A DNA stretch of 63,743 bases from Amoebophrya sp. A120 (taxonomy: Eukaryota > Protista > Dinoflagellata), in contig CAJINV010000005.1 in assembly GCA_905178155.1 (NCBI GenBank), positions 5,793,754-5,857,496 of the forward strand, in the 5' to 3' direction. Position numbers and translations under genes: made by a program. Shown here piece by piece: positions 1 to 63,743 of this stretch; position 1 is the first letter of the stretch, and each line of letters opens with the position of its first letter. The notes beneath the pieces were generated by a model. That model searched no databases. It had not been told where the DNA came from and saw only the letters and a program-made list of their open reading frames with translations.

Positions 1-257
1 CTCGCCTGTCGATCTCCAGCTCGTCCTGGTTGTTCTTGTTTGGTATTCTACCACGCAATATCCAGGGCCCCTTGTACTACTTGGAAGACTTGCATGACAA
101 GCTGCAACGGTACTCGAAGAAATAAGCGCACTACCGTAGTTGGGTCGGGGTATAAATTCGTCATGCAGTATAGGCTGCTTTGTTTGTTTGTTCTAATGCT
201 GCTCCACCTGCCATGCAAACGCTCTAAATCTACAGGATTAGAACTAGTTGTCCACTA

Positions 258-809
258 TCATACCACGCGCGGGCCAAACGGAGAGGAGGCCTGCTGTTCG
301 TCGTCGGAGCTTGAGGAGGAGCCAGTCGCTACCAAAAACCGTGAAAAGACCGCGAGGAATTTGGAAGCGAAGCCGAGCATCAACGTCTGCTGTGCCACCT
401 GATCTTCGGCTGATGAGGAACTCGTGCTGGCGGGTAACACCACAGAGGGACGACGACCTCCAGGGTGATGATCACCAACCTGTTGATGGGACGACGAAAG
501 CGGCGTGATAGTGATAGACCTAGTAGAATTTTCCCTCGTCCACGTCCCACTCTGTTCGCCCGACGACGCCACTTTAATCGCAGGAGACGTCGATAGCCGC
601 CCAGCATGGGGATCAACACCCGCCATGATTTCCAGGTCGTTAAACCAGCTTGTCATGGTGGAGGGAGCAGTCCTTTCGCTGGTGTCCAAATCCGTTTCGC
701 TGGTGAGCAGATGATCGTCCCGTGGAGGTACTATCCCGCGTGAAATGGCAGCTACGATCACCCATGCATAATTACAACTCATCACACAAATAACTACTAC
801 ATAGTACAT
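258..809 (-). CDS. Hypothetical protein exon(s), low complexity; boundaries uncertain
   Basis: 183-aa minus-strand ORF, S/T-rich like neighbouring genes; no recognisable domain. Confidence 0.3.
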   Translation of the reverse strand: MYYVVVICVMSCNYAWVIVAAISRGIVPPRDDHLLTSETDLDTSERTAPSTMTSWFNDLEIMAGVDPHAGRLSTSPAIKVASSGEQSGTWTRENSTRSITITPLSSSHQQVGDHHPGGRRPSVVLPASTSSSSAEDQVAQQTLMLGFASKFLAVFSRFLVATGSSSSSDDEQQASSPFGPRVV

Positions 810-1139
810 ACAGAATAAAAAGTGCAGGTAGTACTAGTACTAGTACTAGGCACTGTACAACGTAACTAGGATGTTTCGCAACATCGTCACAAATTGATGT
901 TCTTGATACAGGGTGATGGTGCTGCTTTGAAATAGCATATCAGCTGCGTCGATCATCGGAGAGGTATTTTCTGATGGCTGCGCAAGCGCTAGCGCGTGAT
1001 CCTTCTCATCGTCCTTGTAGCCCTCGGTGTAGTCCGTGTGTCGTCCTGCGAAGAGATCATTTGAGATGCAATTACTTTTCATCACAACAATGAAACATAA
1101 TCGACTTCCTTAACGAAGAAGACAGACGCTGCGTGGTGG

Positions 1140-1790
1140 CTAGGGAGAAAAAAAGTGCGAGCATGCCGATGCCCCCATCTTGTGGTGTGCGAGTTGCTGT
1201 AGCCAAGAGTGACTTGCGTTGTTAAGATTTGAATGCATTTGCCGAAGCAATAAAATACCTGGGGAAATGATCGCCGGGGGCTGAGGCATGACGGTCCTGT
1301 CGTGACGCTCAGCATCATCTAATTCATTCTCCTGTTTGACTGGAATCCCATCCTCCTGCTTAATACGGAGTTTGGTGCTCTCCCGCAGCTTTCTGGGCCT
1401 CGTGGAGATGTGTGTTATTTGTTCCCTCTGCCGGCGTCCTGGCGAAGTAGGAATTGTGCCAGCTACCTTCTTCACCTGGTGTTGTTCCATTGACTCGTAC
1501 TTGCGACTCAAGCGGTGATCGTCGTCCCCGCGGCTGTTCTCGTTTTTCTCATTTTTAGTTGCAGGAGGACTATTCTCTGCCGCGGTAGAGCGCTGTTCTG
1601 CCGGCGAACCTCCCTCGTGGACGTGTTGGTTGGCTGGGGCCAGGGACGTCCCCAAAGATGTTGTAGAAGTTGCTGACGAATCAAGCAGCTCCCCGGCACT
1701 GGAGATCTTCTCCTTCTGCTGGATCTCGGCAGTGGTGGATGTACTGTTGCTGCTCTTATTTTCCTCCAGAAGTGACGATGACGCTTGCAC
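1140..1790 (-). CDS. Hypothetical low-complexity protein exon
   Basis: 216-aa S/T/E-rich ORF co-oriented with all other genes. Confidence 0.35.
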   Translation of the reverse strand: MQASSSLLEENKSSNSTSTTAEIQQKEKISSAGELLDSSATSTTSLGTSLAPANQHVHEGGSPAEQRSTAAENSPPATKNEKNENSRGDDDHRLSRKYESMEQHQVKKVAGTIPTSPGRRQREQITHISTRPRKLRESTKLRIKQEDGIPVKQENELDDAERHDRTVMPQPPAIISPGILLLRQMHSNLNNASHSWLQQLAHHKMGASACSHFFSP

Positions 1791-2240
1791 TACTTGATGA
1801 AGATCATGCTCCAGCAGGTCGACGTCGTTTTCGTCCGAAAGTGCGGTGAGCTGTCCTTGCCCGCCTGCGGTTACTTGTTGGTCTGGAGCCCGATCGTCAA
1901 AGGCGAAGAAAGAAGTGCTGGCCCTGTCACGATCACCTCCAAGCGCATGGGGGCGTCAGGCTTCGAATCTTCGGCAAAGTTGAACTGCTCTGCGATGCAT
2001 AAAAATAAATACCAGTCTTGCAGCGTCGAGGGCAAGTGGATGCAAATCTTCTGCGACTACGCCTCTACCTGTTCTTGTTGGCACCAGATAGCGATCGCTT
2101 TAAGTGAAGTAGCGAGACAAAAGAAGTCGGAGTCTTCTGTGGCCGCCAAATATCATGACAAATTGGATGTCGGTGCTGCCAGAATATGTCATGCGCCAAT
2201 GAAGAAACTGGGAGCCGGACTGGGATTGAGATTTTAATAC

Positions 2241-3614
2241 TTATGCATGACGATGACATATTTTTTCACCTGTGTCGATGTCGACCTTGACGCCTCCATA
2301 AAACTGACAGCCGGGGGAAGGGCCGGATAAGCGTCGCCCTTCTCGCTGTCTCTTTTGCAACTGCTCTGTGACTTTGTGCGCTAGCTCCTCGGGCATTGCT
2401 GGGTACTTCTCGGGCACTTGCGGTGGCAAGGGTTTGTATTCGTACCAGTAGGGGTCCTCTTGTGTTACTCCCAGCTGCTCTCGCGCACCGTCGGTAAGAC
2501 GACTTGGTTCCAGTCGACTAGGACTACCCTCCGGCGTGGGTCCTGGTAGTATCTCCTGGAGGATCGGTTCGAAGCGCCGCAAATGCTTTCCAGCTTGCTC
2601 GGCCTGGTAACCTTCCTCGCGTAACATCGAGGACACAGCTGACCCGAACTGCTGCGGAGGAAGTCTCTTCTCCCAATAGTTCGCCAGCGTAGGCGGTCCT
2701 TTTTGATCACCGTCTCGCTGGATGTCGGACCATTTGCCCTTGTTCGAATACCCAACCTCTACGCGAATGTTCAGCGCCCGACTGGTTAGCGCTTGGTACA
2801 GCTTCAGTTTCAGTGCGTTGTCCTTGTGGTGAAACAGGTCGTGCTTCCGGCTATGAACATCCGGCGGGTCTTCGTTGCTCTTTCCCTCCTTTTTTGATGC
2901 TAGTTCATCAGCAAAATACGACAAGGAGCGGCGCTTGAAGTCAAGGAAGGTTGCCCAGTAGTTGTTGGCGAATTTTTCGCGCATTAATAAATCAGCTTTT
3001 CCTTCGCGTTTCAATTGCCGCCACTCTTTTTGCTTGTGCTTATGGTTCTTAATTTGTTCTTGATAGTCGTGGGAGTCGTGCACTATCTGTTCGCTTAGTC
3101 GCCCCTCGGTGATCGCGTTGGCCGCGTCGAAAACCTGCTTGTGGGTTGCAGCGTAGTCGATGGGGAGGCGGTGTCCGTGTAGAATCGCGTCCGCGTCGTG
3201 CTGGGGAATAAGCTCGCTCCAGAGGAGTTTTTGCACTCCTTCCGCGCTTAGACCCGCGGACGTTCGCAAGCCCTGCTTCAAGGTGGGTACTTGTTCGTGA
3301 GGAAATGCGTCGACTCGATTTCCGACAAAGTTGTGTCCGCTCTTCTTTTGCTTTCCCAGTTCATCGACAAACATACCGACTTATGCAGTGCAAAAGTATC
3401 GTACTCGTATAAATTTAAATGCAGGAAGGTCTTGCAGCATTACAAATTTCTTTGTCAAAGGGGCAAATCAGCATTGCAAATTTTTATGCTGAGAAAATTT
3501 GTAATGCATCCATTTATACGAGTACGATACATTTGCAGTTCATACGACTAGGTGCGTCACCGGTTCGGAGTACTTCTTCACCAACTCAGAAACCGAGTAC
3601 AGCTTGTCGGGGCC
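2241..3614 (-). CDS. Hypothetical protein, interrupted by introner 3382-3544
   Basis: 377-aa ORF extends in frame (DKLYSVSELVKKYSEPVTHLVG-MFVDEL) after removing the element plus one CGACT; canonical acceptor tttgtttcatAG at 3615-3616. Confidence 0.65.
3382..3544. mobile_element. Introner family A (TIR TATGCAGTGCAAAAGTATCGTACTCGTAT)
   Basis: ~30-bp TIR; TSD CGACT at 3377-3381 and 3545-3549; excision restores frame. Confidence 0.92.
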
Positions 3615-3889
3615 CTATGAAACAAAAAAAAAAAGCTATAGCTAGCAGCACAATATTTCTGCGAAGCACCTAGCAGTTGCAAAACACGCATTAAAACCGG
3701 CAAGTAGAGGATAAAGCTGTATCATGCAAGACATTCAGAGGAAGCATAGCTTCATGACAATGGATAACGACAATCCTCTTTGCGAAGTAGATGTAGATCC
3801 CCTTTCAGCCTACAGCAGCAATCGCATTGCAAGTCTAGTAGTTTCTTGTCATGCGTCACGCATTCGTGTTGCAGTTGTTGGAGTCGATA

Positions 3890-4702
3890 CTAGAGTGTAC
3901 TTGGGTTTATTAACTGTAGCATTTTTTTCTCGCAGCATAAATCCGTTTCGAACACATGCCGGATGTTGCGATGATGGTGAGAGTGCCCGTTCCGCCCGCT
4001 TCCATGCTTGTTATGCGCTAGGAAGGTGTGGTAAAATCCCTCGCTGAATTCCTTTCGAAAATACTGCAGCTGGGCAAACCGCGCGTCCTTGAAGTCGTGG
4101 ACTATCGCTTCGGTAATGGATTTCACTTTTCGTGACTTTGCCGCCCACTTCCAGTACTCGGTGGCCAGCTTCGCAGCCGTTGATTGCGCTTCGGCGTTCT
4201 TCACGTGGGTAGGGTCCTCTGATGTCGCAAAGAACTGCGCGATGCGCCTCTTTATGTCCACGCCCAGTTCGTACTCCTTATCGCTCTTATGCTGGAAGCT
4301 GCTGTCATCTACTTCCGGTACTTGTTGCCCCGGGGCAGCTGCTGAAGCAGGAGCAGCTGCTCTCGCCGTGCTCGCCGTCCTCCCCGCCGCGGCGCTATTC
4401 CCATTAAGCAGGTTACTCATTCTATCCATCATGGTGGGGTTGCTTCCTGGTTTTTCTTCCCGGGAGGGCCGCTGTGTTCCAGCCGCACCATGCTGCTGGT
4501 GTCCCGCTCGTGCTCCCGTGGTCGTGTGATGGGCGCCAGTCGTCGTGGGTGATTGCACTCTTGCACCTCCACGCGGTTGATGTTGCCCGCCGTTGCCGGG
4601 ATGCGCCCCAGAACCGCTGCTCCTCGGGGTTGCAGCTGCAGGTGGAGTAGGATTACTTCCATACGACGTTCTGCGTCTGGGGGGCATGATGAAAAAAATC
4701 AC
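3890..4702 (-). CDS. Hypothetical protein exon, possibly the 5' part of the 2241-3614 gene
   Basis: 270-aa ORF with a disordered N-terminus and a helical-looking C-terminal half. Confidence 0.5.
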   Translation of the reverse strand: MIFFIMPPRRRTSYGSNPTPPAAATPRSSGSGAHPGNGGQHQPRGGARVQSPTTTGAHHTTTGARAGHQQHGAAGTQRPSREEKPGSNPTMMDRMSNLLNGNSAAAGRTASTARAAAPASAAAPGQQVPEVDDSSFQHKSDKEYELGVDIKRRIAQFFATSEDPTHVKNAEAQSTAAKLATEYWKWAAKSRKVKSITEAIVHDFKDARFAQLQYFRKEFSEGFYHTFLAHNKHGSGRNGHSHHHRNIRHVFETDLCCEKKMLQLINPSTL

Positions 4703-5556
4703 CTACCGTCTGGCCAATAAAATGAAGCTGAACTACTTCAACGTCTAGTTGTACGGTTCACAGCATTCTACTAGTTTTTAATTTTTTTATCTCGTGAAAA
4801 AGAAAAAACGCGCTCGAGATACAATCAACATAAACATAAAGATGAAGAAAAAAATGACGAGAAAAATATGGAGAAAATCGTGAAGAAAAAGGAGCACAGC
4901 TTATTGTTGTTGATGAGGAAGAGGAAGCCGCTATCACGAGACGCCAGTACTACGATCGGTTGCGAGCAGGAAAAGCCTAAAATTTTTGGCATAGCTTGGT
5001 CAGTCTCCACACGATACGGCCCACGATTGAAGCAAGAGGTGCAGAGGCACTAATTTACTCTTTGAAGAACTTGCAATCCACATACGAGCACTAGCACACA
5101 TACAGAAAACGACTGTGACCAATGAGAAGAACGACCCCGGCACCAACGTCGCTCTAGTTGTAGTTCCTGACCCAGGTGGATAAAATGTTGGTGATAACTA
5201 AAAAATTTCGACTTCCTCAACATTTTCACCACGGTCAACATCAAAACGACTACGATTTTGACGACTGCCACGACAAATATAAATTCCACGATCAACATGT
5301 CCCAGCAGCGAGTTTCTAGTTTTCTACGTACCTAGTACTACTTCGAGCTAGTAGTTCTGAAGGTGAGCTGGAACACAAATACAAACTGCATGGCATCCCC
5401 ACCACTCACGAGAAAGAGCTGTGTGATGTCAGTGTCTGTGTCAGCTGTCCATATCAAATAAGGGACGCGGCATGTTACGCTTCTCAGAAGTCCGTCGAAG
5501 TCGACGGAGTGCTAGAAGATGTCGAATAAGGCACACACAATTTTGGATCGATGTTC

Positions 5557-7532
5557 TATCAAATGTAAAAGTGTCTGGGTATGGAAGACGCCCAGAAAAG
5601 CGCCGGAAGTGCGTCGCTTTTATTTACGTGAGATTTGCGCGAGATTTGCGCGAGATTTAGAAAATAGTAGGAATATTGCCAAATCCGTCGGGCAGCTTTT
5701 TGAGGCGGGAACCCCCTCCGTGAATATTTTCGAGTATGTTCGCGAATGTGCTTGAGTTGAAAACATTCACGGAGGGGGTTTTCGCCTCAAAAAGCTGCCC
5801 GAGTTGGCAATATTATTAATATTCAGGAATATTTATTGGCGAATATACTTGAAAATATTCACGGAGGGGGTTTTCGCCTCAAAAAGCTGCCCGAGTTGGC
5901 AATATTATTAATATTCAGGAATATTTATTGGCGAATATACTTGAAAATATTCACGGAGGGGGTTTTCGCCTCAAAAAGCTGCCCGAGTTGGCAATATTAT
6001 TAATATTCAGGAATATTTATTGGCGAATATACTTGAAAATATTCACGGAGGGGGTTCTCGCCTCAAAAAGCTGCCCGAGTTGGCAATATTATTAATATTC
6101 AGGAATATTTATTGGCGAATATACTTGAAAATATTCACGGAGGGGGTTTTCGCCTCAAAAAGCTGCCCGAGTTGGCAATATTATTAATATTCAGGAATAT
6201 TTATTGGCGAATATACTTGAAAATATTCACGGAGGGGGTTTTCGCCTCAAAAAGCTGCCCGAGTTGGCAATATTATTAATATTCAGGAATATTTATTGGC
6301 GAATATACTTGAAAATATTCACGGAGGGGGTTTTCGCCTCAAAAAGCTGCCCGAGTTGGCAATATTATTAATATTCAGGAATATTTATTGGCGAATATAC
6401 TTGAAAATATTCACGGAGGGGGTTTTCGCCTCAAAAAGCTGCCCGAGTTGGCAATATTATTAATATTCAGGAATATTTATTGGCGAATATACTTGAAAAT
6501 ATTCACGGAGGGGGTTTTCGCCTCAAAAAGCTGCCCGAGTTGGCAATATTATTAATATTCAGGAATATTTATTGGCGAATATACTTGAAAATATTCACGG
6601 AGGGGGTTTTCGCCTCAAAAAGCTGCCCGAGTTGGCAATATTATTAATATTCAGGAATATTTATTGGCGAATATACTTGAAAATATTCACGGAGGGGGTT
6701 TTCGCCTCAAAAAGCTGCCCGAGTTGGCAATATTATTAATATTCAGGAATATTTATTGGCGAATATACTTGAAAATATTCACGGAGGGGGTTTTCGCCTC
6801 AAAAAGCTGCCCGAGTTGGCAATATTATTAATATTCAGGAATATTTATTGGCGAATATACTTGAAAATATTCACGGAGGGGGTTTTCGCCTCAAAAAGCT
6901 GCCCGAGTTGGCAATATTATTAATATTCAGGAATATTTATTGGCGAATATACTTGAAAATATTCACGGAGGGGGTTCTCGCCTCAAAAAGCTGCCCGAGT
7001 TGGCAATATTATTAATATTCAGGAATATTTATTGGCGAATATACTTGAAAATATTCACGGAGGGGGTTCTCGCCTCAAAAAGCTGCCCGATTTGGCAATA
7101 TTATTAATATGCAGGAATATTTATTGGCGAATATGCTTGAAAATATTCACGGAGGGGGTTCTCGCCTCAAAAAGCTGCCCGATTTGGCAATATTATTAAT
7201 ATTCAGGAATATTTATTGGCGAAAATGCTTGAAAATATTCACGGGGGGGGTTCTCGCCTCAAAAAGCTGCCCGAGCTGGCAATATTATTAATATTCAGGA
7301 ATATTTCTTGGCGAATATACTTGAAAATATTCACGGAGGGGGTTCTCGCCTCAAGAAGCTGCCCGCCTTGGCAATATTGTTAATATTCAGGAACTTTCAA
7401 CGGATTTGGCAATATTCCTAATATTTTTGGAAATCTCGCGCAAATCTCGCGCAAATCTCACGCAAATAAAAAGCATGCATTTGCGGCGCTTTTCTGGGCG
7501 TCTTCCATACCCAGACACTTTTACACTTGATA
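5557..7532. mobile_element. Large family-B TIR element (1976 bp) with minisatellite interior
   Basis: ~130-bp TIRs starting TATCAAATGTAAAAGTGTCTGGGTATGGAAG; TSD TGTTC at 5552-5556 and 7533-7537. Confidence 0.92.
5757..7392 (+). repeat. 92-bp tandem minisatellite, ~18 copies
   Basis: Period 92 (attcagga at 5821 and 5913); units nearly identical, diverging at the right end; one inverted partial unit at ~5689-5743. Confidence 0.97.
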
Positions 7533-7977
7533 TGTTCTTGCACACACTGATCGAAGATTCAACAGCAGTCAGTGGTCCAAAACGAAATCGCTTACAACGG
7601 AAGTACACTTCGTGATGAACAGCAGGGATGACACAAGTGCAGTTACCGAGCCAGCACGAGATTCCTCTTCCTGGAGTAGTTCCTTGCTCTCGAGGACTTG
7701 GGCCGTCGCGCTGCTTTTCGTATTTTTTCTGCCGCGATATTGCATTGTTCGCGCTACAGTGCGGGGCACTTGTTCCTCTCGTCCTCGGTCTTCCCTGCTC
7801 CTGACCGCCCCGCGCAGAGTTTGCTGATCGTCCGGCGCAAGCTTGCATTCCATTGTGGCCGCGACCGGCAGGGCGGACGCGAAGAGGGGCGACAGCGGTC
7901 TTCCTGCCATTGCTGGAGTAAGAACTGGGTCAAGAGTTGTCAGCGCAGCTAGTACACAAGAATGACTACAGACGTGN

Positions 7978-8922
7978 TTGGCGAATATACTTGAAAATAT
8001 TCACGGAGGGGGTTCTCGCCTCAAAAAGCTGCCCGATTTGGCAATATTATTAATATGCAGGAATATTTATTGGCGAATATGCTTGAAAATATTCACGGAG
8101 GGGGTTCTCGCCTCAAAAAGCTGCCCGATTTGGCAATATTATTAATATTCAGGAATATTTATTGGCGAAAATGCTTGAAAATATTCACGGGGGGGGTTCT
8201 CGCCTCAAAAAGCTGCCCGAGCTGGCAATATTATTAATATTCAGGAATATTTCTTGGCGAATATACTTGAAAATATTCACGGAGGGGGTTCTCGCCTCAA
8301 GAAGCTGCCCGCCTTGGCAATATTGTTAATATTCAGGAACTTTCAACGGATTTGGCAATATTCCTAATATTTTTGGAAATCTCGCGCAAATCTCGCGCAA
8401 ATCTCACGCAAATAAAAAGCATGCATTTGCGGCGCTTTTCTGGGCGTCTTCCATACCCAGACACTTTTACACTTGATATGTTCTTGCACACACTGATCGA
8501 AGATTCAACAGCAGTCAGTGGTCCAAAACGAAATCGCTTACAACGGAAGTACACTTCGTGATGAACAGCAGGGATGACACAAGTGCAGTTACCGAGCCAG
8601 CACGAGATTCCTCTTCCTGGAGTAGTTCCTTGCTCTCGAGGACTTGGGCCGTCGCGCTGCTTTTCGTATTTTTTCTGCCGCGATATTGCATTGTTCGCGC
8701 TACAGTGCGGGGCACTTGTTCCTCTCGTCCTCGGTCTTCCCTGCTCCTGACCGCCCCGCGCAGAGTTTGCTGATCGTCCGGCGCAAGCTTGCATTCCATT
8801 GTGGCCGCGACCGGCAGGGCGGACGCGAAGAGGGGCGACAGCGGTCTTCCTGCCATTGCTGGAGTAAGAACTGGGTCAAGAGTTGTCAGCGCAGCTAGTA
8901 CACAAGAATGACTACAGACGTG
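7978..8922. other. Probable assembly artefact: exact duplicate of 7032-7976 after a single N
   Basis: N at 7977; sequence and ORFs repeat with an offset of 946. Confidence 0.85.
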
Positions 8923-11900
8923 ACGAAGTTACTCTCCTGCTGCCAAAGCCCCCCGGATCACCATCATGATTTAGATGCTGCTCCTCTAGTTCTTTATGTT
9001 GTAGTGCAACAAGCCCCCCGCTCGCCTGATCAGAACGACTGTCATGCTGCTCTCCACGACCAGCACCAGGTCCATTCGGCCCAATGTGTTGCTCTTGACA
9101 TCTTTGACTATTCCCGTTGGTCTTCAGCGGCGATACGCGACCTGTTTTATTCGTCGTGGTTCCACTTGTGCCACTCCCACTTCCTGTTCCTTTATTTCCG
9201 CCGACATCGAACCGCAATAGCAGTTCCTGCGCCAAGCTGGCTATCAGCTTCTTCGTCCGGACGCAGTACACTTGCCCTCTGACCATCGCTCTCGCATTCC
9301 CGATGGAATAGCAGCTATCCTGTAGTAGAAAAACTGTCATCATCTACAAAGGTCTTATGATGCAAAAGTCCAAGTGGATATAGACTTACAAAGCCTACCT
9401 ATAATTTCGGTTGTTGCATTTATTAATTTTCTGTAGCTCGTCCACCCAAACCGTATTGACAGACTTTAGGAGCCCGCCACCTCGCAAAACAAATTTCCTT
9501 CTTTCCGTGAACGTGCGTTCCTCGTCCTTGCGCAGAAACTACAGAATTCTAAATCGTAATACTGCATGCGGACTGTTGACAAGAGGGACCATTTTTCTGC
9601 AGGATAGCAGCTACAATCGAACAACAACCATTCGTCCGCCCGCCAGTTCCAGGCGTCTTTCTCTTTGATGCCCACGTTGATGTCTCTTATTTCTGTACTA
9701 TGTAATGTCGCTTGCGTGGTTTGCGTTTGTCCGTTCAACATGTGCCGCTGCTCGGAAAAATGAAAACTACTTCGGAAGGAGGGCTCATGAAACCACAAAG
9801 CGTGGTCGAGCGAGACCATATTTTTGACTCTTATCCTGTGTAAAAGCATCGCATTCGTATAAATGCAAGTCTTGCATCACAAATTTTTTTCTGAAGGCAA
9901 ATCAGCATTACAAATTTTATTTTCAATGCATTTATACGAGTACGATACTTTTGCAGTTCTTAATTCTCCTGGTCCGACGATGGTACCCGCCGTTCGGTGC
10001 GAACGCGCAGAGCGCGAGGTTGGTATCCGTCATGTGTGCCAGAACGCTCTGGTGGTACAGCATGTGCTGCGAGTAGAGGTTCTCGCTCGAATTTGATGGA
10101 TCAAGACCCACATTTTTTTTCCCGTCTGCAACACTCGTCGTCGAGACCACATCATCAATCCCGTACTTCGTCTTTACGAACTATGAAAGCCTCAGGTTGG
10201 AAATCATCAAAGTGAAAATAATTTGTAATGCAAAAAAACGCTTCCAGTTGGAGCGCCGTTTCTAGTCGGCGCATGACAAATTTCCCGGGCACTCAAAGCG
10301 TGTCTGTCATGCTAGTTAGGCAAAGGGGTGCCGTTCTCATATGCTAATCAGCAGCCCAATTCTGAACCCGTAGAAGCACAATAAGTAGTCGGCCCCCAAT
10401 GCGTTCTCTGCAATGCAGTCTTTTTGGTGTCGCATTTCATGCATCACAAATTATTTCCACTTTGAGGATTTCCATTCTGAGAGTGTCATACAAACCACAC
10501 CAGCCTGCCAGGGTTATCCCGGGTCCCGCCGGGCCAGTCATCGGAAAGGATCTATCCTGTGCAAAAGTATCGCACTCGTAATTGCAGTCAAGCATTACAA
10601 ATCTCTTTTTAAGGTAAATTCGCATTACAAATTTTATTTCTCATGCTGAGGAAATTTGTAATGCATTTATTATACGAGTACGATACTTTTGCAGTTCATA
10701 GGATCGTTACTGGCCTTATGTCCAGCGGCGTGGGGCCGCCACGGAAATCCCGGTGGTTTTTTACGTCGATCTCGTCAACACGGGTCGTGGAGGAAGTGGA
10801 AGATGAACTTCCGGCGTCATGGCTAGGCGCTGCAGGAGCTCCTTTGATGTTGTGCTTAGTATTTTTCTCCACGTCTACTTTGTCCTTCCCATACACTTTC
10901 AGAAACGAGGCAAAAATCACTTCGTCATATGGCTTCAGGCTGTTGATGGCACGTTGCTCTAGTTCTTCCTTGTCGGAGGTTGAAGATGACGCAGCTCCTG
11001 TGTGGTCGAGCATCAAGCTGCTCCTGCCGACGTCCGAGCCCATCATCCCACCTGCAGCTCTTTCAGTCGGCGGAACAGCAGCGCGCGTGGGATCGAGATC
11101 GTGGGTCTTGTTTTTCCCCTGCTGCAATACCGCCAGCACATCCGCCGGGAACTGTTCGCAGTAGGAATCGGAAGGAGCAGGAGGTCGTGGAGTGCCATTT
11201 GGTCTTGTTCTACTATCGGTGCCGCTAAAGATGTCCTCAGGGTAGTGTGCAGCACTTTCACCTCCTCCTTTTATTGCAGCTTTGCTGGTACTACTAGATG
11301 CAGCTGTGGTGCGTGTGCCATCTCCCACTTCCTCTGCTGCCTGACTGGACACAATGCACGAGAAAATCACCCTGCCCTTCTATTAAATGGAAAAATCCCC
11401 CCACCCCATATCAAACACGAAACTTGTGATGCTGTATTTGGGTACACAAATCGACTTGTAGTGCTAGAAGGCCAAGAGCCGCAGTTGTGACCTCGTTTGC
11501 AGGTAATTTGCAATGCTGTTTCCCACTTCCAGTTGCTTCCTGTCATGCTGAAGATGCAAGGCTTCCCCACGCCCCCCAGCACTACAGTCCGCATCTTTTC
11601 CACCCTTCTAGCATGACTAAGCTGATTTGTAACTGCAAATCTGCATCACAGATTTCCGTTTTGATATGGGGAGGGGGGATTTTTCCTCACAATACCTTCT
11701 GCAGCGCGTCCACGCATCTCGTCGAAAAAGACCGGCCGTCGCGGATCACCCGCACGCGGTACGTTAGGTCTTCCGAGAGCGACCCCGTTCCCAGAAAGTA
11801 CGCGTGCAACGAGTGGGCGGTTTTGCGCTGAGGATTGTTTTTTTTCAACGTGGTCGCGAAATGGTAATGGAGATTGATGTCTACTGTGAATTATATCTGA

Positions 11901-13777
11901 CGTTTGGCATCATGTAATTGTTCCCGTAGTGTCATTTTGAGTCAGAAGTTTCTTGTCAGCCCAAAATATACCAATAATAGCCGCGTCCGCGGGGGTAGTG
12001 AGGTCATGGCGGTTTTTTTGTCTTCACGCCAAAAAATGGCACGAATTCTCTGCCCACCATGCCATCGTGAGTAATGTTATGCGCGACGGCACGGCGGTCG
12101 CTAAAAATGTCGGCCCAGAACAGGCCGCCACTTGGTTTCGAATCGAAAAACCTTCACCGCATGCTATGGCCACGCAAGGGCCCCCGCAAGGGTCGGCCCC
12201 TTGGGAGCCCCAAATCGGGCCCATAGCATGCGGATTGGCTTTTTCCTTTTGGCGGACTTTGTTTTTTTGTTTTCTTTTTGGCAAAATGCCGCATCTCCTG
12301 GCCTTCAGTCCGCCTCTGAAATGGCGGATTTTGGTGGCCTCTTTTGCGCGGCCCGAATGTGGGCCAAAATGAGGCCCATACTATGCGGATTCGCTGTTTT
12401 TTTCGGAGTGCTGCTTTTTGGGCGCCCCCTTTTGGGCGCCCCAAATCGCCAGAAACTAAGGCGGTGGGCGCCTCAGAAGGGCGCCCCTTTTGCCGGCTCC
12501 CCTGCGTCGTTTTATCAAGCGGAAATCGATAGTTTTCGACCGGGCTTGTTTGACGGCAAAGCCCCGGCTGCTTGATAATTGAAAATTTTTTATATCCAAA
12601 AACACTTCCGCCCGCTTGGTAACTGCCGGTCGTTTTGCGTGCTGCATGTCAAAAAAACCGCTAGGATAGAACGTTCGTGACCTCACTACATACCAAAGAG
12701 CAAGAGCTGCAATATTTCTCGTAGGAGTTGTGAAAAATGAAAATCCAAATATACCTGGTCGACCGTGCCACTGGCAGCATGCAGTGCCTGGCTCAGAATC
12801 TGCCCCCCGAAAATGTGCGCCCCGTTTGGCGGCGTTTTCAGGTTTTCCTTTCGCGCGCGGAAATAATAGGTTTGTCGCACGTTTTGTCCCTCGGCGGGGG
12901 ACAACTCGATGGAAGATCGCAGGAGTTGCTGCGTGCTCTCCGCGCTGTCGGGCTCCGGGTCCCGAAAACTCCCAATGGGTGCGAAGCCGTCGCGAGGCAG
13001 CCGGGATTTTTTGGGTTTTGCTGCTGCAGCATCTTTACTGCTAGTAGATGCGGAGGCTGTAGAGGGAGATGTAGAGTTGCTGCTAGTTGTTATTTTCTTC
13101 GAAGATGCGCTACTGCTCGTATCATCGCCATCTTCTTCTTGGGCTGCTGCATTCAGGCCGGGGGCGCAACCACCACTCGCCGCTGGTGGTGGTGCACCGG
13201 GTCCACCACCTGAATTTAGAGGAGCTGCTGGACAAGCTGCATTACTAGTTGAAGTAGTCCTTGAGGAAGTGTTGCAGGCGGCGCTTTGTGCACCAGGAAC
13301 TTCGATGGTGCCACTACAACTTCCGACGGCCCCTGTAGTCTTCCCATTGAAGGTGGCTGAGCTAGAACTTCTTTGCTGTAATAGTGAAGCAGAAGGTGGA
13401 GGCGCTGCTGCACCAGTGCAAGCACTGCAAGCACTACTCCGTCCTACTGCTCCAGGGGCTGCTCCCTGGCCCGGCGTTCCTCCGCTGCAAGAACTGTCGG
13501 GCGCGGCGTTATCGGGGCTATTTCTCCTGTCACTGGAGGTTCTTTTGGAACGATAGGCGGAGGGCGTCATATCCAGGGCGGTCTGGCTGTCCCGCGGGTA
13601 ATCGGCCAAATCGGTTTCCAAGTCGCGACCGGAAGAGGCGGTGGGCGGGAGATGCTGAGGCGGTGCACTTTTGTTGATTTTTTTCACGCTCGTCGTGCTC
13701 CTGCTTGAGTCCTTGCATGTGGGAGGCCGGTTCCCACCTCCGCTTCCGGTGCTGAAAGACGCCATATTTTCAAGCAA
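8912..13777 (-). CDS. tesB: Acyl-CoA thioesterase II (TesB/ACOT8-like), ~906 aa, 7 exons
   Basis: Motifs in order: HIFGGQILSQAL, HSLHAYFL..G, IRDGRSFSTR, PLDIRPV, HQSVLAHMTD, SLDHALWFH, ADEWLLF, ARAMVRGQVY..LIASLAQE; one GT-AG intron (11828-12754) and five introners, all joining in frame (2721 nt). Confidence 0.9.
9316..9606. mobile_element. Introner (aged, TATCCTG..CAGGATA ends) in tesB
   Basis: TSD GCAGC; excision gives EWLLFDCSCYSIGNARAMVRG. Confidence 0.85.
9832..9962. mobile_element. Introner family A in tesB
   Basis: TIRs; TSD ACTCT/ATTCT; excision gives RTRR-VKNMVSLDH. Confidence 0.88.
10182..10490. mobile_element. Introner family H in tesB
   Basis: ~50-bp imperfect TIR (..GAAATCATCAAAGTGAAAATAATTTG); TSD CGAAC/CAAAC; frame restored (LVWF-VKTK); related to 54350-54635. 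Confidence 0.87.
10553..10700. mobile_element. Introner family A in tesB
   Basis: TIRs; TSD GGATC; frame restored (IRPVTIL-SDDWP). Confidence 0.92.
11381..11694. mobile_element. Introner family C (TIR ..GAAAAATCCCCCCACCCCATAT) in tesB
   Basis: TSD CCTTC; frame restored (DALQK-GRVIFSC); can be spliced GT-AG. Confidence 0.92.
11995..12689. mobile_element. GC-rich MITE-like insertion inside the canonical tesB intron
   Basis: GTAGTGAGGTCA / TGACCTCACTAC and GCGGTTTTTTTG / CAAAAAAACCGC inverted pairs; internal repeats GGCCCATA.YATGCGGATT. Confidence 0.45.
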
Positions 13778-15014
13778 AAGGTGTACTTGGTCTAATATCG
13801 TGCTCAGAGAGCAGAAGAATTTTTCATGTTGCGTACAAGTAACACATCTTCTTGTTTTTCAGATTCGTTTACTGATACTTCATCTGTGTGGTAGCACCGA
13901 AGAAAAACTTCCGTAGCATCAGGAGGGCCCTGCTGTTGTTGTAAACGGATCATAGGTTCATTTTTGAGAGGACACACTTTCGCAGCACACTGCTGGTCGT
14001 TCCGACAGCACCAAAATGCTGTTCACATTGCTCCACCACGTGCGAAAAAAGACTTGCTCATGGACGTGATCCGTCCTACCCCCTCTTTTCCTCACCACGA
14101 TAGGTCCGTAAAAAAAACGCACAATGTTGATCTTGATTGTAGCAGGACAGCCACAACAAAAACTCGTGTACGAAAAACTTCCCGCCTGACAATTACTCTA
14201 GCTTTTTAATATTAGCCACGTTAGATACGCTCTTCTTGCTCTTGGGTTCAGGGCCGTCCGTCGACGACGAAAAAAAGACGTAGCTGTAAGTAGAGGGCTT
14301 TGCACAACTATTACAAAGCCCGATCTTTTTCACAGACAGCCGTGACGCGACGAGTGAACAAGACCACGAGTGTCCAATACAGAGCACTTATAGGAAAAAA
14401 AGTCTGAGTTTGTTTTTTTACGTCAGTCTTCACAACCAGACTGAAAAAAGCAAAACGAAAATCGTGAAGGGAATCTTTGGACGTCGAGTATATTTGTTTC
14501 ATAACACGACTGGGTGGACGTCGACGACCTTGTTACTTACCGCTTTTTCAGATGGTCAGAAGACCGCACGAGGTCGGTCACCACCTTATGAGGTGATGGT
14601 GCTCCTTCTCGTTACCTACATATCGCAGGAGCACGGAACAACTTTTTTTCCCGCTGCCTTGCTGGAAGCGCAAGCACTGCCAGACGCTCGTGTTTGGTTG
14701 ATCATGGTTTTTATTTGCAGCGGACCACGCTATGCATAAAAGTCGTGCTATTTATGGAAGAGGCTCTTCACTGTTTTTGTTGATGTAAAAAGATCTGTGA
14801 CATGCTTATGCTATGTGAAAAAAATTTGTACTTAATATGACTATAATCTATCATTCAGTGTTGAAAAAAAAATAGTGTGTCAGTTTTTACCTCTGAGGAT
14901 AAAAAGTAATATAATGCAAAAAACTATAGGGCCTTGATTAACTCTTCACTTGCTTATTTCAATGACATTCTAGGCTAGTAGCTTCGAGCTATACTATAAT
15001 CAGCTATACATACT

Positions 15015-16463
15015 TCAATATGAATTGGCTCCAAGGTACATCATAGCCAAGGCCTAAGAGCCTTTGTCAAGGGCGCGGCCCATGCGAGATCCCCAGAAAC
15101 AATCAACTTGCCCCGCATCGTCAAGGCCCTCGCAAAAGAAACCAAGGCCGGCACACACGGTGATGGGCCCGCTATCAAAAACCGGCAGCCTTCGCAGACG
15201 AAATCGCATGCCGCCAGGCAGGACGCGGTCGAAGGGGGCGGGCAGGCTACTGCCGGCGCGCCGCGCCAAAAAGCTGAAGCAGCGGCGCCACTTTTCTAAA
15301 AGTCCCGGCCCGGGGCCTCCGAGAATTCTTGGGATTCTGCGAAGAAAAGTCCTCCCGCGAGACCCCTAAAGCGGGTTTTTTCCGGAACCCTCGTAGCATC
15401 GGGGGAAGCTTCCAAGAGTGGTGTTTTTGGCTACCCCTCCCGGAGGGTCCTCAGAAAGGCTCCCGCAAGGGAAGAGATTTTCCGTCTTAGAAGCTCGGGA
15501 TCCATATTTCCATAGGGGAGCGGGCTTTCCCCGCCTGCTTTCGGGCGATGCTGCCAGGGGGCCAAAGACCTGCCCGCGGTAGAGGAAGGCAGCGACAGGC
15601 GCAGGCCGCCGGCGCCTGACCCTAATTTGCCATGTCCAATGCGCCCGCCCCCTTCAGTTTGTTTTGGGTATATCATGGCGCAAAGCGATACAGCCTTGAA
15701 AACCTTTCACAGCAAGCACAATGCCGCCAAGTTTCACCGATGGGGCCGCTTGCCCAAAGGCTTCGCGAAATAGTGCCGTGCCGCATGTGGTTGCGCTATT
15801 GAAGCCTAGCCCGCTTGGTTAAGTGCCCACTGCCGATGCAAAAACAGGAGAGCGCTGCGCAGAAGCGAAAAACCTGGCAGGGGTGGCTGGGGCAGAACTT
15901 GGGGGGAAGGCGGGGGTGGTGCTTTTTGCAGCAGCGAGGAGGTGGCGGGGTGAAAAAAGCAGTCCGGGGACTGTGTCTGCCACGCATTTTCTGTCAAGAA
16001 GGCTTCGTGGAACATGTCGGACGAAAGGCGGAGCAACGTCGTGAATGTGGCCCATGGCCAGACCCCCAATGTCTTCTGCCTCGTCGACGAGCTCGGGGTC
16101 TCCACCTACAACAGCCCCGTCGCACATTGGGAGGGCAAGAAGCTGTTGGACGCCCCTCGGCTTCTCTTGGGGGGCGCAATTACCTCCGAGACGAAGAGGC
16201 GTTTGCCAGAGATTCAAAAATTACCCGGGTCCGTGACCACTCCGGAAGCTGCCAGCCCCGGTAGTGGCCTGCCTCCTTAAGTTGCTAAATTACGCTGCGC
16301 ACGACCCACTGCCCCATAGGCGCATGACAGATTTCACATAATCAAAGACAACAGGGTGTGGGATACGCGCGGAGACCCTGAAATTTTTTGGACTACTTGG
16401 AAAATCCGTAGTTAGAATGGCCATATCAATATGAATACGGCTACAAGGTACATCATAGCCAAG
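15015..16463. mobile_element. GC-rich segment bounded by a ~38-bp imperfect direct repeat
   Basis: TCAATATGAAT..GGCT.CAAGGTACATCATAGCCAAG at 15015-15051 and 16426-16463; sharp composition shift. Confidence 0.5.
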
Positions 16464-16684
16464 AGCAATCTGTTCGCTCTCAAATGACATCTGGATCTCC
16501 TCGCTTTCATCTCGTCTCAATAAATAGCAAATGCAATTAAATAAATGCGGAAATTTAATGACAGGAAACTTCTCGTTTCTGACGCTATATCTTCTCACTT
16601 TATTCTCGGGTAAACAAAATAAATTGGCTCTTCATTCATATCGTGGTCGTGCTAGTAGTATCATTTTCATTCCATATTTTTAGA

Positions 16685-17916
16685 TCAAGCTGTGTTGTTT
16701 GTGTTGTCACTGCTGGCAGCCAACGAAATTTCGAGACAAACCGGATCGCCTTCGCGGTACGGAGTTTGTTGTTCTCTAGAGCGCAGTATCAAATGCAAAA
16801 GCGTCTGGGTCTGGAAGAATGCATGTTTGTCATGCTTGTCTGGCATGAATCTTTGAAATCTGTCATGCACGTTACCCAAGAGCTCCATTTTTCTGTGATG
16901 CAGAAACGCAGTTTGTCATGCAGAATAGGCAACACCTAGAAGCTCAGAAACTTGTCATGCTAAGCCAGCACTTGTGGCCTCATCATGAGACGCCACCCAG
17001 CATCACAAGTTTCCAGACCCAGACATTTTTACATTTGATACGCAGGACAGACTTCGTTCTTGTGCAGCCGGACGAGAACCTCTGCTTTTTCTGGTTCTCT
17101 GTGTCCCCGAAGAACCAAACGCTGCCGCTCAATGCGACCTCCACGAATCTTTGGATATCCACTGCAAAAGAATCGTACTCGTAGTAATTGCAAACATGCA
17201 TTACAAATCTTATTCTCTTAAGGTAGATCAGCATTACAAATTTGATCTCTCACGCTGAGGAAAAAATTTGTAATGCATTTATACGAGTGCGATACTTTTG
17301 CAGTTCATATTGCAGGCCCGCTCGCAACGGGTTCAGCAGGACGCCGTTATTTGTCACGTGACTGATTTCCTGTGCAAAAGTATCGTACTCGTACTAATTG
17401 CGTTTATGCATTACAAGTCGTGTTTGTTAAGGCAAATCCGCATTACAAATTTAAAGTTGTAATGCTAAGTCCATTTGTAATGCAATTTATACTAGTACGA
17501 TTATACCTTTGCAGTTCATAACTGCTCGTTGAAAACAATAGCGAGGCTTTGCTGTATTGTCTCGCCGTGGAAAGAATGACTTTGTCACGGAGGCTACTCG
17601 TCGAAGTTGTAACAATAGAAGAAGATGAACTGCTGTTCACCGAGGAGAGCACACGATCTCCCACCTCCAATTCGATCAGCTTATACCGCCACTGATAAAT
17701 GGTTTCATCCAGAATCTTGTCGTAGCAAGAGGTGTTTGACGTGTTGCTACTCGATAAAGTCGCTGCTGTCTTGGTCTTGCTCCCGGTCGCAGCTGCTCCC
17801 GTCGTCGTTTCTGGTTTAGAAGCAGTTGTCTCGTCGCTGGCCTGTATTTCGTTTGTAGTGGTGCTTCGCTCGTGTTCTTGTTCTGCTTCCCAGGCGGCTC
17901 CGCGTTGACTGTCCAC
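16685..17916 (-). CDS. Hypothetical protein (~217 aa or longer) with three introners
   Basis: Joins FSTSS-HVTNNGVLLNPLRAGLQ-RFVEVAL..KSVL-RSREQQ all in frame. Confidence 0.7.
16787..17040. mobile_element. Introner family B
   Basis: TIR TATCAAATGCAAAAGCGTCTGGGTCTGGAA; TSD CGCAG; near-identical inverted copy at 58896-59147. Confidence 0.93.
17156..17309. mobile_element. Introner family A
   Basis: TIRs; TSD TTGGA/TTGCA. Confidence 0.88.
17366..17520. mobile_element. Introner family A
   Basis: TIRs; TSD ACTGA/ACTGC. Confidence 0.88.
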
Positions 17917-18073
17917 AGATGCAGCAGCATTAGGATCATATCGTGGTCGGGCCGAAATGGTATGAGTTTGGAAAACCTGTGATTGTTTTTTTTTTTTTTC
18001 GCTTCTGGAGTTGTAGAGTACTATCTATGGAGTGCAGCATTCATTCAAAGGAGGCACAAGAAGAATGAACTCT

Positions 18074-18637
18074 TCACAGGAGCATGCAAGTAGTAATTGA
18101 TTCATGATGACACCGAGACTCTAGTTGTATATCGATTTTGGCGTAGTGTATGGATTTTATTTTTGATGCGTACTTCATCTTAAATAATAGAAGGTTTACC
18201 TCGGCCTCCAGCCTGTGTGTCGAACTTGCCCAGATCGGAAATCCGTGACGATCCCGACTCTCTTCACACTTGTACACCCCAGAAAGTCGGGCTATCGGCG
18301 TCTTCAACTCGATGGACGCAGCCTGGGGGTAGTTCGTCTTCATGACGCGAGACTCCCGGCCCAGCCGGTTGTTCATGTTCGCGACGACTGGCACAAAGTG
18401 GTGTCCTCGGGGCCTTACATCTCCTCGGGGCGCCTGGCAGCTGAGGCAGCTCGGATCATTTTTTTCTTTCTCGCAGATCGATAGCAAAAAGCTTGGCTTC
18501 GCAAGCGGGTCGACGTTGTCACTCCGGTCTACTTCTTTCAAAATCCGCTCCAGTAAAGTTTTGTGGGGAGAATTAGTAATTTTGCTGTTGTTTTCTGCGG
18601 GAGCACCGGAACGACGTCGAGACCTTGAGTTTGACAA
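18074..18637 (-). CDS. Hypothetical protein exon
   Basis: 187-aa ORF starting at TTG; its 3' part probably runs into an intron. Confidence 0.4.
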   Translation of the reverse strand: MSNSRSRRRSGAPAENNSKITNSPHKTLLERILKEVDRSDNVDPLAKPSFLLSICEKEKNDPSCLSCQAPRGDVRPRGHHFVPVVANMNNRLGRESRVMKTNYPQAASIELKTPIARLSGVYKCEESRDRHGFPIWASSTHRLEAEVNLLLFKMKYASKIKSIHYAKIDIQLESRCHHESITTCMLL

Positions 18638-18866
18638 AGGTTTACTGTTGTTCGGGACGTATCGTGACTAAGAAGAACGAGGCTCACACGAGCGGCCCAG
18701 AGTCATGATGGGCAATTTATTGGCTACACAAGTCCACAAGATTTGGTTGTTTTTGAGCCTGACAATTTGGGATCGTAGTGCAATGTATGGTGATGCTCAG
18801 CAGGTGGTAGCGCAGCCGCATAAAAATCACACATCGACCATCCTGAGCTGAAGCTGCCAGACAGCA

Positions 18867-20021
18867 TTAGAAAAGGAAAACGCCCCTGGCCCTGATGTGG
18901 CTATGCATTAGAAACAAACAGTGTGGGTTGCTGGGTATGCAAATTTGCATAACAAACCTGGACGGAGGTCGCGGGGACGTCGCTTGTATTACACCTGATA
19001 GGACGACCTTATTCCTTACGACGGGCGACTTCTTGGTGTTCGAGGGTAACATCTGCTGCTGGTGCTGGTCCGAACTTCCATGATTCGGCCTCCCCTCGCC
19101 CGCCTTTTGGCTACTTTTACTACGATCTCCAAGCAGCTCGTCGTGTTCTTGCGCTTGTAGTTCCTTGATGGGCGGGGCCTTTTGCAACGGGTCCTGCTGG
19201 GCTGCAACGTCGTTCATCATGTTGTTGGCCTTCGCTAGAGTTTCCTGATACTGTGCTTTTGCTTTGAGGATTTCCTCTTTCATGACTATCCGCATTCTCT
19301 TGTCGTGCGCCGACTCGAGTCGCGGCCCAGGCCCCGGCTGGTGACGAATGAAGCGCTCGCCCCCTTCGCCGGACCAAACCACGACCGAAGCCCCCGGCTT
19401 GGAAATGATTTGGTTTTCTACCTGGCCTGCAGTGCCCAGCGCGACACCAGCCGCCGCTTTCGGTCGTTTGCTAGAGCGAGAAGTATTCCTGCCTGAATGA
19501 TCTGCATGGGGCACTACACCAGCCGGTGATTGTTCTGTTGTAAGTGATTCTTTCACGACGAATGTCACTTTCTTTTTGGCCGCGACCTCCATCGGAGTGG
19601 TCTCCTCGTCAGGGTGGTTTGTGTAGCTATCATCTTCTTGTTGCTCGTCCTCATCTTCATCCGCCTCCAGAAGAAGCTTGTCTATGTCGTCTTGCTCGCA
19701 GCTGTCGAGCGACATCATTCGCGCTTGTTTTTCGCCTTCTTCTTTTATTTTTCCATTTACGGCGACAACCCCTGTAGTTGTTGTTGTTCTTGTTGTGTCA
19801 TTCAGCAACACGGGATATTCTTTGTCTTTCTTTCCCGAAGAAGATGGCAGCTCTTGTAGTTCTACTTGTCGTGGCGGTCCTCGCGGTTCTATTGTTCCTG
19901 CAATAATATCAAGCCGCGGAATGGTCCCCGGCGCAGGGTCCCCCGCGTCAGGACCAGCACCCTGTGCGCACAGTAGCACTGCGATCCACAGAAAAGAAAT
20001 CCCGTACACGTAGACGTACAT
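18867..20021 (-). CDS. Hypothetical low-complexity protein exon
   Basis: 384-aa ORF; both ends probably intronic. Confidence 0.55.
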   Translation of the reverse strand: MYVYVYGISFLWIAVLLCAQGAGPDAGDPAPGTIPRLDIIAGTIEPRGPPRQVELQELPSSSGKKDKEYPVLLNDTTRTTTTTGVVAVNGKIKEEGEKQARMMSLDSCEQDDIDKLLLEADEDEDEQQEDDSYTNHPDEETTPMEVAAKKKVTFVVKESLTTEQSPAGVVPHADHSGRNTSRSSKRPKAAAGVALGTAGQVENQIISKPGASVVVWSGEGGERFIRHQPGPGPRLESAHDKRMRIVMKEEILKAKAQYQETLAKANNMMNDVAAQQDPLQKAPPIKELQAQEHDELLGDRSKSSQKAGEGRPNHGSSDQHQQQMLPSNTKKSPVVRNKVVLSGVIQATSPRPPSRFVMQICIPSNPHCLFLMHSHIRARGVFLF

Positions 20022-20473
20022 AACGTACCAAATACTTGATCACTCCTATTCACACGTCAGCATGACAAATTCATATAGCATTCTCTTCACTTAGGTCGTT
20101 GGCAAAATCGGTGATGCATACATTTCCTGTGAATGATGTGATGTAGATGTTGATGTACGGGTGCTGGAAGTGCAACTTTGTATTGCATAACTGCTTCCAG
20201 CTCAGCCCGTACTTCTCGCACTTCGTCAGACCGCGTCCGCACCTTCGACAGCTCGTTTTCTGCAGGTTCCTATGCATTGCAAGTCAAGTAGTAAGTATCG
20301 CTCCTATCGTACTTCTTGATGCACTTCTACGTACCTGAACAAGTTGCACGATGCATTTTCCCAAAGGTCGGAAAGAGAAAAGTGGAATTTGCCACGCAGG
20401 TGCAGACTTGGGTGAGAAACCAAATCTGCCATGCAAAAACCAAAAACGCAGAAATTTTACTTAAAGTTAAAAA

Positions 20474-21319
20474 TTATATGCAGCTAGAGACTACCACTAC
20501 CACTACTTTTCTTGCAGACGATATTTCCTCCGGTATTTCTGTGGCCGCCCCCGCAGTGCTCCTCCTCCTCCTCCTCGTGCTGGTCGTGTAGTTTATTTTC
20601 TCTGTTGGCGGAAGATTTCTTTCCTTGGGCGGATCTTGCTTCTGAATTTCTTGCTTTTCATTTTCTCGCTCGTTGTGTTGCTCAGCACTTCTCTTACCCG
20701 GGCTGTGGTCAATATTTTGCGACGTCCTCACCAGATGATCTTCTTCTTCCTCCCAGCTACCTGTCTCTAGCAAGTCGTCGTGCAGCAGCTCCAAGTGGGA
20801 TGATGTGACGCTATTCGATGGAAGCGGTAGGTGGAGACTTTTTACTGCAGACAGCCCCGACGTCCTCTCGTGAAAATCTTCACGAAGTAGTAGATCCTTG
20901 AGGTTGGGAACACAAACAGGATCGGGGCGGTTGCTGTTTTCTACTATTGCTACTGGAACAGGAGGCGCAGTTCCTGCTACATCGATTTTGTTGTTGTCTA
21001 TTTCATCACCTCCTGCTGCGTCCCCGTAGTTTTTCAGTTGTGCCTCGACGATTTGCTTCAGTTTTTCGCGCGAAAACGGTGCCGGCATGGTCTTTTTTGG
21101 CATATCCACGACATGACGGGCTGCCGGGAAGAAGTTCTTGACTTGCTCCGCCCCTTCTCCTCTTCTATTTGCCGACTCCGTCGGAGATTCATCTTGATGA
21201 TCATCTTCCTGCGCTCGTGCTGGACCTGCTGCACCTCCAAAAGCCAAAACCTCCTCCACATGCTGCTTTCCCACGAAAATGCTCTTCTTGTATGATGTCG
21301 TCCCTCGCTCGATCTCCAA
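20474..21319 (-). CDS. Hypothetical low-complexity protein exon
   Basis: 281-aa acidic ORF, probably part of a larger multi-exon gene. Confidence 0.55.
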   Translation of the reverse strand: MEIERGTTSYKKSIFVGKQHVEEVLAFGGAAGPARAQEDDHQDESPTESANRRGEGAEQVKNFFPAARHVVDMPKKTMPAPFSREKLKQIVEAQLKNYGDAAGGDEIDNNKIDVAGTAPPVPVAIVENSNRPDPVCVPNLKDLLLREDFHERTSGLSAVKSLHLPLPSNSVTSSHLELLHDDLLETGSWEEEEDHLVRTSQNIDHSPGKRSAEQHNERENEKQEIQKQDPPKERNLPPTEKINYTTSTRRRRRSTAGAATEIPEEISSARKVVVVVVSSCI

Positions 21320-21546
21320 AGCCCGCAGCTGCAGCCGCCGTCGGTACGCGTCGATGTCTTCTGAGTGGTCTTCTTCTTGGTGTTATGCAATACAAATTTC
21401 GATTTAATACCGGCGTCTCCGCGTTCCCAATGCATCACAAAAGTTTGTATTTCCTAGAGCATGCCACTTGTATATCTATCAAGCTTTCTAGGATCTGCGG
21501 GGAAACTTTTTTTATGCAGAGACCGCAGCTTTTTGTTTTTCTTCGT

Positions 21547-24500
21547 CTACGTGTAGTATTGAAAACGAAAATTTACTGTTGCTGTGGATAAATGTTCGTG
21601 TTCGACGTGTTCCTTTTCAACATCGTGGCTCTTGTTTGAATGATCAGGATCACCAGCAGGAGCTTTTCTACTAGTCACGGAACCAGCAGAAACAACACCA
21701 GAAGAAGCTGCTGCATCTCCTCGAAGTTGCGTGGTTTTTGAGCCGTCCTCCAAAACCAAAACACCACTGGGACGTAAGTGAGAAACAGGAACTTTGTTCG
21801 ACGTTGTTGCGTTCGTGCCCGTGGTCCCCTCGTCCGGAAGATGAGTTTGCTCGTTCATCGCGTTCACGACCACGACCACAGCGGAAGTTGATGAAGTACC
21901 ATCTGTATGCATTGCAAAAATGTCTGGGTCTGGAAGAATGCAGACTTGTCATGCATATTTTCTATGATGATTGATGTCTCTAATGCATACTCTAGCAACA
22001 CAGATTTTTAGGGGGCTTCCTAATGCCTATTCCGCATGAGAAATGCCCTCTCCGCGTAACACAAACCGGAGTCCTGTTGCTGGTCATGCAATACAGATTT
22101 TTTTTGGAATCCAAAGACAGCATTACAAGTGTCAATCTTCCAGACCCAGACACTTTTGCAATCCATAATCTGGATCTAGAATTTCTACCCGTTCTTCGAC
22201 AAGTAGATTTGGTCGACCTTCATCTTCTCCTCCCAATAGAAGTTGCGGATCAACAACAGGTTCTTGCTCAACACCTTCATCTTGTTCACATGATTCCTCG
22301 TCAACATCAACCAGCCCGTGCTGCATCTCGATCATATTCTCCACCTCGTCGACTTCATCCGCGATGAGATCTTCGACTGCGGTCGCCTCAGTATCTTCGA
22401 AGATTTCTTCGCCGTGCTTGTGGACCGCCCGTGCAGATGATCCACCGCCAGTGCGTTTTGTTGTAGTTATACCAAGAACGTCGACAACCTGCGAGGTCGT
22501 GGTGGGCCCGGGTGAAGTGCTCGGATGATTTTTTTTGCCTGTAGTCATGGCCGTAGTTGAGGAAGTATTTTTGTTGCTGGGCGTCGTCGTACACGTACTA
22601 CAAATCAGATTGGCAGCATCAGCAGTTGTTGTAATCATCTTGATCTTCGCAGCAGGAGTTGTCTTCACCTTGTTAGTACCGTGTGAAAGAAGATGCCGTG
22701 GGCGACCTTGTGCCCCCGCCGCACCCGCTCCGGAATGTGTATTCTTATTTTCCACCGCGGCAGCTTCTGCTGTTTTTGTTTCTCCAACATTTCCTCCCCC
22801 GCTCATCAAATTGGTCGTGGTGGATGCACTTAGTCCGGTCAGGAAGTAAGATTTGGTCAAACCCGATTTGTCTAACTTCATCTCCTTCTCCAAGTCTTTT
22901 TTCAATTCCTCCCATTTTGCTTGCTCTTGTTTGAAAGACACCGTTTTCCAGTAGGTCAAAACTTGCAAAGCGATTTGCTGCTCACTTGATTCATCATCTA
23001 CTCCACTATCTTGATCTTCTTCATGATCGTCCTCGAGATATCGTCCCGAGACCGGAACTGCGTCCTTGTTCGGCTGTTCCGTAGCGGTATTCTCGTTCTT
23101 TTTCTTCTTGGTCCTCGAGGGTTCGTGGTAGATATCGGGGTATTCGGCACCGGGAATCACGATGAATTCCGGGAGAAAGTAGTAGCGGTGCTTAGTCGTG
23201 ATAAAGTCGTCTCCATCGTGGTCCACTTTGACTTTACCAAGATCATTTTGCAGCTTCTCCTGCTGGTGGTCAGACTTGTCGTGGTCTGCCGCGAGACGGA
23301 GGTCGAGATGATCCACAATGCCGCTAGAATTCGCGCTAATATTCTGCACCATTTCCATGGTCGTCGCTTCTTTCGGCACTTGGAAAATAATTTCTTCTCC
23401 TTCTTCTCCCATTACTTCCATTCGCCTCGCCTTCAGTAGCACGCGCTTTCCAACGGTGGAGCTGCCGCTCTTGTAGTAGTTTTGGTACATCATAGTCAAC
23501 CCCTTGTCCCAGTAACAGATTTTTCCCCGCAGCAAAGGGTGCCGCCGCTTTTGCTTGATGTTGGTGGCGGTCGAAGGACCATTTTTACTGTCGTGGTCCG
23601 CATGAGTGGCTGCAATAGGACTGGTGATATCCCCGTCGAAATGGTCCGCGTCATCATGTTCAGGAGCTGCCCCGCATAATTCCTTCATGGCGCCGCTGCG
23701 AGCTTTCTGTTCCGCAGCTAGTTTATTTACCTTCGCCGGATGAACAATCTTCCCCCGCCGTTTTGTTCCCTCCCGAAGCTGGGTGCGCTTGAAATCGCGG
23801 TCAATCCGGGCCAGGCGGTCTTCCAACGTGTCCAGAACGTAATTTTGCGTGGTGTTGTTGCTTTTATTGTTGTTGGTGGAACAAGTCGTGGATGCTGATA
23901 GTGCAGTGTGATTTTTGCTGGCGTTCGTAGAAGTAGTGGTACTAACATTTTTATTCGTCTTCTCACCCTTGGAAACGAACATCTTCTGGCCGCGCAGCAA
24001 TTTATTTGCGTCTTGATTATTTTCAAATTCCAACTTTTTCATTGCACCCTTTTGACTAGAGGTCGTAGAAGTTTTCTGTTTCTTCTTCTCCGGTTGGAAA
24101 ATAGAAGTTTTGTTGAGTTTGTCGAACGTAGATCCACCCGGTTCAGCAGCAGTGTTGTTCCCCACAGCCGGCGAATAAGTGTAGTCGGAATACGCACCAG
24201 ACCGGGTGCGCTTTACGGAACGAGAGAGTGGCCCTTCCTGCTTCGACCCGGAATTTTTACCGGTGTGTCGTCGAGCAGGCGAGGTGGGCGACGAAGAGTC
24301 AGCGAGTAGTTGTGCATCTGCGCCGTCGTGGTCCGGTTTCTTGCCCTTTGCACTTGCAACTCGTACATCAGGAGTTTCTGTAGTACCGTGATCACGCGAG
24401 GACCCTCCTTTTGAAACTGTATCCGACTGTTGAGAGGCAGAGGACTGCGATCTGGTGCCGCACTGAAGATTTTGTTCATCTGTCTTCGCTTTCTCTGCCT

Positions 24501-24777
24501 GCGGAAGGATCTCGATGAATCGCTTCTTGCTCGCGCTTGCAGCTTCTGGAGTAGAGTCTGCAGCGCCGGAGGTGGTCGGGGTCACCAATGGCGCTACGAA
24601 ATAGCGTTTTGTCTCTTGCTGGTCGGCCTTGTTCCGCCGGATCTCTGCGGGGGATGACCGCTGGCGCCCTCGCTTGTTATTGTTTGCAGCTACAACCGCA
24701 GTTGAAGATTTGGGACGGTCTAGATCTACTTTGTTCAACTTCCGCGAAACGACCGTCGCCGAGTGGTTGTTCGCCAT
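21547..24777 (-). CDS. Large hypothetical low-complexity protein (two exons joined across an introner)
   Basis: 881-aa ORF joins the 21547-21905 ORF in frame (ILDPD-GTSSTS). Confidence 0.7.
21906..22167. mobile_element. Introner family B with A-type outer termini
   Basis: TATGCATTGCAAAAATGTCTGGGTCTGGAAG TIR; TSD ATCTG. Confidence 0.92.
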
Positions 24778-25088
24778 AGTACTATTGCTCCCCGGCAGCG
24801 CCGGATGAACTCCGACGGGGCGTTTCTTAGTCGCTGGCTCGTGTTTAGTCAGGTATGGGGACGACGAAAAAGCAGGTCCTCGTGCAGCAGGAGCTGCTTG
24901 CTATGACAGGAAAAAAACGTTGCTAGTGTAAATTTGTGATGCGCAACATGCAAGGTGATTGCGTCTGTCATGCTTGGCATGCGTCGTAGGGTCCATCAAA
25001 GGGCGTTTTCACGTACTATCTGCGCATGACAGGGTTTTGCTGTCATGTCAGACAAATTTGCAATGCTAATCCTCCAAGAAAGTTACAC

Positions 25089-26075
25089 CTACAATGTTTT
25101 TTTCTTGGATACTTGCTCTTGTTGGTTCAATAGCTGCGTCTTCCGCGCCGGCTTCGTATTTCCTTTGTAGTCCTCTTTGGGCGGGTGGTCGAAGAGATCA
25201 TAGGAAGTAGTGGGTCGTTCAAAATTGATATTACAACCGGTTTGCCCAGAAACGCGTACAGTGTTGTTTCCGCTGACAAATGGTGGTGGTGCCGTTGACG
25301 CAGCTTCTGCTATTTGTGATGTAGACCGATTACGACGACGAGCAGCGGGACTGTAGTTGTGGTTCTTGTTCAACTATACAACGCAAAAGCATCGCATTCG
25401 TTTCGTACTGATGGCAGTCATGCGTGACAATGTCCGTGACAGATCATCTATGACATGACTTCGAAGTAGGAAAACCAGCATTTTTACATGGAGAATACAT
25501 TTTTTTTCATGATCTATTGCTATTGGCAAAGTTTGTGATGTCGCAGTTTCCACCCAGTACAACAATGCGTATGTTGTAATGCGTACAGACAGCACGACAC
25601 CAGCAGTCGGTGTCGCAGCAACCTTGTTCTTCTTGTTCTTCCCGACACTGACTGAGGTCGGCGTAGAAGCGGTATAACTGGTGTTCGTAGCAGTGGGAGT
25701 ACTACTACTTGGTGTAGTTGCAGACACCGTTCTCGCGGACGAGTTGTGGTCCTTTTTGTTCATCGGCTCTTCCCTGTTCATCTTTGATGAATTCGCGTGA
25801 TCAAAACTTCCGTAGCCGTGATAGGAGGTTGTCACGATTTTTGCGACGTTTCTACCTGTGCGTCCGTTCTTGGAGGCTCCTGTAGAAGTTGTACCGCCCC
25901 CGCCTTTCTTGTTCCCTGGAGCAGAAGGAGGTCCTCCGGCGGTACAACCAGCACGAGAACGGCGTGCCGCGTCGACCATATGTAGGGTGTCAACGCGGTT
26001 GTTGAGGTAGGATGTGGAGGCATTGCTCAAGTGGTCTTCCTCGTCTTCAGGGACCAGAGGTCGAGTCGCCGACAT
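25089..26075 (-). CDS. Hypothetical S/T/N-rich exons separated by a degenerate element (~25375-25585)
   Basis: Two adjacent ORFs; decayed family-A-like terminus at 25375. Confidence 0.45.
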
Positions 26076-27103
26076 TTTGCTTCACGTTTTGCTTTCAGTA
26101 GAAAGTAGAGGCGGAAGCGGGAAACGTCAATCGAGGAACAATAACAAAATGCTCGTCTTCAGCTACAACAGCTTCACTCTAGATGAACAAAAATGAAAGT
26201 ACGTCCTCAAAAACCTACCCGATAGAGAACTACATCCCGGCAGAAGAAGCAACAGCTGGTGGAGACGAGTAAACACATAAAAACAACCACCACCGCCCTT
26301 TGCAGAAGTTCGCTCAGACCGGAAGGCCATGAAAAACCATATGACCGCGTTGAATTCAGAAAAAATAGAGATACGCAATGTAGTAAAAGTAGTTGCATGA
26401 TGCTCCACATTTTTTACATTAAAAGTAGCCCCAAAAGAAATTCGACTCCGTTTCTTTCCTTCACTTACTTACCCGGGCACTTTGAAGATTTTTGTTTTTC
26501 TGAAGCAGGTCATGTGCGGGAAAACGAAAAACAAAGATTTGCTCGACTCAGAGGGACCGATTTTTGCTCAGTACCCGCGACAAAGAGAAGTGGCTCGCGA
26601 GTAAATACAATATTGTCGTAAAACAAATGACAGTTGAGGCGAGTTCTGCGAAAAACCGATGTGACCGAGGTGACGTCTTGTTCGGAGAAATAGGTTTCAA
26701 ATTCAACAATTTTCAAGAAAAACAAGAGCCCGAAGCCGAAAGCCCCACACAGTCAGAAAAACCGGTCGTGACATCAATCAACCTTTACATTCTGATTTCC
26801 AAGAAACAGGAACACGAAACACAATAAACCGCTGGAAAAAGGCTCCTGATATTTGTACTGCTCCAAAAATCTGCTTGAGTTTTCATCTTACAGGGAAAAA
26901 GACCGAGCACAGCGTCAGCGCTTTGCGCAGCGTCATTTTTCCTGCCCGATAACACAAGGTCCAAATTGAAATTCGAAACGGAACGACCTAATGTAGAATT
27001 TCATGACCACACCAACAATATGTTGAGTGGTGGCGGCATGATTTTTGCTTATACAATTATATATCTTCTTTTACATCGGTGTAGTATTCCTCCTCCGTCC
27101 TCG

Positions 27104-29251
27104 TCAGACCGCGTCCACCATGCTACTAAGCTGCAAGTGTCTTGTCAAGGGCAATACCTTCTTTCCGAAAGACCACCACGACGACTGCTGTCGTTTCCCG
27201 CCCTTTTCATCCTCGCCTGCAGCTGCAGAATTGGAAGTGAACGTCCCTTGTAGAAGTTGTAACTTGTGGTTCCGTCGCATGCCGTCCCCAAGAACTGCGC
27301 TCGTTGTTGTTGTACGACCCGAAGGTGGCCCCGATTCGCCGTCAGGTCCACTGAGACCAGCCCCACCGCCTTCTGAAGACAGCTCTGCTATGGGCTCAAG
27401 AACGGTGGTTTGCTGTAGTGTGCCTTTTTTCAAGAAATGACTTCTGTTGTATTTATTCGATCTCCTACTGCTGCTTTTTCCGACGTGGTTTTTCATCTTG
27501 CCGATTGATGTAGTAGTTGTTGACCTTTTATTCACATCACCTGCCCTCGCAGTTCGAGTTCCTCGCGCTGCGGCGGCCCACGATGGCGCAATGGTTTTCT
27601 TCAGAACACCCACCCCATTTTCGATTTTCTCCCGGACCACTTTCTTCAGCTGTCCGTCGAAAAAGGCGTAGTTGGCAATACTCAAGAAGAGAAACAAGAA
27701 AAAACAGCACCGCAGACAGGCGGCCAAGTTGGTGAAGAAGATCTCGCAGTAGTTTTCGAAACCAAGCACTGCTGCATCTTTCGTAGGGGCTTTTGGTATT
27801 ATACCTCCTACGACCGGCACTCCAGGTGCACCAGCTACAAAAACAGACGTTAACGTCGTTGACAAATTTTCCTCATCGATAATTTTCTTCATTTTTTCAT
27901 CCTGGTCCTGACTCGCCGTTCTTGCAGCATGACTTCCATCAGTGAGTTCGTCGGTCGACCACGACGGCGGGGTCGCTGTGCTGACGGGTGCCTCATTTTG
28001 TCGCGTAGTTGTTGCTGGAAATGAATAATAAGTGGGTAGAGTAGAAGAGCTTATTCTTGTAGACGAACTAGAACTACTAGCAGCAGCAAGAGAAGAAGAG
28101 TCGTGGTTTGGAGGAGAAAACAACGCAGCTTCATGATCCGACAATCGGGACGACGTTCCATCTGTTGTCGTTCGAGCTCCTGGGCGCCGGGCCCCCTGAT
28201 GTTGGTGCTGATCTGGCGGTCCTCCTCCTTCTCCTTGTGGAGTTGTAGCCACTCGATTACTAGATGAAACCGGCGCTGTTTTAGTAAGTTTCCCTATTCT
28301 ACTCTGCTCGTCTCTTAACTCGTTTTCTTCCGGCGACGCAAAACTCGGAGTCAGAAACAACACACGACGAGAATTATCTCTGTTGTGGTCACTGCCAGTA
28401 TATCCGGCTGCATCAGCTCCTCCTCCTCCTCCTTCATCTGCGACTCTAATATCACTGTTGCTGCTGCTTCTCTCCGACAATAATTCCTGTTGCTCCTTCA
28501 ACATGTTTTGGCCCATTATCGTGTCTTCAGTTGGAGGAGTGGGCACGAAACTTCCACCCTGAGCAGAACCGCCTCCTGGTGGTGACGCAGCTTCTGGCCA
28601 AACAAAAACCGCCTTTGATGCAGCTGGTGGTGGTCCTCCTCGTCCTGTTCGAGTCGCCGCGCTGCCATTGCTTTTGCTGTTTTTTTGAGGCCTCCCGTGA
28701 ATGGTTTTCACCGTCGACCCATAATTACCTGCAGCTGCACTACGACTACTCGCGGCCTGTGAAGGAGCTCTAATTGACGTCGTTCTAGTTGCACCAGCTG
28801 CTGCTCCTGCAATTATCTTGCTCACAGGGGCAGCTTCACCTCCAGCGCCGCTTGGCTGCATCTGCATCACAAATTCTGCGTTCACGACAACGGGGACGAT
28901 CCCAAACTGCAGAGGAGCATCATCTTGGGCGAGGTCGCAATTGGTGGAATTGCACGTTTCTGGTAGTTGGTGAAACAACAATACCAGCTGGTGAACCTCC
29001 GGTAGAAATGAATGCGCCACTGCGAGTAGTAAAACAAGCGCTGATTTGCTGTGGTGACCAGCACGAGGAAACGCAAACGACCACGGGATGCCGAGGGCAT
29101 TTTCGAGGGAGCGAGCACTTGGTGCTGTTCCTGCTCTGCTCATGTTGCTCAATAAACACGTCTTGTTCATCGGGGATATTAAGGTCGAGTCGGTCTTCTG
29201 GGAATAAAAGAGGAGGGAGCAATGAAAACCGAAGACGTCGTCCTGCTTCAC
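27104..29251 (-). CDS. Hypothetical protein, low complexity, with one predicted TM segment
   Basis: 715-aa ORF; hydrophobic stretch LAACLRCCFFLFLFLSIANYAFF; true start uncertain. Confidence 0.6.
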   Translation of the reverse strand: MKQDDVFGFHCSLLFYSQKTDSTLISPMNKTCLLSNMSRAGTAPSARSLENALGIPWSFAFPRAGHHSKSALVLLLAVAHSFLPEVHQLVLLFHQLPETCNSTNCDLAQDDAPLQFGIVPVVVNAEFVMQMQPSGAGGEAAPVSKIIAGAAAGATRTTSIRAPSQAASSRSAAAGNYGSTVKTIHGRPQKNSKSNGSAATRTGRGGPPPAASKAVFVWPEAASPPGGGSAQGGSFVPTPPTEDTIMGQNMLKEQQELLSERSSSNSDIRVADEGGGGGADAAGYTGSDHNRDNSRRVLFLTPSFASPEENELRDEQSRIGKLTKTAPVSSSNRVATTPQGEGGGPPDQHQHQGARRPGARTTTDGTSSRLSDHEAALFSPPNHDSSSLAAASSSSSSTRISSSTLPTYYSFPATTTRQNEAPVSTATPPSWSTDELTDGSHAARTASQDQDEKMKKIIDEENLSTTLTSVFVAGAPGVPVVGGIIPKAPTKDAAVLGFENYCEIFFTNLAACLRCCFFLFLFLSIANYAFFDGQLKKVVREKIENGVGVLKKTIAPSWAAAARGTRTARAGDVNKRSTTTTSIGKMKNHVGKSSSRRSNKYNRSHFLKKGTLQQTTVLEPIAELSSEGGGAGLSGPDGESGPPSGRTTTTSAVLGDGMRRNHKLQLLQGTFTSNSAAAGEDEKGGKRQQSSWWSFGKKVLPLTRHLQLSSMVDAV

Positions 29252-31737
29252 TTACAATGCCCTCGACCTGGGCCGCATCGAGACCAGACGATGAGAATAG
29301 GCAAACGGGGGGGTACAACTCCTGGTGACGCGAAATAATTTCATAACGGCGACGATTATTTTCTTTGGACCCCCAATCCGAATTCGCATGCACGAGAAAG
29401 ACCCGTGCACGAAAAAGACCCACGAGAAAGACTGACGGCTCGGCGGACAGGTTATTGCCATTTATTGCGCTGACAAGGAAAAGCAAAGAGCTTTTCAGTC
29501 GGACCGGCCGGCGAGGCCGAGGCGCGGTCAGAACTTGACGATGACGACGACGTCTCTACAAAAAAGAGCAGTATGTTGCACGACACGATTTTATAAATCA
29601 GACGAAACCACCACGAAAGGAAAGAACGAAAACAACAAACCGTCCGACACCGACGCCAAGGAACGAACTGCACTACGAGCGAACCGAGATGACGAGCAGG
29701 AACCGAAAGAAAGCAGGTCGCAACGTTTTTTGTATTGTGCTGTGTATGTTGCCCAAGCTAAACCGCCCTGCTGTCGGGAAGCAAAATAGTACTACTCCTT
29801 CTACTTACTTATTGAGTACGAGCACCAGTACGAGGACGACAAACTGAACCACTTCACCCTCAGGACCAGCAATAACGTAAACTCATTGCCACGAAAATTG
29901 CCTCTAGAAATCACAGAGTTTTTGGGAGTTCCTTGTTCATGTCGACATCGGTTTCGCTTTTTTCTCGGGCTGCGAGCAGGGGGATCTTGTACTCGTACTT
30001 TCTTTCATTTGGTCGTCGCTCATATATTGTACTGGGGCTGATACGATCATGGAAAAAAAAGGATGAAATCGCTGAAAGCACAAGTGAAGAAACTGGAAAT
30101 CGTAAGCGGTCGATATTAATCATAGTTAGTTGTTAACTTCTCTGCAGCAACAAGGTTTATAAGAATTTGTTTCGACGTCAAAGAAAAAGTAGTTCGTATA
30201 AGGCTCTTCATGATCAAAGTAAAACGATATGGAAAAAAGAAGTAGTGAAATAGAAAATTCTACGAGTCCAACCTTGCGGGCTACGCGGTTTGGTTTCCCT
30301 TAATATTTACGATAGCGATACTAGTGACAGTCGTTGGGTTCGTCCTCTTTCGATTTTTCAACACAACAAAAACGCAAGCTCTATTTTTTGGTTTTTGCAA
30401 ACGGCCCCTGAAGAGCTTGACAGCGAGGGGCCTTCGCGATCTAAGAGAATAGCCGTGCCGGTTGCAGCTGCTCATCTGCACTGGATGGCCGCATTGACCA
30501 CCTCCAGGCTGCACGACTCTTGGTCTGGAGCCGTTTTAACTCAAAGAGAGCGGCGTAAAAAACATGACCAAACAAACAATACTGGAAGTTGCTTTTTCAT
30601 CGCGGGTTGATAACTAAGTGTAAGATCATTTTGCGGTACCACTGCTTCCCCTCGTGATAAGCTGGCACGACCGCCAAGAAGAAGAACGAATCATTCCCCC
30701 TCGGACCACCCGTTGCTCATTACGAGGCCTTGGCAACGCACTTGCCGTGTCAACTCGCACTTCCCATCGGACTGTCCGGCGCAGTAATCGAGTCCGAGAT
30801 ATGAAATGCGAATACGCACTGCTCCCTCATGATGTAGTCCGCGTCAAAACCCTACGTATAATAGAACTCCGAGCAGGCACAGCACGACTCGAAGTTCAAC
30901 ATCGTGCCACGCATGTGATTGTCATGCTGGTGGTGCGGCGCTTCACATTTAGATTTACATTTATTGGCAGATACAAAACACGAGACGAGTTGTGGCCGAC
31001 CACTGGAGAGGTGCTCCGGAAGTGGCAGACATGCTATGGTGGTCATAGCATGGCACTATAGAGCTGCTTCGATCCAAGAAACGAGCTCTTCGGTTGTACT
31101 GCAACTGCTGCTGACACCAGACATCAATAGACGAACAGACGACCTGTACTAGACCACAGGTGCCTCTCATGCAAGGGAGCATGACAAGAATTACCATCAG
31201 CGGAACAGGAGTAAAGGGCGGAGGAAGATCTTCAACGGCAGCAGTGTTGATTTGTCTCGCATACATCTATCAGACCCCCCCCATAGATATCCGTCAAAGC
31301 CCCGCAGTCCAAACACTGCTCTGCTCCGTCGTTTTCCCACACCCGTGGACAGAAGGGAGGTACTCCTCGGTCCGGGCAGCCGTTTGCCTCGATCTTCAGC
31401 ATCTCGTCTTTCTTTTTCTGCGTCCAGACACATTGGTGGCCTTCACTCGGAGCTATCAAGTGAAAAGGTGAAGCTAGCAGCTGTTTATCCCATGCACCGA
31501 GGGAACGAAGATAGATGAGGCAGTCTTTTTTAGCTTTTCCGACATTTGCAATTGCAAACGCTTGCTCTCAGCCGCATAATTATGCTGTCGTATGAACTAC
31601 TAGTGTATGAGTCTTGTTTATTTCTTGCAAGTCCTTCAATGCATAAACAAACGAAGCTTGCTTTTCGACTCGTCTTCCAGTTGTCCCAACATCCAATGGA
31701 GAGAAAGACGATACGAAGGTACAGCAGGGTAGCACTA

Positions 31738-33020
31738 TCAAGAACATTCATTTTTCAGGTTGATAGCCTGTAGCCCGCAAGCGTTTTCGGTCTTGATCGC
31801 GCCGCAGGAGGTAAACGATACGCAACACTGTGCCTCGTCATCGCTGGTGCATTCTTCCGCTCCACAATGCAGCGCCTTCACATCAGCGCGCATGTTGTCC
31901 GTGGTGACCTCAGGATGAACGGAGCCAGTTGCTTGACAAATCCGCTTCGCTTCGACCCCCTGCAGGCAAGTTTCGTGACCAGAAGTTGCCGCAGGAGCCT
32001 CCTTGCAGCACGCGTCCACATCTTCCTCGCCGCACTCGGCGCTGCTGCAGCTGATTGGATGTCCAGCGCAAAAGCAGCGCAATCGCACCAGCTGCAATAT
32101 TGAATGACAAATTCGAATTTCATCACACGATCATCCTTCTAATTTAGCGCTCTTTAGCTACAAATTGTTGTATCTGGTTGAATGTTGCAGCGTCATCTTT
32201 CAAAAGATCCTTGCTGTATAATGCAACTTCCACTAGTGCGATTCTTTTGCGATGCGTATCGATTCCGGAGACTCCGCCACTCCGTTCGCACAGGTGAACT
32301 TTTTGGCCTCGAACCCCGCTTCGCACGTCTGCTGCTGGCGGTGGTTACTCGGTAGAGCCAACTTGAGCGCCTCGATGTATCCAACGTAAAAATGAATGTA
32401 CTTCCCTTCCCCGCGCCAGTAGGTCGCATCTAAACGAAATCTCGAATGTAGTGCGGACAGTGTCCTCTCATGCGACTGCGCATGCAGTGAGGTATTTTCT
32501 AGTCGTGGTTTGCAAGTTATCGCGCTCCTGTAATGGGAATGAAAAACAGGAGTCGTCGAGATTATATGGCAACTACAGCTCACCACATCTACTAATGCAC
32601 TGGATCCGAATTTCTTCTTGTCGCGCATGAATGCGAAAAGTATGTACTTAATTACTTGATTTGCATAGCAGATTCCCCGTCTTGTTCACCAGGACGGGGT
32701 CGTGGGGACAACTACGTTTTTACACATGATACAACACAGCACTGAGCCTCGTCAACTGTGGCGCACGTGGCTCCCGCGCACTCCAGCGCCTTCGCTGTTT
32801 CATCCATGGTGGCGTTGGTGAGAAGTGGATCTTGACAGATCAGTTTTTGGGCAACCCCGTCCACGCATTTCTGCTTGGTGGCGGAACCCCCTCCCGGAGG
32901 CGCAGCAGTGGTCACGGCAGAAACGACGGCGATCGGAGCAGCGGGCAGTTCCAACGGCGCCGGAGTGTCAATGTCACAGCCCGTTATCCAGTGGAAAAAG
33001 TAAAATTGCGTGGCCTACAC
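31738..33020 (-). CDS. Cys-rich repeat protein, probably secreted or surface-exposed
   Basis: Three units of C..G.. K..C ... C...C...D...CC; in-frame joins across decayed elements 32378-32731 and 32060-32258. Confidence 0.6.
32060..32258. mobile_element. Degenerate family-A introner
   Basis: Decayed TIRs; excision gives ESPES-ISCSSAEC; TSD eroded. Confidence 0.55.
32378..32731. mobile_element. Degenerate family-E introner
   Basis: Right end ACGTTTTTACACATGATA; excision gives QCCV-EALKL; TSD eroded. Confidence 0.6.
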
Positions 33021-33270
33021 GAGATGCTATGGCGATCCGTAAAATGAAGTCAGAGATGTTGATATCGCCTGCTCGTGGTCCAACACAGGATGTCTCCATG
33101 TTCTGCTTTGACAGAAATGGCAACTAGAACTACGGGATGAACCACAGCTCTGTAAAAAGAACCTCAGGAGCAGTTCCAGTTGGTGCTCCTACGAAGGGCA
33201 CTTTTACTTGACAACACATTCACATGACAAGTTCCAACAATACCTTTGCCTACAGTTGTAGGTACCTCTT

Positions 33271-33839
33271 CTACGGGGTCCTCGCCGGCGTGGAGGCCAC
33301 GCTATGAATAATTTTTGTCACGATCATACCCACTTTGGCTTGTTTATGGCGTTCTCAAATGTTACATTCTCAACTGTAACATGATTTGTCAACGTCCACA
33401 AACTGAAGCTACTCCGCATGACAAATTTTGGAAGGGCTAAACAGGATGAGGATCTGTGCCGAATTTGTAATGCAAGAGTTACAAGATCCGGCCTTTCCCT
33501 GTTGCCATTCTTGCGTCACAAATTCATGTAACAGCTGAGAATGTAACAATTGAGAGTCCCATATTGTTCCTTCTTCGTGAAAAATTTGTGTAGAAACGCG
33601 GTTTTGTTCTTGCCGTGGCTCCGGCGGTTCTCGCGCTCCTGCTCCTGCACGACAGTTGTGCGGCCGCGGCGGGGGCCACCCGCCTGCTTGTTCAGAATGG
33701 TAGCAGTGTACGCTTGGACAAGCACATCGGGGCCGGTAAAGTTAGTGATGTGGCCCCCCGCCAACAAGCACGGGAGAAAAAAGTGCTTTTTCAACATCGT
33801 GGTGAATCTGGACAGTTCAGCAGACAGCGCCGGCGCCAT
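33271..33839 (-). CDS. Small hypothetical protein or 5' exons with a hydrophobic N-terminus
   Basis: Frame continues across introner 33345-33563 (KKEQ-AKVGMIV). Confidence 0.5.
33345..33563. mobile_element. Introner family F (TIR ..TCTCA.ATGTTACATTCTCARCTG)
   Basis: ~45-bp TIR; TSD TTGTT; related to 41362-41597. Confidence 0.9.
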
Positions 33840-35114
33840 GGTTTTTGTAGTGCCGGATCGAGCTTCTTGGATTTGGATTTAGAAGAAGCAAACTCCTGTA
33901 GCTCCTCGTAGTGGAAAAAGTAGGTTCTACTTTTGTATTTGTGGTAAGGGGATGCCTTCTTGTACAAAACGCGACGTATAACAGTTTTGAGTTGGAGTAG
34001 TTTGAGAGTTATTTCTTCGAAGATGAAGGCACAGAGGCAGTAGATCTTCCGTTGGTTTTTGTCCTCGGGCTTTCCTGTAGGTTATAATTTGTGGAGACGG
34101 AGTCTTCTATTTTGTTCTCCTGCTACGGATAAAAAAAATCTCGTCACTTCCGGAGTACGAAGAGTCCGCTGCAAGAGAGCCGCGGGCGGGGAAGCAAGAT
34201 CGATGAGGCCGCAGCAGCAGCTCCACAGAACTTACTTTACTATGCTTCCATAAGTAGGGTGGTGTCAAGCGTCACACTCACATGATGCCAACTTTTTTGT
34301 GCACGAGCGAAAATAGAAATCCTTTCTCCTGTCTACCATAGTCGGCGGCATTCGTTCTAATGGTAGTTGTACGAAATAACATGGTCGTATAGTGCCATCA
34401 CGAGAAATAACGCAAACAACGAACAGACCAGCGGACGATTTGCGGGCTCTGTACAACGCACGAATTATTAATTATAGTACCGATTCATCTTCTTGGCTTT
34501 ACTTCATCACCCTGCACCGAATGTCCGAAGTATTGCTTTCTAGTGCTACGAAAACCACGAGGGGCTAAACAATCAAAGTACGATTACTGCGCTGGACATC
34601 GAGATGAAGAAAACGTACCTTGCCGCAAGAAGAACGCCAAAAAGTAAAACGGGAAAAATCTGCACGATGCACCAAGAGGACGAACCGACGCCAGGTTTTT
34701 GACAGTAAAAATCCAAAGAAGATCGCCGACTTTTTTTATTTGTACGAAATACGATGAGGCTGACCGAGACTTCTGCTTGAAAAACTCCAGCAGAGTCACT
34801 CGCTGAAGACCGAGAATCTTCGAAATTTTTTTCACGACAATGAGAACGACAGCCGAAGCTTCCAGCACACAGGTTCAAATAATTGTTGTAACAAACGGAT
34901 GAGATCATCTTCTTGAAATAACCAAGCGTCTAAAGCGAAAACTACCAGTGCTGTAGTCATATCATGTACCCTCAGATCAAAAGTGTTACAGAGGTTCCGA
35001 AGACGGCTATCCTGCTTGTTGTTTATTCTTCATTGCCCCCTCAGCGGCCAAAGCTTAGAATGACAGAACGACTACACTTTATTTTCATCTCATGCTGGTT
35101 AGGGTTAGTAAGTA

Positions 35115-38053
35115 CTATTGCACTTTTCTTTTCCGCCAACGGAATTCTTGATCGGACAGATTCGGGACTTGCAGCTTCTGAAGCAGCGGGTCGATACAAT
35201 TCGTCGCATCCTCCCCCGGATAAAAGCCAAATCCGAACTCTTTGTCGATGTCTCGCCACTTTCCCAAGACGAAAACCCGCTTCTCCTTCGGCAGGAGCTG
35301 GAATACCGAAGATGTTGAAGCGCGACGATGAGAACTTAGCGGGCCACGACTGCCACTGCTTCTTCCCCTCATATTATTATAGCAACTTGCAGTTGGACAA
35401 ACTACTTCTTTCACGTATTTCTTTTCCTTCAGTAAACTTTCTTTCCTGGACCCCGGCACAGCCTTCAGCATCTCCTCGGTCCAAAATATCGGCTCGTAGT
35501 GGTAGAAGAAAGAAGCCTATCAAATGCAAACGAGTCTGGGTCTGGAAGCTTGTGACGCTAAAACGTGCATGATGAAAACGCTTCCGAATGCAGCCCAGCA
35601 TGACAACTCTCCAAAACGCTTTCTCATAGGAAATCCGCGTGACAAGCTGCGTTTTTGCATGACAAAAGAGGCTGCGACTTTTGTTGGTTATGCAGTACAG
35701 ATCTCCCAGGGGTGTAGAGCCAGCATTACAAGTTCCAACCTTCCAGACCCAGACATTTTTGCAGTGCATAAAGCCGCGCACTTCTTGGTTTTATTGCTTG
35801 ACTTGTTCAACATCTCTTCATTCGCGCCGTCTTGACTATTAGTTCCGTCTAGTTTTTTGGATGAATGATCTTCTGGGTAGACCACCTTCTTGAGGTCGTG
35901 GGTCAGGGTGTCATCTTCGGACGAGCTACTGAAGAGGACCTGGCACTCAACATCAGCGGGCAGGTCGGACGAATCAGGATCGTCGTCCGATAGGTGGAAC
36001 GCATGCTCGCCCAACAAGGACGAGCTATGTTTCTTTCCATGATCATGATCCACAGCACGAGGAGCCTTAGGTCGTTGTGATGATGTGGACGAGTTTATTG
36101 CAGTAGAAGTTCTTCTGGCTGCAGCTGCCGTGGTGCTAGTACGTTTTCTCCCGCGGCCATGTAGTTGTTCTTGACCACGTTTACCGGGATAATCTTCATA
36201 CAGGAATTCGTAGCTGAAATAAGAATCCGGCACAAAGGCGCTGCTGATGCTGATGCGGTGGCTGTTCCTCTTCCGCTCTTCCTGTTCTTCGGCCTGCCCC
36301 GGCTTCAGTTTCATAGGTAGCGAGGACGAATGGGGACGCGGTCTCGTCCACCTCGGCTCGGCCACTTCCACCATTGCAGCCGTGCAGTTCTTGAACAGGT
36401 AAACCTCGCCGATTTCTAACTGTGCTTGTTCTGGGCGAGCTGTAGAAGAGCCGTCTACTAAATTTGTCATGTCAATTGTCAATGAAAGGACGATGGCTGC
36501 ACTGCGGTCGGCTACCAGGTACTTCTGATTCACCAGTCGGATTTTTTGGAGTTGCTCGTGGTCTTGGAGGTCTTCCTTTATGTTTTCCGTTGTTCCATGA
36601 TCATGATCGAGTTCTCGTACCACGCTGACCTTCCTGATCACTTTGGCTACAAAGTCGAAAACCCGTGGCGGGAAAATGGACTCCAGCTTCAGTCGGTCAA
36701 TAGTACTTTGCTCGTCCTCGTGAAGACCATCTACTTCCGGGGCAATTTCAACTTCATCCGGAAGAGCGTGGTCATGATGCTGTTCGTGTTCTCGCTCTCC
36801 CCGACAGGATCTCTTTGCTGAAAATGATGCGCCGGCGCTGGGTGGCACTATGGCCTGTGAAATCCTAACGCGCGGAGGACCTTCTTTTGTCGGTACTAAT
36901 GCTGCCTGTTCCTCGTTCTCAATCGCTAGCAACTCCTGCAGAAGCTGCGTTTCGGTGTCCGTATCTACAGCATCCGCCTTGGAAGTGCTGCTACCCGTCG
37001 CCGGCGTACTGTTTTCGGTCAATTTGCGACCCTGTGGTCGCTGTCTAGCACTTCGAAAAAGTTCCTCGTTGCGGTAGATTGTCAAGACACGACTGGAAGA
37101 GCTTCGATTTTCATCCTTGTAATCGACGACTGGTGAGCCCCCGTCCCCGGAACAAGATTTGCTTCTTCCTCCTCCCGCCCCGGACGAGGTAGTTGTTTTT
37201 ATACTAGGGCGGGAAGTACGAGTTGTGAGGAACTTGTCGCGCATGAAATAGTTGAATTTCTCTGGATGCTTTCGCTTCATTTCCAACAGGAAGTTGATGT
37301 ACGGTCTAAAGCCGGATGAACAAGAACTTCCTGCCCCGTCTGTGTTGAAGTCCTCACGAAACCTATCCTGAGTAAAAACGTACCCACACCAGAGTTGTAA
37401 GGCAAATCTGCATGCTGAAAATGTTTCTCATGCGGAGCTCCATGAGAAGCATTTTCTAGTCATGTTTTGCAATTTGTCATGCTCCAATCAGCATGGTAGG
37501 CTAGATCTGTGATGCTGCTGAGCTAGCTCAAACAGCACTACACTACGAATCCAAATTTGTCATGCAAAACAGCCAAAACTTGTGGATTTGTCTAGCCGAT
37601 TCCCCATCTTGACTCTGGTGTGGGTACGTTTTTACTCAGGATAAAACCTGCACAATTCTCGCAGGTTGAAATCATGGGCGCGGTTTTCGTGCTTGGAAAA
37701 ATCGCGGAGAAAGTAGTGCTATGAATTGCAAAAGTATAATCACACGCGTAGCAATGATCGCAGGCATGCATTACAAACCGCCTTTCCTAGCTAAAACAGC
37801 ATTACAAATCCCATCTGTCATCCTAAGGCTAAGCTAATTTGTAATGCAATTTATACTAGTACGTGTACGATACATTCACTTTTGCACAGCATAAGTGCTC
37901 GAACGTGTGGCGCTGGAGCAAGAAATCGCTCTGGAAAATCTTCAACTTCTGCACGGGGAACATGGCGGCAAGTTGGGAGAGGTAACCTGTTGAAGATGAA
38001 GAGTTTGATTTACGAATATCACGAGCAGGGGTAATAAATCTAAATTTGTGCAT
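35115..38053 (-). CDS. Hypothetical protein (~738 aa) with a possible OB-fold
   Basis: Three introner joins in frame; FDFVAKVI..YLVADRSAAIVLSL..LEIGEVYLFKN resembles SSB/RPA-type OB-folds. Confidence 0.7.
35518..35770. mobile_element. Introner family B
   Basis: TIRs; TSD AAGCC; join KCAA-SFFYHY. Confidence 0.92.
37364..37643. mobile_element. Introner family E
   Basis: Perfect ~32-bp TIR TATCCTGAGTAAAAACGTACCCACACCAGAGT; TSD AAACC. Confidence 0.94.
37720..37893. mobile_element. Introner family A
   Basis: TIRs; TSD AGTGC; join TFEH-YFLRD. Confidence 0.88.
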
Positions 38054-38239
38054 CTGGTGCGGTCAGATGGAAAACATGTCGAACGAGCGGCGTCCTGACG
38101 CATCTTCATCAACGACTGCCATCTTCGTTCAGAAGTGCAGTCAGTATGAAAGTCTGGCACTGGATCAGGCATATAATGCGCTAATGCTCGAGCTCCTGAG
38201 AGTAGCACTAGCACTAGCTCAAGTAGAAAGAAGAAGAAC

Positions 38240-41200
38240 TCAATCCTGCTCAACTTCCATTTGGCACAAGAAGAACTGAAAATGAGTTGAACCTTCCGCT
38301 GTCGCCTCCACAGTGGTCCTGTACTGCACAACAGACTTTAATGCTTCACTTGTAGCACCCAGCCGCGCCCCCGCTGCCGCACTTCGCTGGTCGAAAGCTT
38401 CTTGCTCGCTGGTCGTTGTGGCTTTTCTTTCTTGTTTTGTTCCTTGAGGATGTGAAAGTGTGTTCTTGTTCACCGTCACCACACTGATTGGGAACAGCGC
38501 TGGCCTGAAATCAATTATACTCCTTCCACCATCTGCTCCGCGGCCTATTTCTATTTTCGCGGACGACCGGTCTTGGTCAGCGTCACCCGGAGTCCTCCTG
38601 GACGACAACATGGGCGAAAGACCAGTTGGAGTCAGACTTTCTTCCTGTTTGTCCGCGTTCTTGGCTCGCGCCCCCTCTGCTCTGCGCATCATGTCAGCGA
38701 ACAGTGCCAAGCTCTCGTCCTCTAATTCGCTCTTTGAAGGAGAAGCTGGACGCGGCGGTGGATGATCAGCCCGATCGTCAATTTTATCTGTCCTACTTGA
38801 TGCAGCTCCATTGTGGGCTATTTTTATCGATGGTTCGGTTCCCTCGCTGCTTGTACTAGAACTACAAATATCGCCGAAACATTCCCGCACCTGTTTCCGC
38901 AGCACCCTCCAGCCGTCGCCCAGCGCGAGCTTGTCGCTTTCCTTCGGCTCCACGGAAACCAGGTCCTGCCAGATGGTCCAGGCTTTCTGCGCCTCCCCGG
39001 AGGCCTTGCAGATGTAGATCTCTTGGAGGAAGGTTTTCAGTTGCTGTTGCACATTTTCAAGCCACGATTTGCCGTCGAATGCGATCATGTGGGTAGTTGT
39101 AGTTCTTGCCCCCGCCCCGGCTTGTTTATCTTCATAGTACTCCCGCAAGCTCACTGTATTTCGACTTCCCTCCCGCAAAACCTGGCCTAGCCCGATGGAA
39201 AAGCCGTACTGCTTGAAAGCCCTCTCCTGGATGCCATTCAGGTCGAAAACCTCTTGCTCCTCCACCTTCGAATCAGCGGCAAAAGGGGCATCCGAGCCTC
39301 CTGTGGCTGTGGGTGTGCTACTTGCAGAAGTCCTGTTGACATAATCAGCGCCACCGAGGCCGGTAATGATAAATCGTTGTTGCAACATGCGATCCGCCGC
39401 ACGCGCCTGCCCCTGAGCGGCCTCCATTCCAGCGTTCATGCGGGCACGTAGTTCGTCTCCTTTCCGTTCAGCTTTGCTCATGCCAGCTTTCGCGATTTGC
39501 TCTTTCGCCGTTTGCTTCGTCAAAAAGTTATCGCAGTTCACGAAGACGCTTGGGTGGAATGTTGGAGTAGAAAGGTTTTGCTCTTTGGCCGTTTGTATCA
39601 AATGTAAAAGTGTCTGGGTCTGGAAGATACCAACTTGAAATTTGTCTGCAGCTAAAAAAATCAAAATTTTTGGTAGTGCAGTTCGTGTTCTTCACTTCTC
39701 GCCCGGACTGCGGCCCGCTTGCGAGCGCTGCGGACTTTGTGCTGGGGAACTTGGCCGACGTGTTGCGCTCCATTCCTGCGTCATTTGCTCGAAGGTCCCG
39801 CACGAGCTTGATTTGCTACCTCCACACGGAAATGCGGCAACAGGTTGGGGCTTCCGACTGCCATTTTTCGGGTAAGTTTCGCACCTAAGATAACAACATG
39901 ACGCGAGCCTCCGAGAGGTGCTTGGGCGCAGAGCCCCTTCCCCCAAAAGTGGCAATTTGTAATGCGCGTTTCGTATTTCAAATGGCCTTCTTTTATGACC
40001 CGTCTTGGGCTCGCTCTTCGGGCCAGGTCACAAATCTGAGCCCCTGGATCAGCAGAATGCCGTGCTGTGAGGGTTCAGATTTTTGATGCAAAACGTGGCT
40101 CCGCGAAAAAAGTCTGCACCTCGGCAATGAGGTCCCCAAGTGGAGGTGCAGACGTTTTTCGCGCGGGGGGGGGAAAGTGGGGCAGATAGGTCGTGTTTGT
40201 CTGCGCCGCGAAAAAAGTCTGCACCTCCGAAATTGGCCTCCAGATGAGGTGTCCTCGGACACCTCTTCGGAGCCGTCCCGAGTCGCGGACCTCCGGGGCG
40301 ACAAATTGCGGCCGCCCTTTCCGCATTGCCCCGAGCTGAATCGAGCTCAATTTGCAGGCAGAAGCCTGCAGCTTGAGCTCATCCCCGAGTCGACCTCCTC
40401 CGAGGCCGCGAGGTTTGAACCAAAAGTGAGCCATTTTTCAGTTTAGTTGCAGACATTTTTCAGTTTAGTAGAAGATTGGAACTTGTCATGCTAAATCCGA
40501 ATCATGCAGAAATCTGTGTCGCATGAGTGCCAAAAGCTGTCCACATTCGGCCAAGTTTGGAGGGAGTTTCTCATGCAGGATAGGCATAGTAGACACCTCA
40601 CAGACTTTGTCATGCTAGGTCCCGCATTCCAGACCTGATGCGTCAGGGAAAACCTGCATGACAAACTTCTCTTCTTCCAGACCCAGACATTTTTACATTT
40701 GATAGTTTGCTTCGTCAAAAAGTTATCGCAATTCACCAAGACGCTTGGGTGGAAATGGAATGGAGTAGAAGGCTCTCTTCCTGCAGCTTCCTTTTCTTCT
40801 TTCCCATTCGAAGCCCCGGTTCTTGCCGCAGCTGTTTGCTCTCCTTCTTCATCATCTGCGATTTCCGATGGAGGTCTCATTTTTCCTCTGGTGCTTTCAT
40901 TTCTACTACCGCCGACATTCTTCGACGCTTTGCCATTTTGTACCCAGCTTTCTAAAGCTTTAGGCTGTGCGGAATGATCGCTCCGAAGCAGTGCTCGTTC
41001 TTCATTTTTGGAAATCGGCAGGACGTTGCGGAAAATTTTCTGCAGGGCCGGCGTTTCAAAAAATCGCCGAAAATCATCGTGGTTATAGTTGTATCGCGTT
41101 GCCCAAAACTATCGTACTCTTTGTACGTGAGCGCGCATGTTGACAAGCACAAGAAAGAAGGTCTCCACTTCAATGCAAAGCCTGAACCTGCATTTGTTCC

Positions 41201-44200
41201 TCTTTCGGAAGAAGTTTCTTTCAGTTTGTAACGCAATCTCCACAGGTACGATAGTTTTGTTGTAATGCGTAAGTCGAATGTGAGGTGGATCATTTTCGTG
41301 TTCAGCAGAAACTTGAAGAGGGCAAAGCGAGCCGCGGAGCCCGGATTTTTCCAACGCAGAGTGTGGCGCTCTCATATGTTACATTCTCAGCTGTTACATG
41401 AATTTGTGATGCTAGAACCGCAACAGTGAAAGGGGCAAGCTTGCACCTTTCGCATCACAAATGCGGCACCGATTCAGGTGCTGTTTAGCCCTTTGGGTAT
41501 TTGTCATGCGAGGTGGCTTGATCGTCTGGTGGCTCATGGTAATTTTGCATGACAAATTCATGTAACAGTTGAGAATGTAACGTTTGAGAACTCCATACAG
41601 AGCGGAGTGGAGTTCTTGTTGCTCCTGCTGGTTAGAGGCTGCTGTAAGTGATGCTGCTGTAGAAGTTGAAATTGTAGTGCGATCAGAAGCCCTCCTCGTG
41701 TTGTTAACATCATGATCTGAAAACGGTCTACTTGCAACAAACTCCGCCTCGTGGAGCGCAGTCAGCCCGTCGTGCGCAGTTTGGAGCAGGACCATCCGCT
41801 GCAGCTGCTCCAACGCCTGCCGTTCGTTTTTGGCGCGGTCAACTTGCTTCTTACGTTCAAACAAGTTGGAACAAACGCTGTTGCTGATGCTTTCCAGAAC
41901 ATCTTCAGTAACATCCGCCCCTACGCTTCTCTCATCGTCCGTCGTTTCCGTCGCGGCGCTTGTTGTTTTCCCCTGCATAGGTCTCGATTTTTCATATTCA
42001 CCAGCTGCACCGGGTCGCTCTTTTCCCGCCGCGCTGGTGTTTTCATAATCTACCGGCTTGTTTATCTTGTCGCTCTTGTGCCCCTCGTTCTTCTTCTCGG
42101 TCATACCTTGTTTCCCACCTTCGTCGCTTCGCACTAGTCCCTTCAGAAATTCGGAACTCCCACACATGAAGGTATACAAGGTAAAAACTTCCGTAAGCAA
42201 AGCGTCCCACTGCAGGGAGAAACGACAAGAACCAACTGAGTCGCCGTCTCGGTTGTTCCTCTTTATTCCATCTATTCGAGAAGATTTTTTTCCGCGTCCA
42301 CCCCGCCGTGCATCTTGACCTTTCCCTCCACCGCCGCCGACCTTGTCAAATTTTCCGGCGAAGGTTTCGTGTTCCAAATAGCCTTTGAATTGAAACTCAT
42401 AGGGGTGCTTGACAGAAGTCTTCTTGTTATTCGCGTTCCCCGGAGATGTGGAAGAAGATTTACAACTCTCCCGCTGCAGTTCTTCCGCGCTTTTGATGGT
42501 CCTTGGGTCGACGAGAAACCGGTCTAAGACGTCTTTCTCCAAGTACATCAGCTTGTCATTCAATCTCGTGAAGGACAAGGAGTCAAGAACCTCCCGCCCA
42601 GACGAAGTAGTAGAGCTTTCTACTATTCGTCGAAAATAAACCGTGTCCAACTTGTCCTGGACCAACTTTTTCATCCGAACCGCCTGCAGCGCCACCGTGT
42701 CGACATCTCCGGTGAAAAAATTGCATCGGGCGGCCGACTTGTAGTAGTTGTAGTTTCCCGTGCAGCTCAACAAAACCGTCGGATCTCGCGCGAACGGGTA
42801 GGCTTGGGCGAAAAAGCAGGACGTTGAAGTTTTAGAAGAGTCTACTTCTTTGACATTGATTATCGACTGTGTGTCAAATAATGGCTTGCGCTCGGCGTTG
42901 TAATTTCCCGCTTCGGTTTTGTCCGTAGGCAGCGGGGCGAATATTGGAGTGGGCTTCAGCTTTAGAAATGTTCTCGTTCTACTGGCGATGTAGTTTTCGC
43001 CAAGAGGAGATGGAGGGCCTGCTCGGATGCCGTTTTGCACGTTGACGCCCTGTTGCTCCGTCGTGGCAACGGTTTTACAGTCGATCGCGGCGAGCAGGTG
43101 AAGCGAAGGCGGTTCTTTCCTTTGTCCGGGCAGTAAGGGCGCGTGCCCCCTAGGAAGTGAAGACTGCGGGGGCCCCCGACGTATCATCAACGCGTGGCAC
43201 TCCGAAGCGCTAGCACCATGATCAGCTTCAGCCGCGTTCTTGACATTCCACTCCATGCCCCAAGGCAGCGGAAGGAAATTCAGCGCCATCGTCGATTTTG
43301 AGTCGTCATCTTCCGCTCTTTGTTCCGTCAATTTCAAACACGAAACCGAGTCCCCGCCAAATTTCTCAAATTCGCTGAAGCCTATGAAAGAACTTTCGTC
43401 ATCATCTGGTCCGCGAAACGAGGAAATTCTTTGGAGGTAAAAATCCTTGTAAAAAGAAGTAGAGCCGCGAGGACCACACAGAACCGCTTCGGGTGACCTT
43501 TCTGGGAGGTTGGAGAAAGTCAAAGCGGCTTCTTGGGTGGCATAGTGGAGGTCGTCGTCCTGGTCCTCCGTGTCCGAAGCTCCAATGTAGTCATCTTGAT
43601 TTTGTCGTGGCGATGCAGAAATATTTTGGCCTAATCCTAGCGCACAGTCTGCACCAATCGTTTTCGGTGCTTCCGCACGGTTTTGCGCCACCGCGGCTGG
43701 ATCTCGTAGCTCCAACATCCCGACAAACGCACCTTCGAATTCGAGCAATTCTTGCAGCATGTCATTCATCTTCTCCACGCTGGCACCCTCGTCGTGTGCT
43801 GGGACCAAAACAGCAGAATCAATCTTCTGCTCCTCCTGTATAATCGCGCCGAGGCTTCCTCCTGCTGTGCTATCTGCTGGCGCGGCCAAAGTCGCGGGTG
43901 CGCCTTGTGCCGCTACGTCCCTAATATCCCTCGAATTTGATTTCGACGGTTGTCGACTACTGCGGTTGGCAGCTCTTGCTGAGGGGTCGTCCGAGATCCC
44001 GTGGCCCATCCGCCAAGTCGGTTTTCCTGTCGGAATGGATTTTGGAGCGTATTTGGCGTCAAAAACGTTTTTCCATTTTAAAAAAAGCGCATCGTCTAGT
44101 AAATGGAACGCAACGACCTCCTTGTCGCTTTCTCCACTTGAAAGGACTCCATCATCGATAAAAGGTTCTTCTGGAGCTGCACTACAAACTTCGTCCTTCA

Positions 44201-47200
44201 TCCCCAGTTCGACTGCATTTTTGTCGTAGTTCCCAAACTCGAAAAAATCTGCGTAAGCGTTGAGCAACTTCCTTCGCGTCGCCGTCCGGCAAAACTTTCT
44301 CGCTTTGCGAAGGTTGGTGATCAGTTCCTTTGCGAAAAGACGGTCGGAAGGACTGAGCAAGACTTCCAGAAGGGTAGCTGCAGCTGCATCGGTCGTCGTG
44401 TCTGTTGATCTTGATGTGCCTGCGTTGCCGATATGATCTTTGCCTCGTCCGTTTGTATAAAAATCTGTAGAACTTCTTCCCACGAGCACCGGCCTTTCCC
44501 TCATCAAGAACTTGCAGGCAGAACGCTCGACGGGATTCGGAATGCTGGTCGTGCTGAGGCCGGCTCCGGCTCGCGGCTGAAAATCTAGTCCCAGACAATC
44601 TGTATCTACTGGGCAATACCCTCCACCGGGATGGAGAATCTCTCGAAACTTCTCCTCTTCGAAAAGGATCGACGGGCGCAGCTTACGATCTTCAACCGTG
44701 GCCGCCGTGACTGCCGACGCGCCGTTCTCGTTCATCGTATCAAATAAATCACCTTGCGGTCGTGGCGAAGATGAAAATGAAACTGAAGCCGAAGCATGAT
44801 TCGCGTTGTTCTGCCCTTTGCCGTTTTTTCCCGCCCACCTCGCTTGATGTAGTCCACCTGGAGGACTCTCATCATCCACGACCGCAAATGAGTCGTGCTT
44901 CGCTTGCTTCGTTATCGTTGCGTGCTTTTCCCGATCGAAATCCGGATTTGGATAAACCCAAGAGCGGTGCGTACTCAACGCGTCTTGGAAAAAGCAAGGG
45001 AGTCCACGTCGTCGCTCCTCTTCGATATTATCGAATCCCGCGGCACGGAGATAGGCCACCAAGGATGGATATCAAATGCAAAAGTGTCTGGGTCAGGGTC
45101 TGGAAGAAGTCCGACATTTGTCATGCATTTTTTACATCTACAAAAAAGGTCTGGAATGCACACAGAGCATGCCAAACTCTGTGGCAGCTTCTCCTTCTCC
45201 ATGCCTATTCCGCATGACAAATGCGTTCTTCTGGAGACAAAAATCGGGCACCTTTTGCTGACTACGCAATACAGATTTTTGCCTGTTCCAGATGAATCCG
45301 CTTCACAAGTTGCAGTCTTCCAGACGACCCAGACATATTTGCAATGCATAATGGACAAAGAGGCGGCATGTCGCGCTTCTCGTCCTTGCTGTAAATGACG
45401 AACCGGCAGAGCTTCTCGTAGAGGTACTGGGCGTATCCTATGTAAAAACGTCCCCACCCCATAATCAAGATGGAGATTTTGCAACACAAACCTAGAAGTT
45501 TTGCGAGTTACGCATGACAAGTTGCAGGCTGTAGTGTAGTGCAGTTTAGCAAGGGAATCCGCATAGCAACTCCATCCCCTCATCCTGTTTACAGCATTAC
45601 AAGTTCCAAAACACGACTGGAACTGCCTCTCTTGGGGATGCGCATCACAAGTGCTCCTGTGCTTGCTAATCTGCATGACAACTCTGGGGCGGGGACGTTT
45701 TTACACAGGATAGAGCGCGGTGCTTGTTCCTTTCGTTCTGCATCTGCGATAGAAACGTCTCGTAGACGAAGTGTTTGAATTTCGGCTCCGGAATCTGCGG
45801 GAGGAATTTCACCTTAGAAGAACGACGACAAGCTGCAACATGTGCTGAGGTAGAACGAAAGGTGTTGTTCTTGTTCGTGCTCAAAACAACATCCTCGTAG
45901 TTCCCACAGTTTTCGTAAAATTTCATGACGTAGTCGAAAAACAGCCGCCAATCGTGTTCGTCGCAAGCCCAAAAATAATCTTCCAGGTACAGGTAGTACA
46001 GTTTTTTCTTCAGACCGCTCTCCCGGGGTAAGCTCACTGGCTCGGAAAACAAAAGCTGAAACATTTCGAAGATGTAGATCGCCTCGGGAGAGTGTCGGTT
46101 GAAGCGGAATTTCAAAATTTTCGCTCCAAAAACCGCCTTTTGCAGGTAGTGCGCTTGTAAGTGGTCTTTTTCCACTTGGGTGAGCTGGTTCTGGTGCGGC
46201 TTCATATTACGCATTATACCTTTTACACGCTCCTCGGCGCCGTTGTTCTCGTCTAGCTTAATGTTCTCCTCAAAATCATTGTCATCTTCCGAATCGTCCT
46301 TCGCAAAACAACAAGTTTGAATTGGATCTAAATTGAAACTATCGACGGCCGATCCGTTTCTGTCGCAGAAAAGTATGACAGTGCACAACTCCCCCTCTTC
46401 CTCATTTGTATAGCATGAGCGGCAATACAAGCATCAGCAAGAATGCCGGTTTTGCATGACAAATCTGCACTGGATTGTAGTTCTATTTGGGCTACTAGAA
46501 CTTGTCATGCAAACAGCGCCAAGAGGCAAGGGGTGGATTGGGTATTTTGCATGACAAATAAGGGGGATCCCGGGATTTGTGTACTGTCATAAAAAGCTGC
46601 TGAAAACCACAAAAACTTGGTTTGATTTGCTCCTTCCTGATATCGGTGTAAAACTCTACTTCGCACTCATCTTTATTCCACAACCGGAGCTCCTGCTGTT
46701 TTCCATGTGGAGCTCCTGCACTTTTGGGGTATTTGTATTTCGCCTCCAACTCCGCCTTTGCCTTTTCGCGCATGCCGGCAACTGCGGTAGTGATGAGAGG
46801 AGGGAAAGATGAAGTAGACTTGTTGATTGAACGAAGCGGCGGACTGCGGCTGCGATCTAAGTTCTTTTTACTTCTTTGCTCCTTCAGTGTCTTTTGTTCG
46901 TCACAAAATTGCCTGAATTCGTTGTAGGGCAAGACGTGTGGATCCAGGTAGCAGGGGTCCACTATCGGAGCAGGTTGCGTCTTCGTCTTTCGTTCTTCTT
47001 CCGCTTCCCGCAGCTGCTTTTCCTTCCGAAGCTTTTTCTGACCTTGCTTTGTATTTCCCGAGTAGTCTACTTCTCCTCGTCGTCCAGGACGATTTCGGGC
47101 GCCTGTGCGATCTTTGTAAGAAGTGTCACACTTGGTGGCGCCGTCACTTCCACGACCTGTCCACCAGTTGATGTCGTTGCTCTTTTTCTTGTTTCCCCGC

Positions 47201-48336
47201 GTGGATGAAGTGCTCCGCAGGCCTTTGATGTTCGCCTCATGATCTGCAGACTCCTTTACGTTTTTCATCTGATCGTGGCTTGTGTGCCACCAGTAGTTAT
47301 ACGGCTCCTGACCGGGAGCAGGGGAAGTGTTACTTCCAGAAGGACGAGATAAAACATCGAGGCCTTCAAAATAACGGGCTGTAGTTTGTTGCTCGCCTTC
47401 CCCTCTCCTGGTCCTGCTCGTCGTGTCCTTCCCTTTGTAGTTCGTTCTGCCACCTTTGCCCTTGTTCATCCGTGGTGCAGAAGCCCCGCCTGAACTGGTG
47501 TCTTCTGCCCCTCGCTTTCCACTTTCACCGCCGCGACCTCCACCCTTATTTCGACGGGCGCCGCCGTTTGCGGGCCGGTTCGGATGAGAGGAAGACGATG
47601 GGGCCCCCGCGGGCGCTGCTGGTCTTGCATCTACCTGTTCTGACGATGTAGCTGCAAGACGTCGTCCGACGTCACTTCCACCTCGGAGATAGTACCGCTC
47701 AAACTCGTCCTCGTGGTAAAAACCTTGCTCAGCGACAGCAGCACTTGACGAAGAAAGAACTTGGGGAGGAGGCGCAGCTGTCGTGCCAGCAGCTGCTCCA
47801 CCACTACCCATTCCAAGTCCTCCGGATGAAGGCGGAGTTGACATTCCAGTATGTTGTGCATCCGGCGGGCAAACGACGTCCCACCGACCGTAGTGACCCC
47901 GCGGAACAACTACCCGTGGGTAGGACGATGAGCTCGACGTCGCGGCGGTTGGGGTGTTTTGCGTATGATGATCAGGTGCACGACGACTACGCCTTGGGGA
48001 ATTTCTTCCGTAAGTCGTGTAATTCCACCTGTGGTCGTCCCCCCCACTGCTCATACTCCCTCTCCTACTAAACGACGCAGCTGCAGGCTCAGCAGGCTGT
48101 TGAAGGCTGTAGGTGCCGCGCCAATCATAGTTGTTGTCCTGTGCGTGGTCGTGGAAGTTGTGTATCTGCTCCTGCGCAAGATCCTCAAGCCTGCCAGTGG
48201 GTTCTTCACGACGCTCACGATCGTCGTTGTTGCTTCGTGCTTCTTGTTCCGCGTTGCGCGGCTCCTGAGTTGGTCTTCTTCTACCAAACATCAAGGTAGA
48301 GCTTGAGCTACCTCCTCGTCTCCCAAAGAAGACCAT
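38240..48336 (-). CDS. Giant hypothetical protein (~2,587 aa) split by six introners
   Basis: Removing six elements plus one TSD each leaves 7764 nt in one frame, linking the 613, 254, 1216 and 474-aa ORFs. Confidence 0.78.
39596..40704. mobile_element. Large family-B introner (1109 bp) with GC-rich interior
   Basis: TIR TATCAAATGTAAAA.TGTCTGGGTCTGGAAGA; TSD GTTTG; join LTKQT-AKEQ. Confidence 0.9.
41092..41271. mobile_element. Degenerate family-A introner
   Basis: CAAAACTATCGTAC / GTACGATAGTTTTG; TSD AGTTG/AGTCG; join TFD-YNHDDF. Confidence 0.8.
41362..41597. mobile_element. Introner family F
   Basis: ~50-bp TIR; TSD CAGAG; join HSAL-RWKNP. Confidence 0.9.
45070..45350. mobile_element. Introner family B
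   Basis: TIRs; TSD ATGGA; join PLCP-SLVAYL. Confidence 0.9.
45434..45712. mobile_element. Introner family E
   Basis: TIRs; TSD GGGCG/GAGCG; inverted relative at 57761-58044. Confidence 0.9.
46374..46591. mobile_element. Introner family D (TIR TATGACAGTGCACAACTCCC)
   Basis: TSD AAAAG; join FQQL-FCDRN; homologous to 57462-57701 and 63221 onward. Confidence 0.9.
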
Positions 48337-49795
48337 GCTCCTAGGCTGCCGATTTGATAACTTCTTGATGCCGACTTTCGCCGCCTCCGCCGAGAGTGAG
48401 CCCTCTGGGGGAAAAACTTTATCTTGCCACCTAAGACGCCGTGTACTTATTTCTCACCGAGGAGCCTGGGGCACTAGATTCCGTTCTTGACAAGAGTCTT
48501 CAACCGAGCTGCTCGCCAGCGGTCCTTGTCTTCTTCGACCGCGTTGATGCTGATAGATCTATCATGATTGCCCGATTGTTCGTCTCGACGCCGCCTCCTT
48601 CATCTGCCTTGCGCAAACAGCGAGTTTAGGCGATAACGGGAAGCCGGTGCGTCGAGCAAGTTCTTTGAAATAATTCGCTACAGCGAGCTGTACATTTTCT
48701 CTAGGAGGGTAAGTTCCGCCGTAAACGTTCTTCAATACTTCAGGATCAGGTAGCAAAGCGAAATAAATTCGAGTAGAAAAAACGCGTAAGGGGTATCATC
48801 TTGCTGGTACGTGTTTCGGTCAGGCTGAGCTTTCCTTTCGAAAACTGACGCACAAGAACGTGGAAGCTACTAGTAGTTCCTCCAATTCCACTCGGGAGAT
48901 GTAGTTAGCGGAGCAATTAATACGGATACTATTGCTGGTGATCCATGCACTTGCTTGATCATGCTTGGCACAGCGAACAGGCTGTTTTTATGTTGCCGGT
49001 ATCAGCAAATCATGACAAAACCAAGCTAAAATCGGAAACTTTTCTCCGAGCAGCAGCGATCTCAGTAGACTCGGAGCTACCATCAAAGTGTTGTCTTTAC
49101 TATAGGCGTCTTCTTGCTACAAATCTGAAACCGACGAGATTCAGAGCTGAAAAAAACGGATCATGTATCACTACAGCTCCTGTAGTAACCGAATACTTTC
49201 CTGATCCTGTATAGTGCCGCGTTAGCATTACCGCTTCGTCTTCGTCGTGTGCCCAGCACTGCTGCGTGAACACAAAATACACAACAGGAGCGGCGTGCTT
49301 ACAATAAAGATGACATTGACCGCATCAAGTCGGGTCGTGTGTTTCAATTGCCGATTATCAATTCCGTTGAAGTTCGCACTTCTTGTTCTTTCGGCGGGGG
49401 GCGGTCAAGAAACTGTTACTTAATTACATAAGTATCAATGTCACTTCTTCAGGTTCACAATCACTTCCTGAAACGCTTGAGAAAAGTGAAAATCCATAGA
49501 GTGGCGCGCAATTCTTATGCAGATCTTGTGAGACATGGGGACAAAGACAAACTAGTTAGAGGTGATGGGGTAGAGAAAGTAGAAATCGTCGTAGAGGAAA
49601 TGGAAAAACACAGATACCTCCTGTAAAGAATGCGATATAAGAATCATAAAAGAGACAGTTTTTAAAGTCCTGTATTTGTTTATGCAGTGTTCGTTCTTAC
49701 GGCTATTACACATTATGCCGAAGGCAGCCGATTCCAAAATTTGCAGCATTACAAAATCTGGCAACTTCTTCAACAAAATGACCAAAATCAGCTTC

Positions 49796-50458
49796 TCATC
49801 GCCCCCGCAGTCCCGAGATGTTTGGCGCCTTCCGTACCATCGGAGCCATGGGCTTCGTCGGATCAAAAGGATCTGCACCCTCGGAAATCCCGCTGTCGCG
49901 AAAGTTCATCGATGAAGTCGACACGACCGATCCCTCGGGCAGTCTGATCTTGGTTTGCCCGACGTCAAACCCTTTGTTCCTCGCCCTATTCGCTTCCGGA
50001 GAGACAACCTGTACCGATACTGTATTAGTATTGCTAAACGCCGTCCTCCGCTCTTGCTCATCGTCGTTATTTGCCGTGAAGCTGATCGGAGCGCCCTGTT
50101 GCGGGATCATGTTACTCCCTTTATTTTCACGAGGACCTCCTGCTCGCGATGGCAAATTTTGCATCGCCGTCTGCGGTCGGGTTGCTCGGACTGCAGCTTG
50201 TGCAGCAGCTCCATTGACCGCTCCATTTGACCCGCCGCCAGTCGTGCGGTTGGTCGGCAGGTAGTTGAATTTCACCTTGCTCCCTGCAGACCGGGCTTGC
50301 TGTTGCTGCCGAACTACGGAGGCCTTGGATAGTGCGGGGGACGCTGCAGCCGACGAGAGACCGTTATTAATACGGGAAGTAGACGAGGGCCCTTGTGCTT
50401 GTCCTGCTCTATTGTTGCCCATGATATTGCCCCCTGCCGTTCCGGTGCGGGAGGCCAC
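49796..50458 (-). CDS. Hypothetical low-complexity exon
   Basis: 220-aa A/G/N/S-rich ORF. Confidence 0.5.
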   Translation of the reverse strand: MASRTGTAGGNIMGNNRAGQAQGPSSTSRINNGLSSAAASPALSKASVVRQQQQARSAGSKVKFNYLPTNRTTGGGSNGAVNGAAAQAAVRATRPQTAMQNLPSRAGGPRENKGSNMIPQQGAPISFTANNDDEQERRTAFSNTNTVSVQVVSPEANRARNKGFDVGQTKIRLPEGSVVSTSSMNFRDSGISEGADPFDPTKPMAPMVRKAPNISGLRGR

Positions 50459-50696
50459 GCTGGCTTCATGCTCCTGGGGGGCAGAAGACCTGAGGAAGTA
50501 AAAAATTTTTAGTTTTCTCTGATTGATAAAAGTTATTTACCACTTCGAGAGAACAAGCTGACGCCAAGCTAGGTGCTTGGCGTCTTCAGGCTAACAGCGC
50601 CTCACCAGATTCAAGCACGAGGATATTGAGAAGAACACGAGGCGGACTACTTCAAAACCGCAGTTTGAGCAGCACGGCGTCAACTTTATACACGTT

Positions 50697-51520
50697 TTAC
50701 CTGTTGATTCCATCAAATCCCGCGGAAGCAGCTCCCGGGGCATCTTGGTGCTGCCCTCCGGCGGTAGTGGTTGGCACGGCATGGGCGTGCGGATGCTGCC
50801 AAGAAGGATAAGCCGTGGACAATTCCACACTATTCACGTTAGTGACACCGTTAGCACCAGCACTATGACCATGGTGCTCAAGCCCTGCTCCACCAACGTT
50901 TTTACTGTGTAAATGCACCGCTTTCTCAATGTGTTGATGCACGTTGACCGCCGCGGATCCGAACAAAGTGGCATTACCGCCGGCATTGTTTATTCCCGCA
51001 TTTCCACCCGCATTTCTCTCAAACTGCAATTCCGCGGACGGACTAAGCCCCCTAGACGCTACTAACGCCTTTCGCATCAACAAGAAGTTATCGACTTCCG
51101 GCTCTAAGCTGTTCGCTTTCACCACCCGCATGCCGAGAGATAATTCTAGCCGTTCTTGATCCACGATGGCGTTCGCTTTTTTGGTCCGTTCCAATTTGTG
51201 CTTCAAAATTTTCAGCTCACTCGCCTTTCTCGTGTTTTTTTCGCCGAAAGTGTGTTTCGTTTCGTTCACCTTCATATGCATTGCAAAAGTATCGTACTCG
51301 TATAAACGCATGACAAATTTCTTCAGCATGAGAGATAAAATTTGTAATGCGGATTTACCTTAAAAAGAAGATTTGTAATGCATGATTGCAATACGAGTAC
51401 GATACTTTTGCACAGGATACTTCTTCGCGAGGAGTTCGATTTCTTCCTCGATTTGCTCCTCCTTCTCGAGCAGTTGCTCCAACTCGATTTGCATGTCGGG
51501 GAGTTCCTGTTGCTCCAGAT
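50697..51520 (-). CDS. Coiled-coil protein exons joined across introner 51275-51419
   Basis: IELEQLLEKEEQIEEEIELLAKK-VNETKHTFGEK..LKHKLER in frame. Confidence 0.65.
51275..51419. mobile_element. Introner family A
   Basis: TIRs; TSD CTTCA/CTTCT. Confidence 0.9.
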
Positions 51521-51742
51521 GATGGATTATGCAACACAAATTTATTCCCGTACATGTACCATATGCATGACAATAAACTTCGCTGAAAACTTGGAGCGTC
51601 AAAGTTGGCATGCTGACCAAGATTGAAGGCAAGTTTTGTCATGCAGAAGCAGCATTTGTACGTATACGGGAAATTATTTACTGTGGATATGGATCTCCTG
51701 CTGAATTTGTTTCACCTGGTGCTGGAGTGTTAGAAAAGACTG

Positions 51743-52064
51743 TATCAAAATGAAAAATCCTCCCACCCCATATCAAAACGGAAATTTGTGATGCTGATTT
51801 GGGGCCACAAATCAGCTTTGTATTGCAGAGAGGCACTGCGGCCAGGACCCCAGGCTAGGTAGAGGCGCACGTGTCTAGCTGTTCAGCATGGCAAACGACT
51901 CCCCTTTAGGCCCAGCAGCATGGCAAATTGCTTTCATAATGGGGCGGAAGCTTCTGCCCTTGTCTTCTTGCAAGACAGATGTGATTTGTGACCTCAAATC
52001 CGCAACACAAATTTTTCTAAACTTACCTTTTCAATATGGGGAGGGGGGATTTTTCCTCTCAATA
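51743..52064. mobile_element. Introner family C (322 bp)
   Basis: TSD GACTG; inverted same-length relative at 60636-60957. Confidence 0.92.
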
Positions 52065-53860
52065 GACTGCTGCTGCTGCTCCTTGTTTGATCCGGAGGAG
52101 GAGGAACGGCGACGAGCACCTTGGAGGGGGGAGGAGTTGTGGTGGGCGTCTTGAATATCGCCAGCACTGTCTAAATCTTGGTCTTGGGCAAGCACGTTCT
52201 GGGCGCGCATCGTCCGGGCACCTGTTTTCGCGCGCACAGCGTGGCTATGTCCGGCAGCGGGGGACGCGAGTTGGTGTTGCTGGCGGTGGAGCATGATTTT
52301 TTACTTATTCTCTTGATGGAGAACGGGGGTGTAGAATACTTCACTGCCTCCAATTGCTTCACAATCGCGGGGGCTTTGCTTCTATCGTTCACACTGGAGA
52401 AGTAGAAGTAGTAGTACTAGCGGTACTAGTTGCAAGTTTATCGTCAAGGCAGATCTACTAGAGGAATGTGTGCGAATTTTGTGTAATTATCAAAGTAGAG
52501 GGGGGAAGAAGTACTTAAACGAAAGAAGGACTTGAATTCCTCCGGATAAGGTGCCTTTACGTCAAAGTAGGTCTTGGGAAATGTGAGAATCTGTGACAAC
52601 GAATAAATGTGGTTGTGTCCTCGTCTGGGTCTAGCTTGTTCGCTAAAGGGCTGGGCTTCTTATGGTCGACTACCTTACTCTTCGAAAACTGAGACTTGAA
52701 TTTGATTGTTTGTAGGTGGGCATAGCAACGGATAGGAGTACATACGCCACGCCAGGCGGAAGCTAACGGTCTGCTGATCATCCGCGACGAAGATCCTAAG
52801 GGCGGACGTCGAAAACAGGAGTTACACGACAAGAACGACGAGCTGGTAGATCGTGTACTAGTAGCATCAAAGTCTAGAGAATACTTAAATGACTACGGAA
52901 AGTAGGACGAACATTGTAAGTACTACGCAATCACGACAAGAATGAACGATGCACGATGAACGTGAACGTACGACCACGAAAGAGTCAACAGGTGTGGTGA
53001 ATGGGAAAAACAAGCTTTGGGGGCTCACGCTGGACGTACAGGCACGATGAAAGTCCGCTGATGTGACTGCCCACATACCGAAAACGAATGATGCAACACC
53101 GAGCTAAATGGACGCAGCAGGCCGTGCAACTACAACAATAACAAAAGCACCACATTATAGCCCAAAAAGAACATCTGGCTATGGCTGATCGTTTACCTCC
53201 GATTAAGGGCGGCCTCCAGGAGCATGCTTGCTTTTCCTTTTCGCATGTTTGAAGTCGTAGCGACTGCTCCGTCAAGTAAGTCCAGCGCAAATCGTCCGAA
53301 AAGCAAACAGGATGAAGATTCCTCTCTTGTTTTCCTTCATCTTTCACTTTCTTTTCTTTTTGCGCTGCGCTCTACTTCAGTGAGGGTTACTCGGGCAGAA
53401 CTACAGTTTGACTTTGGGGGTTATAATACTTTGCAAACAAAATAATACGGACGCGGGACATCTTGTTGTAAAGGAAGCAACGCACGAATTCTGGCCCGGA
53501 AAAGGGATACTTTTCCTCCATTTTACGACAATACCAGCTGCGATAAAAATTGCAATCTTTTTATGACATCAGCAACAAACTTTAGCTTTGTTTGCTGCCC
53601 TCTTTTTCTTTGTTCTCGGAATTGTGATGCGACTATCTAAAAAATAAAAAGCCTTAAATAACATGGTAGAAAGCAAAACACCGCCCAACAACTATTTGTT
53701 CTAGCAGAGAGGGCAAAAGGTTGTAATAAGAGCCGACTTGGTGTGTCGAAGCTCTTCTTCGTGTTCTTTGATGTATTCGAAACACAAACAAGTAAAGTAA
53801 AACCACCAACAAGCTACAATACTAGGCGCGATTCATCCACGTCTTTGTCCTCCCGCCCGT

Positions 53861-55824
53861 TCACGCCTGGGCCGCCGCGGCCACCTATCCTGTGCAAAAG
53901 TATCGTATTGCATTTATGCATTACAAATCTCTTTCTCAAGGTAAATCAGCATTACAAATTAAATTTGTAATGCTGGGGGAATTTGTAATGCATTTATACG
54001 AATACGATGCTTTTGCAATTCATACCACCGCCGCGCCGCCCATGCAGAAGCAGAACACGATTATGCAATGCAAAAGCATCGTACTCGTACGAATTGTAAC
54101 CATGCATTACAAATCTTAGTCCTTAGCCAAATCAGCATTACAAGTTGCATTTTTGTTCTTGGAAAAATTTGTCATGCAATGACTACTAGAACTAGTACGA
54201 TACTTTTGCAATGCATAACGATGACGCCAATGCAACAGAGAAGAGGGATCAGGGTGAGCCAAATGATCATGCAGTAGCACTGGTAGGCCAACGCTTCGAC
54301 GCTGGCGTTCCACGCGTCGAGCGCCGCGATGTACTCCGGGTCATTGACGTATGGATGTGTCAGGATTGAAATCGACAAAGTTGAAATGATTTGCCATGCA
54401 TAAAATGCAAGGCATGCAGTGCCTGTGTTGCCGGGATGGCGAGTGAGGCAGATTGTGAGCCTATTTAAGAAGCACGACAAAAGCAGTCTTCTGTGCCCAA
54501 ACAGCATGACAAATTGGATTTCGGTGCGCCGAAAATTTGTCATGCGCCGCTTGGAAATTGGTCTTCCAACTGGTAGCCATGTTATGCATGGCAAATCATT
54601 TCAACTTTGTCGATTTCAAACCTGACGCTTCCATATCACGCCAAGTGCGTAAGCACTCGGGTCGGGTTCCGTCTTGGCGAGCAAGGTGTCACCATCGATA
54701 ACCGCATCAACATCCGAGTCAGCACGAAGATGCTTTTTGTTTTGCACAACTGCTGTCGAACTCTTCGCACCTTCGGCGGTTTCATGCTTCTATCATGCGG
54801 AAAAAAAGAAAAACCGTCCCCACCTCCGCAGAGCTGTGGCCATGCACATTTCGATTTATTGCAACTAGTGGAACTGGAACACTTGTAAAAATGCGCATGC
54901 TCCCACGACCTATGAGACGAGGCATTTCTGGTTGTGTGTTGGTACTATATGCTGTAAACAGGACATTTGATCATGCGGCCGTCGGTGCTAAGAAAAGGAC
55001 CAGCACCACTGTGGTGCGCGACTCTCACAAGCACTTGGTGATCTTTTGCGCTGCAGATTTGTTCCCATTATGAACACTCTGATCGTGTGGGGACGGCGCT
55101 TTTAAACATTTTACACAGGATAGCTTTTGCCCCATAATCATCGTCGCCAGCGCCTGCTGCTCCTGCAAGTTCTTTTTCGCTTTGTTCATGGACAAAACCT
55201 TGCTCATATCAAAGAAAAAAGTGTCAACGTTAAAAACGGTTTTCACAGATTGCAGCTATGCATGACAAGTTTTGCCTAGCATGCGTGCTATGCAATACAA
55301 ATTGAAATTTGGCCAGCTTTTCTGATGCATTTAGCATTACTGCATCACAAATTAATTTCGTTAACATTAACAGTTTTTCCAGGGATAGCTCACGACATTC
55401 ACACTTTCCTTGTTCGACGCGCCCAGTTTTTTTGTCCCAGCCCGACCAGCTTTGTTCATCGCTTCTTCAACAGCCGTTTTCTTCGTAGCCGTCGCGTGGG
55501 AGTGGTCCAAGACGAGTTTGGATGTACCCATAGACATATGCAGTGCAAAAGTATCGCACTCGTATAAATTGCATGACAAATTTGCTCAGCACTACAAATG
55601 AAACTTCTCATGCTGATTTACCTTGAGATAAAGATTTGTAATGCATCATGACTGCAAGAATTACGACGAGTACGATACTTTTGCACAGGATAAGACAGCG
55701 CATTGGCGGTGCCGAGGAAATGTTGAGAGGTTCCACCCGCGATCGCGAGGAGCAAGAACAGTCGCCTTGACGAAGAGCAACTGGATGCAACCGCGGAGAA
55801 AAACGTCGCGGGTAATAAAGCCAT
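53861..55824 (-). CDS. Small membrane protein (~227 aa): hydrophobic N-terminus, C-terminal Cys-rich TM helix; six introners
   Basis: All six joins in frame (684 nt); ends EPDPSAYALGVNDPEY..CYCMIIWLTLIPLLCCIGVIVFCFCMGGAAVAAAAQA*. Confidence 0.8.
53886..54024. mobile_element. Introner family A
   Basis: TIRs; TSD CCACC. Confidence 0.92.
54062..54217. mobile_element. Introner family A
   Basis: TIRs; TSD ACGAT. Confidence 0.92.
54350..54635. mobile_element. Introner family H
   Basis: ~54-bp TIR; TSD TGACG/TCACG. Confidence 0.9.
54791..55122. mobile_element. Aged family-E introner
   Basis: CGTCCCCAC / GTGGGGACG; TSD GCTTC/GCTTT; join MGQK-HETAEG. Confidence 0.8.
55207..55387. mobile_element. 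Introner, distinct TIR (TATC...GAAAAA.TGTYAAYGTTAA)
   Basis: TSD GCTCA; join NVVS-KVLSM. Confidence 0.85.
55537..55692. mobile_element. Introner family A
   Basis: TIRs; TSD AGACA. Confidence 0.92.
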
Positions 55825-56913
55825 GGTTTCTTAATTTTCTATTGTGCAGGAGAAGGACGACGGGGTGCGCTTTGTTTTTTCGAAATTTTTCCTGAGTGTT
55901 TCAAAAAAGCTTGGACTTCCGGGAAAGGGAGGAGGGACTACAACGGTGAAGTAGACAAGACCCTGTCAATATTGGTACATGACGAAGCATCTTCGCGGAC
56001 GAGAAACATCACGCTGTTGATACTTAGCAACACCTCCATATCATTTTTGCAGTGGTGGCACACGAGGACGAGCCGACAACAAACGAGAACCGACGAAAAC
56101 GCAACTGTGCAGAGGGGCAAAATTAAAATTTCCTTCGGTAGCACGACTACAGAGCAGGATGAAAACATGTTGGAGGTCACCTTCGCCCGACCTTTCATAC
56201 AACGAATCTTCAAACGGCTCTAACTCTATTAGAAGCGAAGAACGCGAAGTTGTACGAAAATGAAAAGAACGAACCGAATTCATGCGCTTTCTTCTGGTTT
56301 TCTGTAGTTACCATACTGACGCTGACGAGGATTTGAAATTGGCGATCATCTGACAAAAAAAAATGCAGTTTCCTATTTGGACGAGACGGTGATGCCTGTG
56401 AACAGAAGTTCAGGTCTGCTTTCCGAGTCGCTATCGAGGCGTGTCAAGGCAAATTATGCCTGCCTGGCACGAGTTGTCAAAGCTGACCTCACAAAGAAAA
56501 AGAATTAGAAATATCGTACTGATGTTTGCTCACAAATAAATCCGGATGTTTCATCTGTTGATGAAAGCAAGAACTCATCTTCATGTTGACCGCGGCGGTC
56601 ATGCGGATATGTTCATGGAATTAAAAAGCACTTTGATGTTCGGAAGGAAACCAATCTCGTCAGAAGGAAGAATAGAGACAAGAAAGTCGAGAAAGCTCTG
56701 TAATGTCGTGTAGCAAATGCAAATGCACTTGCTACGATGATAATGAAAATAACTATCTGATGTAAGACCGTCATTCACTTTCAGTTCTGCAAGATACTGA
56801 AGGTTCGTAAATTTATCCAATGAAAATAAAGCGGAAACAGAAACAAATTTAGGAATAAGTGGCTGCGGATATTAGAAGAAACTACAGCTCTTATTCAGAC
56901 ACCGCCTTCACGT

Positions 56914-58469
56914 TCACCCCCGCGGACAACACGAGGCAAGAGTGCAAAGGTATGCATTGCAAAAGCATGATCGCGCTGCGATGTAGTAATCGCATTTACA
57001 ACACAACAAGCTCGACAAACGAAATCTGTCATGCTTATTCACCTTGATGGAAAGGCGATTGGGATTGCGATTACTACGAGCGCGACATTACCTTTGCACA
57101 GGATAAACAACAGCACAAGACGATCCCGATAATAATCAGGAGGGGGATCGTATCCATCGGAAATATTATTTCCCGCACACGTACAAAATATTCCGTAAGT
57201 ATCTGCATGACAATAACGGGTTTCCTGCAAACCTATTCAGTATGACAAATGGCATGCGGGGTCAAGTTCAAGTTGCTGCTGCTGGGAAAATGAGAAATTC
57301 AAATTTGTGAGGCATTTTTACTAATGTGTACGTGTGCGGCAAATTTTTATTTGTAGTCCATAGACCGCAACAACGGTAATGATGATGGCGTAGCAGCAGC
57401 AAGCGGCTGCCTTGACTTTTTCGTCGAATTTTTCCTTCGCCTCGATGTAATCCGGATCATCTATCAGAGTGCACAACTCCCCCTCCCCCTCATTTGCTTT
57501 TGCATGTTGGCATCAACAGCATTACAAACACCAGAACAGGTGGACCCTGTGCATGACAAGTTCATGTGGCGGGTGTGTAGTACTGTTTGGCTTTGGACTT
57601 CCGGAATTTGTCATGCACACTGCGCCACAAAGCAGCAACTGGATTGGTGTTCTTGCGTGACAAATGAAGGGAAGGAGAACGGGGAGTTGTGCACTGTCAT
57701 ATCATCCTCGCCCTTCGGATAATCAGAAGGATCCGGCTCCTGCAGGTGGAGGTTTTTGCGTATCCCGTGTAAAAACGTTCCCACCTGAGAGCTGTCATGC
57801 AGATTTGCAATGACAAGAACATTTGTGATGCGCAGCCCCATGTTGTTGACAGGCATTTCCTATCGTGTTTTGGAATTTCTAATGCTGCGAACAGAGTAAT
57901 CAGCTGGGTTTGTCGTGATGCGGCTGTCCTTGCTAACCTGCACTACATTACGGGTCATGCGTGACTAACAAAGCTTCTAGGTTTCTGTTGCAAAATCCCC
58001 ATCTTGACTCGTCTGGGGTGGGGACGCAGCTTTTCCTCAGGATATTGCGCAAGTCTTCACTATTCACCGTGAAAGTTACACCGGGTCGTCGACGCTTATG
58101 AACTGCAAAAGTATCGCACTCGTACTAAATTGCGTTTACGCATTACAAATCTGTTTTTTAAGGCAAATCCGCATTACAAATTGAATTTGTAAAAATGCTG
58201 AGTCCATTTTTGTAATGCAATTTATACTAGTACGATACTTGCTTTTGCAATGCATATCGCTCCTCCTCGTCGTCGTTCCCACCAGTCGCCTGGAAGGTAC
58301 CCACCGCAAGTTGGATCCGCTCCCCCAAGGTGAGACGGGTGCGGTGATGTACCATCGTGCCCGTGTTCGTCGCGGTGGAAGTCTTCTTCAGGACTTTGGT
58401 TTGATGTTCCTGATAGAGTTTATTTTGCCGTTGCAAGCTAATTCCATTTTTTGAAATAAGTAGGTACAA
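56914..58469 (-). CDS. Paralog of 53861-55824; small Cys-rich TM protein with five introners
   Basis: In-frame joins give QEPDPSDYPKGEDDPDY..CCCYAIIITVVAVPLLIIIGIVLCC..; 5' end uncertain. Confidence 0.78.
56951..57105. mobile_element. Aged family-A introner
   Basis: TATGCATTGCAAAAG..TTTGCACAGGATA; TSD eroded (AAAGG/AACAA). Confidence 0.75.
57151..57362. mobile_element. Introner family I
   Basis: CCGCACACGTAC / GTACGTGTGCGG TIR core; TSD GATCG/GACCG. Confidence 0.85.
57462..57701. mobile_element. Introner family D
   Basis: TIRs; TSD TCATC. Confidence 0.92.
57761..58044. mobile_element. Introner family E
   Basis: TIRs; TSD TTGCG. Confidence 0.9.
58097..58256. mobile_element. Introner family A
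   Basis: TIRs; TSD ACGCT/TCGCT. Confidence 0.9.
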
Positions 58470-58741
58470 AACAACCGAACAGAAATGAAAAACTCATGCT
58501 GGATGATGATGTCGACCTCGACGTCCCTAGCCATTTTCAATCATAAGGAATAAGCAGTTTATGCAGGTTATTTCGCAGAGTATGTTCTTTTACTTACCTG
58601 AGTGACGAGATCCATGCTCACCCTCACGGCATGAGCAAACAAAGTCTATCCGAATGAAAAAAATCTTGTCCTTCCCACGACCTCAAAACTGAAATCCCCT
58701 TGTTTCCACTTCCAGCCATTCCATGCATAATGCGCTATACA

Positions 58742-59211
58742 TCAAACCCCACGCAGCGCAGCCTTCATGGAATTGGAGATGATTTCTTTCTCTACTGCAA
58801 AAGCAGCTGGTCGAAAGATGAAAAGTGACGATCGCGAGCAAGAAGATTTTTTCACCTGGGATACAGCGCAATTCATGCCCATTCCCGCCACGACCTATCA
58901 AATGCAAAAGTGTCTGGGTCTGGAAACTTGTGATGCTGGGCGGCGTCTCATGATGAGGCCACAAATGCTGGCTCAGCATGGCAAGTTTCTGAGCTTCTAG
59001 GTGTTGCCTATTCTGCATGACAAACTGCGTTCCAGCATCACAGAAAGATGGAGCTCTTGGGTAACGTGCATGACAGGTCTAAGAGTCATGCCAGACAAGC
59101 ATGACAAATATGCATTCTTCCAGACCCAGACACTTTTACATTTGATACGATCGCACTGAGCATGATCTTCCGGAAGGCGGAAGATGTCGAGAAGGAGAAA
59201 GACGGCACCAT
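58742..59211 (-). CDS. Short signal-peptide-like ORF, possibly the 5' exons of the 56914-58469 gene
   Basis: MVPSFSFSTSSAFRKIMLSAI-VAGMGMNCAVSQ after excising 58896-59147. Confidence 0.45.
58896..59147. mobile_element. Introner family B
   Basis: TIRs; TSD CGACC/CGATC; inverted near-copy of 16787-17040. Confidence 0.92.
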
Positions 59212-60547
59212 TTTTGTTGACAAGAGTCGACTTTATTTGCCGCCCCTGCAGTTTTTCTTGTTTTACTTTGACTTAATATTTCCCGTAATGTTTCAGGTTC
59301 TTCGCGTTGCTAGTCGTGGTCGTCGCTCCAGGCAGCTGCTCTTCTACTTGCTGGACGGTGGAGGAGGTCGCTCCTCTTTGGCTCCGGCGGAGTGTGCTTA
59401 TGATCAAGAATTGAGTTGTAAAAAATCAAAAACAAACTTGACTTCTACTGTGTTCGAGGAAAAGCGCAGTTTCCTAGTTTGCAGAGACGAGACTTGCAAG
59501 AAATGAGTGTCTCGTTACTAGTACTCAGAGCGGGCACAAATCCAAAGGAGGTTCTAGTGCTCGTACGAGTTGCACAGTAAAAGAAGAAACTCAAACTACT
59601 CTGTCAGCAATTGAGTTTAAGTGGCACATCAATCACATCCTGTTCATGAGCATCCAAATACAAAGAGATGAAGCCAGACGATCATCTTCACTGAGTTGCA
59701 GCGATAAAATGCAACTATAGCTGCAGACCGCTTGGTTTTTTCGAAACTACACACAGAAAAATCCACATCAACGAAACCGAAGCCGTACATGCGAAAAGTG
59801 GAACCGAAGAACCGCGATTGCTGCAATACGTGTTGCTGTTGACATCAAAGGAGGCGAATGGTGTGTACTTACACATTTCGACCGAAGGTGATTTTTTATT
59901 TTTTCACACAGACCACTTCTCTTCAACTTAATGAAACGGCTCCAACACCACCGAGCAGACCAAAGGGCCAGTTTGTGCGGACCGAGAAAGATTACCATTA
60001 CACGGACGACATCGTGGCGAGGTAGGAAAAGCGGGTTAGTAAGTACAAAGACGACCGACAACGTATGAAGAGTGTGCTTGTGTATTTTCAAAAGAAGAAC
60101 AGGACCGACCGCGACCCCAGTTAGGGGACATCCACAATTCTAATCATCCTGTATCACAAAAAAGAGTCAATAGCTCGTCAAAGATAGTGTCGAAACATCA
60201 TGCGGGGGGGCCACTGCTCATCTACTAGTCATGACATAAACATTTTCTTTTTGTTGGTGGAAAGCAAAAGGAAATAAAATTGTTGAGCGAAAAAAGAAAG
60301 TCAATGCTCGACGTCCTTGATGCAAATAGAAATCGGTGCTGTCAGGTTGAATGTAGTTATCACAAAGCGAAAGCTTGTTATTAAGAACAAAATCGGGTTC
60401 AAGACGAGAAAAAATTCTTCAGGAATCGAACTAGTACTTAAAAAGGGCACGACTAGATCACGGTGGAAACAGATTTAGTTGTAGAACCTCCTCCACCTTG
60501 TCTATACTATCACAGCGATGTTGGTTGTTGAGCAGCCCCCCTTAGCC

Positions 60548-61615
60548 TTACGCTTGCCAAAGCCAAAAAAAAACAAAAATCCCGATGATGGCTAGGACGA
60601 CAATGACGATGGCGACCACGACGGCGATCCACCAGTATCGAGAGGAAAGATCCCCCCTCCCCATATTGAAAAGGCATGTTGCCGAAAATTTGTGTTGCTG
60701 ATTTGAGGTCGCAGATAGCATTTGTTTTGCAAGAAGGCAAGGGCAGAAGCTTCCGCCCCATTATGGAGGCGATTTGTCACGCTGTTGAACCTAAAGGGGA
60801 GCCGCTTGCCATGCTGAACAACTAGACGCATACGCCCCTACCTAGCCTGGGGACCTGACTGCAATGCTTTCCTGCAATACAAAGCTGATTTGTGTACGCA
60901 AATCCAGCATCAGAAGTTTCGTTTCGATATGGGGAGGGGGGATTTTTCCTTTTGATAACCAGGTGCATTTGTTTTGATCCAAATCACAATCCACGGTCGG
61001 CGTACACCCTCTTTTCATGTCGGCCGAGGACGGGTCATCCGGGTATTTTTCCTCGTCGTGCGGTAAGCATTTGATCTTATTGTCTGGATTTTTCTCGTTG
61101 AAGCCCCTCACCAAATCCTTGCACAGAAACTTGCACTCTGGTCCACCCGGGCACCCGTCGAATCCTTGTGCGATCGGTGTCGGGGGTATCCAGGAAAAAA
61201 CATCCATCCCCTTCCATTTTTTGCATGACAGATAGTGGATTTCATGCATGTTCTGCATGACAAATTGGATGGGGATGGGTGTTTTTTCCTGGATAGGGGG
61301 GTTTTCGCCCTGGTAGCACTGATGTCGGTCGTCGTTCTGTGGCGTTGGGGTGCCGGTACGTCGGCCAATCTTGTTTCTCTGCATGTTGTGGTAATTCATG
61401 TCGATCTCCAGCTTCTGTTGCCGGAATTCGGTTCTCGTCGTCTTCCCAGTTTCCGTTTTCCTGCCCATTCCGAAGAGGACGAGCTTGTGGTCAAATAAAA
61501 GTACATTCCGAAAAGTCGTAGTCAGCAAAAATGCCGCGACAGAACCGCCAAAAAAGGAACAGAAGGGGCCGCGTCGCGGCTTTATGGTAGCGCTGCGAAC
61601 AATGGGGGTGGGCAT
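60548..61615 (-). CDS. Small Cys-rich protein with C-terminal TM helix (~208 aa), two introners
   Basis: Excision of 60636-60957 gives NKCTW-WIAVVVAIVIVVLAIIGIFVFFWLWQA*. Confidence 0.78.
60636..60957. mobile_element. Introner family C
   Basis: TIRs; TSD ACCAG. Confidence 0.93.
61187..61295. mobile_element. Minimal introner family G (109 bp)
   Basis: TIR TATCCAGGAAAAAACAYCCATCCCC; TSD GGGGG. Confidence 0.92.
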
Positions 61616-61900
61616 GATTGGAGGTACTCTAGCGGAGGACCGCTTGTTCTTTGGGCGGGGGTTTATTTTTCATTTCTTTGGGGCTGTTGCTGGTCCATGT
61701 GCGTACTTAAGTAGTTTTGTCGCGAATGACCTATGCCTTTCTTGCTACCTCTTTAGTGTCCTTACTGACGAAACCAAACAAATTGCTTTAACCGAGGAGG
61801 CCGTCGCAGATTATTCTTTCGTGCCGACGATGACGAAGCACGTCAGTAAACAAAAAAGGCGAAGAGCAGTAGTACGAGCCTCCCGAGTTTTCTTTGCGCT

Positions 61901-63220
61901 TTAATACCGAGGAGCTGCGCCAATTTTGCCGCGGCCACTGCAAGAACGAGGAAGATGAAACCGATTAAAGTGAACCTCACCGCGTAGCACACTTCTCATG
62001 ATAAGAACCGAATAGCAACGAAATTGGTCGTTTGGGAATGTCGTGTCGTGCGATTCACAGTTACTGTGCGCGATTGGTTTGAAAATGTGAACGAGCACTA
62101 CTCCCGGCGCACGCCCCGCGACAGGGTCCGCGGCGTCGGCAACATGAGCGAGCGAGGAGATGAAGTTATCTCGCGCGGATTCATGTTGACTGCCCACCGG
62201 GTGGTCTGACCAAAACTCATTTAGCATTTGATGCACATCTCCCAGCCATTTCCTGAAATCTGCAGCGGTCGTTTCACCCTGCACTCGGAGCGGGCCCCAA
62301 AGAGTGCTCCGAGTGAATGCAAGTGTCGGGAACCCGGTGCCCCACACGGAGCGTTCGCCGCTCTGCTCATCTTGCTGCGCACCAAATACGTCCAGGCTCA
62401 ATTGGCCTAACAAGGTTTCGAGGGCGGCGAGCGGTTCGCTGACTTTGCTAATTTCGCTTTTAAGCTCTTGCCTTGCTTTGTCAAGCCACGTCTCGAGATC
62501 GTTCAGGCTTGGCACGGCCTCGTGAGGTCCGGCTTTCTCCTCGACGGCCGGGATCTCCCGGATGATGGCGGAGCTGGCAGCTTCAAAAAAATAAACTGCG
62601 TCAAGCAATTTCTCGGTGGCAACATGAATTTTCCGCACATATTCCTTGTCACGTGCGAGATCAGAAACCCACTTCCGCAGCTTCTGGTCTTCGTCCGCCT
62701 CGCTCGAAGACGCGGTCGACCTGTGCAGCGTCTTCTGCAGAAAATTGGCGCTTTCCCCTTCTCGCCGATTGCTGGGAGCAAGAACTTCTACATTGCCGTC
62801 CACATCCACTTCCGCCGGTGCTGCAGAGGTGCTGTCGGAGGGAGCCGTCTGCCCGCGCCGAGCAAGGAAGGGCCTCTTCCTGTGGTCGGAATGAGTGGAA
62901 GTGGTGGAGGTCGAGCTCTTCTCGGCTTCGTCCTCTAGTTCCTCGCCCGTGTTGCGAGGGCGGCGAGCCAGGAAGGGCTTCTTCGCCTGGTCAGCGCCGG
63001 CGTCGACAGAGGTCGTGGAGGCTTTCGGCGTCGTGCGGCGGACCGCCTGCACCACTCCAGTCGCGTTCAACATCATGGACCCGAAGCCAGCGGCGGAGGC
63101 CGCGGCGCCGGCGGCCGTGGCTTTCTTGTTCCGCACGTGACAAGAACCGTAGTCCCGACCCAGTTTTTGGTAGCGCTGCATCACCACCTGCTTGCGCTTG
63201 CCGGCCCGCTTCGCATAGCC
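61901..63220 (-). CDS. Hypothetical protein, 3' exon
   Basis: 470-aa ORF whose first ~31 codons lie inside a family-D element; helical-looking C-terminal half. Confidence 0.65.
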   Translation of the reverse strand, partial: GYAKRAGKRKQVVMQRYQKLGRDYGSCHVRNKKATAAGAAASAAGFGSMMLNATGVVQAVRRTTPKASTTSVDAGADQAKKPFLARRPRNTGEELEDEAEKSSTSTTSTHSDHRKRPFLARRGQTAPSDSTSAAPAEVDVDGNVEVLAPSNRREGESANFLQKTLHRSTASSSEADEDQKLRKWVSDLARDKEYVRKIHVATEKLLDAVYFFEAASSAIIREIPAVEEKAGPHEAVPSLNDLETWLDKARQELKSEISKVSEPLAALETLLGQLSLDVFGAQQDEQSGERSVWGTGFPTLAFTRSTLWGPLRVQGETTAADFRKWLGDVHQMLNEFWSDHPVGSQHESARDNFISSLAHVADAADPVAGRAPGVVLVHIFKPIAHSNCESHDTTFPNDQFRCYSVLIMRSVLRGEVHFNRFHLPRSCSGRGKIGAAPRY

Positions 63221-63433
63221 TATAACAGTGCACAACTCCCCCTCCCCATCATCTGTATAGCATGAACCAACGGCAACACAAGCATCAGAAAGAATGCCGG
63301 TTTTGCATGACAAATTGGCACTGGAATATAGTGGTATTTGGACTACCAGAACTTGTCATGCAAACAGGGCCACGAGGCAAAGCGAAAGCGTGGAGTGGGT
63401 ATTTTGCATGACAAATGTGGGGGAGGGGGAGTT
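63221..63433. mobile_element. Family-D introner with interrupted right TIR
   Basis: Aligns to 46374-46591 but breaks after GGGGGAGTT. Confidence 0.8.
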
Positions 63434-63491
63434 GGTTTGAAAATGACCGAAGAGCGCGATTGGTTTGAAAATGTGAACGAGCACACCGACT

Positions 63492-63743
63492 GCGGCCGAC
63501 CAAATCGGCTCGAGACCGCGATCTCGGGACGATTTGGTCAGCATTGGCCTCTCCAACCCGTCCGCCCGCGGCCGACCAAATCGGCTCGAGACCGCGATCT
63601 CGGGACGATTTGGTCAGCATTGGCCTCTCCAACCCGTCCGCCCGCGGCCGACCAAATCGGCTCGAGACCGCGATCTCGGGACGATTTGGTCAGCATTGGC
63701 CTCTCCAACCCGTCCGCCCGCGGCCGACCAAATCGGCTCGAGA
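63492..63743 (+). repeat. 76-bp GC-rich tandem repeat, more than 3 copies, running off the window
   Basis: gcggccgacc at 63492, 63568, 63644 and 63720; each unit contains a GACCAAATCG..CGATTTGGTC hairpin. Confidence 0.95.

What the first reader, a model, noticed from the sequence alone, without database searches (positions are those of the whole stretch)
3382..63433. Window-wide invasion of coding exons by TIR/5-bp-TSD introners that mostly cannot be GT-AG introns
Seen: more than 30 elements from at least 9 families sit inside ORFs, with TAT...ATA ends and a 5-bp TSD. In every join checked by hand, removing the element plus one TSD restores the frame. Sliding the junction through the TSD gives GT-AG for only three (11381, 37364, 53886) and GC-AG for one (35518). 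Several TSDs (sense CCCCC, AACAA, CAAAC, CTTTT, TCCAT) offer neither GT nor AG. Known: non-canonical IR/DR introners have been reported in Amoebophrya, but their removal mechanism is unresolved as far as I know. Inference: precise removal is guided by the TIR stem or TSD rather than by splice dinucleotides.
Basis: partly seen in the sequence, partly recalled or inferred. Interest (0 to 1): 0.92.

Follow-up and report, generated by a model that had tools for sequence, protein, structure and literature searches.

The report
Transposon introns cut at fixed register
This is DNA of the marine parasite Amoebophrya A120, whose genes are riddled with already described hairpin transposon introns; transcript contigs lack them exactly, and diverged flanking repeats place the cut one base before and four bases after each element, likely read by a splicing machine that has stopped caring about the usual GT-AG ends.

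Summary
Observation confirmed; the system is published. Window exons match Amoebophrya sp. A120 proteins at 100%, and the elements are the introner elements of Farhat et al. 2021 (TAT, 7 nt, A-run). I curated 50 genic elements (26 with perfect 5-bp TSD); only 3 of 50 can slide to GT-AG. Contigs of one RNA-like run lack element+5 nt at 14 of 14 element joints shown; in-silico splicing reproduces contig lengths 10,692 and 1,374 exactly. Added here: where the TSD copies differ, 21 of 21 informative junctions (8 RNA, 13 annotated protein) fit one register only: intron = N-TAT...ATA-NNNN. The paper calls the border variable or unknown. The TSD match is dispensable, both orientations are removed, U+2/A+3 are invariant in 50 of 50, A-7 in 262 of 262, and G-U pairs are not favoured. 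Best reading (0.55): a spliceosome with relaxed end nucleotides reading transposon-end sequence and counting from a candidate branch A at -7; no lariat evidence exists. The scan noted similar introns in other dinoflagellates.

The parts
732..939 (-). old introner, TSD copies share 1 of 5; intron uniquely A-TAT...ATA-NNNN (k=4)
   Evidence: P0004 mapping
1946..2300 (-). old introner, 3' triplet ATG; k>=3
3382..3544 (-). introner, 150-nt family, perfect TSD
3616..3939 (-). introner, TSD 2 of 5; k 3-4 (predicted before the protein was fetched)
5557..7532 (.). 1,976-bp element of the same end type with an internal 92-bp tandem array, perfect TSD, not in an ORF found here
9316..9606 (-). introner in acyl-CoA thioesterase gene P0002
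9832..9962 (-). introner, TSD mismatch at position 4; k>=4 (predicted first)
10182..10490 (-). introner, mismatch silent in the protein
10553..10700 (-). introner, 150-nt family
11381..11694 (-). introner, the only one GT-AG at k=4
16787..17520 (-). three introners (16787-17040, 17156-17309, 17366-17520) in gene P0001; 17366 k>=1, 3' triplet AAA
19983..20189 (-). introner, 3' triplet ATC, perfect TSD
20271..20523 (-). introner, mismatch at position 5; k<=4
21384..21590 (-). introner, mismatches at 4 and 5; k<=4 (k=5 would make a stop)
21906..22167 (-). introner, perfect TSD
24902..25111 (-). introner, perfect TSD
25375..25585 (-). introner, TSD 2 of 5; k 3-4
30800..32731 (-). four old introners in gene P0005 (30800-31263 k>=3, 31454-31765 k>=4, 32060-32258 k>=2, 32378-32731 k>=2)
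33345..33563 (-). introner, sense TSD AACAA; removal and frame not tested
35518..35770 (-). introner; RNA contig pieces join across element+5
37364..37893 (-). two introners (37364-37643, 37720-37893); removal shown by piece ends and length sum together with GT-AG intron 37987-38292
39596..40704 (-). introner carrying a nested 843-bp TAC...GTA element (39628-40470, own 5-bp TSD); removed whole by piece end and length sum
41092..41597 (-). two introners (41092-41271, 41362-41597 with 3' triplet ACA); removal by piece end and length sum
45070..45350 (-). introner, sense TSD TCCAT; removed (piece end plus 78-nt exon)
45434..45712 (-). introner, mismatch at position 4; RNA keeps upstream base, k>=4
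46374..46591 (-). introner, sense TSD CTTTT; contiguous RNA join
51275..52064 (-). three introners (51275-51419 k>=1, 51528-51689, 51743-52064)
53886..54217 (-). two introners (53886-54024, 54062-54217), RNA joints 144 and 161 nt
54350..54635 (-). introner, mismatch at position 4; RNA joint 291 nt, k>=4
54791..55692 (-). three introners (54791-55122 k>=1, 55207-55387, 55537-55692 in the opposite orientation to 53886)
56951..57362 (-). two introners (56951-57105 TSD 2 of 5, 57151-57362); both k>=3
57462..58044 (-). two introners with perfect TSD, RNA joints 245 and 289 nt
58097..58256 (-). introner, mismatch at position 5; RNA keeps downstream base, k<=4
58647..58863 (-). introner, TSD 2 of 5; RNA join is a hybrid of both copies, k 2-4
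58896..59147 (-). introner, mismatch at position 2; k>=2
60636..60957 (-). introner, RNA joint 327 nt
63221..63433 (-). element cut off by a repeat or assembly break near the window end

Best explanation
These are the non-autonomous TIR-transposon introns of Amoebophrya A120, removed from the RNA as element plus 5 nt with the cut one base before the 5' TAT and four bases after the 3' ATA, likely by the ordinary spliceosome with relaxed end nucleotides. Steps: (1) inferred - a cut-and-paste transposase working in trans inserts short elements with a 5-bp staggered cut, in either orientation, even into each other; (2) shown - transcript contigs lack element+5 nt, in both orientations, whether or not the two TSD copies still match; (3) shown for 21 junctions, inferred for the rest - the mRNA keeps TSD bases 1-4 from the upstream copy and base 5 from the downstream copy; (4) inferred - because the ends are inverted repeats, either orientation offers the same signals: U+2, A+3, U+4, G/C+5 as a 5' splice site without its G, a U-run at -15 to -18 and an invariant A at -7 as candidate branch point, from which the 3' cut would be counted; the long hairpin would help bring the ends together but would not set the cut by itself.
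For: Identity: P0001 and P0002 are named Amoebophrya sp. A120 proteins, 100% identical to window exons. RNA: 14 of 14 element joints among the 15 shown (20 in all) skip element+5; record 9 has no mismatch or gap in the six pieces shown and also lacks a GT-AG intron, and the spliced model is exactly 10,692 nt; DNA-like run X1 contigs run from exon into element ends. Register: k=4 violates 0 of 21 constraints, k=3 five, k=5 seven; chance under a uniform register 0.006 for the 8 RNA junctions, 7e-7 for all 21; two protein tests that could have failed were written down first and passed. Orientation: family members in opposite orientations are both removed (53886/54062/58097 vs 55537; 57761 vs 45434; 51743 vs 60636). 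Sequence asymmetry: +2 T and +3 A 50 of 50 in the window; -7 A 262 of 262 (window plus 212 strand-called metagenome elements) while its mirror +4 changes 6 times; +2/+3 change 3 times against 12 at -5/-6. TSD position 4 (intron base -1) is C/G-rich in 111 of 160, position 2 in 86 of 160 (p=0.006), a skew that follows transcription. The nine commonest A120 non-canonical motifs in Farhat Table S4 all have T second, and A25's are all TT with IRs starting TTA plus two purines. Nearly all spliceosomal proteins and U2, U4, U5, U6 are reported present in A120. Branch A at -6 to -8 has precedent (BP-AG 2-4 nt). A divergent spliceosome handles MITE-derived non-canonical introns in Fritillaria.
Against: No lariat, branch point or spliceosome dependence was observed; the enzyme is inferred. 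RNA evidence is Logan contigs of one run whose kind is guessed; X7 showed no joint and X9/X10 covered only element fragments. 13 of 21 register constraints come from annotated proteins, which depend on an aligner and gene predictor. The asymmetry tests are post hoc with small counts (p about 0.03 each); 3 of 212 metagenome elements break U+2/A+3, one with a confident strand call (L064). The window's own 26 perfect TSDs show no position-4 skew. The context of A-7 fits yUnAy in a minority (T at -9 in 18 of 50). U1 snRNA was not detected in A120. Most elements fold into strong end-to-end hairpins that would bury both signals (z below -3 in 29 of 36). Both terminal dinucleotides are free, which goes beyond the tunicate case.
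Confidence: 0.55

Rival explanations
1. A non-spliceosomal, structure-guided nuclease plus ligase recognises the end-to-end hairpin and makes a staggered cut 1 nt before and 4 nt after the stem, releasing a circle or linear RNA, as proposed for euglenid nonconventional introns.
For: Fixed geometry relative to the stem; strong hairpins, first pair +2/-5 or +1/-4 in 29 of 36 folds, while 4 of 5 canonical introns have no end-to-end pairs; orientation independence; U1 not found; euglenid precedent with circles.
Against: No G-U over A-C excess in sense stems (29 vs 23; 116 vs 119), poor pairing at +5 to +8, and unequal conservation of paired partners (+2/+3 vs -5/-6, -7 vs +4); U+2 A+3 shared with A25 despite different TIRs; no Y|R junction or CAG/CTG motif.
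Confidence: 0.25
2. A surviving or hybrid minor (U12-like) spliceosome removes them, since N-TATCC resembles the U12 5' site RTATCC and U12 introns tolerate odd termini (consensus recalled, from no call).
For: 14 of 48 rows start N-TATCC at k=4; Physarum U12 introners have inverted repeats.
Against: +5 is G in 27 of 50; U11, U12, U4atac and U6atac reported absent in A120; no U12-type branch motif seen in the end profiles.
Confidence: 0.07
3. The TSD itself guides the join (pairing or slippage between the two repeats), with the cut anywhere inside it.
For: 26 of 50 TSDs are perfect, so their register is invisible; Farhat et al. describe variable borders.
Against: Exact removal with 1-2 of 5 matching bases; one register fits 21 of 21.
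Confidence: 0.04
4. The joins are reverse-transcriptase template switches across hairpins at direct repeats, not splicing.
For: Hairpin plus short direct repeat is the classic setting (PMC2923612, abstract); the evidence is cDNA-derived contigs.
Against: Removal is needed for the frame (3,325-aa ORF, thioesterase domains); 48 of 50 retained introns would shift or stop the frame; joins are exact where the repeats have decayed; the joined form is the main contig.
Confidence: 0.03
5. The elements are excised from DNA (programmed or polymorphic), and X3 is DNA without them.
For: X3's kind is only guessed, and X1's joint table was cut and crowded by repeats, so rare empty sites could be missed.
Against: X3 also lacks GT-AG introns (58408-58597 joint; 306- and 211-nt sums) and thins out between genes; X1 contigs continue from exons into element ends in all 8 pieces shown.
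Confidence: 0.03

Closest known systems
Introner elements (IEs) / non-canonical introns of Amoebophrya sp. A120 (Farhat et al. 2021, PMC7789003)
   Same: Same genome; IR motif TAT + 7 variable nt + A-run; 3-5-nt direct repeats; multi-copy families; RNA-supported non-canonical junctions; hairpins.
   Different: [quoted passage not shown]
Introners of Amoebophrya A25 (same paper)
   Same: IR/DR non-canonical introns; top motifs all TT-NN with IR starting TTA plus two purines, i.e. U+2 A+3 again (inferred from Table S4 and text).
   Different: Different end sequence; the TIR appears to begin at +1, not +2; not tested here.
MITE-derived non-canonical introns of Fritillaria borealis (PMC13326754; review PMC11282704)
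   Same: TIR/TSD transposon introns removed by a changed U2 spliceosome.
   Different: Preferred termini AG-AC/AG-AT with YAY signatures and duplicated U2AF; here both terminal dinucleotides are nearly free.
Euglenid nonconventional introns (review PMC11282704)
   Same: End-to-end stem at fixed, unequal offsets from the junctions; TSD-like repeats; MITE origin proposed; mechanism unknown.
   Different: Stem motif CAG/CTG at +4..6/-8..-6 and Y|R junctions there; TAT/ATA at +2..4/-7..-5 and no Y|R here; circles shown there, untested here.
Symbiodinium / Polarella introner-like elements (bioRxiv 10.1101/2020.10.14.339549, passages)
   Same: DNA-transposon introns in dinoflagellates using TSD bases as splice-site bases.
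   Different: 4-nt TSD, inverted repeat ending at the 3' splice site, GC/GA 5' sites; the preprint has no mention of Amoebophrya.

Membership tests
Amoebophrya A120 introner elements | lies in the A120 genome | tested here: met
   P0001 and P0002 named A120, 100% identity to window exons
Amoebophrya A120 introner elements | IR starting TAT, seven variable nt, then at least three A | tested here: met
   TAT at +2..+4, A-run at +12..+15 in 40-45 of 50 per position; definition
Amoebophrya A120 introner elements | 3-5-nt direct repeat at the borders | tested here: met
   26 perfect and 13 four-of-five 5-bp repeats among 50
Amoebophrya A120 introner elements | repeated families | tested here: met
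   six multi-copy groups in the window; 31 window elements have near full-length hits in metagenome loci, up to 97%
Amoebophrya A120 introner elements | RNA-supported removal with non-GT-AG ends | tested here: met
   14 of 14 element joints shown; 3 of 50 can be GT-AG
MITE (non-autonomous TIR transposon) | short, TIRs, fixed-length TSD, no coding capacity | tested here: met
   the one metagenome copy of 500 nt or more has only 86 stop-free codons
MITE (non-autonomous TIR transposon) | cognate autonomous element or transposase | tested here: inconclusive
   none among 134 TIR matches in 125 loci, 46 without a partner end in reach; no genome held; Farhat reports none in A120, PMC12130899 reports an integrase-like TIR family
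U2 spliceosomal intron | GT (GC)-AG termini | tested here: not met
   1 of 50 at the fixed register
U2 spliceosomal intron | lariat through a branch adenosine; spliceosome dependence | not testable with these tools
   only a candidate invariant A at -7
U12 intron | RTATCCT 5' site, U12 branch motif, minor snRNAs | tested here: not met
   TATCC in 14 of 48, +1 free; minor snRNAs reported absent; consensus recalled
Euglenid nonconventional intron | stem joining both ends | tested here: met
   predicted folds
Euglenid nonconventional intron | CAG/CTG at +4..6/-8..-6 and Y|R junctions | tested here: not met
   end profiles and TSD composition
Euglenid nonconventional intron | excised as full-length circles | not testable with these tools
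   no raw reads of this strain were available

The most novel reading that the evidence does not exclude
A120 has a splicing activity that ignores both terminal dinucleotides and measures from the transposon's own ends (1 nt before, 4 nt after), so that any insertion of these elements, at any target and in either orientation, is born a perfect intron; in the boldest form the activity is a spliceosome-independent hairpin nuclease-ligase.
Probability: 0.25. Interest if true: 0.9.

Novelty: already known. Interest (0 to 1): 0.58.

Why it matters
The elements and their odd borders are published, so the window is not a discovery of a new system. What the follow-up adds is a rule: the published account leaves the true borders unknown and the mechanism open, while a single register turns about 30,000 repeated introns (figure from the paper) into a defined substrate with a 5' N-UAU start, a 3' U-run and an invariant A at -7. 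That gives a direct test (where is the branch, or is the product a circle?), explains how a transposon can invade exons in either orientation without harm, and would correct annotations that slide such junctions to GT-AG or GC-AG. I did not find the register in the text read, but Figure 3 and Figures S19-S25 of Farhat et al. are images I could not see and Table S4 already hints at T in second place.

Tried and rejected
No whole genome was held, so no genome-wide register count and no transposase search. No RNA holder is on record for the stretch; X3 is RNA by guess and by lacking canonical introns. X7 gave 63 short pieces and no joint. A homologue search for the 2.2-kb exon at near lengths found nothing; the protein is 1,278 aa and came later. 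Of five written predictions, three were tested and met, one (32378) was void because I used a wrong frame, one (41092) was never tested. Two mismatches (17156, 10182) are silent and were left out of the 21. False elements 18660-19000 and 32098-32221 dropped. G-U versus A-C test of RNA-level stem selection: negative. The shared motif GCATNACAA was considered as a branch point and rejected: it has no fixed distance to the 3' end and occurs about equally on both strands (252 vs 276). No orthologous exon, hence no empty site, among 125 metagenome loci. Viral contigs: no match. Rfam: 0 matches. Pfam: only P0002 of 10 proteins has families. PMC13685798 gave no usable branch-point passage.


Full report
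What is there. The window is eukaryotic DNA with all genes that I resolved on the minus strand. A scan for TA...TA ends, a perfect 5-bp direct repeat and terminal complementarity passed 25 of 604 candidates against 0-2 of 250-284 in five shuffles. A relaxed scan, reading of the sequence and mapping of annotated proteins gave 50 genic elements, 26 with perfect, 13 with four-of-five and 11 with weaker repeats, besides a 1,976-bp element, a nested element and a cut-off one. Two candidates proved false and were dropped (18660-19000; 32098-32221). Elements made up 21% of the window in the set.

What it is. Two window exons retrieved proteins named Amoebophrya sp. A120 at 100% identity; P0002 is an acyl-CoA thioesterase split by five elements and one GT-AG intron. 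Farhat et al. 2021 (PMC7789003; abstract, passages, the last third of the results, section 16, supplement text part 3 and legend passages; no figures) define A120 introner elements by an IR starting TAT, seven variable bases and an A-run, with 3-5-nt direct repeats, 29,850 copies in 1,954 families. The window's ends match that definition position by position. The system is therefore known.

Removal is at RNA level and exact. Logan contigs of run X3 (kind guessed RNA) were laid on 33001-53000 and 51100-61500. Of 20 joints, 15 were shown: 14 skip an element plus 5 nt and one is a GT-AG intron. Record 9 (10,692 nt; six pieces shown, no mismatch or gap) joins directly across 35518 and 46374 and its piece ends and gaps add up to exact removal of seven more elements and one GT-AG intron; splicing the window in silico gives 10,692 nt with a 3,325-aa frame, 1,374 nt for record 2 (contig 1,374) and 2,500 nt for record 10 (contig 2,501, aligned to position 2,500). 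X1 contigs run from exons into element ends in all 8 pieces shown. With the annotated proteins, 48 of 50 elements have RNA or protein support, 61187 has an indirect sign (the 224-nt side of the neighbouring joint stops at its TSD) and 33345 has none. Limits: one run, contigs only; X7, X9 and X10 did not cover the junctions.

The register. Where the two TSD copies differ, the mRNA shows which base is kept. Let k be the number of upstream TSD bases kept. RNA contigs: 45434 and 54350 k>=4; 56951 and 57151 k>=3; 58896 k>=2; 54791 k>=1; 58097 k<=4; 58647 k 2-4. Annotated proteins: 732 k=4 alone; 3616 and 25375 k 3-4; 9832 and 31454 k>=4; 20271 and 21384 k<=4 (k=5 makes a stop at 21384); 1946 and 30800 k>=3; 32060 and 32378 k>=2; 17366 and 51275 k>=1. 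Only k=4 fits all 21; k=3 fails 5, k=5 fails 7; the chance under a uniform register is 0.006 for the RNA set and 7e-7 for all, before a factor of up to six for choosing k afterwards. The outcomes at 3616 and 9832 were written down before the proteins were seen. So the intron is N-TAT...ATA-NNNN. Farhat's Figure 3 legend calls the sites variable and the border unknown, although the nine commonest A120 motifs in Table S4 all have T second, as this register requires. It follows (inferred) that 37364, 53886 and 35518 are not GT-AG or GC-AG in the cell.

What guides the cut. Not the repeat: copies sharing 1-2 of 5 bases are removed exactly (56951, 58647 in RNA; 732, 30800, 31454, 32060 in proteins). 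Not orientation: members of three families are removed in both orientations. The ends fold together (z below -3 in 29 of 36 elements folded, one of them the false 32098; 4 of 5 canonical introns have no end-to-end pairs), but the stems show no G-U over A-C excess (29 vs 23 in the window, 116 vs 119 in relatives) and pair poorly at +5 to +8. To enlarge the sample I used 125 metagenome loci holding the same families: 363 elements, 0 in two 100-kb shuffles; 329 unique with flanks, 212 with a strand call, 7 of 212 able to be GT-AG. Across 262 elements A-7 never changes while its mirror +4 changes 6 times; +2/+3 change 3 times (none in the window) against 12 at -5/-6 (p about 0.03 each, post hoc). 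TSD position 4, the last intron base, is C/G in 111 of 160 against 86 of 160 at the mirror position 2 (p=0.006; the only one of 13 positions below 0.01), though the window's 26 perfect TSDs do not show this. A symmetric transposase cannot make skews that follow transcription, so the RNA machinery likely reads sequence at both ends.

Mechanism. U+2 A+3 U+4 G+5 is the core of a spliceosomal 5' site without its G (recalled consensus); A25 seems to share U+2 A+3 with a different TIR. A branch A at -6 to -8 has precedent in Yarrowia, Candida guilliermondii, Trichomonas and Giardia (PMC2483917, passages). A120 is reported to keep nearly all spliceosomal proteins and U2, U4, U5, U6, but U1 was not found. 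Fritillaria shows that a changed U2 spliceosome can remove MITE introns (PMC13326754, abstract and one results section; review PMC11282704, passages and section 6). I put 0.55 on a relaxed spliceosome with a -7 ruler, 0.25 on a structure-guided nuclease-ligase as discussed for euglenids, 0.07 on a U12-like machine, and 0.03-0.04 each on TSD guidance, template switching (PMC2923612, abstract) and DNA excision. No step of the chemistry was observed.

Novelty. The elements, their TSD/TIR anatomy and their non-canonical removal are in print. Related strains AT5 and Kv splice GT-AG (PMC12005148, passages; PMC11453091, passages). PMC12130899 (passages) assigns A120 introners to several transposon classes; the Symbiodinium/Polarella preprint (passages) does not mention Amoebophrya. 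Five searches showed no paper stating a fixed register, but the library lacks most subscription journals and the figures of Farhat et al. (Fig. 3, S19-S25) were not visible and may bear on this. Earlier notes of this scan describe similar hairpin introns in other dinoflagellates (unchecked); none exist for this genome. Verdict: already known system, with a new and testable rule for its borders; interest 0.58.

Noticed in passing
window, all element families; loci L001-L125: A motif GCATNACAA (either strand) is shared across unrelated families: 91 hits in 13.3 kb of elements against 8 in 50.4 kb outside; 753 in 86 kb against 298 in 316 kb in the loci. Often about 40-50 nt inside each end; likely a binding site of the mobilising protein.
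   Followed up: partly
window 5557-7532 and 7978-8928: A 1,976-bp element with very long inverted ends and a 92-bp tandem array; the stretch behind the N at about 7977 repeats its right end and flank, probably an assembly duplication.
   Followed up: no
window 39628-40470: An 843-bp TAC...GTA element with its own 5-bp TSD nested in another element; the 1,114-nt whole is removed from the transcript by piece end and length sum.
   Followed up: partly
window 11831-12757, 15100-15900, 30400-30600: GC-rich stretches with short inverted repeats, one inside a 927-nt GT-AG intron of the thioesterase gene; possibly another repeat class.
   Followed up: no
window 18624-18957: A GT-AG intron that begins with the element motif, perhaps an old element converted to canonical ends.
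   Followed up: no
window 32985-33328: A further degenerate element-like stretch between 33345 and gene P0005; the upstream exons of this cysteine-rich repeat protein are unresolved.
   Followed up: no
window 63433-63743: The last element breaks off into a copy of sequence near 62070 and a 76-bp tandem repeat with internal palindrome; likely a scaffold join or subtelomeric repeat.
   Followed up: no
loci L001-L125 (contigs JACKZZ01...): A metagenome assembly holds a relative with the same element families at up to 97% identity and similar GC; no exon orthologous to the window among these loci.
   Followed up: partly
runs X9, X10 on window 40478-40704, 37558-37615, 45475: Raw RNA reads of runs under the same species label carry element pieces joined to unrelated sequence, so related elements are retained in some transcripts of those samples.
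   Followed up: no
P0006: A 126-aa relative of the cysteine-rich gene whose start matches sequence that is intronic in P0005, suggesting a relative with the same insertion read through by a gene caller.
   Followed up: no

Follow-up and report, generated by a model that had tools for sequence, protein, structure and literature searches.

Introduction

The dinoflagellate Amoebophrya sp. A120 carries about 30,000 introners in some 1,950 families, for which neither a mobiliser nor a splicing mechanism is known (PMC7789003). The introners are 110-320 bp long, have terminal inverted repeats (TIRs) starting with TAT, seven variable bases and AAA, are flanked by 5-bp direct repeats and possess non-canonical ends, with a 5' dinucleotide N-T in 9/9 listed pairs; the genes are co-oriented (PMC7789003, PMC12130899). 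In strain A25 the ends are different (TTA). One published family with a 5-bp target site duplication (TSD), TA/TA termini and integrase-like homology was classed as Ginger (PMC12130899). Farhat et al. 2021 argue against a general mobilisation by transposases and report no transposase in A120 (PMC7789003). A cross-family internal motif or spacing is described neither in the accessible text of that paper nor in that of Gozashti et al. 2025 (PMC7789003, PMC12130899).

Among DNA transposons, IS3EU and GingerRoot encode an integrase-type transposase and show no target sequence preference; the elements studied here share their TA...TA termini but differ in the length of the TSD, which is usually 6 bp there and 5 bp here (PMC10045372, PMC6839031). 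GingerRoot TIRs also measure 100-150 bp as compared to 25-60 bp here. The nonconventional introns of euglenids resemble the elements in their non-canonical ends, TIRs and TSD-like repeats, whereas the signal they share sits inside the terminal stem, as a CAG/CTG pair on a fixed strand, and that described below is internal, multiple and strand-free (PMC11282704).

Introner elements in the window

The whole stretch of A120 DNA analysed here, referred to as the window, comprises 63,743 nucleotides (contig CAJINV010000005.1, positions 5,793,754 to 5,857,496). Its elements have TAT...ATA ends, TIRs of 25-60 bp and 5-bp target duplications. The TIRs consist of TAT, seven variable bases and an A-run, the latter being absent from families F6 and F7. 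The TSD is identical at 5/5 positions in 248 of 308 strong-arm family copies and at 4/5 in a further 45. Being short, non-coding and multi-copy, with TIRs and TSDs, the elements have the characteristics of MITEs, that is, of TIR DNA transposons that are non-autonomous. Their inverted repeats, direct repeats, lengths, non-canonical ends and co-oriented genes are the same as in the published A120 introners, and we infer that they correspond to these. Each intron would consist of the last TSD base, the element from TAT to ATA and four TSD bases; that the cut always falls behind base 4 of the TSD is not mentioned in the accessible parts of the A120 introner papers.

Read evidence covers positions 43600-63450, and elsewhere splicing was deduced from restoration of the reading frame. 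The contigs X1 and X4 are transcript-like, their RNA status being a guess; no run is recorded as RNA. They contain 4 splice joints, which are absent in X5, and piece lengths show that 8 further elements are skipped. Elements are removed at non-GT-AG ends, each skip corresponding to the element plus 5, i.e. one copy of the duplication. Run X8 yielded only 90 partial reads, at one element end, which are uninformative as to splicing. The elements are the following (strand entered as '.' throughout):

3382..3544 (.): introner F1, 3 motif sites; TIR, 5/5 TSD
5557..7532 (.): long element without motif site; ends F0-like, enclosing a 92-bp tandem array
9316..9606 (.): diverged singleton introner with a single weak site; TSD 5/5; minus-strand frame regained on removal
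9832..9962 (.): introner F1, 2 sites 31 bp apart
10182..10490 (.): introner F6, 5 sites
10553..10700 (.): introner F1, 4 sites
11381..11694 (.): introner F5, 5 sites
16787..17040 (.): introner F0, 6 sites
17156..17309 (.): introner F1, 4 sites
17366..17520 (.): introner F1, 4 sites
18660..19000 (.): diverged singleton, 3 weak sites
19983..20189 (.): diverged singleton, 3 sites, one = TIR positions 4-13; 5/5 TSD; frame restored
20271..20523 (.): diverged singleton, 3 sites, none strict
21384..21590 (.): diverged singleton, 2 sites, one within TIR
21906..22167 (.): introner F0, 7 sites
24902..25111 (.): introner F2, 5 sites; 5/5 TSD; 35-copy family
33345..33563 (.): introner F7 with 3 sites, alternating every 48-49 bp
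35518..35770 (.): introner F0, 6 sites
37364..37643 (.): introner F3, 5 sites, all same direction
37720..37893 (.): introner F1, 3 sites
39596..40704 (.): long F0 element, 8 sites; ~840 bp unique DNA behind left TIR
41362..41597 (.): introner F7 with 4 sites, alternating every 47-49 bp
45070..45350 (.): introner F0, 7 sites, spliced; skipped in X1 contig
45434..45712 (.): introner F3, 5 sites, pre-mRNA reading TTTGT.ATGC in all; spliced
46374..46591 (.): introner F4, 4 sites; spliced, one TSD copy included
51275..51419 (.): introner F1, 5 sites, spliced
51528..51689 (.): introner F9, 3 sites, spliced; 5/5 TSD
51743..52064 (.): introner F5, 6 sites = three 32-bp pairs, spliced
53886..54024 (.): introner F1, 4 sites, spliced; X4 contig
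54062..54217 (.): introner F1, 5 sites, spliced; X4 contig
54350..54635 (.): introner F6, 5 sites
54791..55122 (.): diverged TAT...ATA intron, 0 sites, splicing inferred; removal restores 60+60 codons
55207..55387 (.): introner F10, 4 sites
55537..55692 (.): introner F1, 4 sites
56951..57105 (.): diverged F1-like element, 2 sites; TSD 2/5
57151..57362 (.): diverged singleton, 2 weak sites
57462..57701 (.): introner F4, 4 sites, spliced; skip 245 = element + 5; joint in X1, X4, not X5
57761..58044 (.): introner F3, 4 sites, pre-mRNA reading GCAT.ACAAR in all; spliced; skip 289
58097..58256 (.): introner F1, 4 sites, spliced; skip 165
58647..58863 (.): TAT...ATA intron, 0 sites at PWM 8, spliced; joint 58642-58865 in X1, X4; skip 222 = element + 5
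58896..59147 (.): introner F0, 6 sites
60636..60957 (.): introner F5, 6 sites = three 32-33-bp pairs
61187..61295 (.): introner F8, 2 sites 32 bp apart
63221..63432 (.): introner F4, 4 sites; right end unresolved, coordinate approximate

The element at 5557..7532 is located shortly after a stop codon and appears not to be within coding DNA.

A shared internal motif

The motif GCATNACAAR has 90 strict matches in the window (52 +, 38 -), as compared to a mean of 1.33 and a maximum of 5 in 100 shuffles. Of these, 84 lie within 44 TAT...ATA elements (12,466 bp, 6.7/kb); coding DNA (28,152 bp) accounts for 2, or 0.07/kb, and other DNA (22,726 bp) for 4, and two canonical introns (399 bp) contain none. 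In an earlier note on this DNA the motif had looked rare in exons; its enrichment in introners over coding DNA is about 95-fold. All 12 positions cited there carry the motif to within 1 base. At least one strict match is present in 36/44 elements. The consensus is wider than the strict form, approximately W-GCATBACARR-T, with position 5 degenerate and T4, A6 and C7 conserved. Once 394 elements of a second assembly were added, the motif was found in 12/12 families. Of 452 elements, 15 had no internal site. Elements typically contain 2-7 sites in family-specific layouts, and TIR positions 4-13 are similar to the motif (r 0.66, p 0.015).

Family bodies were compared as 66 consensus pairs with the motif and the outer 14 bp masked and 60 shuffles for each. 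Similarity beyond all 60 shuffles was confined to families 5/6 (z 6.8), with 2/8 (z 3.3) as a marginal case; the bodies, which had been called otherwise unalignable, hardly align. Conservation of the motif across non-aligning families supports the suggestion that it acts as the cis-signal of a single, shared trans factor. Four gaps had further been taken for introns with decayed TIRs. Two of them are ordinary family members: 24933 sits in 24902-25111, which has a perfect target duplication and a best relative at 93% in its 35-copy family, and the motif at 51635 (given as 51636) lies in 51528-51689, whose family has 4 copies and whose target duplication is perfect. The motif at 20060 (given as 20061) belongs to 19983-20189, which is indeed diverged but has retained recognisable ends and a perfect duplication. 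For the motif at 92, element ends could not be resolved near the window edge.

The motif was described nowhere in the literature searched. A viral collection gave 0 matches to the F1 TIR and 2 unrelated matches to the paired motif, and the 5 prokaryote matches to a TIR pattern had neither the motif nor a TIR partner.

Site geometry points to a DNA-binding protein

A same-strand pair of sites 31-33 bp apart, corresponding to about three DNA turns, occurs in 11 of the 12 family consensuses (1.9 expected; 0/200,000 simulations); same-strand pairs at 19-30 bp are absent. A weak GCATGC-like half-site recurs mid-way in the 31-32-bp pairs. Outward sites lie approximately 31 or 40 bp from the element end and form a ladder of about 10 bp from the terminus (best period 9.5-10; p 0.003 when one end of one element is taken per family); inward sites show no ladder (p 0.30). 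Pair distances fit 10.5 bp when the offsets of convergent and divergent pairs are taken as opposite (mean cosine 0.32 vs a null maximum of 0.23), a fit equalled by an alternative 16-16.5-bp lattice, and in F3 and F8 the 10.5-bp signal is gone once the 30-34 pairs are removed. Pair spacing and distances from the ends point to a protein binding double-stranded DNA, most likely a shared transposase with subterminal sites.

Subterminal repeats bound by transposases are known from hAT Ac/Ds, Hermes, the TnpA sites of En/Spm, TnsB of Tn7 and the end sites of Mu. The sites described here likewise consist of a short motif in both orientations, arranged inside the ends and with reference to them, resembling part of the TIR and kept in non-autonomous copies. 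In contrast to those repeats, a single motif is common to 12 or more families whose TIR cores and bodies are unrelated, and it fills the whole element, the pairs are spaced at 31-33 bp, the elements double as introns, and the binding is putative.

We consider the motif to be probably a double-stranded-DNA binding site of one shared transposase that would move all families, and likely a docking site for the mobilising protein rather than a splicing signal. The shared transposase, offered earlier as an option, fits strand symmetry and helix-turn spacing better than splicing does. An integrase-type DDE transposase (Ginger/GingerRoot/IS3EU-like) would occupy the sites in oligomeric form, along one side of the helix, and pair both ends. 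Copies with intact arrays alone would keep moving while the rest of each family drifts, and thus the motif would be kept as families diverge; after landing it would be largely free to decay. No transposase was found among 167 ORFs from about 0.6 Mb. The long elements 39596-40704, 5557-7532, L019 505-1608 and L065 3303-17052 contained no transposase family, and 150 further ORFs matched host families only.

Conservation, decay and alternative origins of the motif

Private substitutions amount to 0.030 per site in the motif and 0.074 at other internal positions, i.e. the motif changes at 0.45 of its neighbours' rate. Motif density decreases from 1.60 to 0.90 per 100 bp as the arms diverge, and the 366 core substitutions lie within the 244-437 expected from the TSD clock under neutral decay since insertion. 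No pairs of copies sharing one insertion site were found for direct dating of decay.

Alternatively, the motif might bind a host protein, a factor of chromatin or looping, which the host would require once the element has inserted, for example in order to mark it on the DNA and to recruit splicing during transcription; such a protein would act in either orientation and depend on helical phase. We regard this as unlikely, although strand symmetry and spacing would be equally expected. Old singletons retain 0.72 sites/100 bp, about twice the approximately 0.35 predicted by uniform neutral decay, and for this reason a host DNA-binding factor stays in contention. The earlier argument that survival of the motif favours splicing has these singletons in its favour, and the density, which falls with arm divergence, against it. 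Position C2 has 13 changes where the TSD clock expects 25-49, core changes number 21 even in the youngest copies, where 32 are expected, and the core rate rises by only 0.1 per unit of internal divergence and by only a third as much in TSD-mismatched copies, with a wide interval. U1 snRNA was not found in A120 (PMC7789003). The long, clearly non-coding element 5557-7532 without a site fits a host factor and is an observation against a shared transposase. However, 58647-58863 is spliced and removal of 54791-55122 restores the frame without a site, the elements devoid of internal sites and the declining density argue in the same direction, and 29 copies whose context is poorly coding match 226 with a coding context in conservation (0.025 vs 0.032, in a crude classification).

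In a further variant, which appears rather improbable, introns would be defined on the DNA: a protein bound to the arrays with their helical spacing, either a domesticated transposase or a host factor, would mark both element ends in chromatin and guide a U1-less spliceosome, with either insertion orientation being excised.

It seems very unlikely that the motif persists, without selection, from a single ancestral element or repeat unit common to all families. Common descent is likely since TAT[C/G] ends and TSDs of 5 bp are found in all of them, and the mid-way half-site would also agree with it, but the reduced substitution rate argues against neutrality. Moreover, layouts and orientations vary between families and within F0, so that gain and loss of sites is needed, and spacers do not align. 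Descent combined with selection belongs to the shared-transposase explanation, and neutrality alone is rejected.

Strand use and splicing

The earlier note had preferred a role in splicing. The T-n-A-C core of the motif resembles the branch-point consensus yUnAy. Among 249 inferred introns, the motif strands on the pre-mRNA number 399 vs 500 sites; the strand balance is not exact, with 38:61 in F0 (p 0.027). Sense and antisense sites are equally conserved (p 0.19). The sites of these introns show no 3' bias as at a branch point: 32 have only a sense-reading site near the 3' end, 42 only the mirror arrangement and 60 neither, and a sense-reading site is missing altogether from 28. The A that would serve as branch point is not better conserved (4/121 vs 6/135). 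A spliceosomal branch point, with sense-only, 3'-near sites and a conserved A, is thus not what these introns display. F3, with its one-way array, is inserted 9 vs 7 times in the two orientations, and one-way arrays are spliced in either (45434 and 57761).

Selection on an RNA stem was also considered. There is no excess of G-U over A-C in the sense strand of the terminal stem (89 vs 81 for positions 15-26 and 82 vs 72 for 5-10), a comparison that is uninformative because arm mismatches may be inherited. Two folded examples both close the terminal stem (z -6.7, -2.4). An Rfam search of the window gave 0 matches.

A pre-mRNA signal for a splicing factor or guide RNA would be consistent with the enrichment in introners and with the conserved T4, A6 and C7 next to a degenerate position 5, but is largely refuted and most improbable of all, given the use of both strands, the lack of 3' bias, the excision of one-way arrays in both orientations, the motif-free spliced intron 58647-58863, the two canonical introns without motif and a spacing that follows helix turns. 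Splicing would instead be set by the element ends and not by the motif.

Conclusions

One motif and one geometry across the families suggest that one protein serves them all. The two jobs of the introners would thereby be separated, the ends acting in splicing and the internal arrays in a step at the DNA level. As a likely docking site, the motif may be used as a DNA bait to catch its protein. If introns were in fact defined on the DNA, the licence for tens of thousands of non-canonical introns would come from a single protein-DNA code. A single shared protein would unite the introner families of A120 into one system.

Results

The window contains 90 matches to GCATNACAAR as compared to 1.33 expected, and all 12 motif positions in the earlier note were correct to within one base. 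Screening for repeat-flanked TAT...ATA arms, together with hand curation, yielded 44 elements in the window, which contain 84 of the 90 strict matches (6.7 per kb). Outside the elements, two matches are present in 28 kb of coding DNA and four in other DNA; none was detected in the two canonical introns of the window. The two coding matches (28864 and 4007) are isolated and in line with chance. Modelled with a weight matrix, the motif is wider (about W-GCATBACARR-T); 172 such sites lie within elements and 39 across the remaining 51 kb.

A search with the terminal inverted repeat (TIR) pattern returned 147 loci, all from one other assembly (555 kb once overlaps were removed), which contain 394 elements and over-represent family F0 owing to the search design. 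A decoy control of the element calling gave 6 matches in 372 kb of reversed sequence. Combined with the 42 window elements under 700 bp, these 436 elements fall into 12 families of 4-191 copies, two pairs and 42 singletons. Every one of the 390 family members has a site at score 10, as compared to all but 6 of the 46 other elements. With sites and the outer 14 bp masked, 64 of 66 family consensus pairs fail to beat all shuffles; the motif is thus common to otherwise unalignable families, as first proposed. In all families, the seven bases at TIR positions 4-10 differ between the two arms of an element, and different families share a small set of recurring variants, which suggests end exchange or convergence.

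Every element starts with TAT[C/G], ends with its complement and carries a 5-bp duplication on both flanks, an anatomy that, judged by sequence, matches Amoebophrya A120 introners. The logos of the 5' and 3' ends are identical, with TAT[C/G] almost invariant and slightly fewer changes at the 5' end (14/800 versus 27/805, p 0.056). The genes lie on the minus strand of the window according to long ORFs and two CT..AC introns, the reads being strandless. In transcript-like contigs assembled from sequencing runs X1 and X4 (presumed RNA), four listed joints skip exactly the element plus five bases; none of these four is present in run X5. Eight further elements are removed likewise in X1/X4, as determined by hand from piece lengths, with 78, 0, 150 and 32 bases remaining between the pieces. 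Junctions with mismatched duplications restrict the position of the cut:

45429-45717, element 45434 with flanks, cut after at least 4 bases
58092-58261, element 58097 with flanks, cut after at most 4 bases
58642-58868, element 58647 with flanks, cut after 2-4 bases

In the sense direction, the splice cut falls after base 4 of the 5-base duplication, so that introns would begin with N-TAT[G/C], resembling a relaxed form of the yeast 5' splice site consensus GUAUG, and finish with four arbitrary bases. Such a start is consistent with the A120 pairs listed in Table S4 of PMC7789003, all 9 of which start with N-T.

Strand use was analyzed in 249 elements for which a confident reading frame is restored upon removal. 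In the pre-mRNA, their sites read GCAT.ACAAA 399 times and the complement 500 times, and families insert in both orientations (F1 18:19, F3 9:7, F0 38:61). F3, with all sites in the same direction, is spliced in either orientation (elements 45434 and 57761). Sites in the sense direction are not enriched near the 3' end relative to their mirror image (32 versus 42), 28 of the 249 introns lack any sense-reading site, and sense and antisense sites have similar substitution rates (112/3207 and 105/3600). Element 58647-58863 is spliced, yet has no motif site even at score 8.

Weighted per family, the distance distribution of same-strand site pairs has its peak at 31-33 bp and is empty at 19-30 bp. 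Such a 31-33-bp pair is present in 11 of 12 family consensuses (1.9 expected), and 297 of 436 elements have a same-strand pair at 30-34 bp. For a 10.5-bp period in which convergent pairs are offset by +3 and divergent pairs by -3, the arrangement expected if the sites share one helix face, the mean cosine is 0.32, the null maximum being 0.23. A lattice of 16-16.5 bp fits about equally well, and both periods are fractions of about 32. Measured from the terminus, outward-pointing sites lie at 29-34, 38-42, 50-54, 60-63 and 67-74 bp. Restricted to a single end per family, this ladder is significant (best period 9.5-10, p 0.003); the same test was not significant for inward-pointing sites (p 0.30). 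Similarity to the motif is also seen at TIR positions 4-13 (r 0.66, p 0.015), which at some ends form a full site, and a weak half-site recurs midway within pairs. Such constant distances, kept in both orientations, would be expected of a protein oligomer bound to double-stranded DNA.

Single-copy private changes amount to 0.030 per site in the motif core versus 0.074 elsewhere inside elements. Observed/expected is 0.45 for the core (0.65 in the youngest copies) and 1.11, thus neutral, for free position 5. As nearest relatives are at median 86% alike, private changes mix drift among active copies with post-landing decay. Duplication mismatches (0.20 per element) give 0.02-0.04 per site since landing, and from this clock 244-437 core changes are predicted (summed by hand) as compared to 366 observed. 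These sequence comparisons agree with selection that acts while elements transpose and is relaxed after landing; the motif may also serve the host.

The earlier note described persistence of the motif in four gaps with decayed TIRs. Two of them (24902-25111 and 51528-51689) are ordinary family members with perfect duplications; of the others, one is a singleton that has diverged but has recognisable ends, and one is not delimitable. Among 452 elements, including 16 extra frame-restoring candidates (5 from overlapping loci; 1-8 decoys per control pattern), sites per 100 bp fall with arm similarity from 1.60 to 1.55, 1.36 and 0.90, and 1/177, 5/185, 3/58 and 6/32 elements lack an internal site. 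The 26 low-arm singletons retain 0.72 sites per 100 bp, uniform decay simulated at their arm score giving about 0.35. Thus, the motif decays, but slower than the arms. Five window stretches (25375-25600, 3617-3940, 1-260, 31030-31270 and 49680-49780) that contain motif-like sites or a single TAT end, with no second end located, are probably older introners.

Long forms and other repeats were also observed:

5557-7532, apparently outside coding DNA and free of motif sites, a 92-bp unit in ~18 copies between F0-like ends
39596-40704 and 505-1608 of second-assembly locus L019, 1.1-kb forms of F0 and F6 in which the TIRs enclose ~800 bp of unique GC-rich DNA in addition to a near-complete short element

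In the first, an inverted copy of the unit is part of a long TIR. The 1.1-kb forms have no Pfam match and either gave rise to the short ones or are insertions. A head-to-tail repeat of ~0.9 kb (7030-7976 and 7978-8920) spanning a single N at 7977 is probably a scaffolding artefact. A ~35-bp direct repeat (15010-15055 and 16425-16465) flanks 1.4 kb of GC-rich DNA, possibly another mobile element, with no relative among the second-assembly loci. The window ends (63486-63743) in a tandem repeat of 76 bp that contains a palindrome and adjoins the approximate right end of the F4 copy; a 27-bp stretch from this region recurs near 62070. At positions 3277-17078 of second-assembly locus L065, an exact inverted repeat of ~2.16 kb that extends to the contig end, over a host-like low-complexity ORF, is likely an assembly palindrome and not an element.

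Discussion

The most likely mechanism, in which we have moderate confidence, is that the motif arrays are putative subterminal sites bound by one trans-acting transposase, probably of the integrase type; Ac/Ds, En/Spm, Tn7 and Mu are precedents for subterminal sites. Of the common trans factors envisaged by the earlier note, the shared transposase is retained, and the splicing factor is unsupported. No transposase was found in the data examined. One 808-bp A120 family with a 5-bp duplication and TA/TA termini is classed as Ginger, with integrase-like homology, in PMC12130899. IS3EU and GingerRoot (PMC10045372, PMC6839031) share TA...TA ends with introners but make 6-bp duplications instead of 5-bp ones, and membership is therefore not claimed.

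The main rival, a host DNA-binding factor required after insertion, is a distinctly less probable explanation, favoured by motif position C2, with 13 changes versus 25-49 predicted from the duplication clock. That the motif is a neutral relic appears improbable. Least probable is an RNA-level signal or branch point, given sites on both strands, equal rates, no 3' preference and a spliced motif-free element, so that the splicing role preferred in the earlier note is not upheld.

The arrays are a real feature of known elements, in kind subterminal repeats, and apparently unreported. GCAT and ACAAA have no match in the text of PMC7789003, whose figures, including logos S19 and S25, might show the motif; no motif report was found in the literature searched, as far as its text was covered, nor any paper there combining introner, subterminal, binding site and transposase. 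The site spacing makes the search for the trans factor directly testable.
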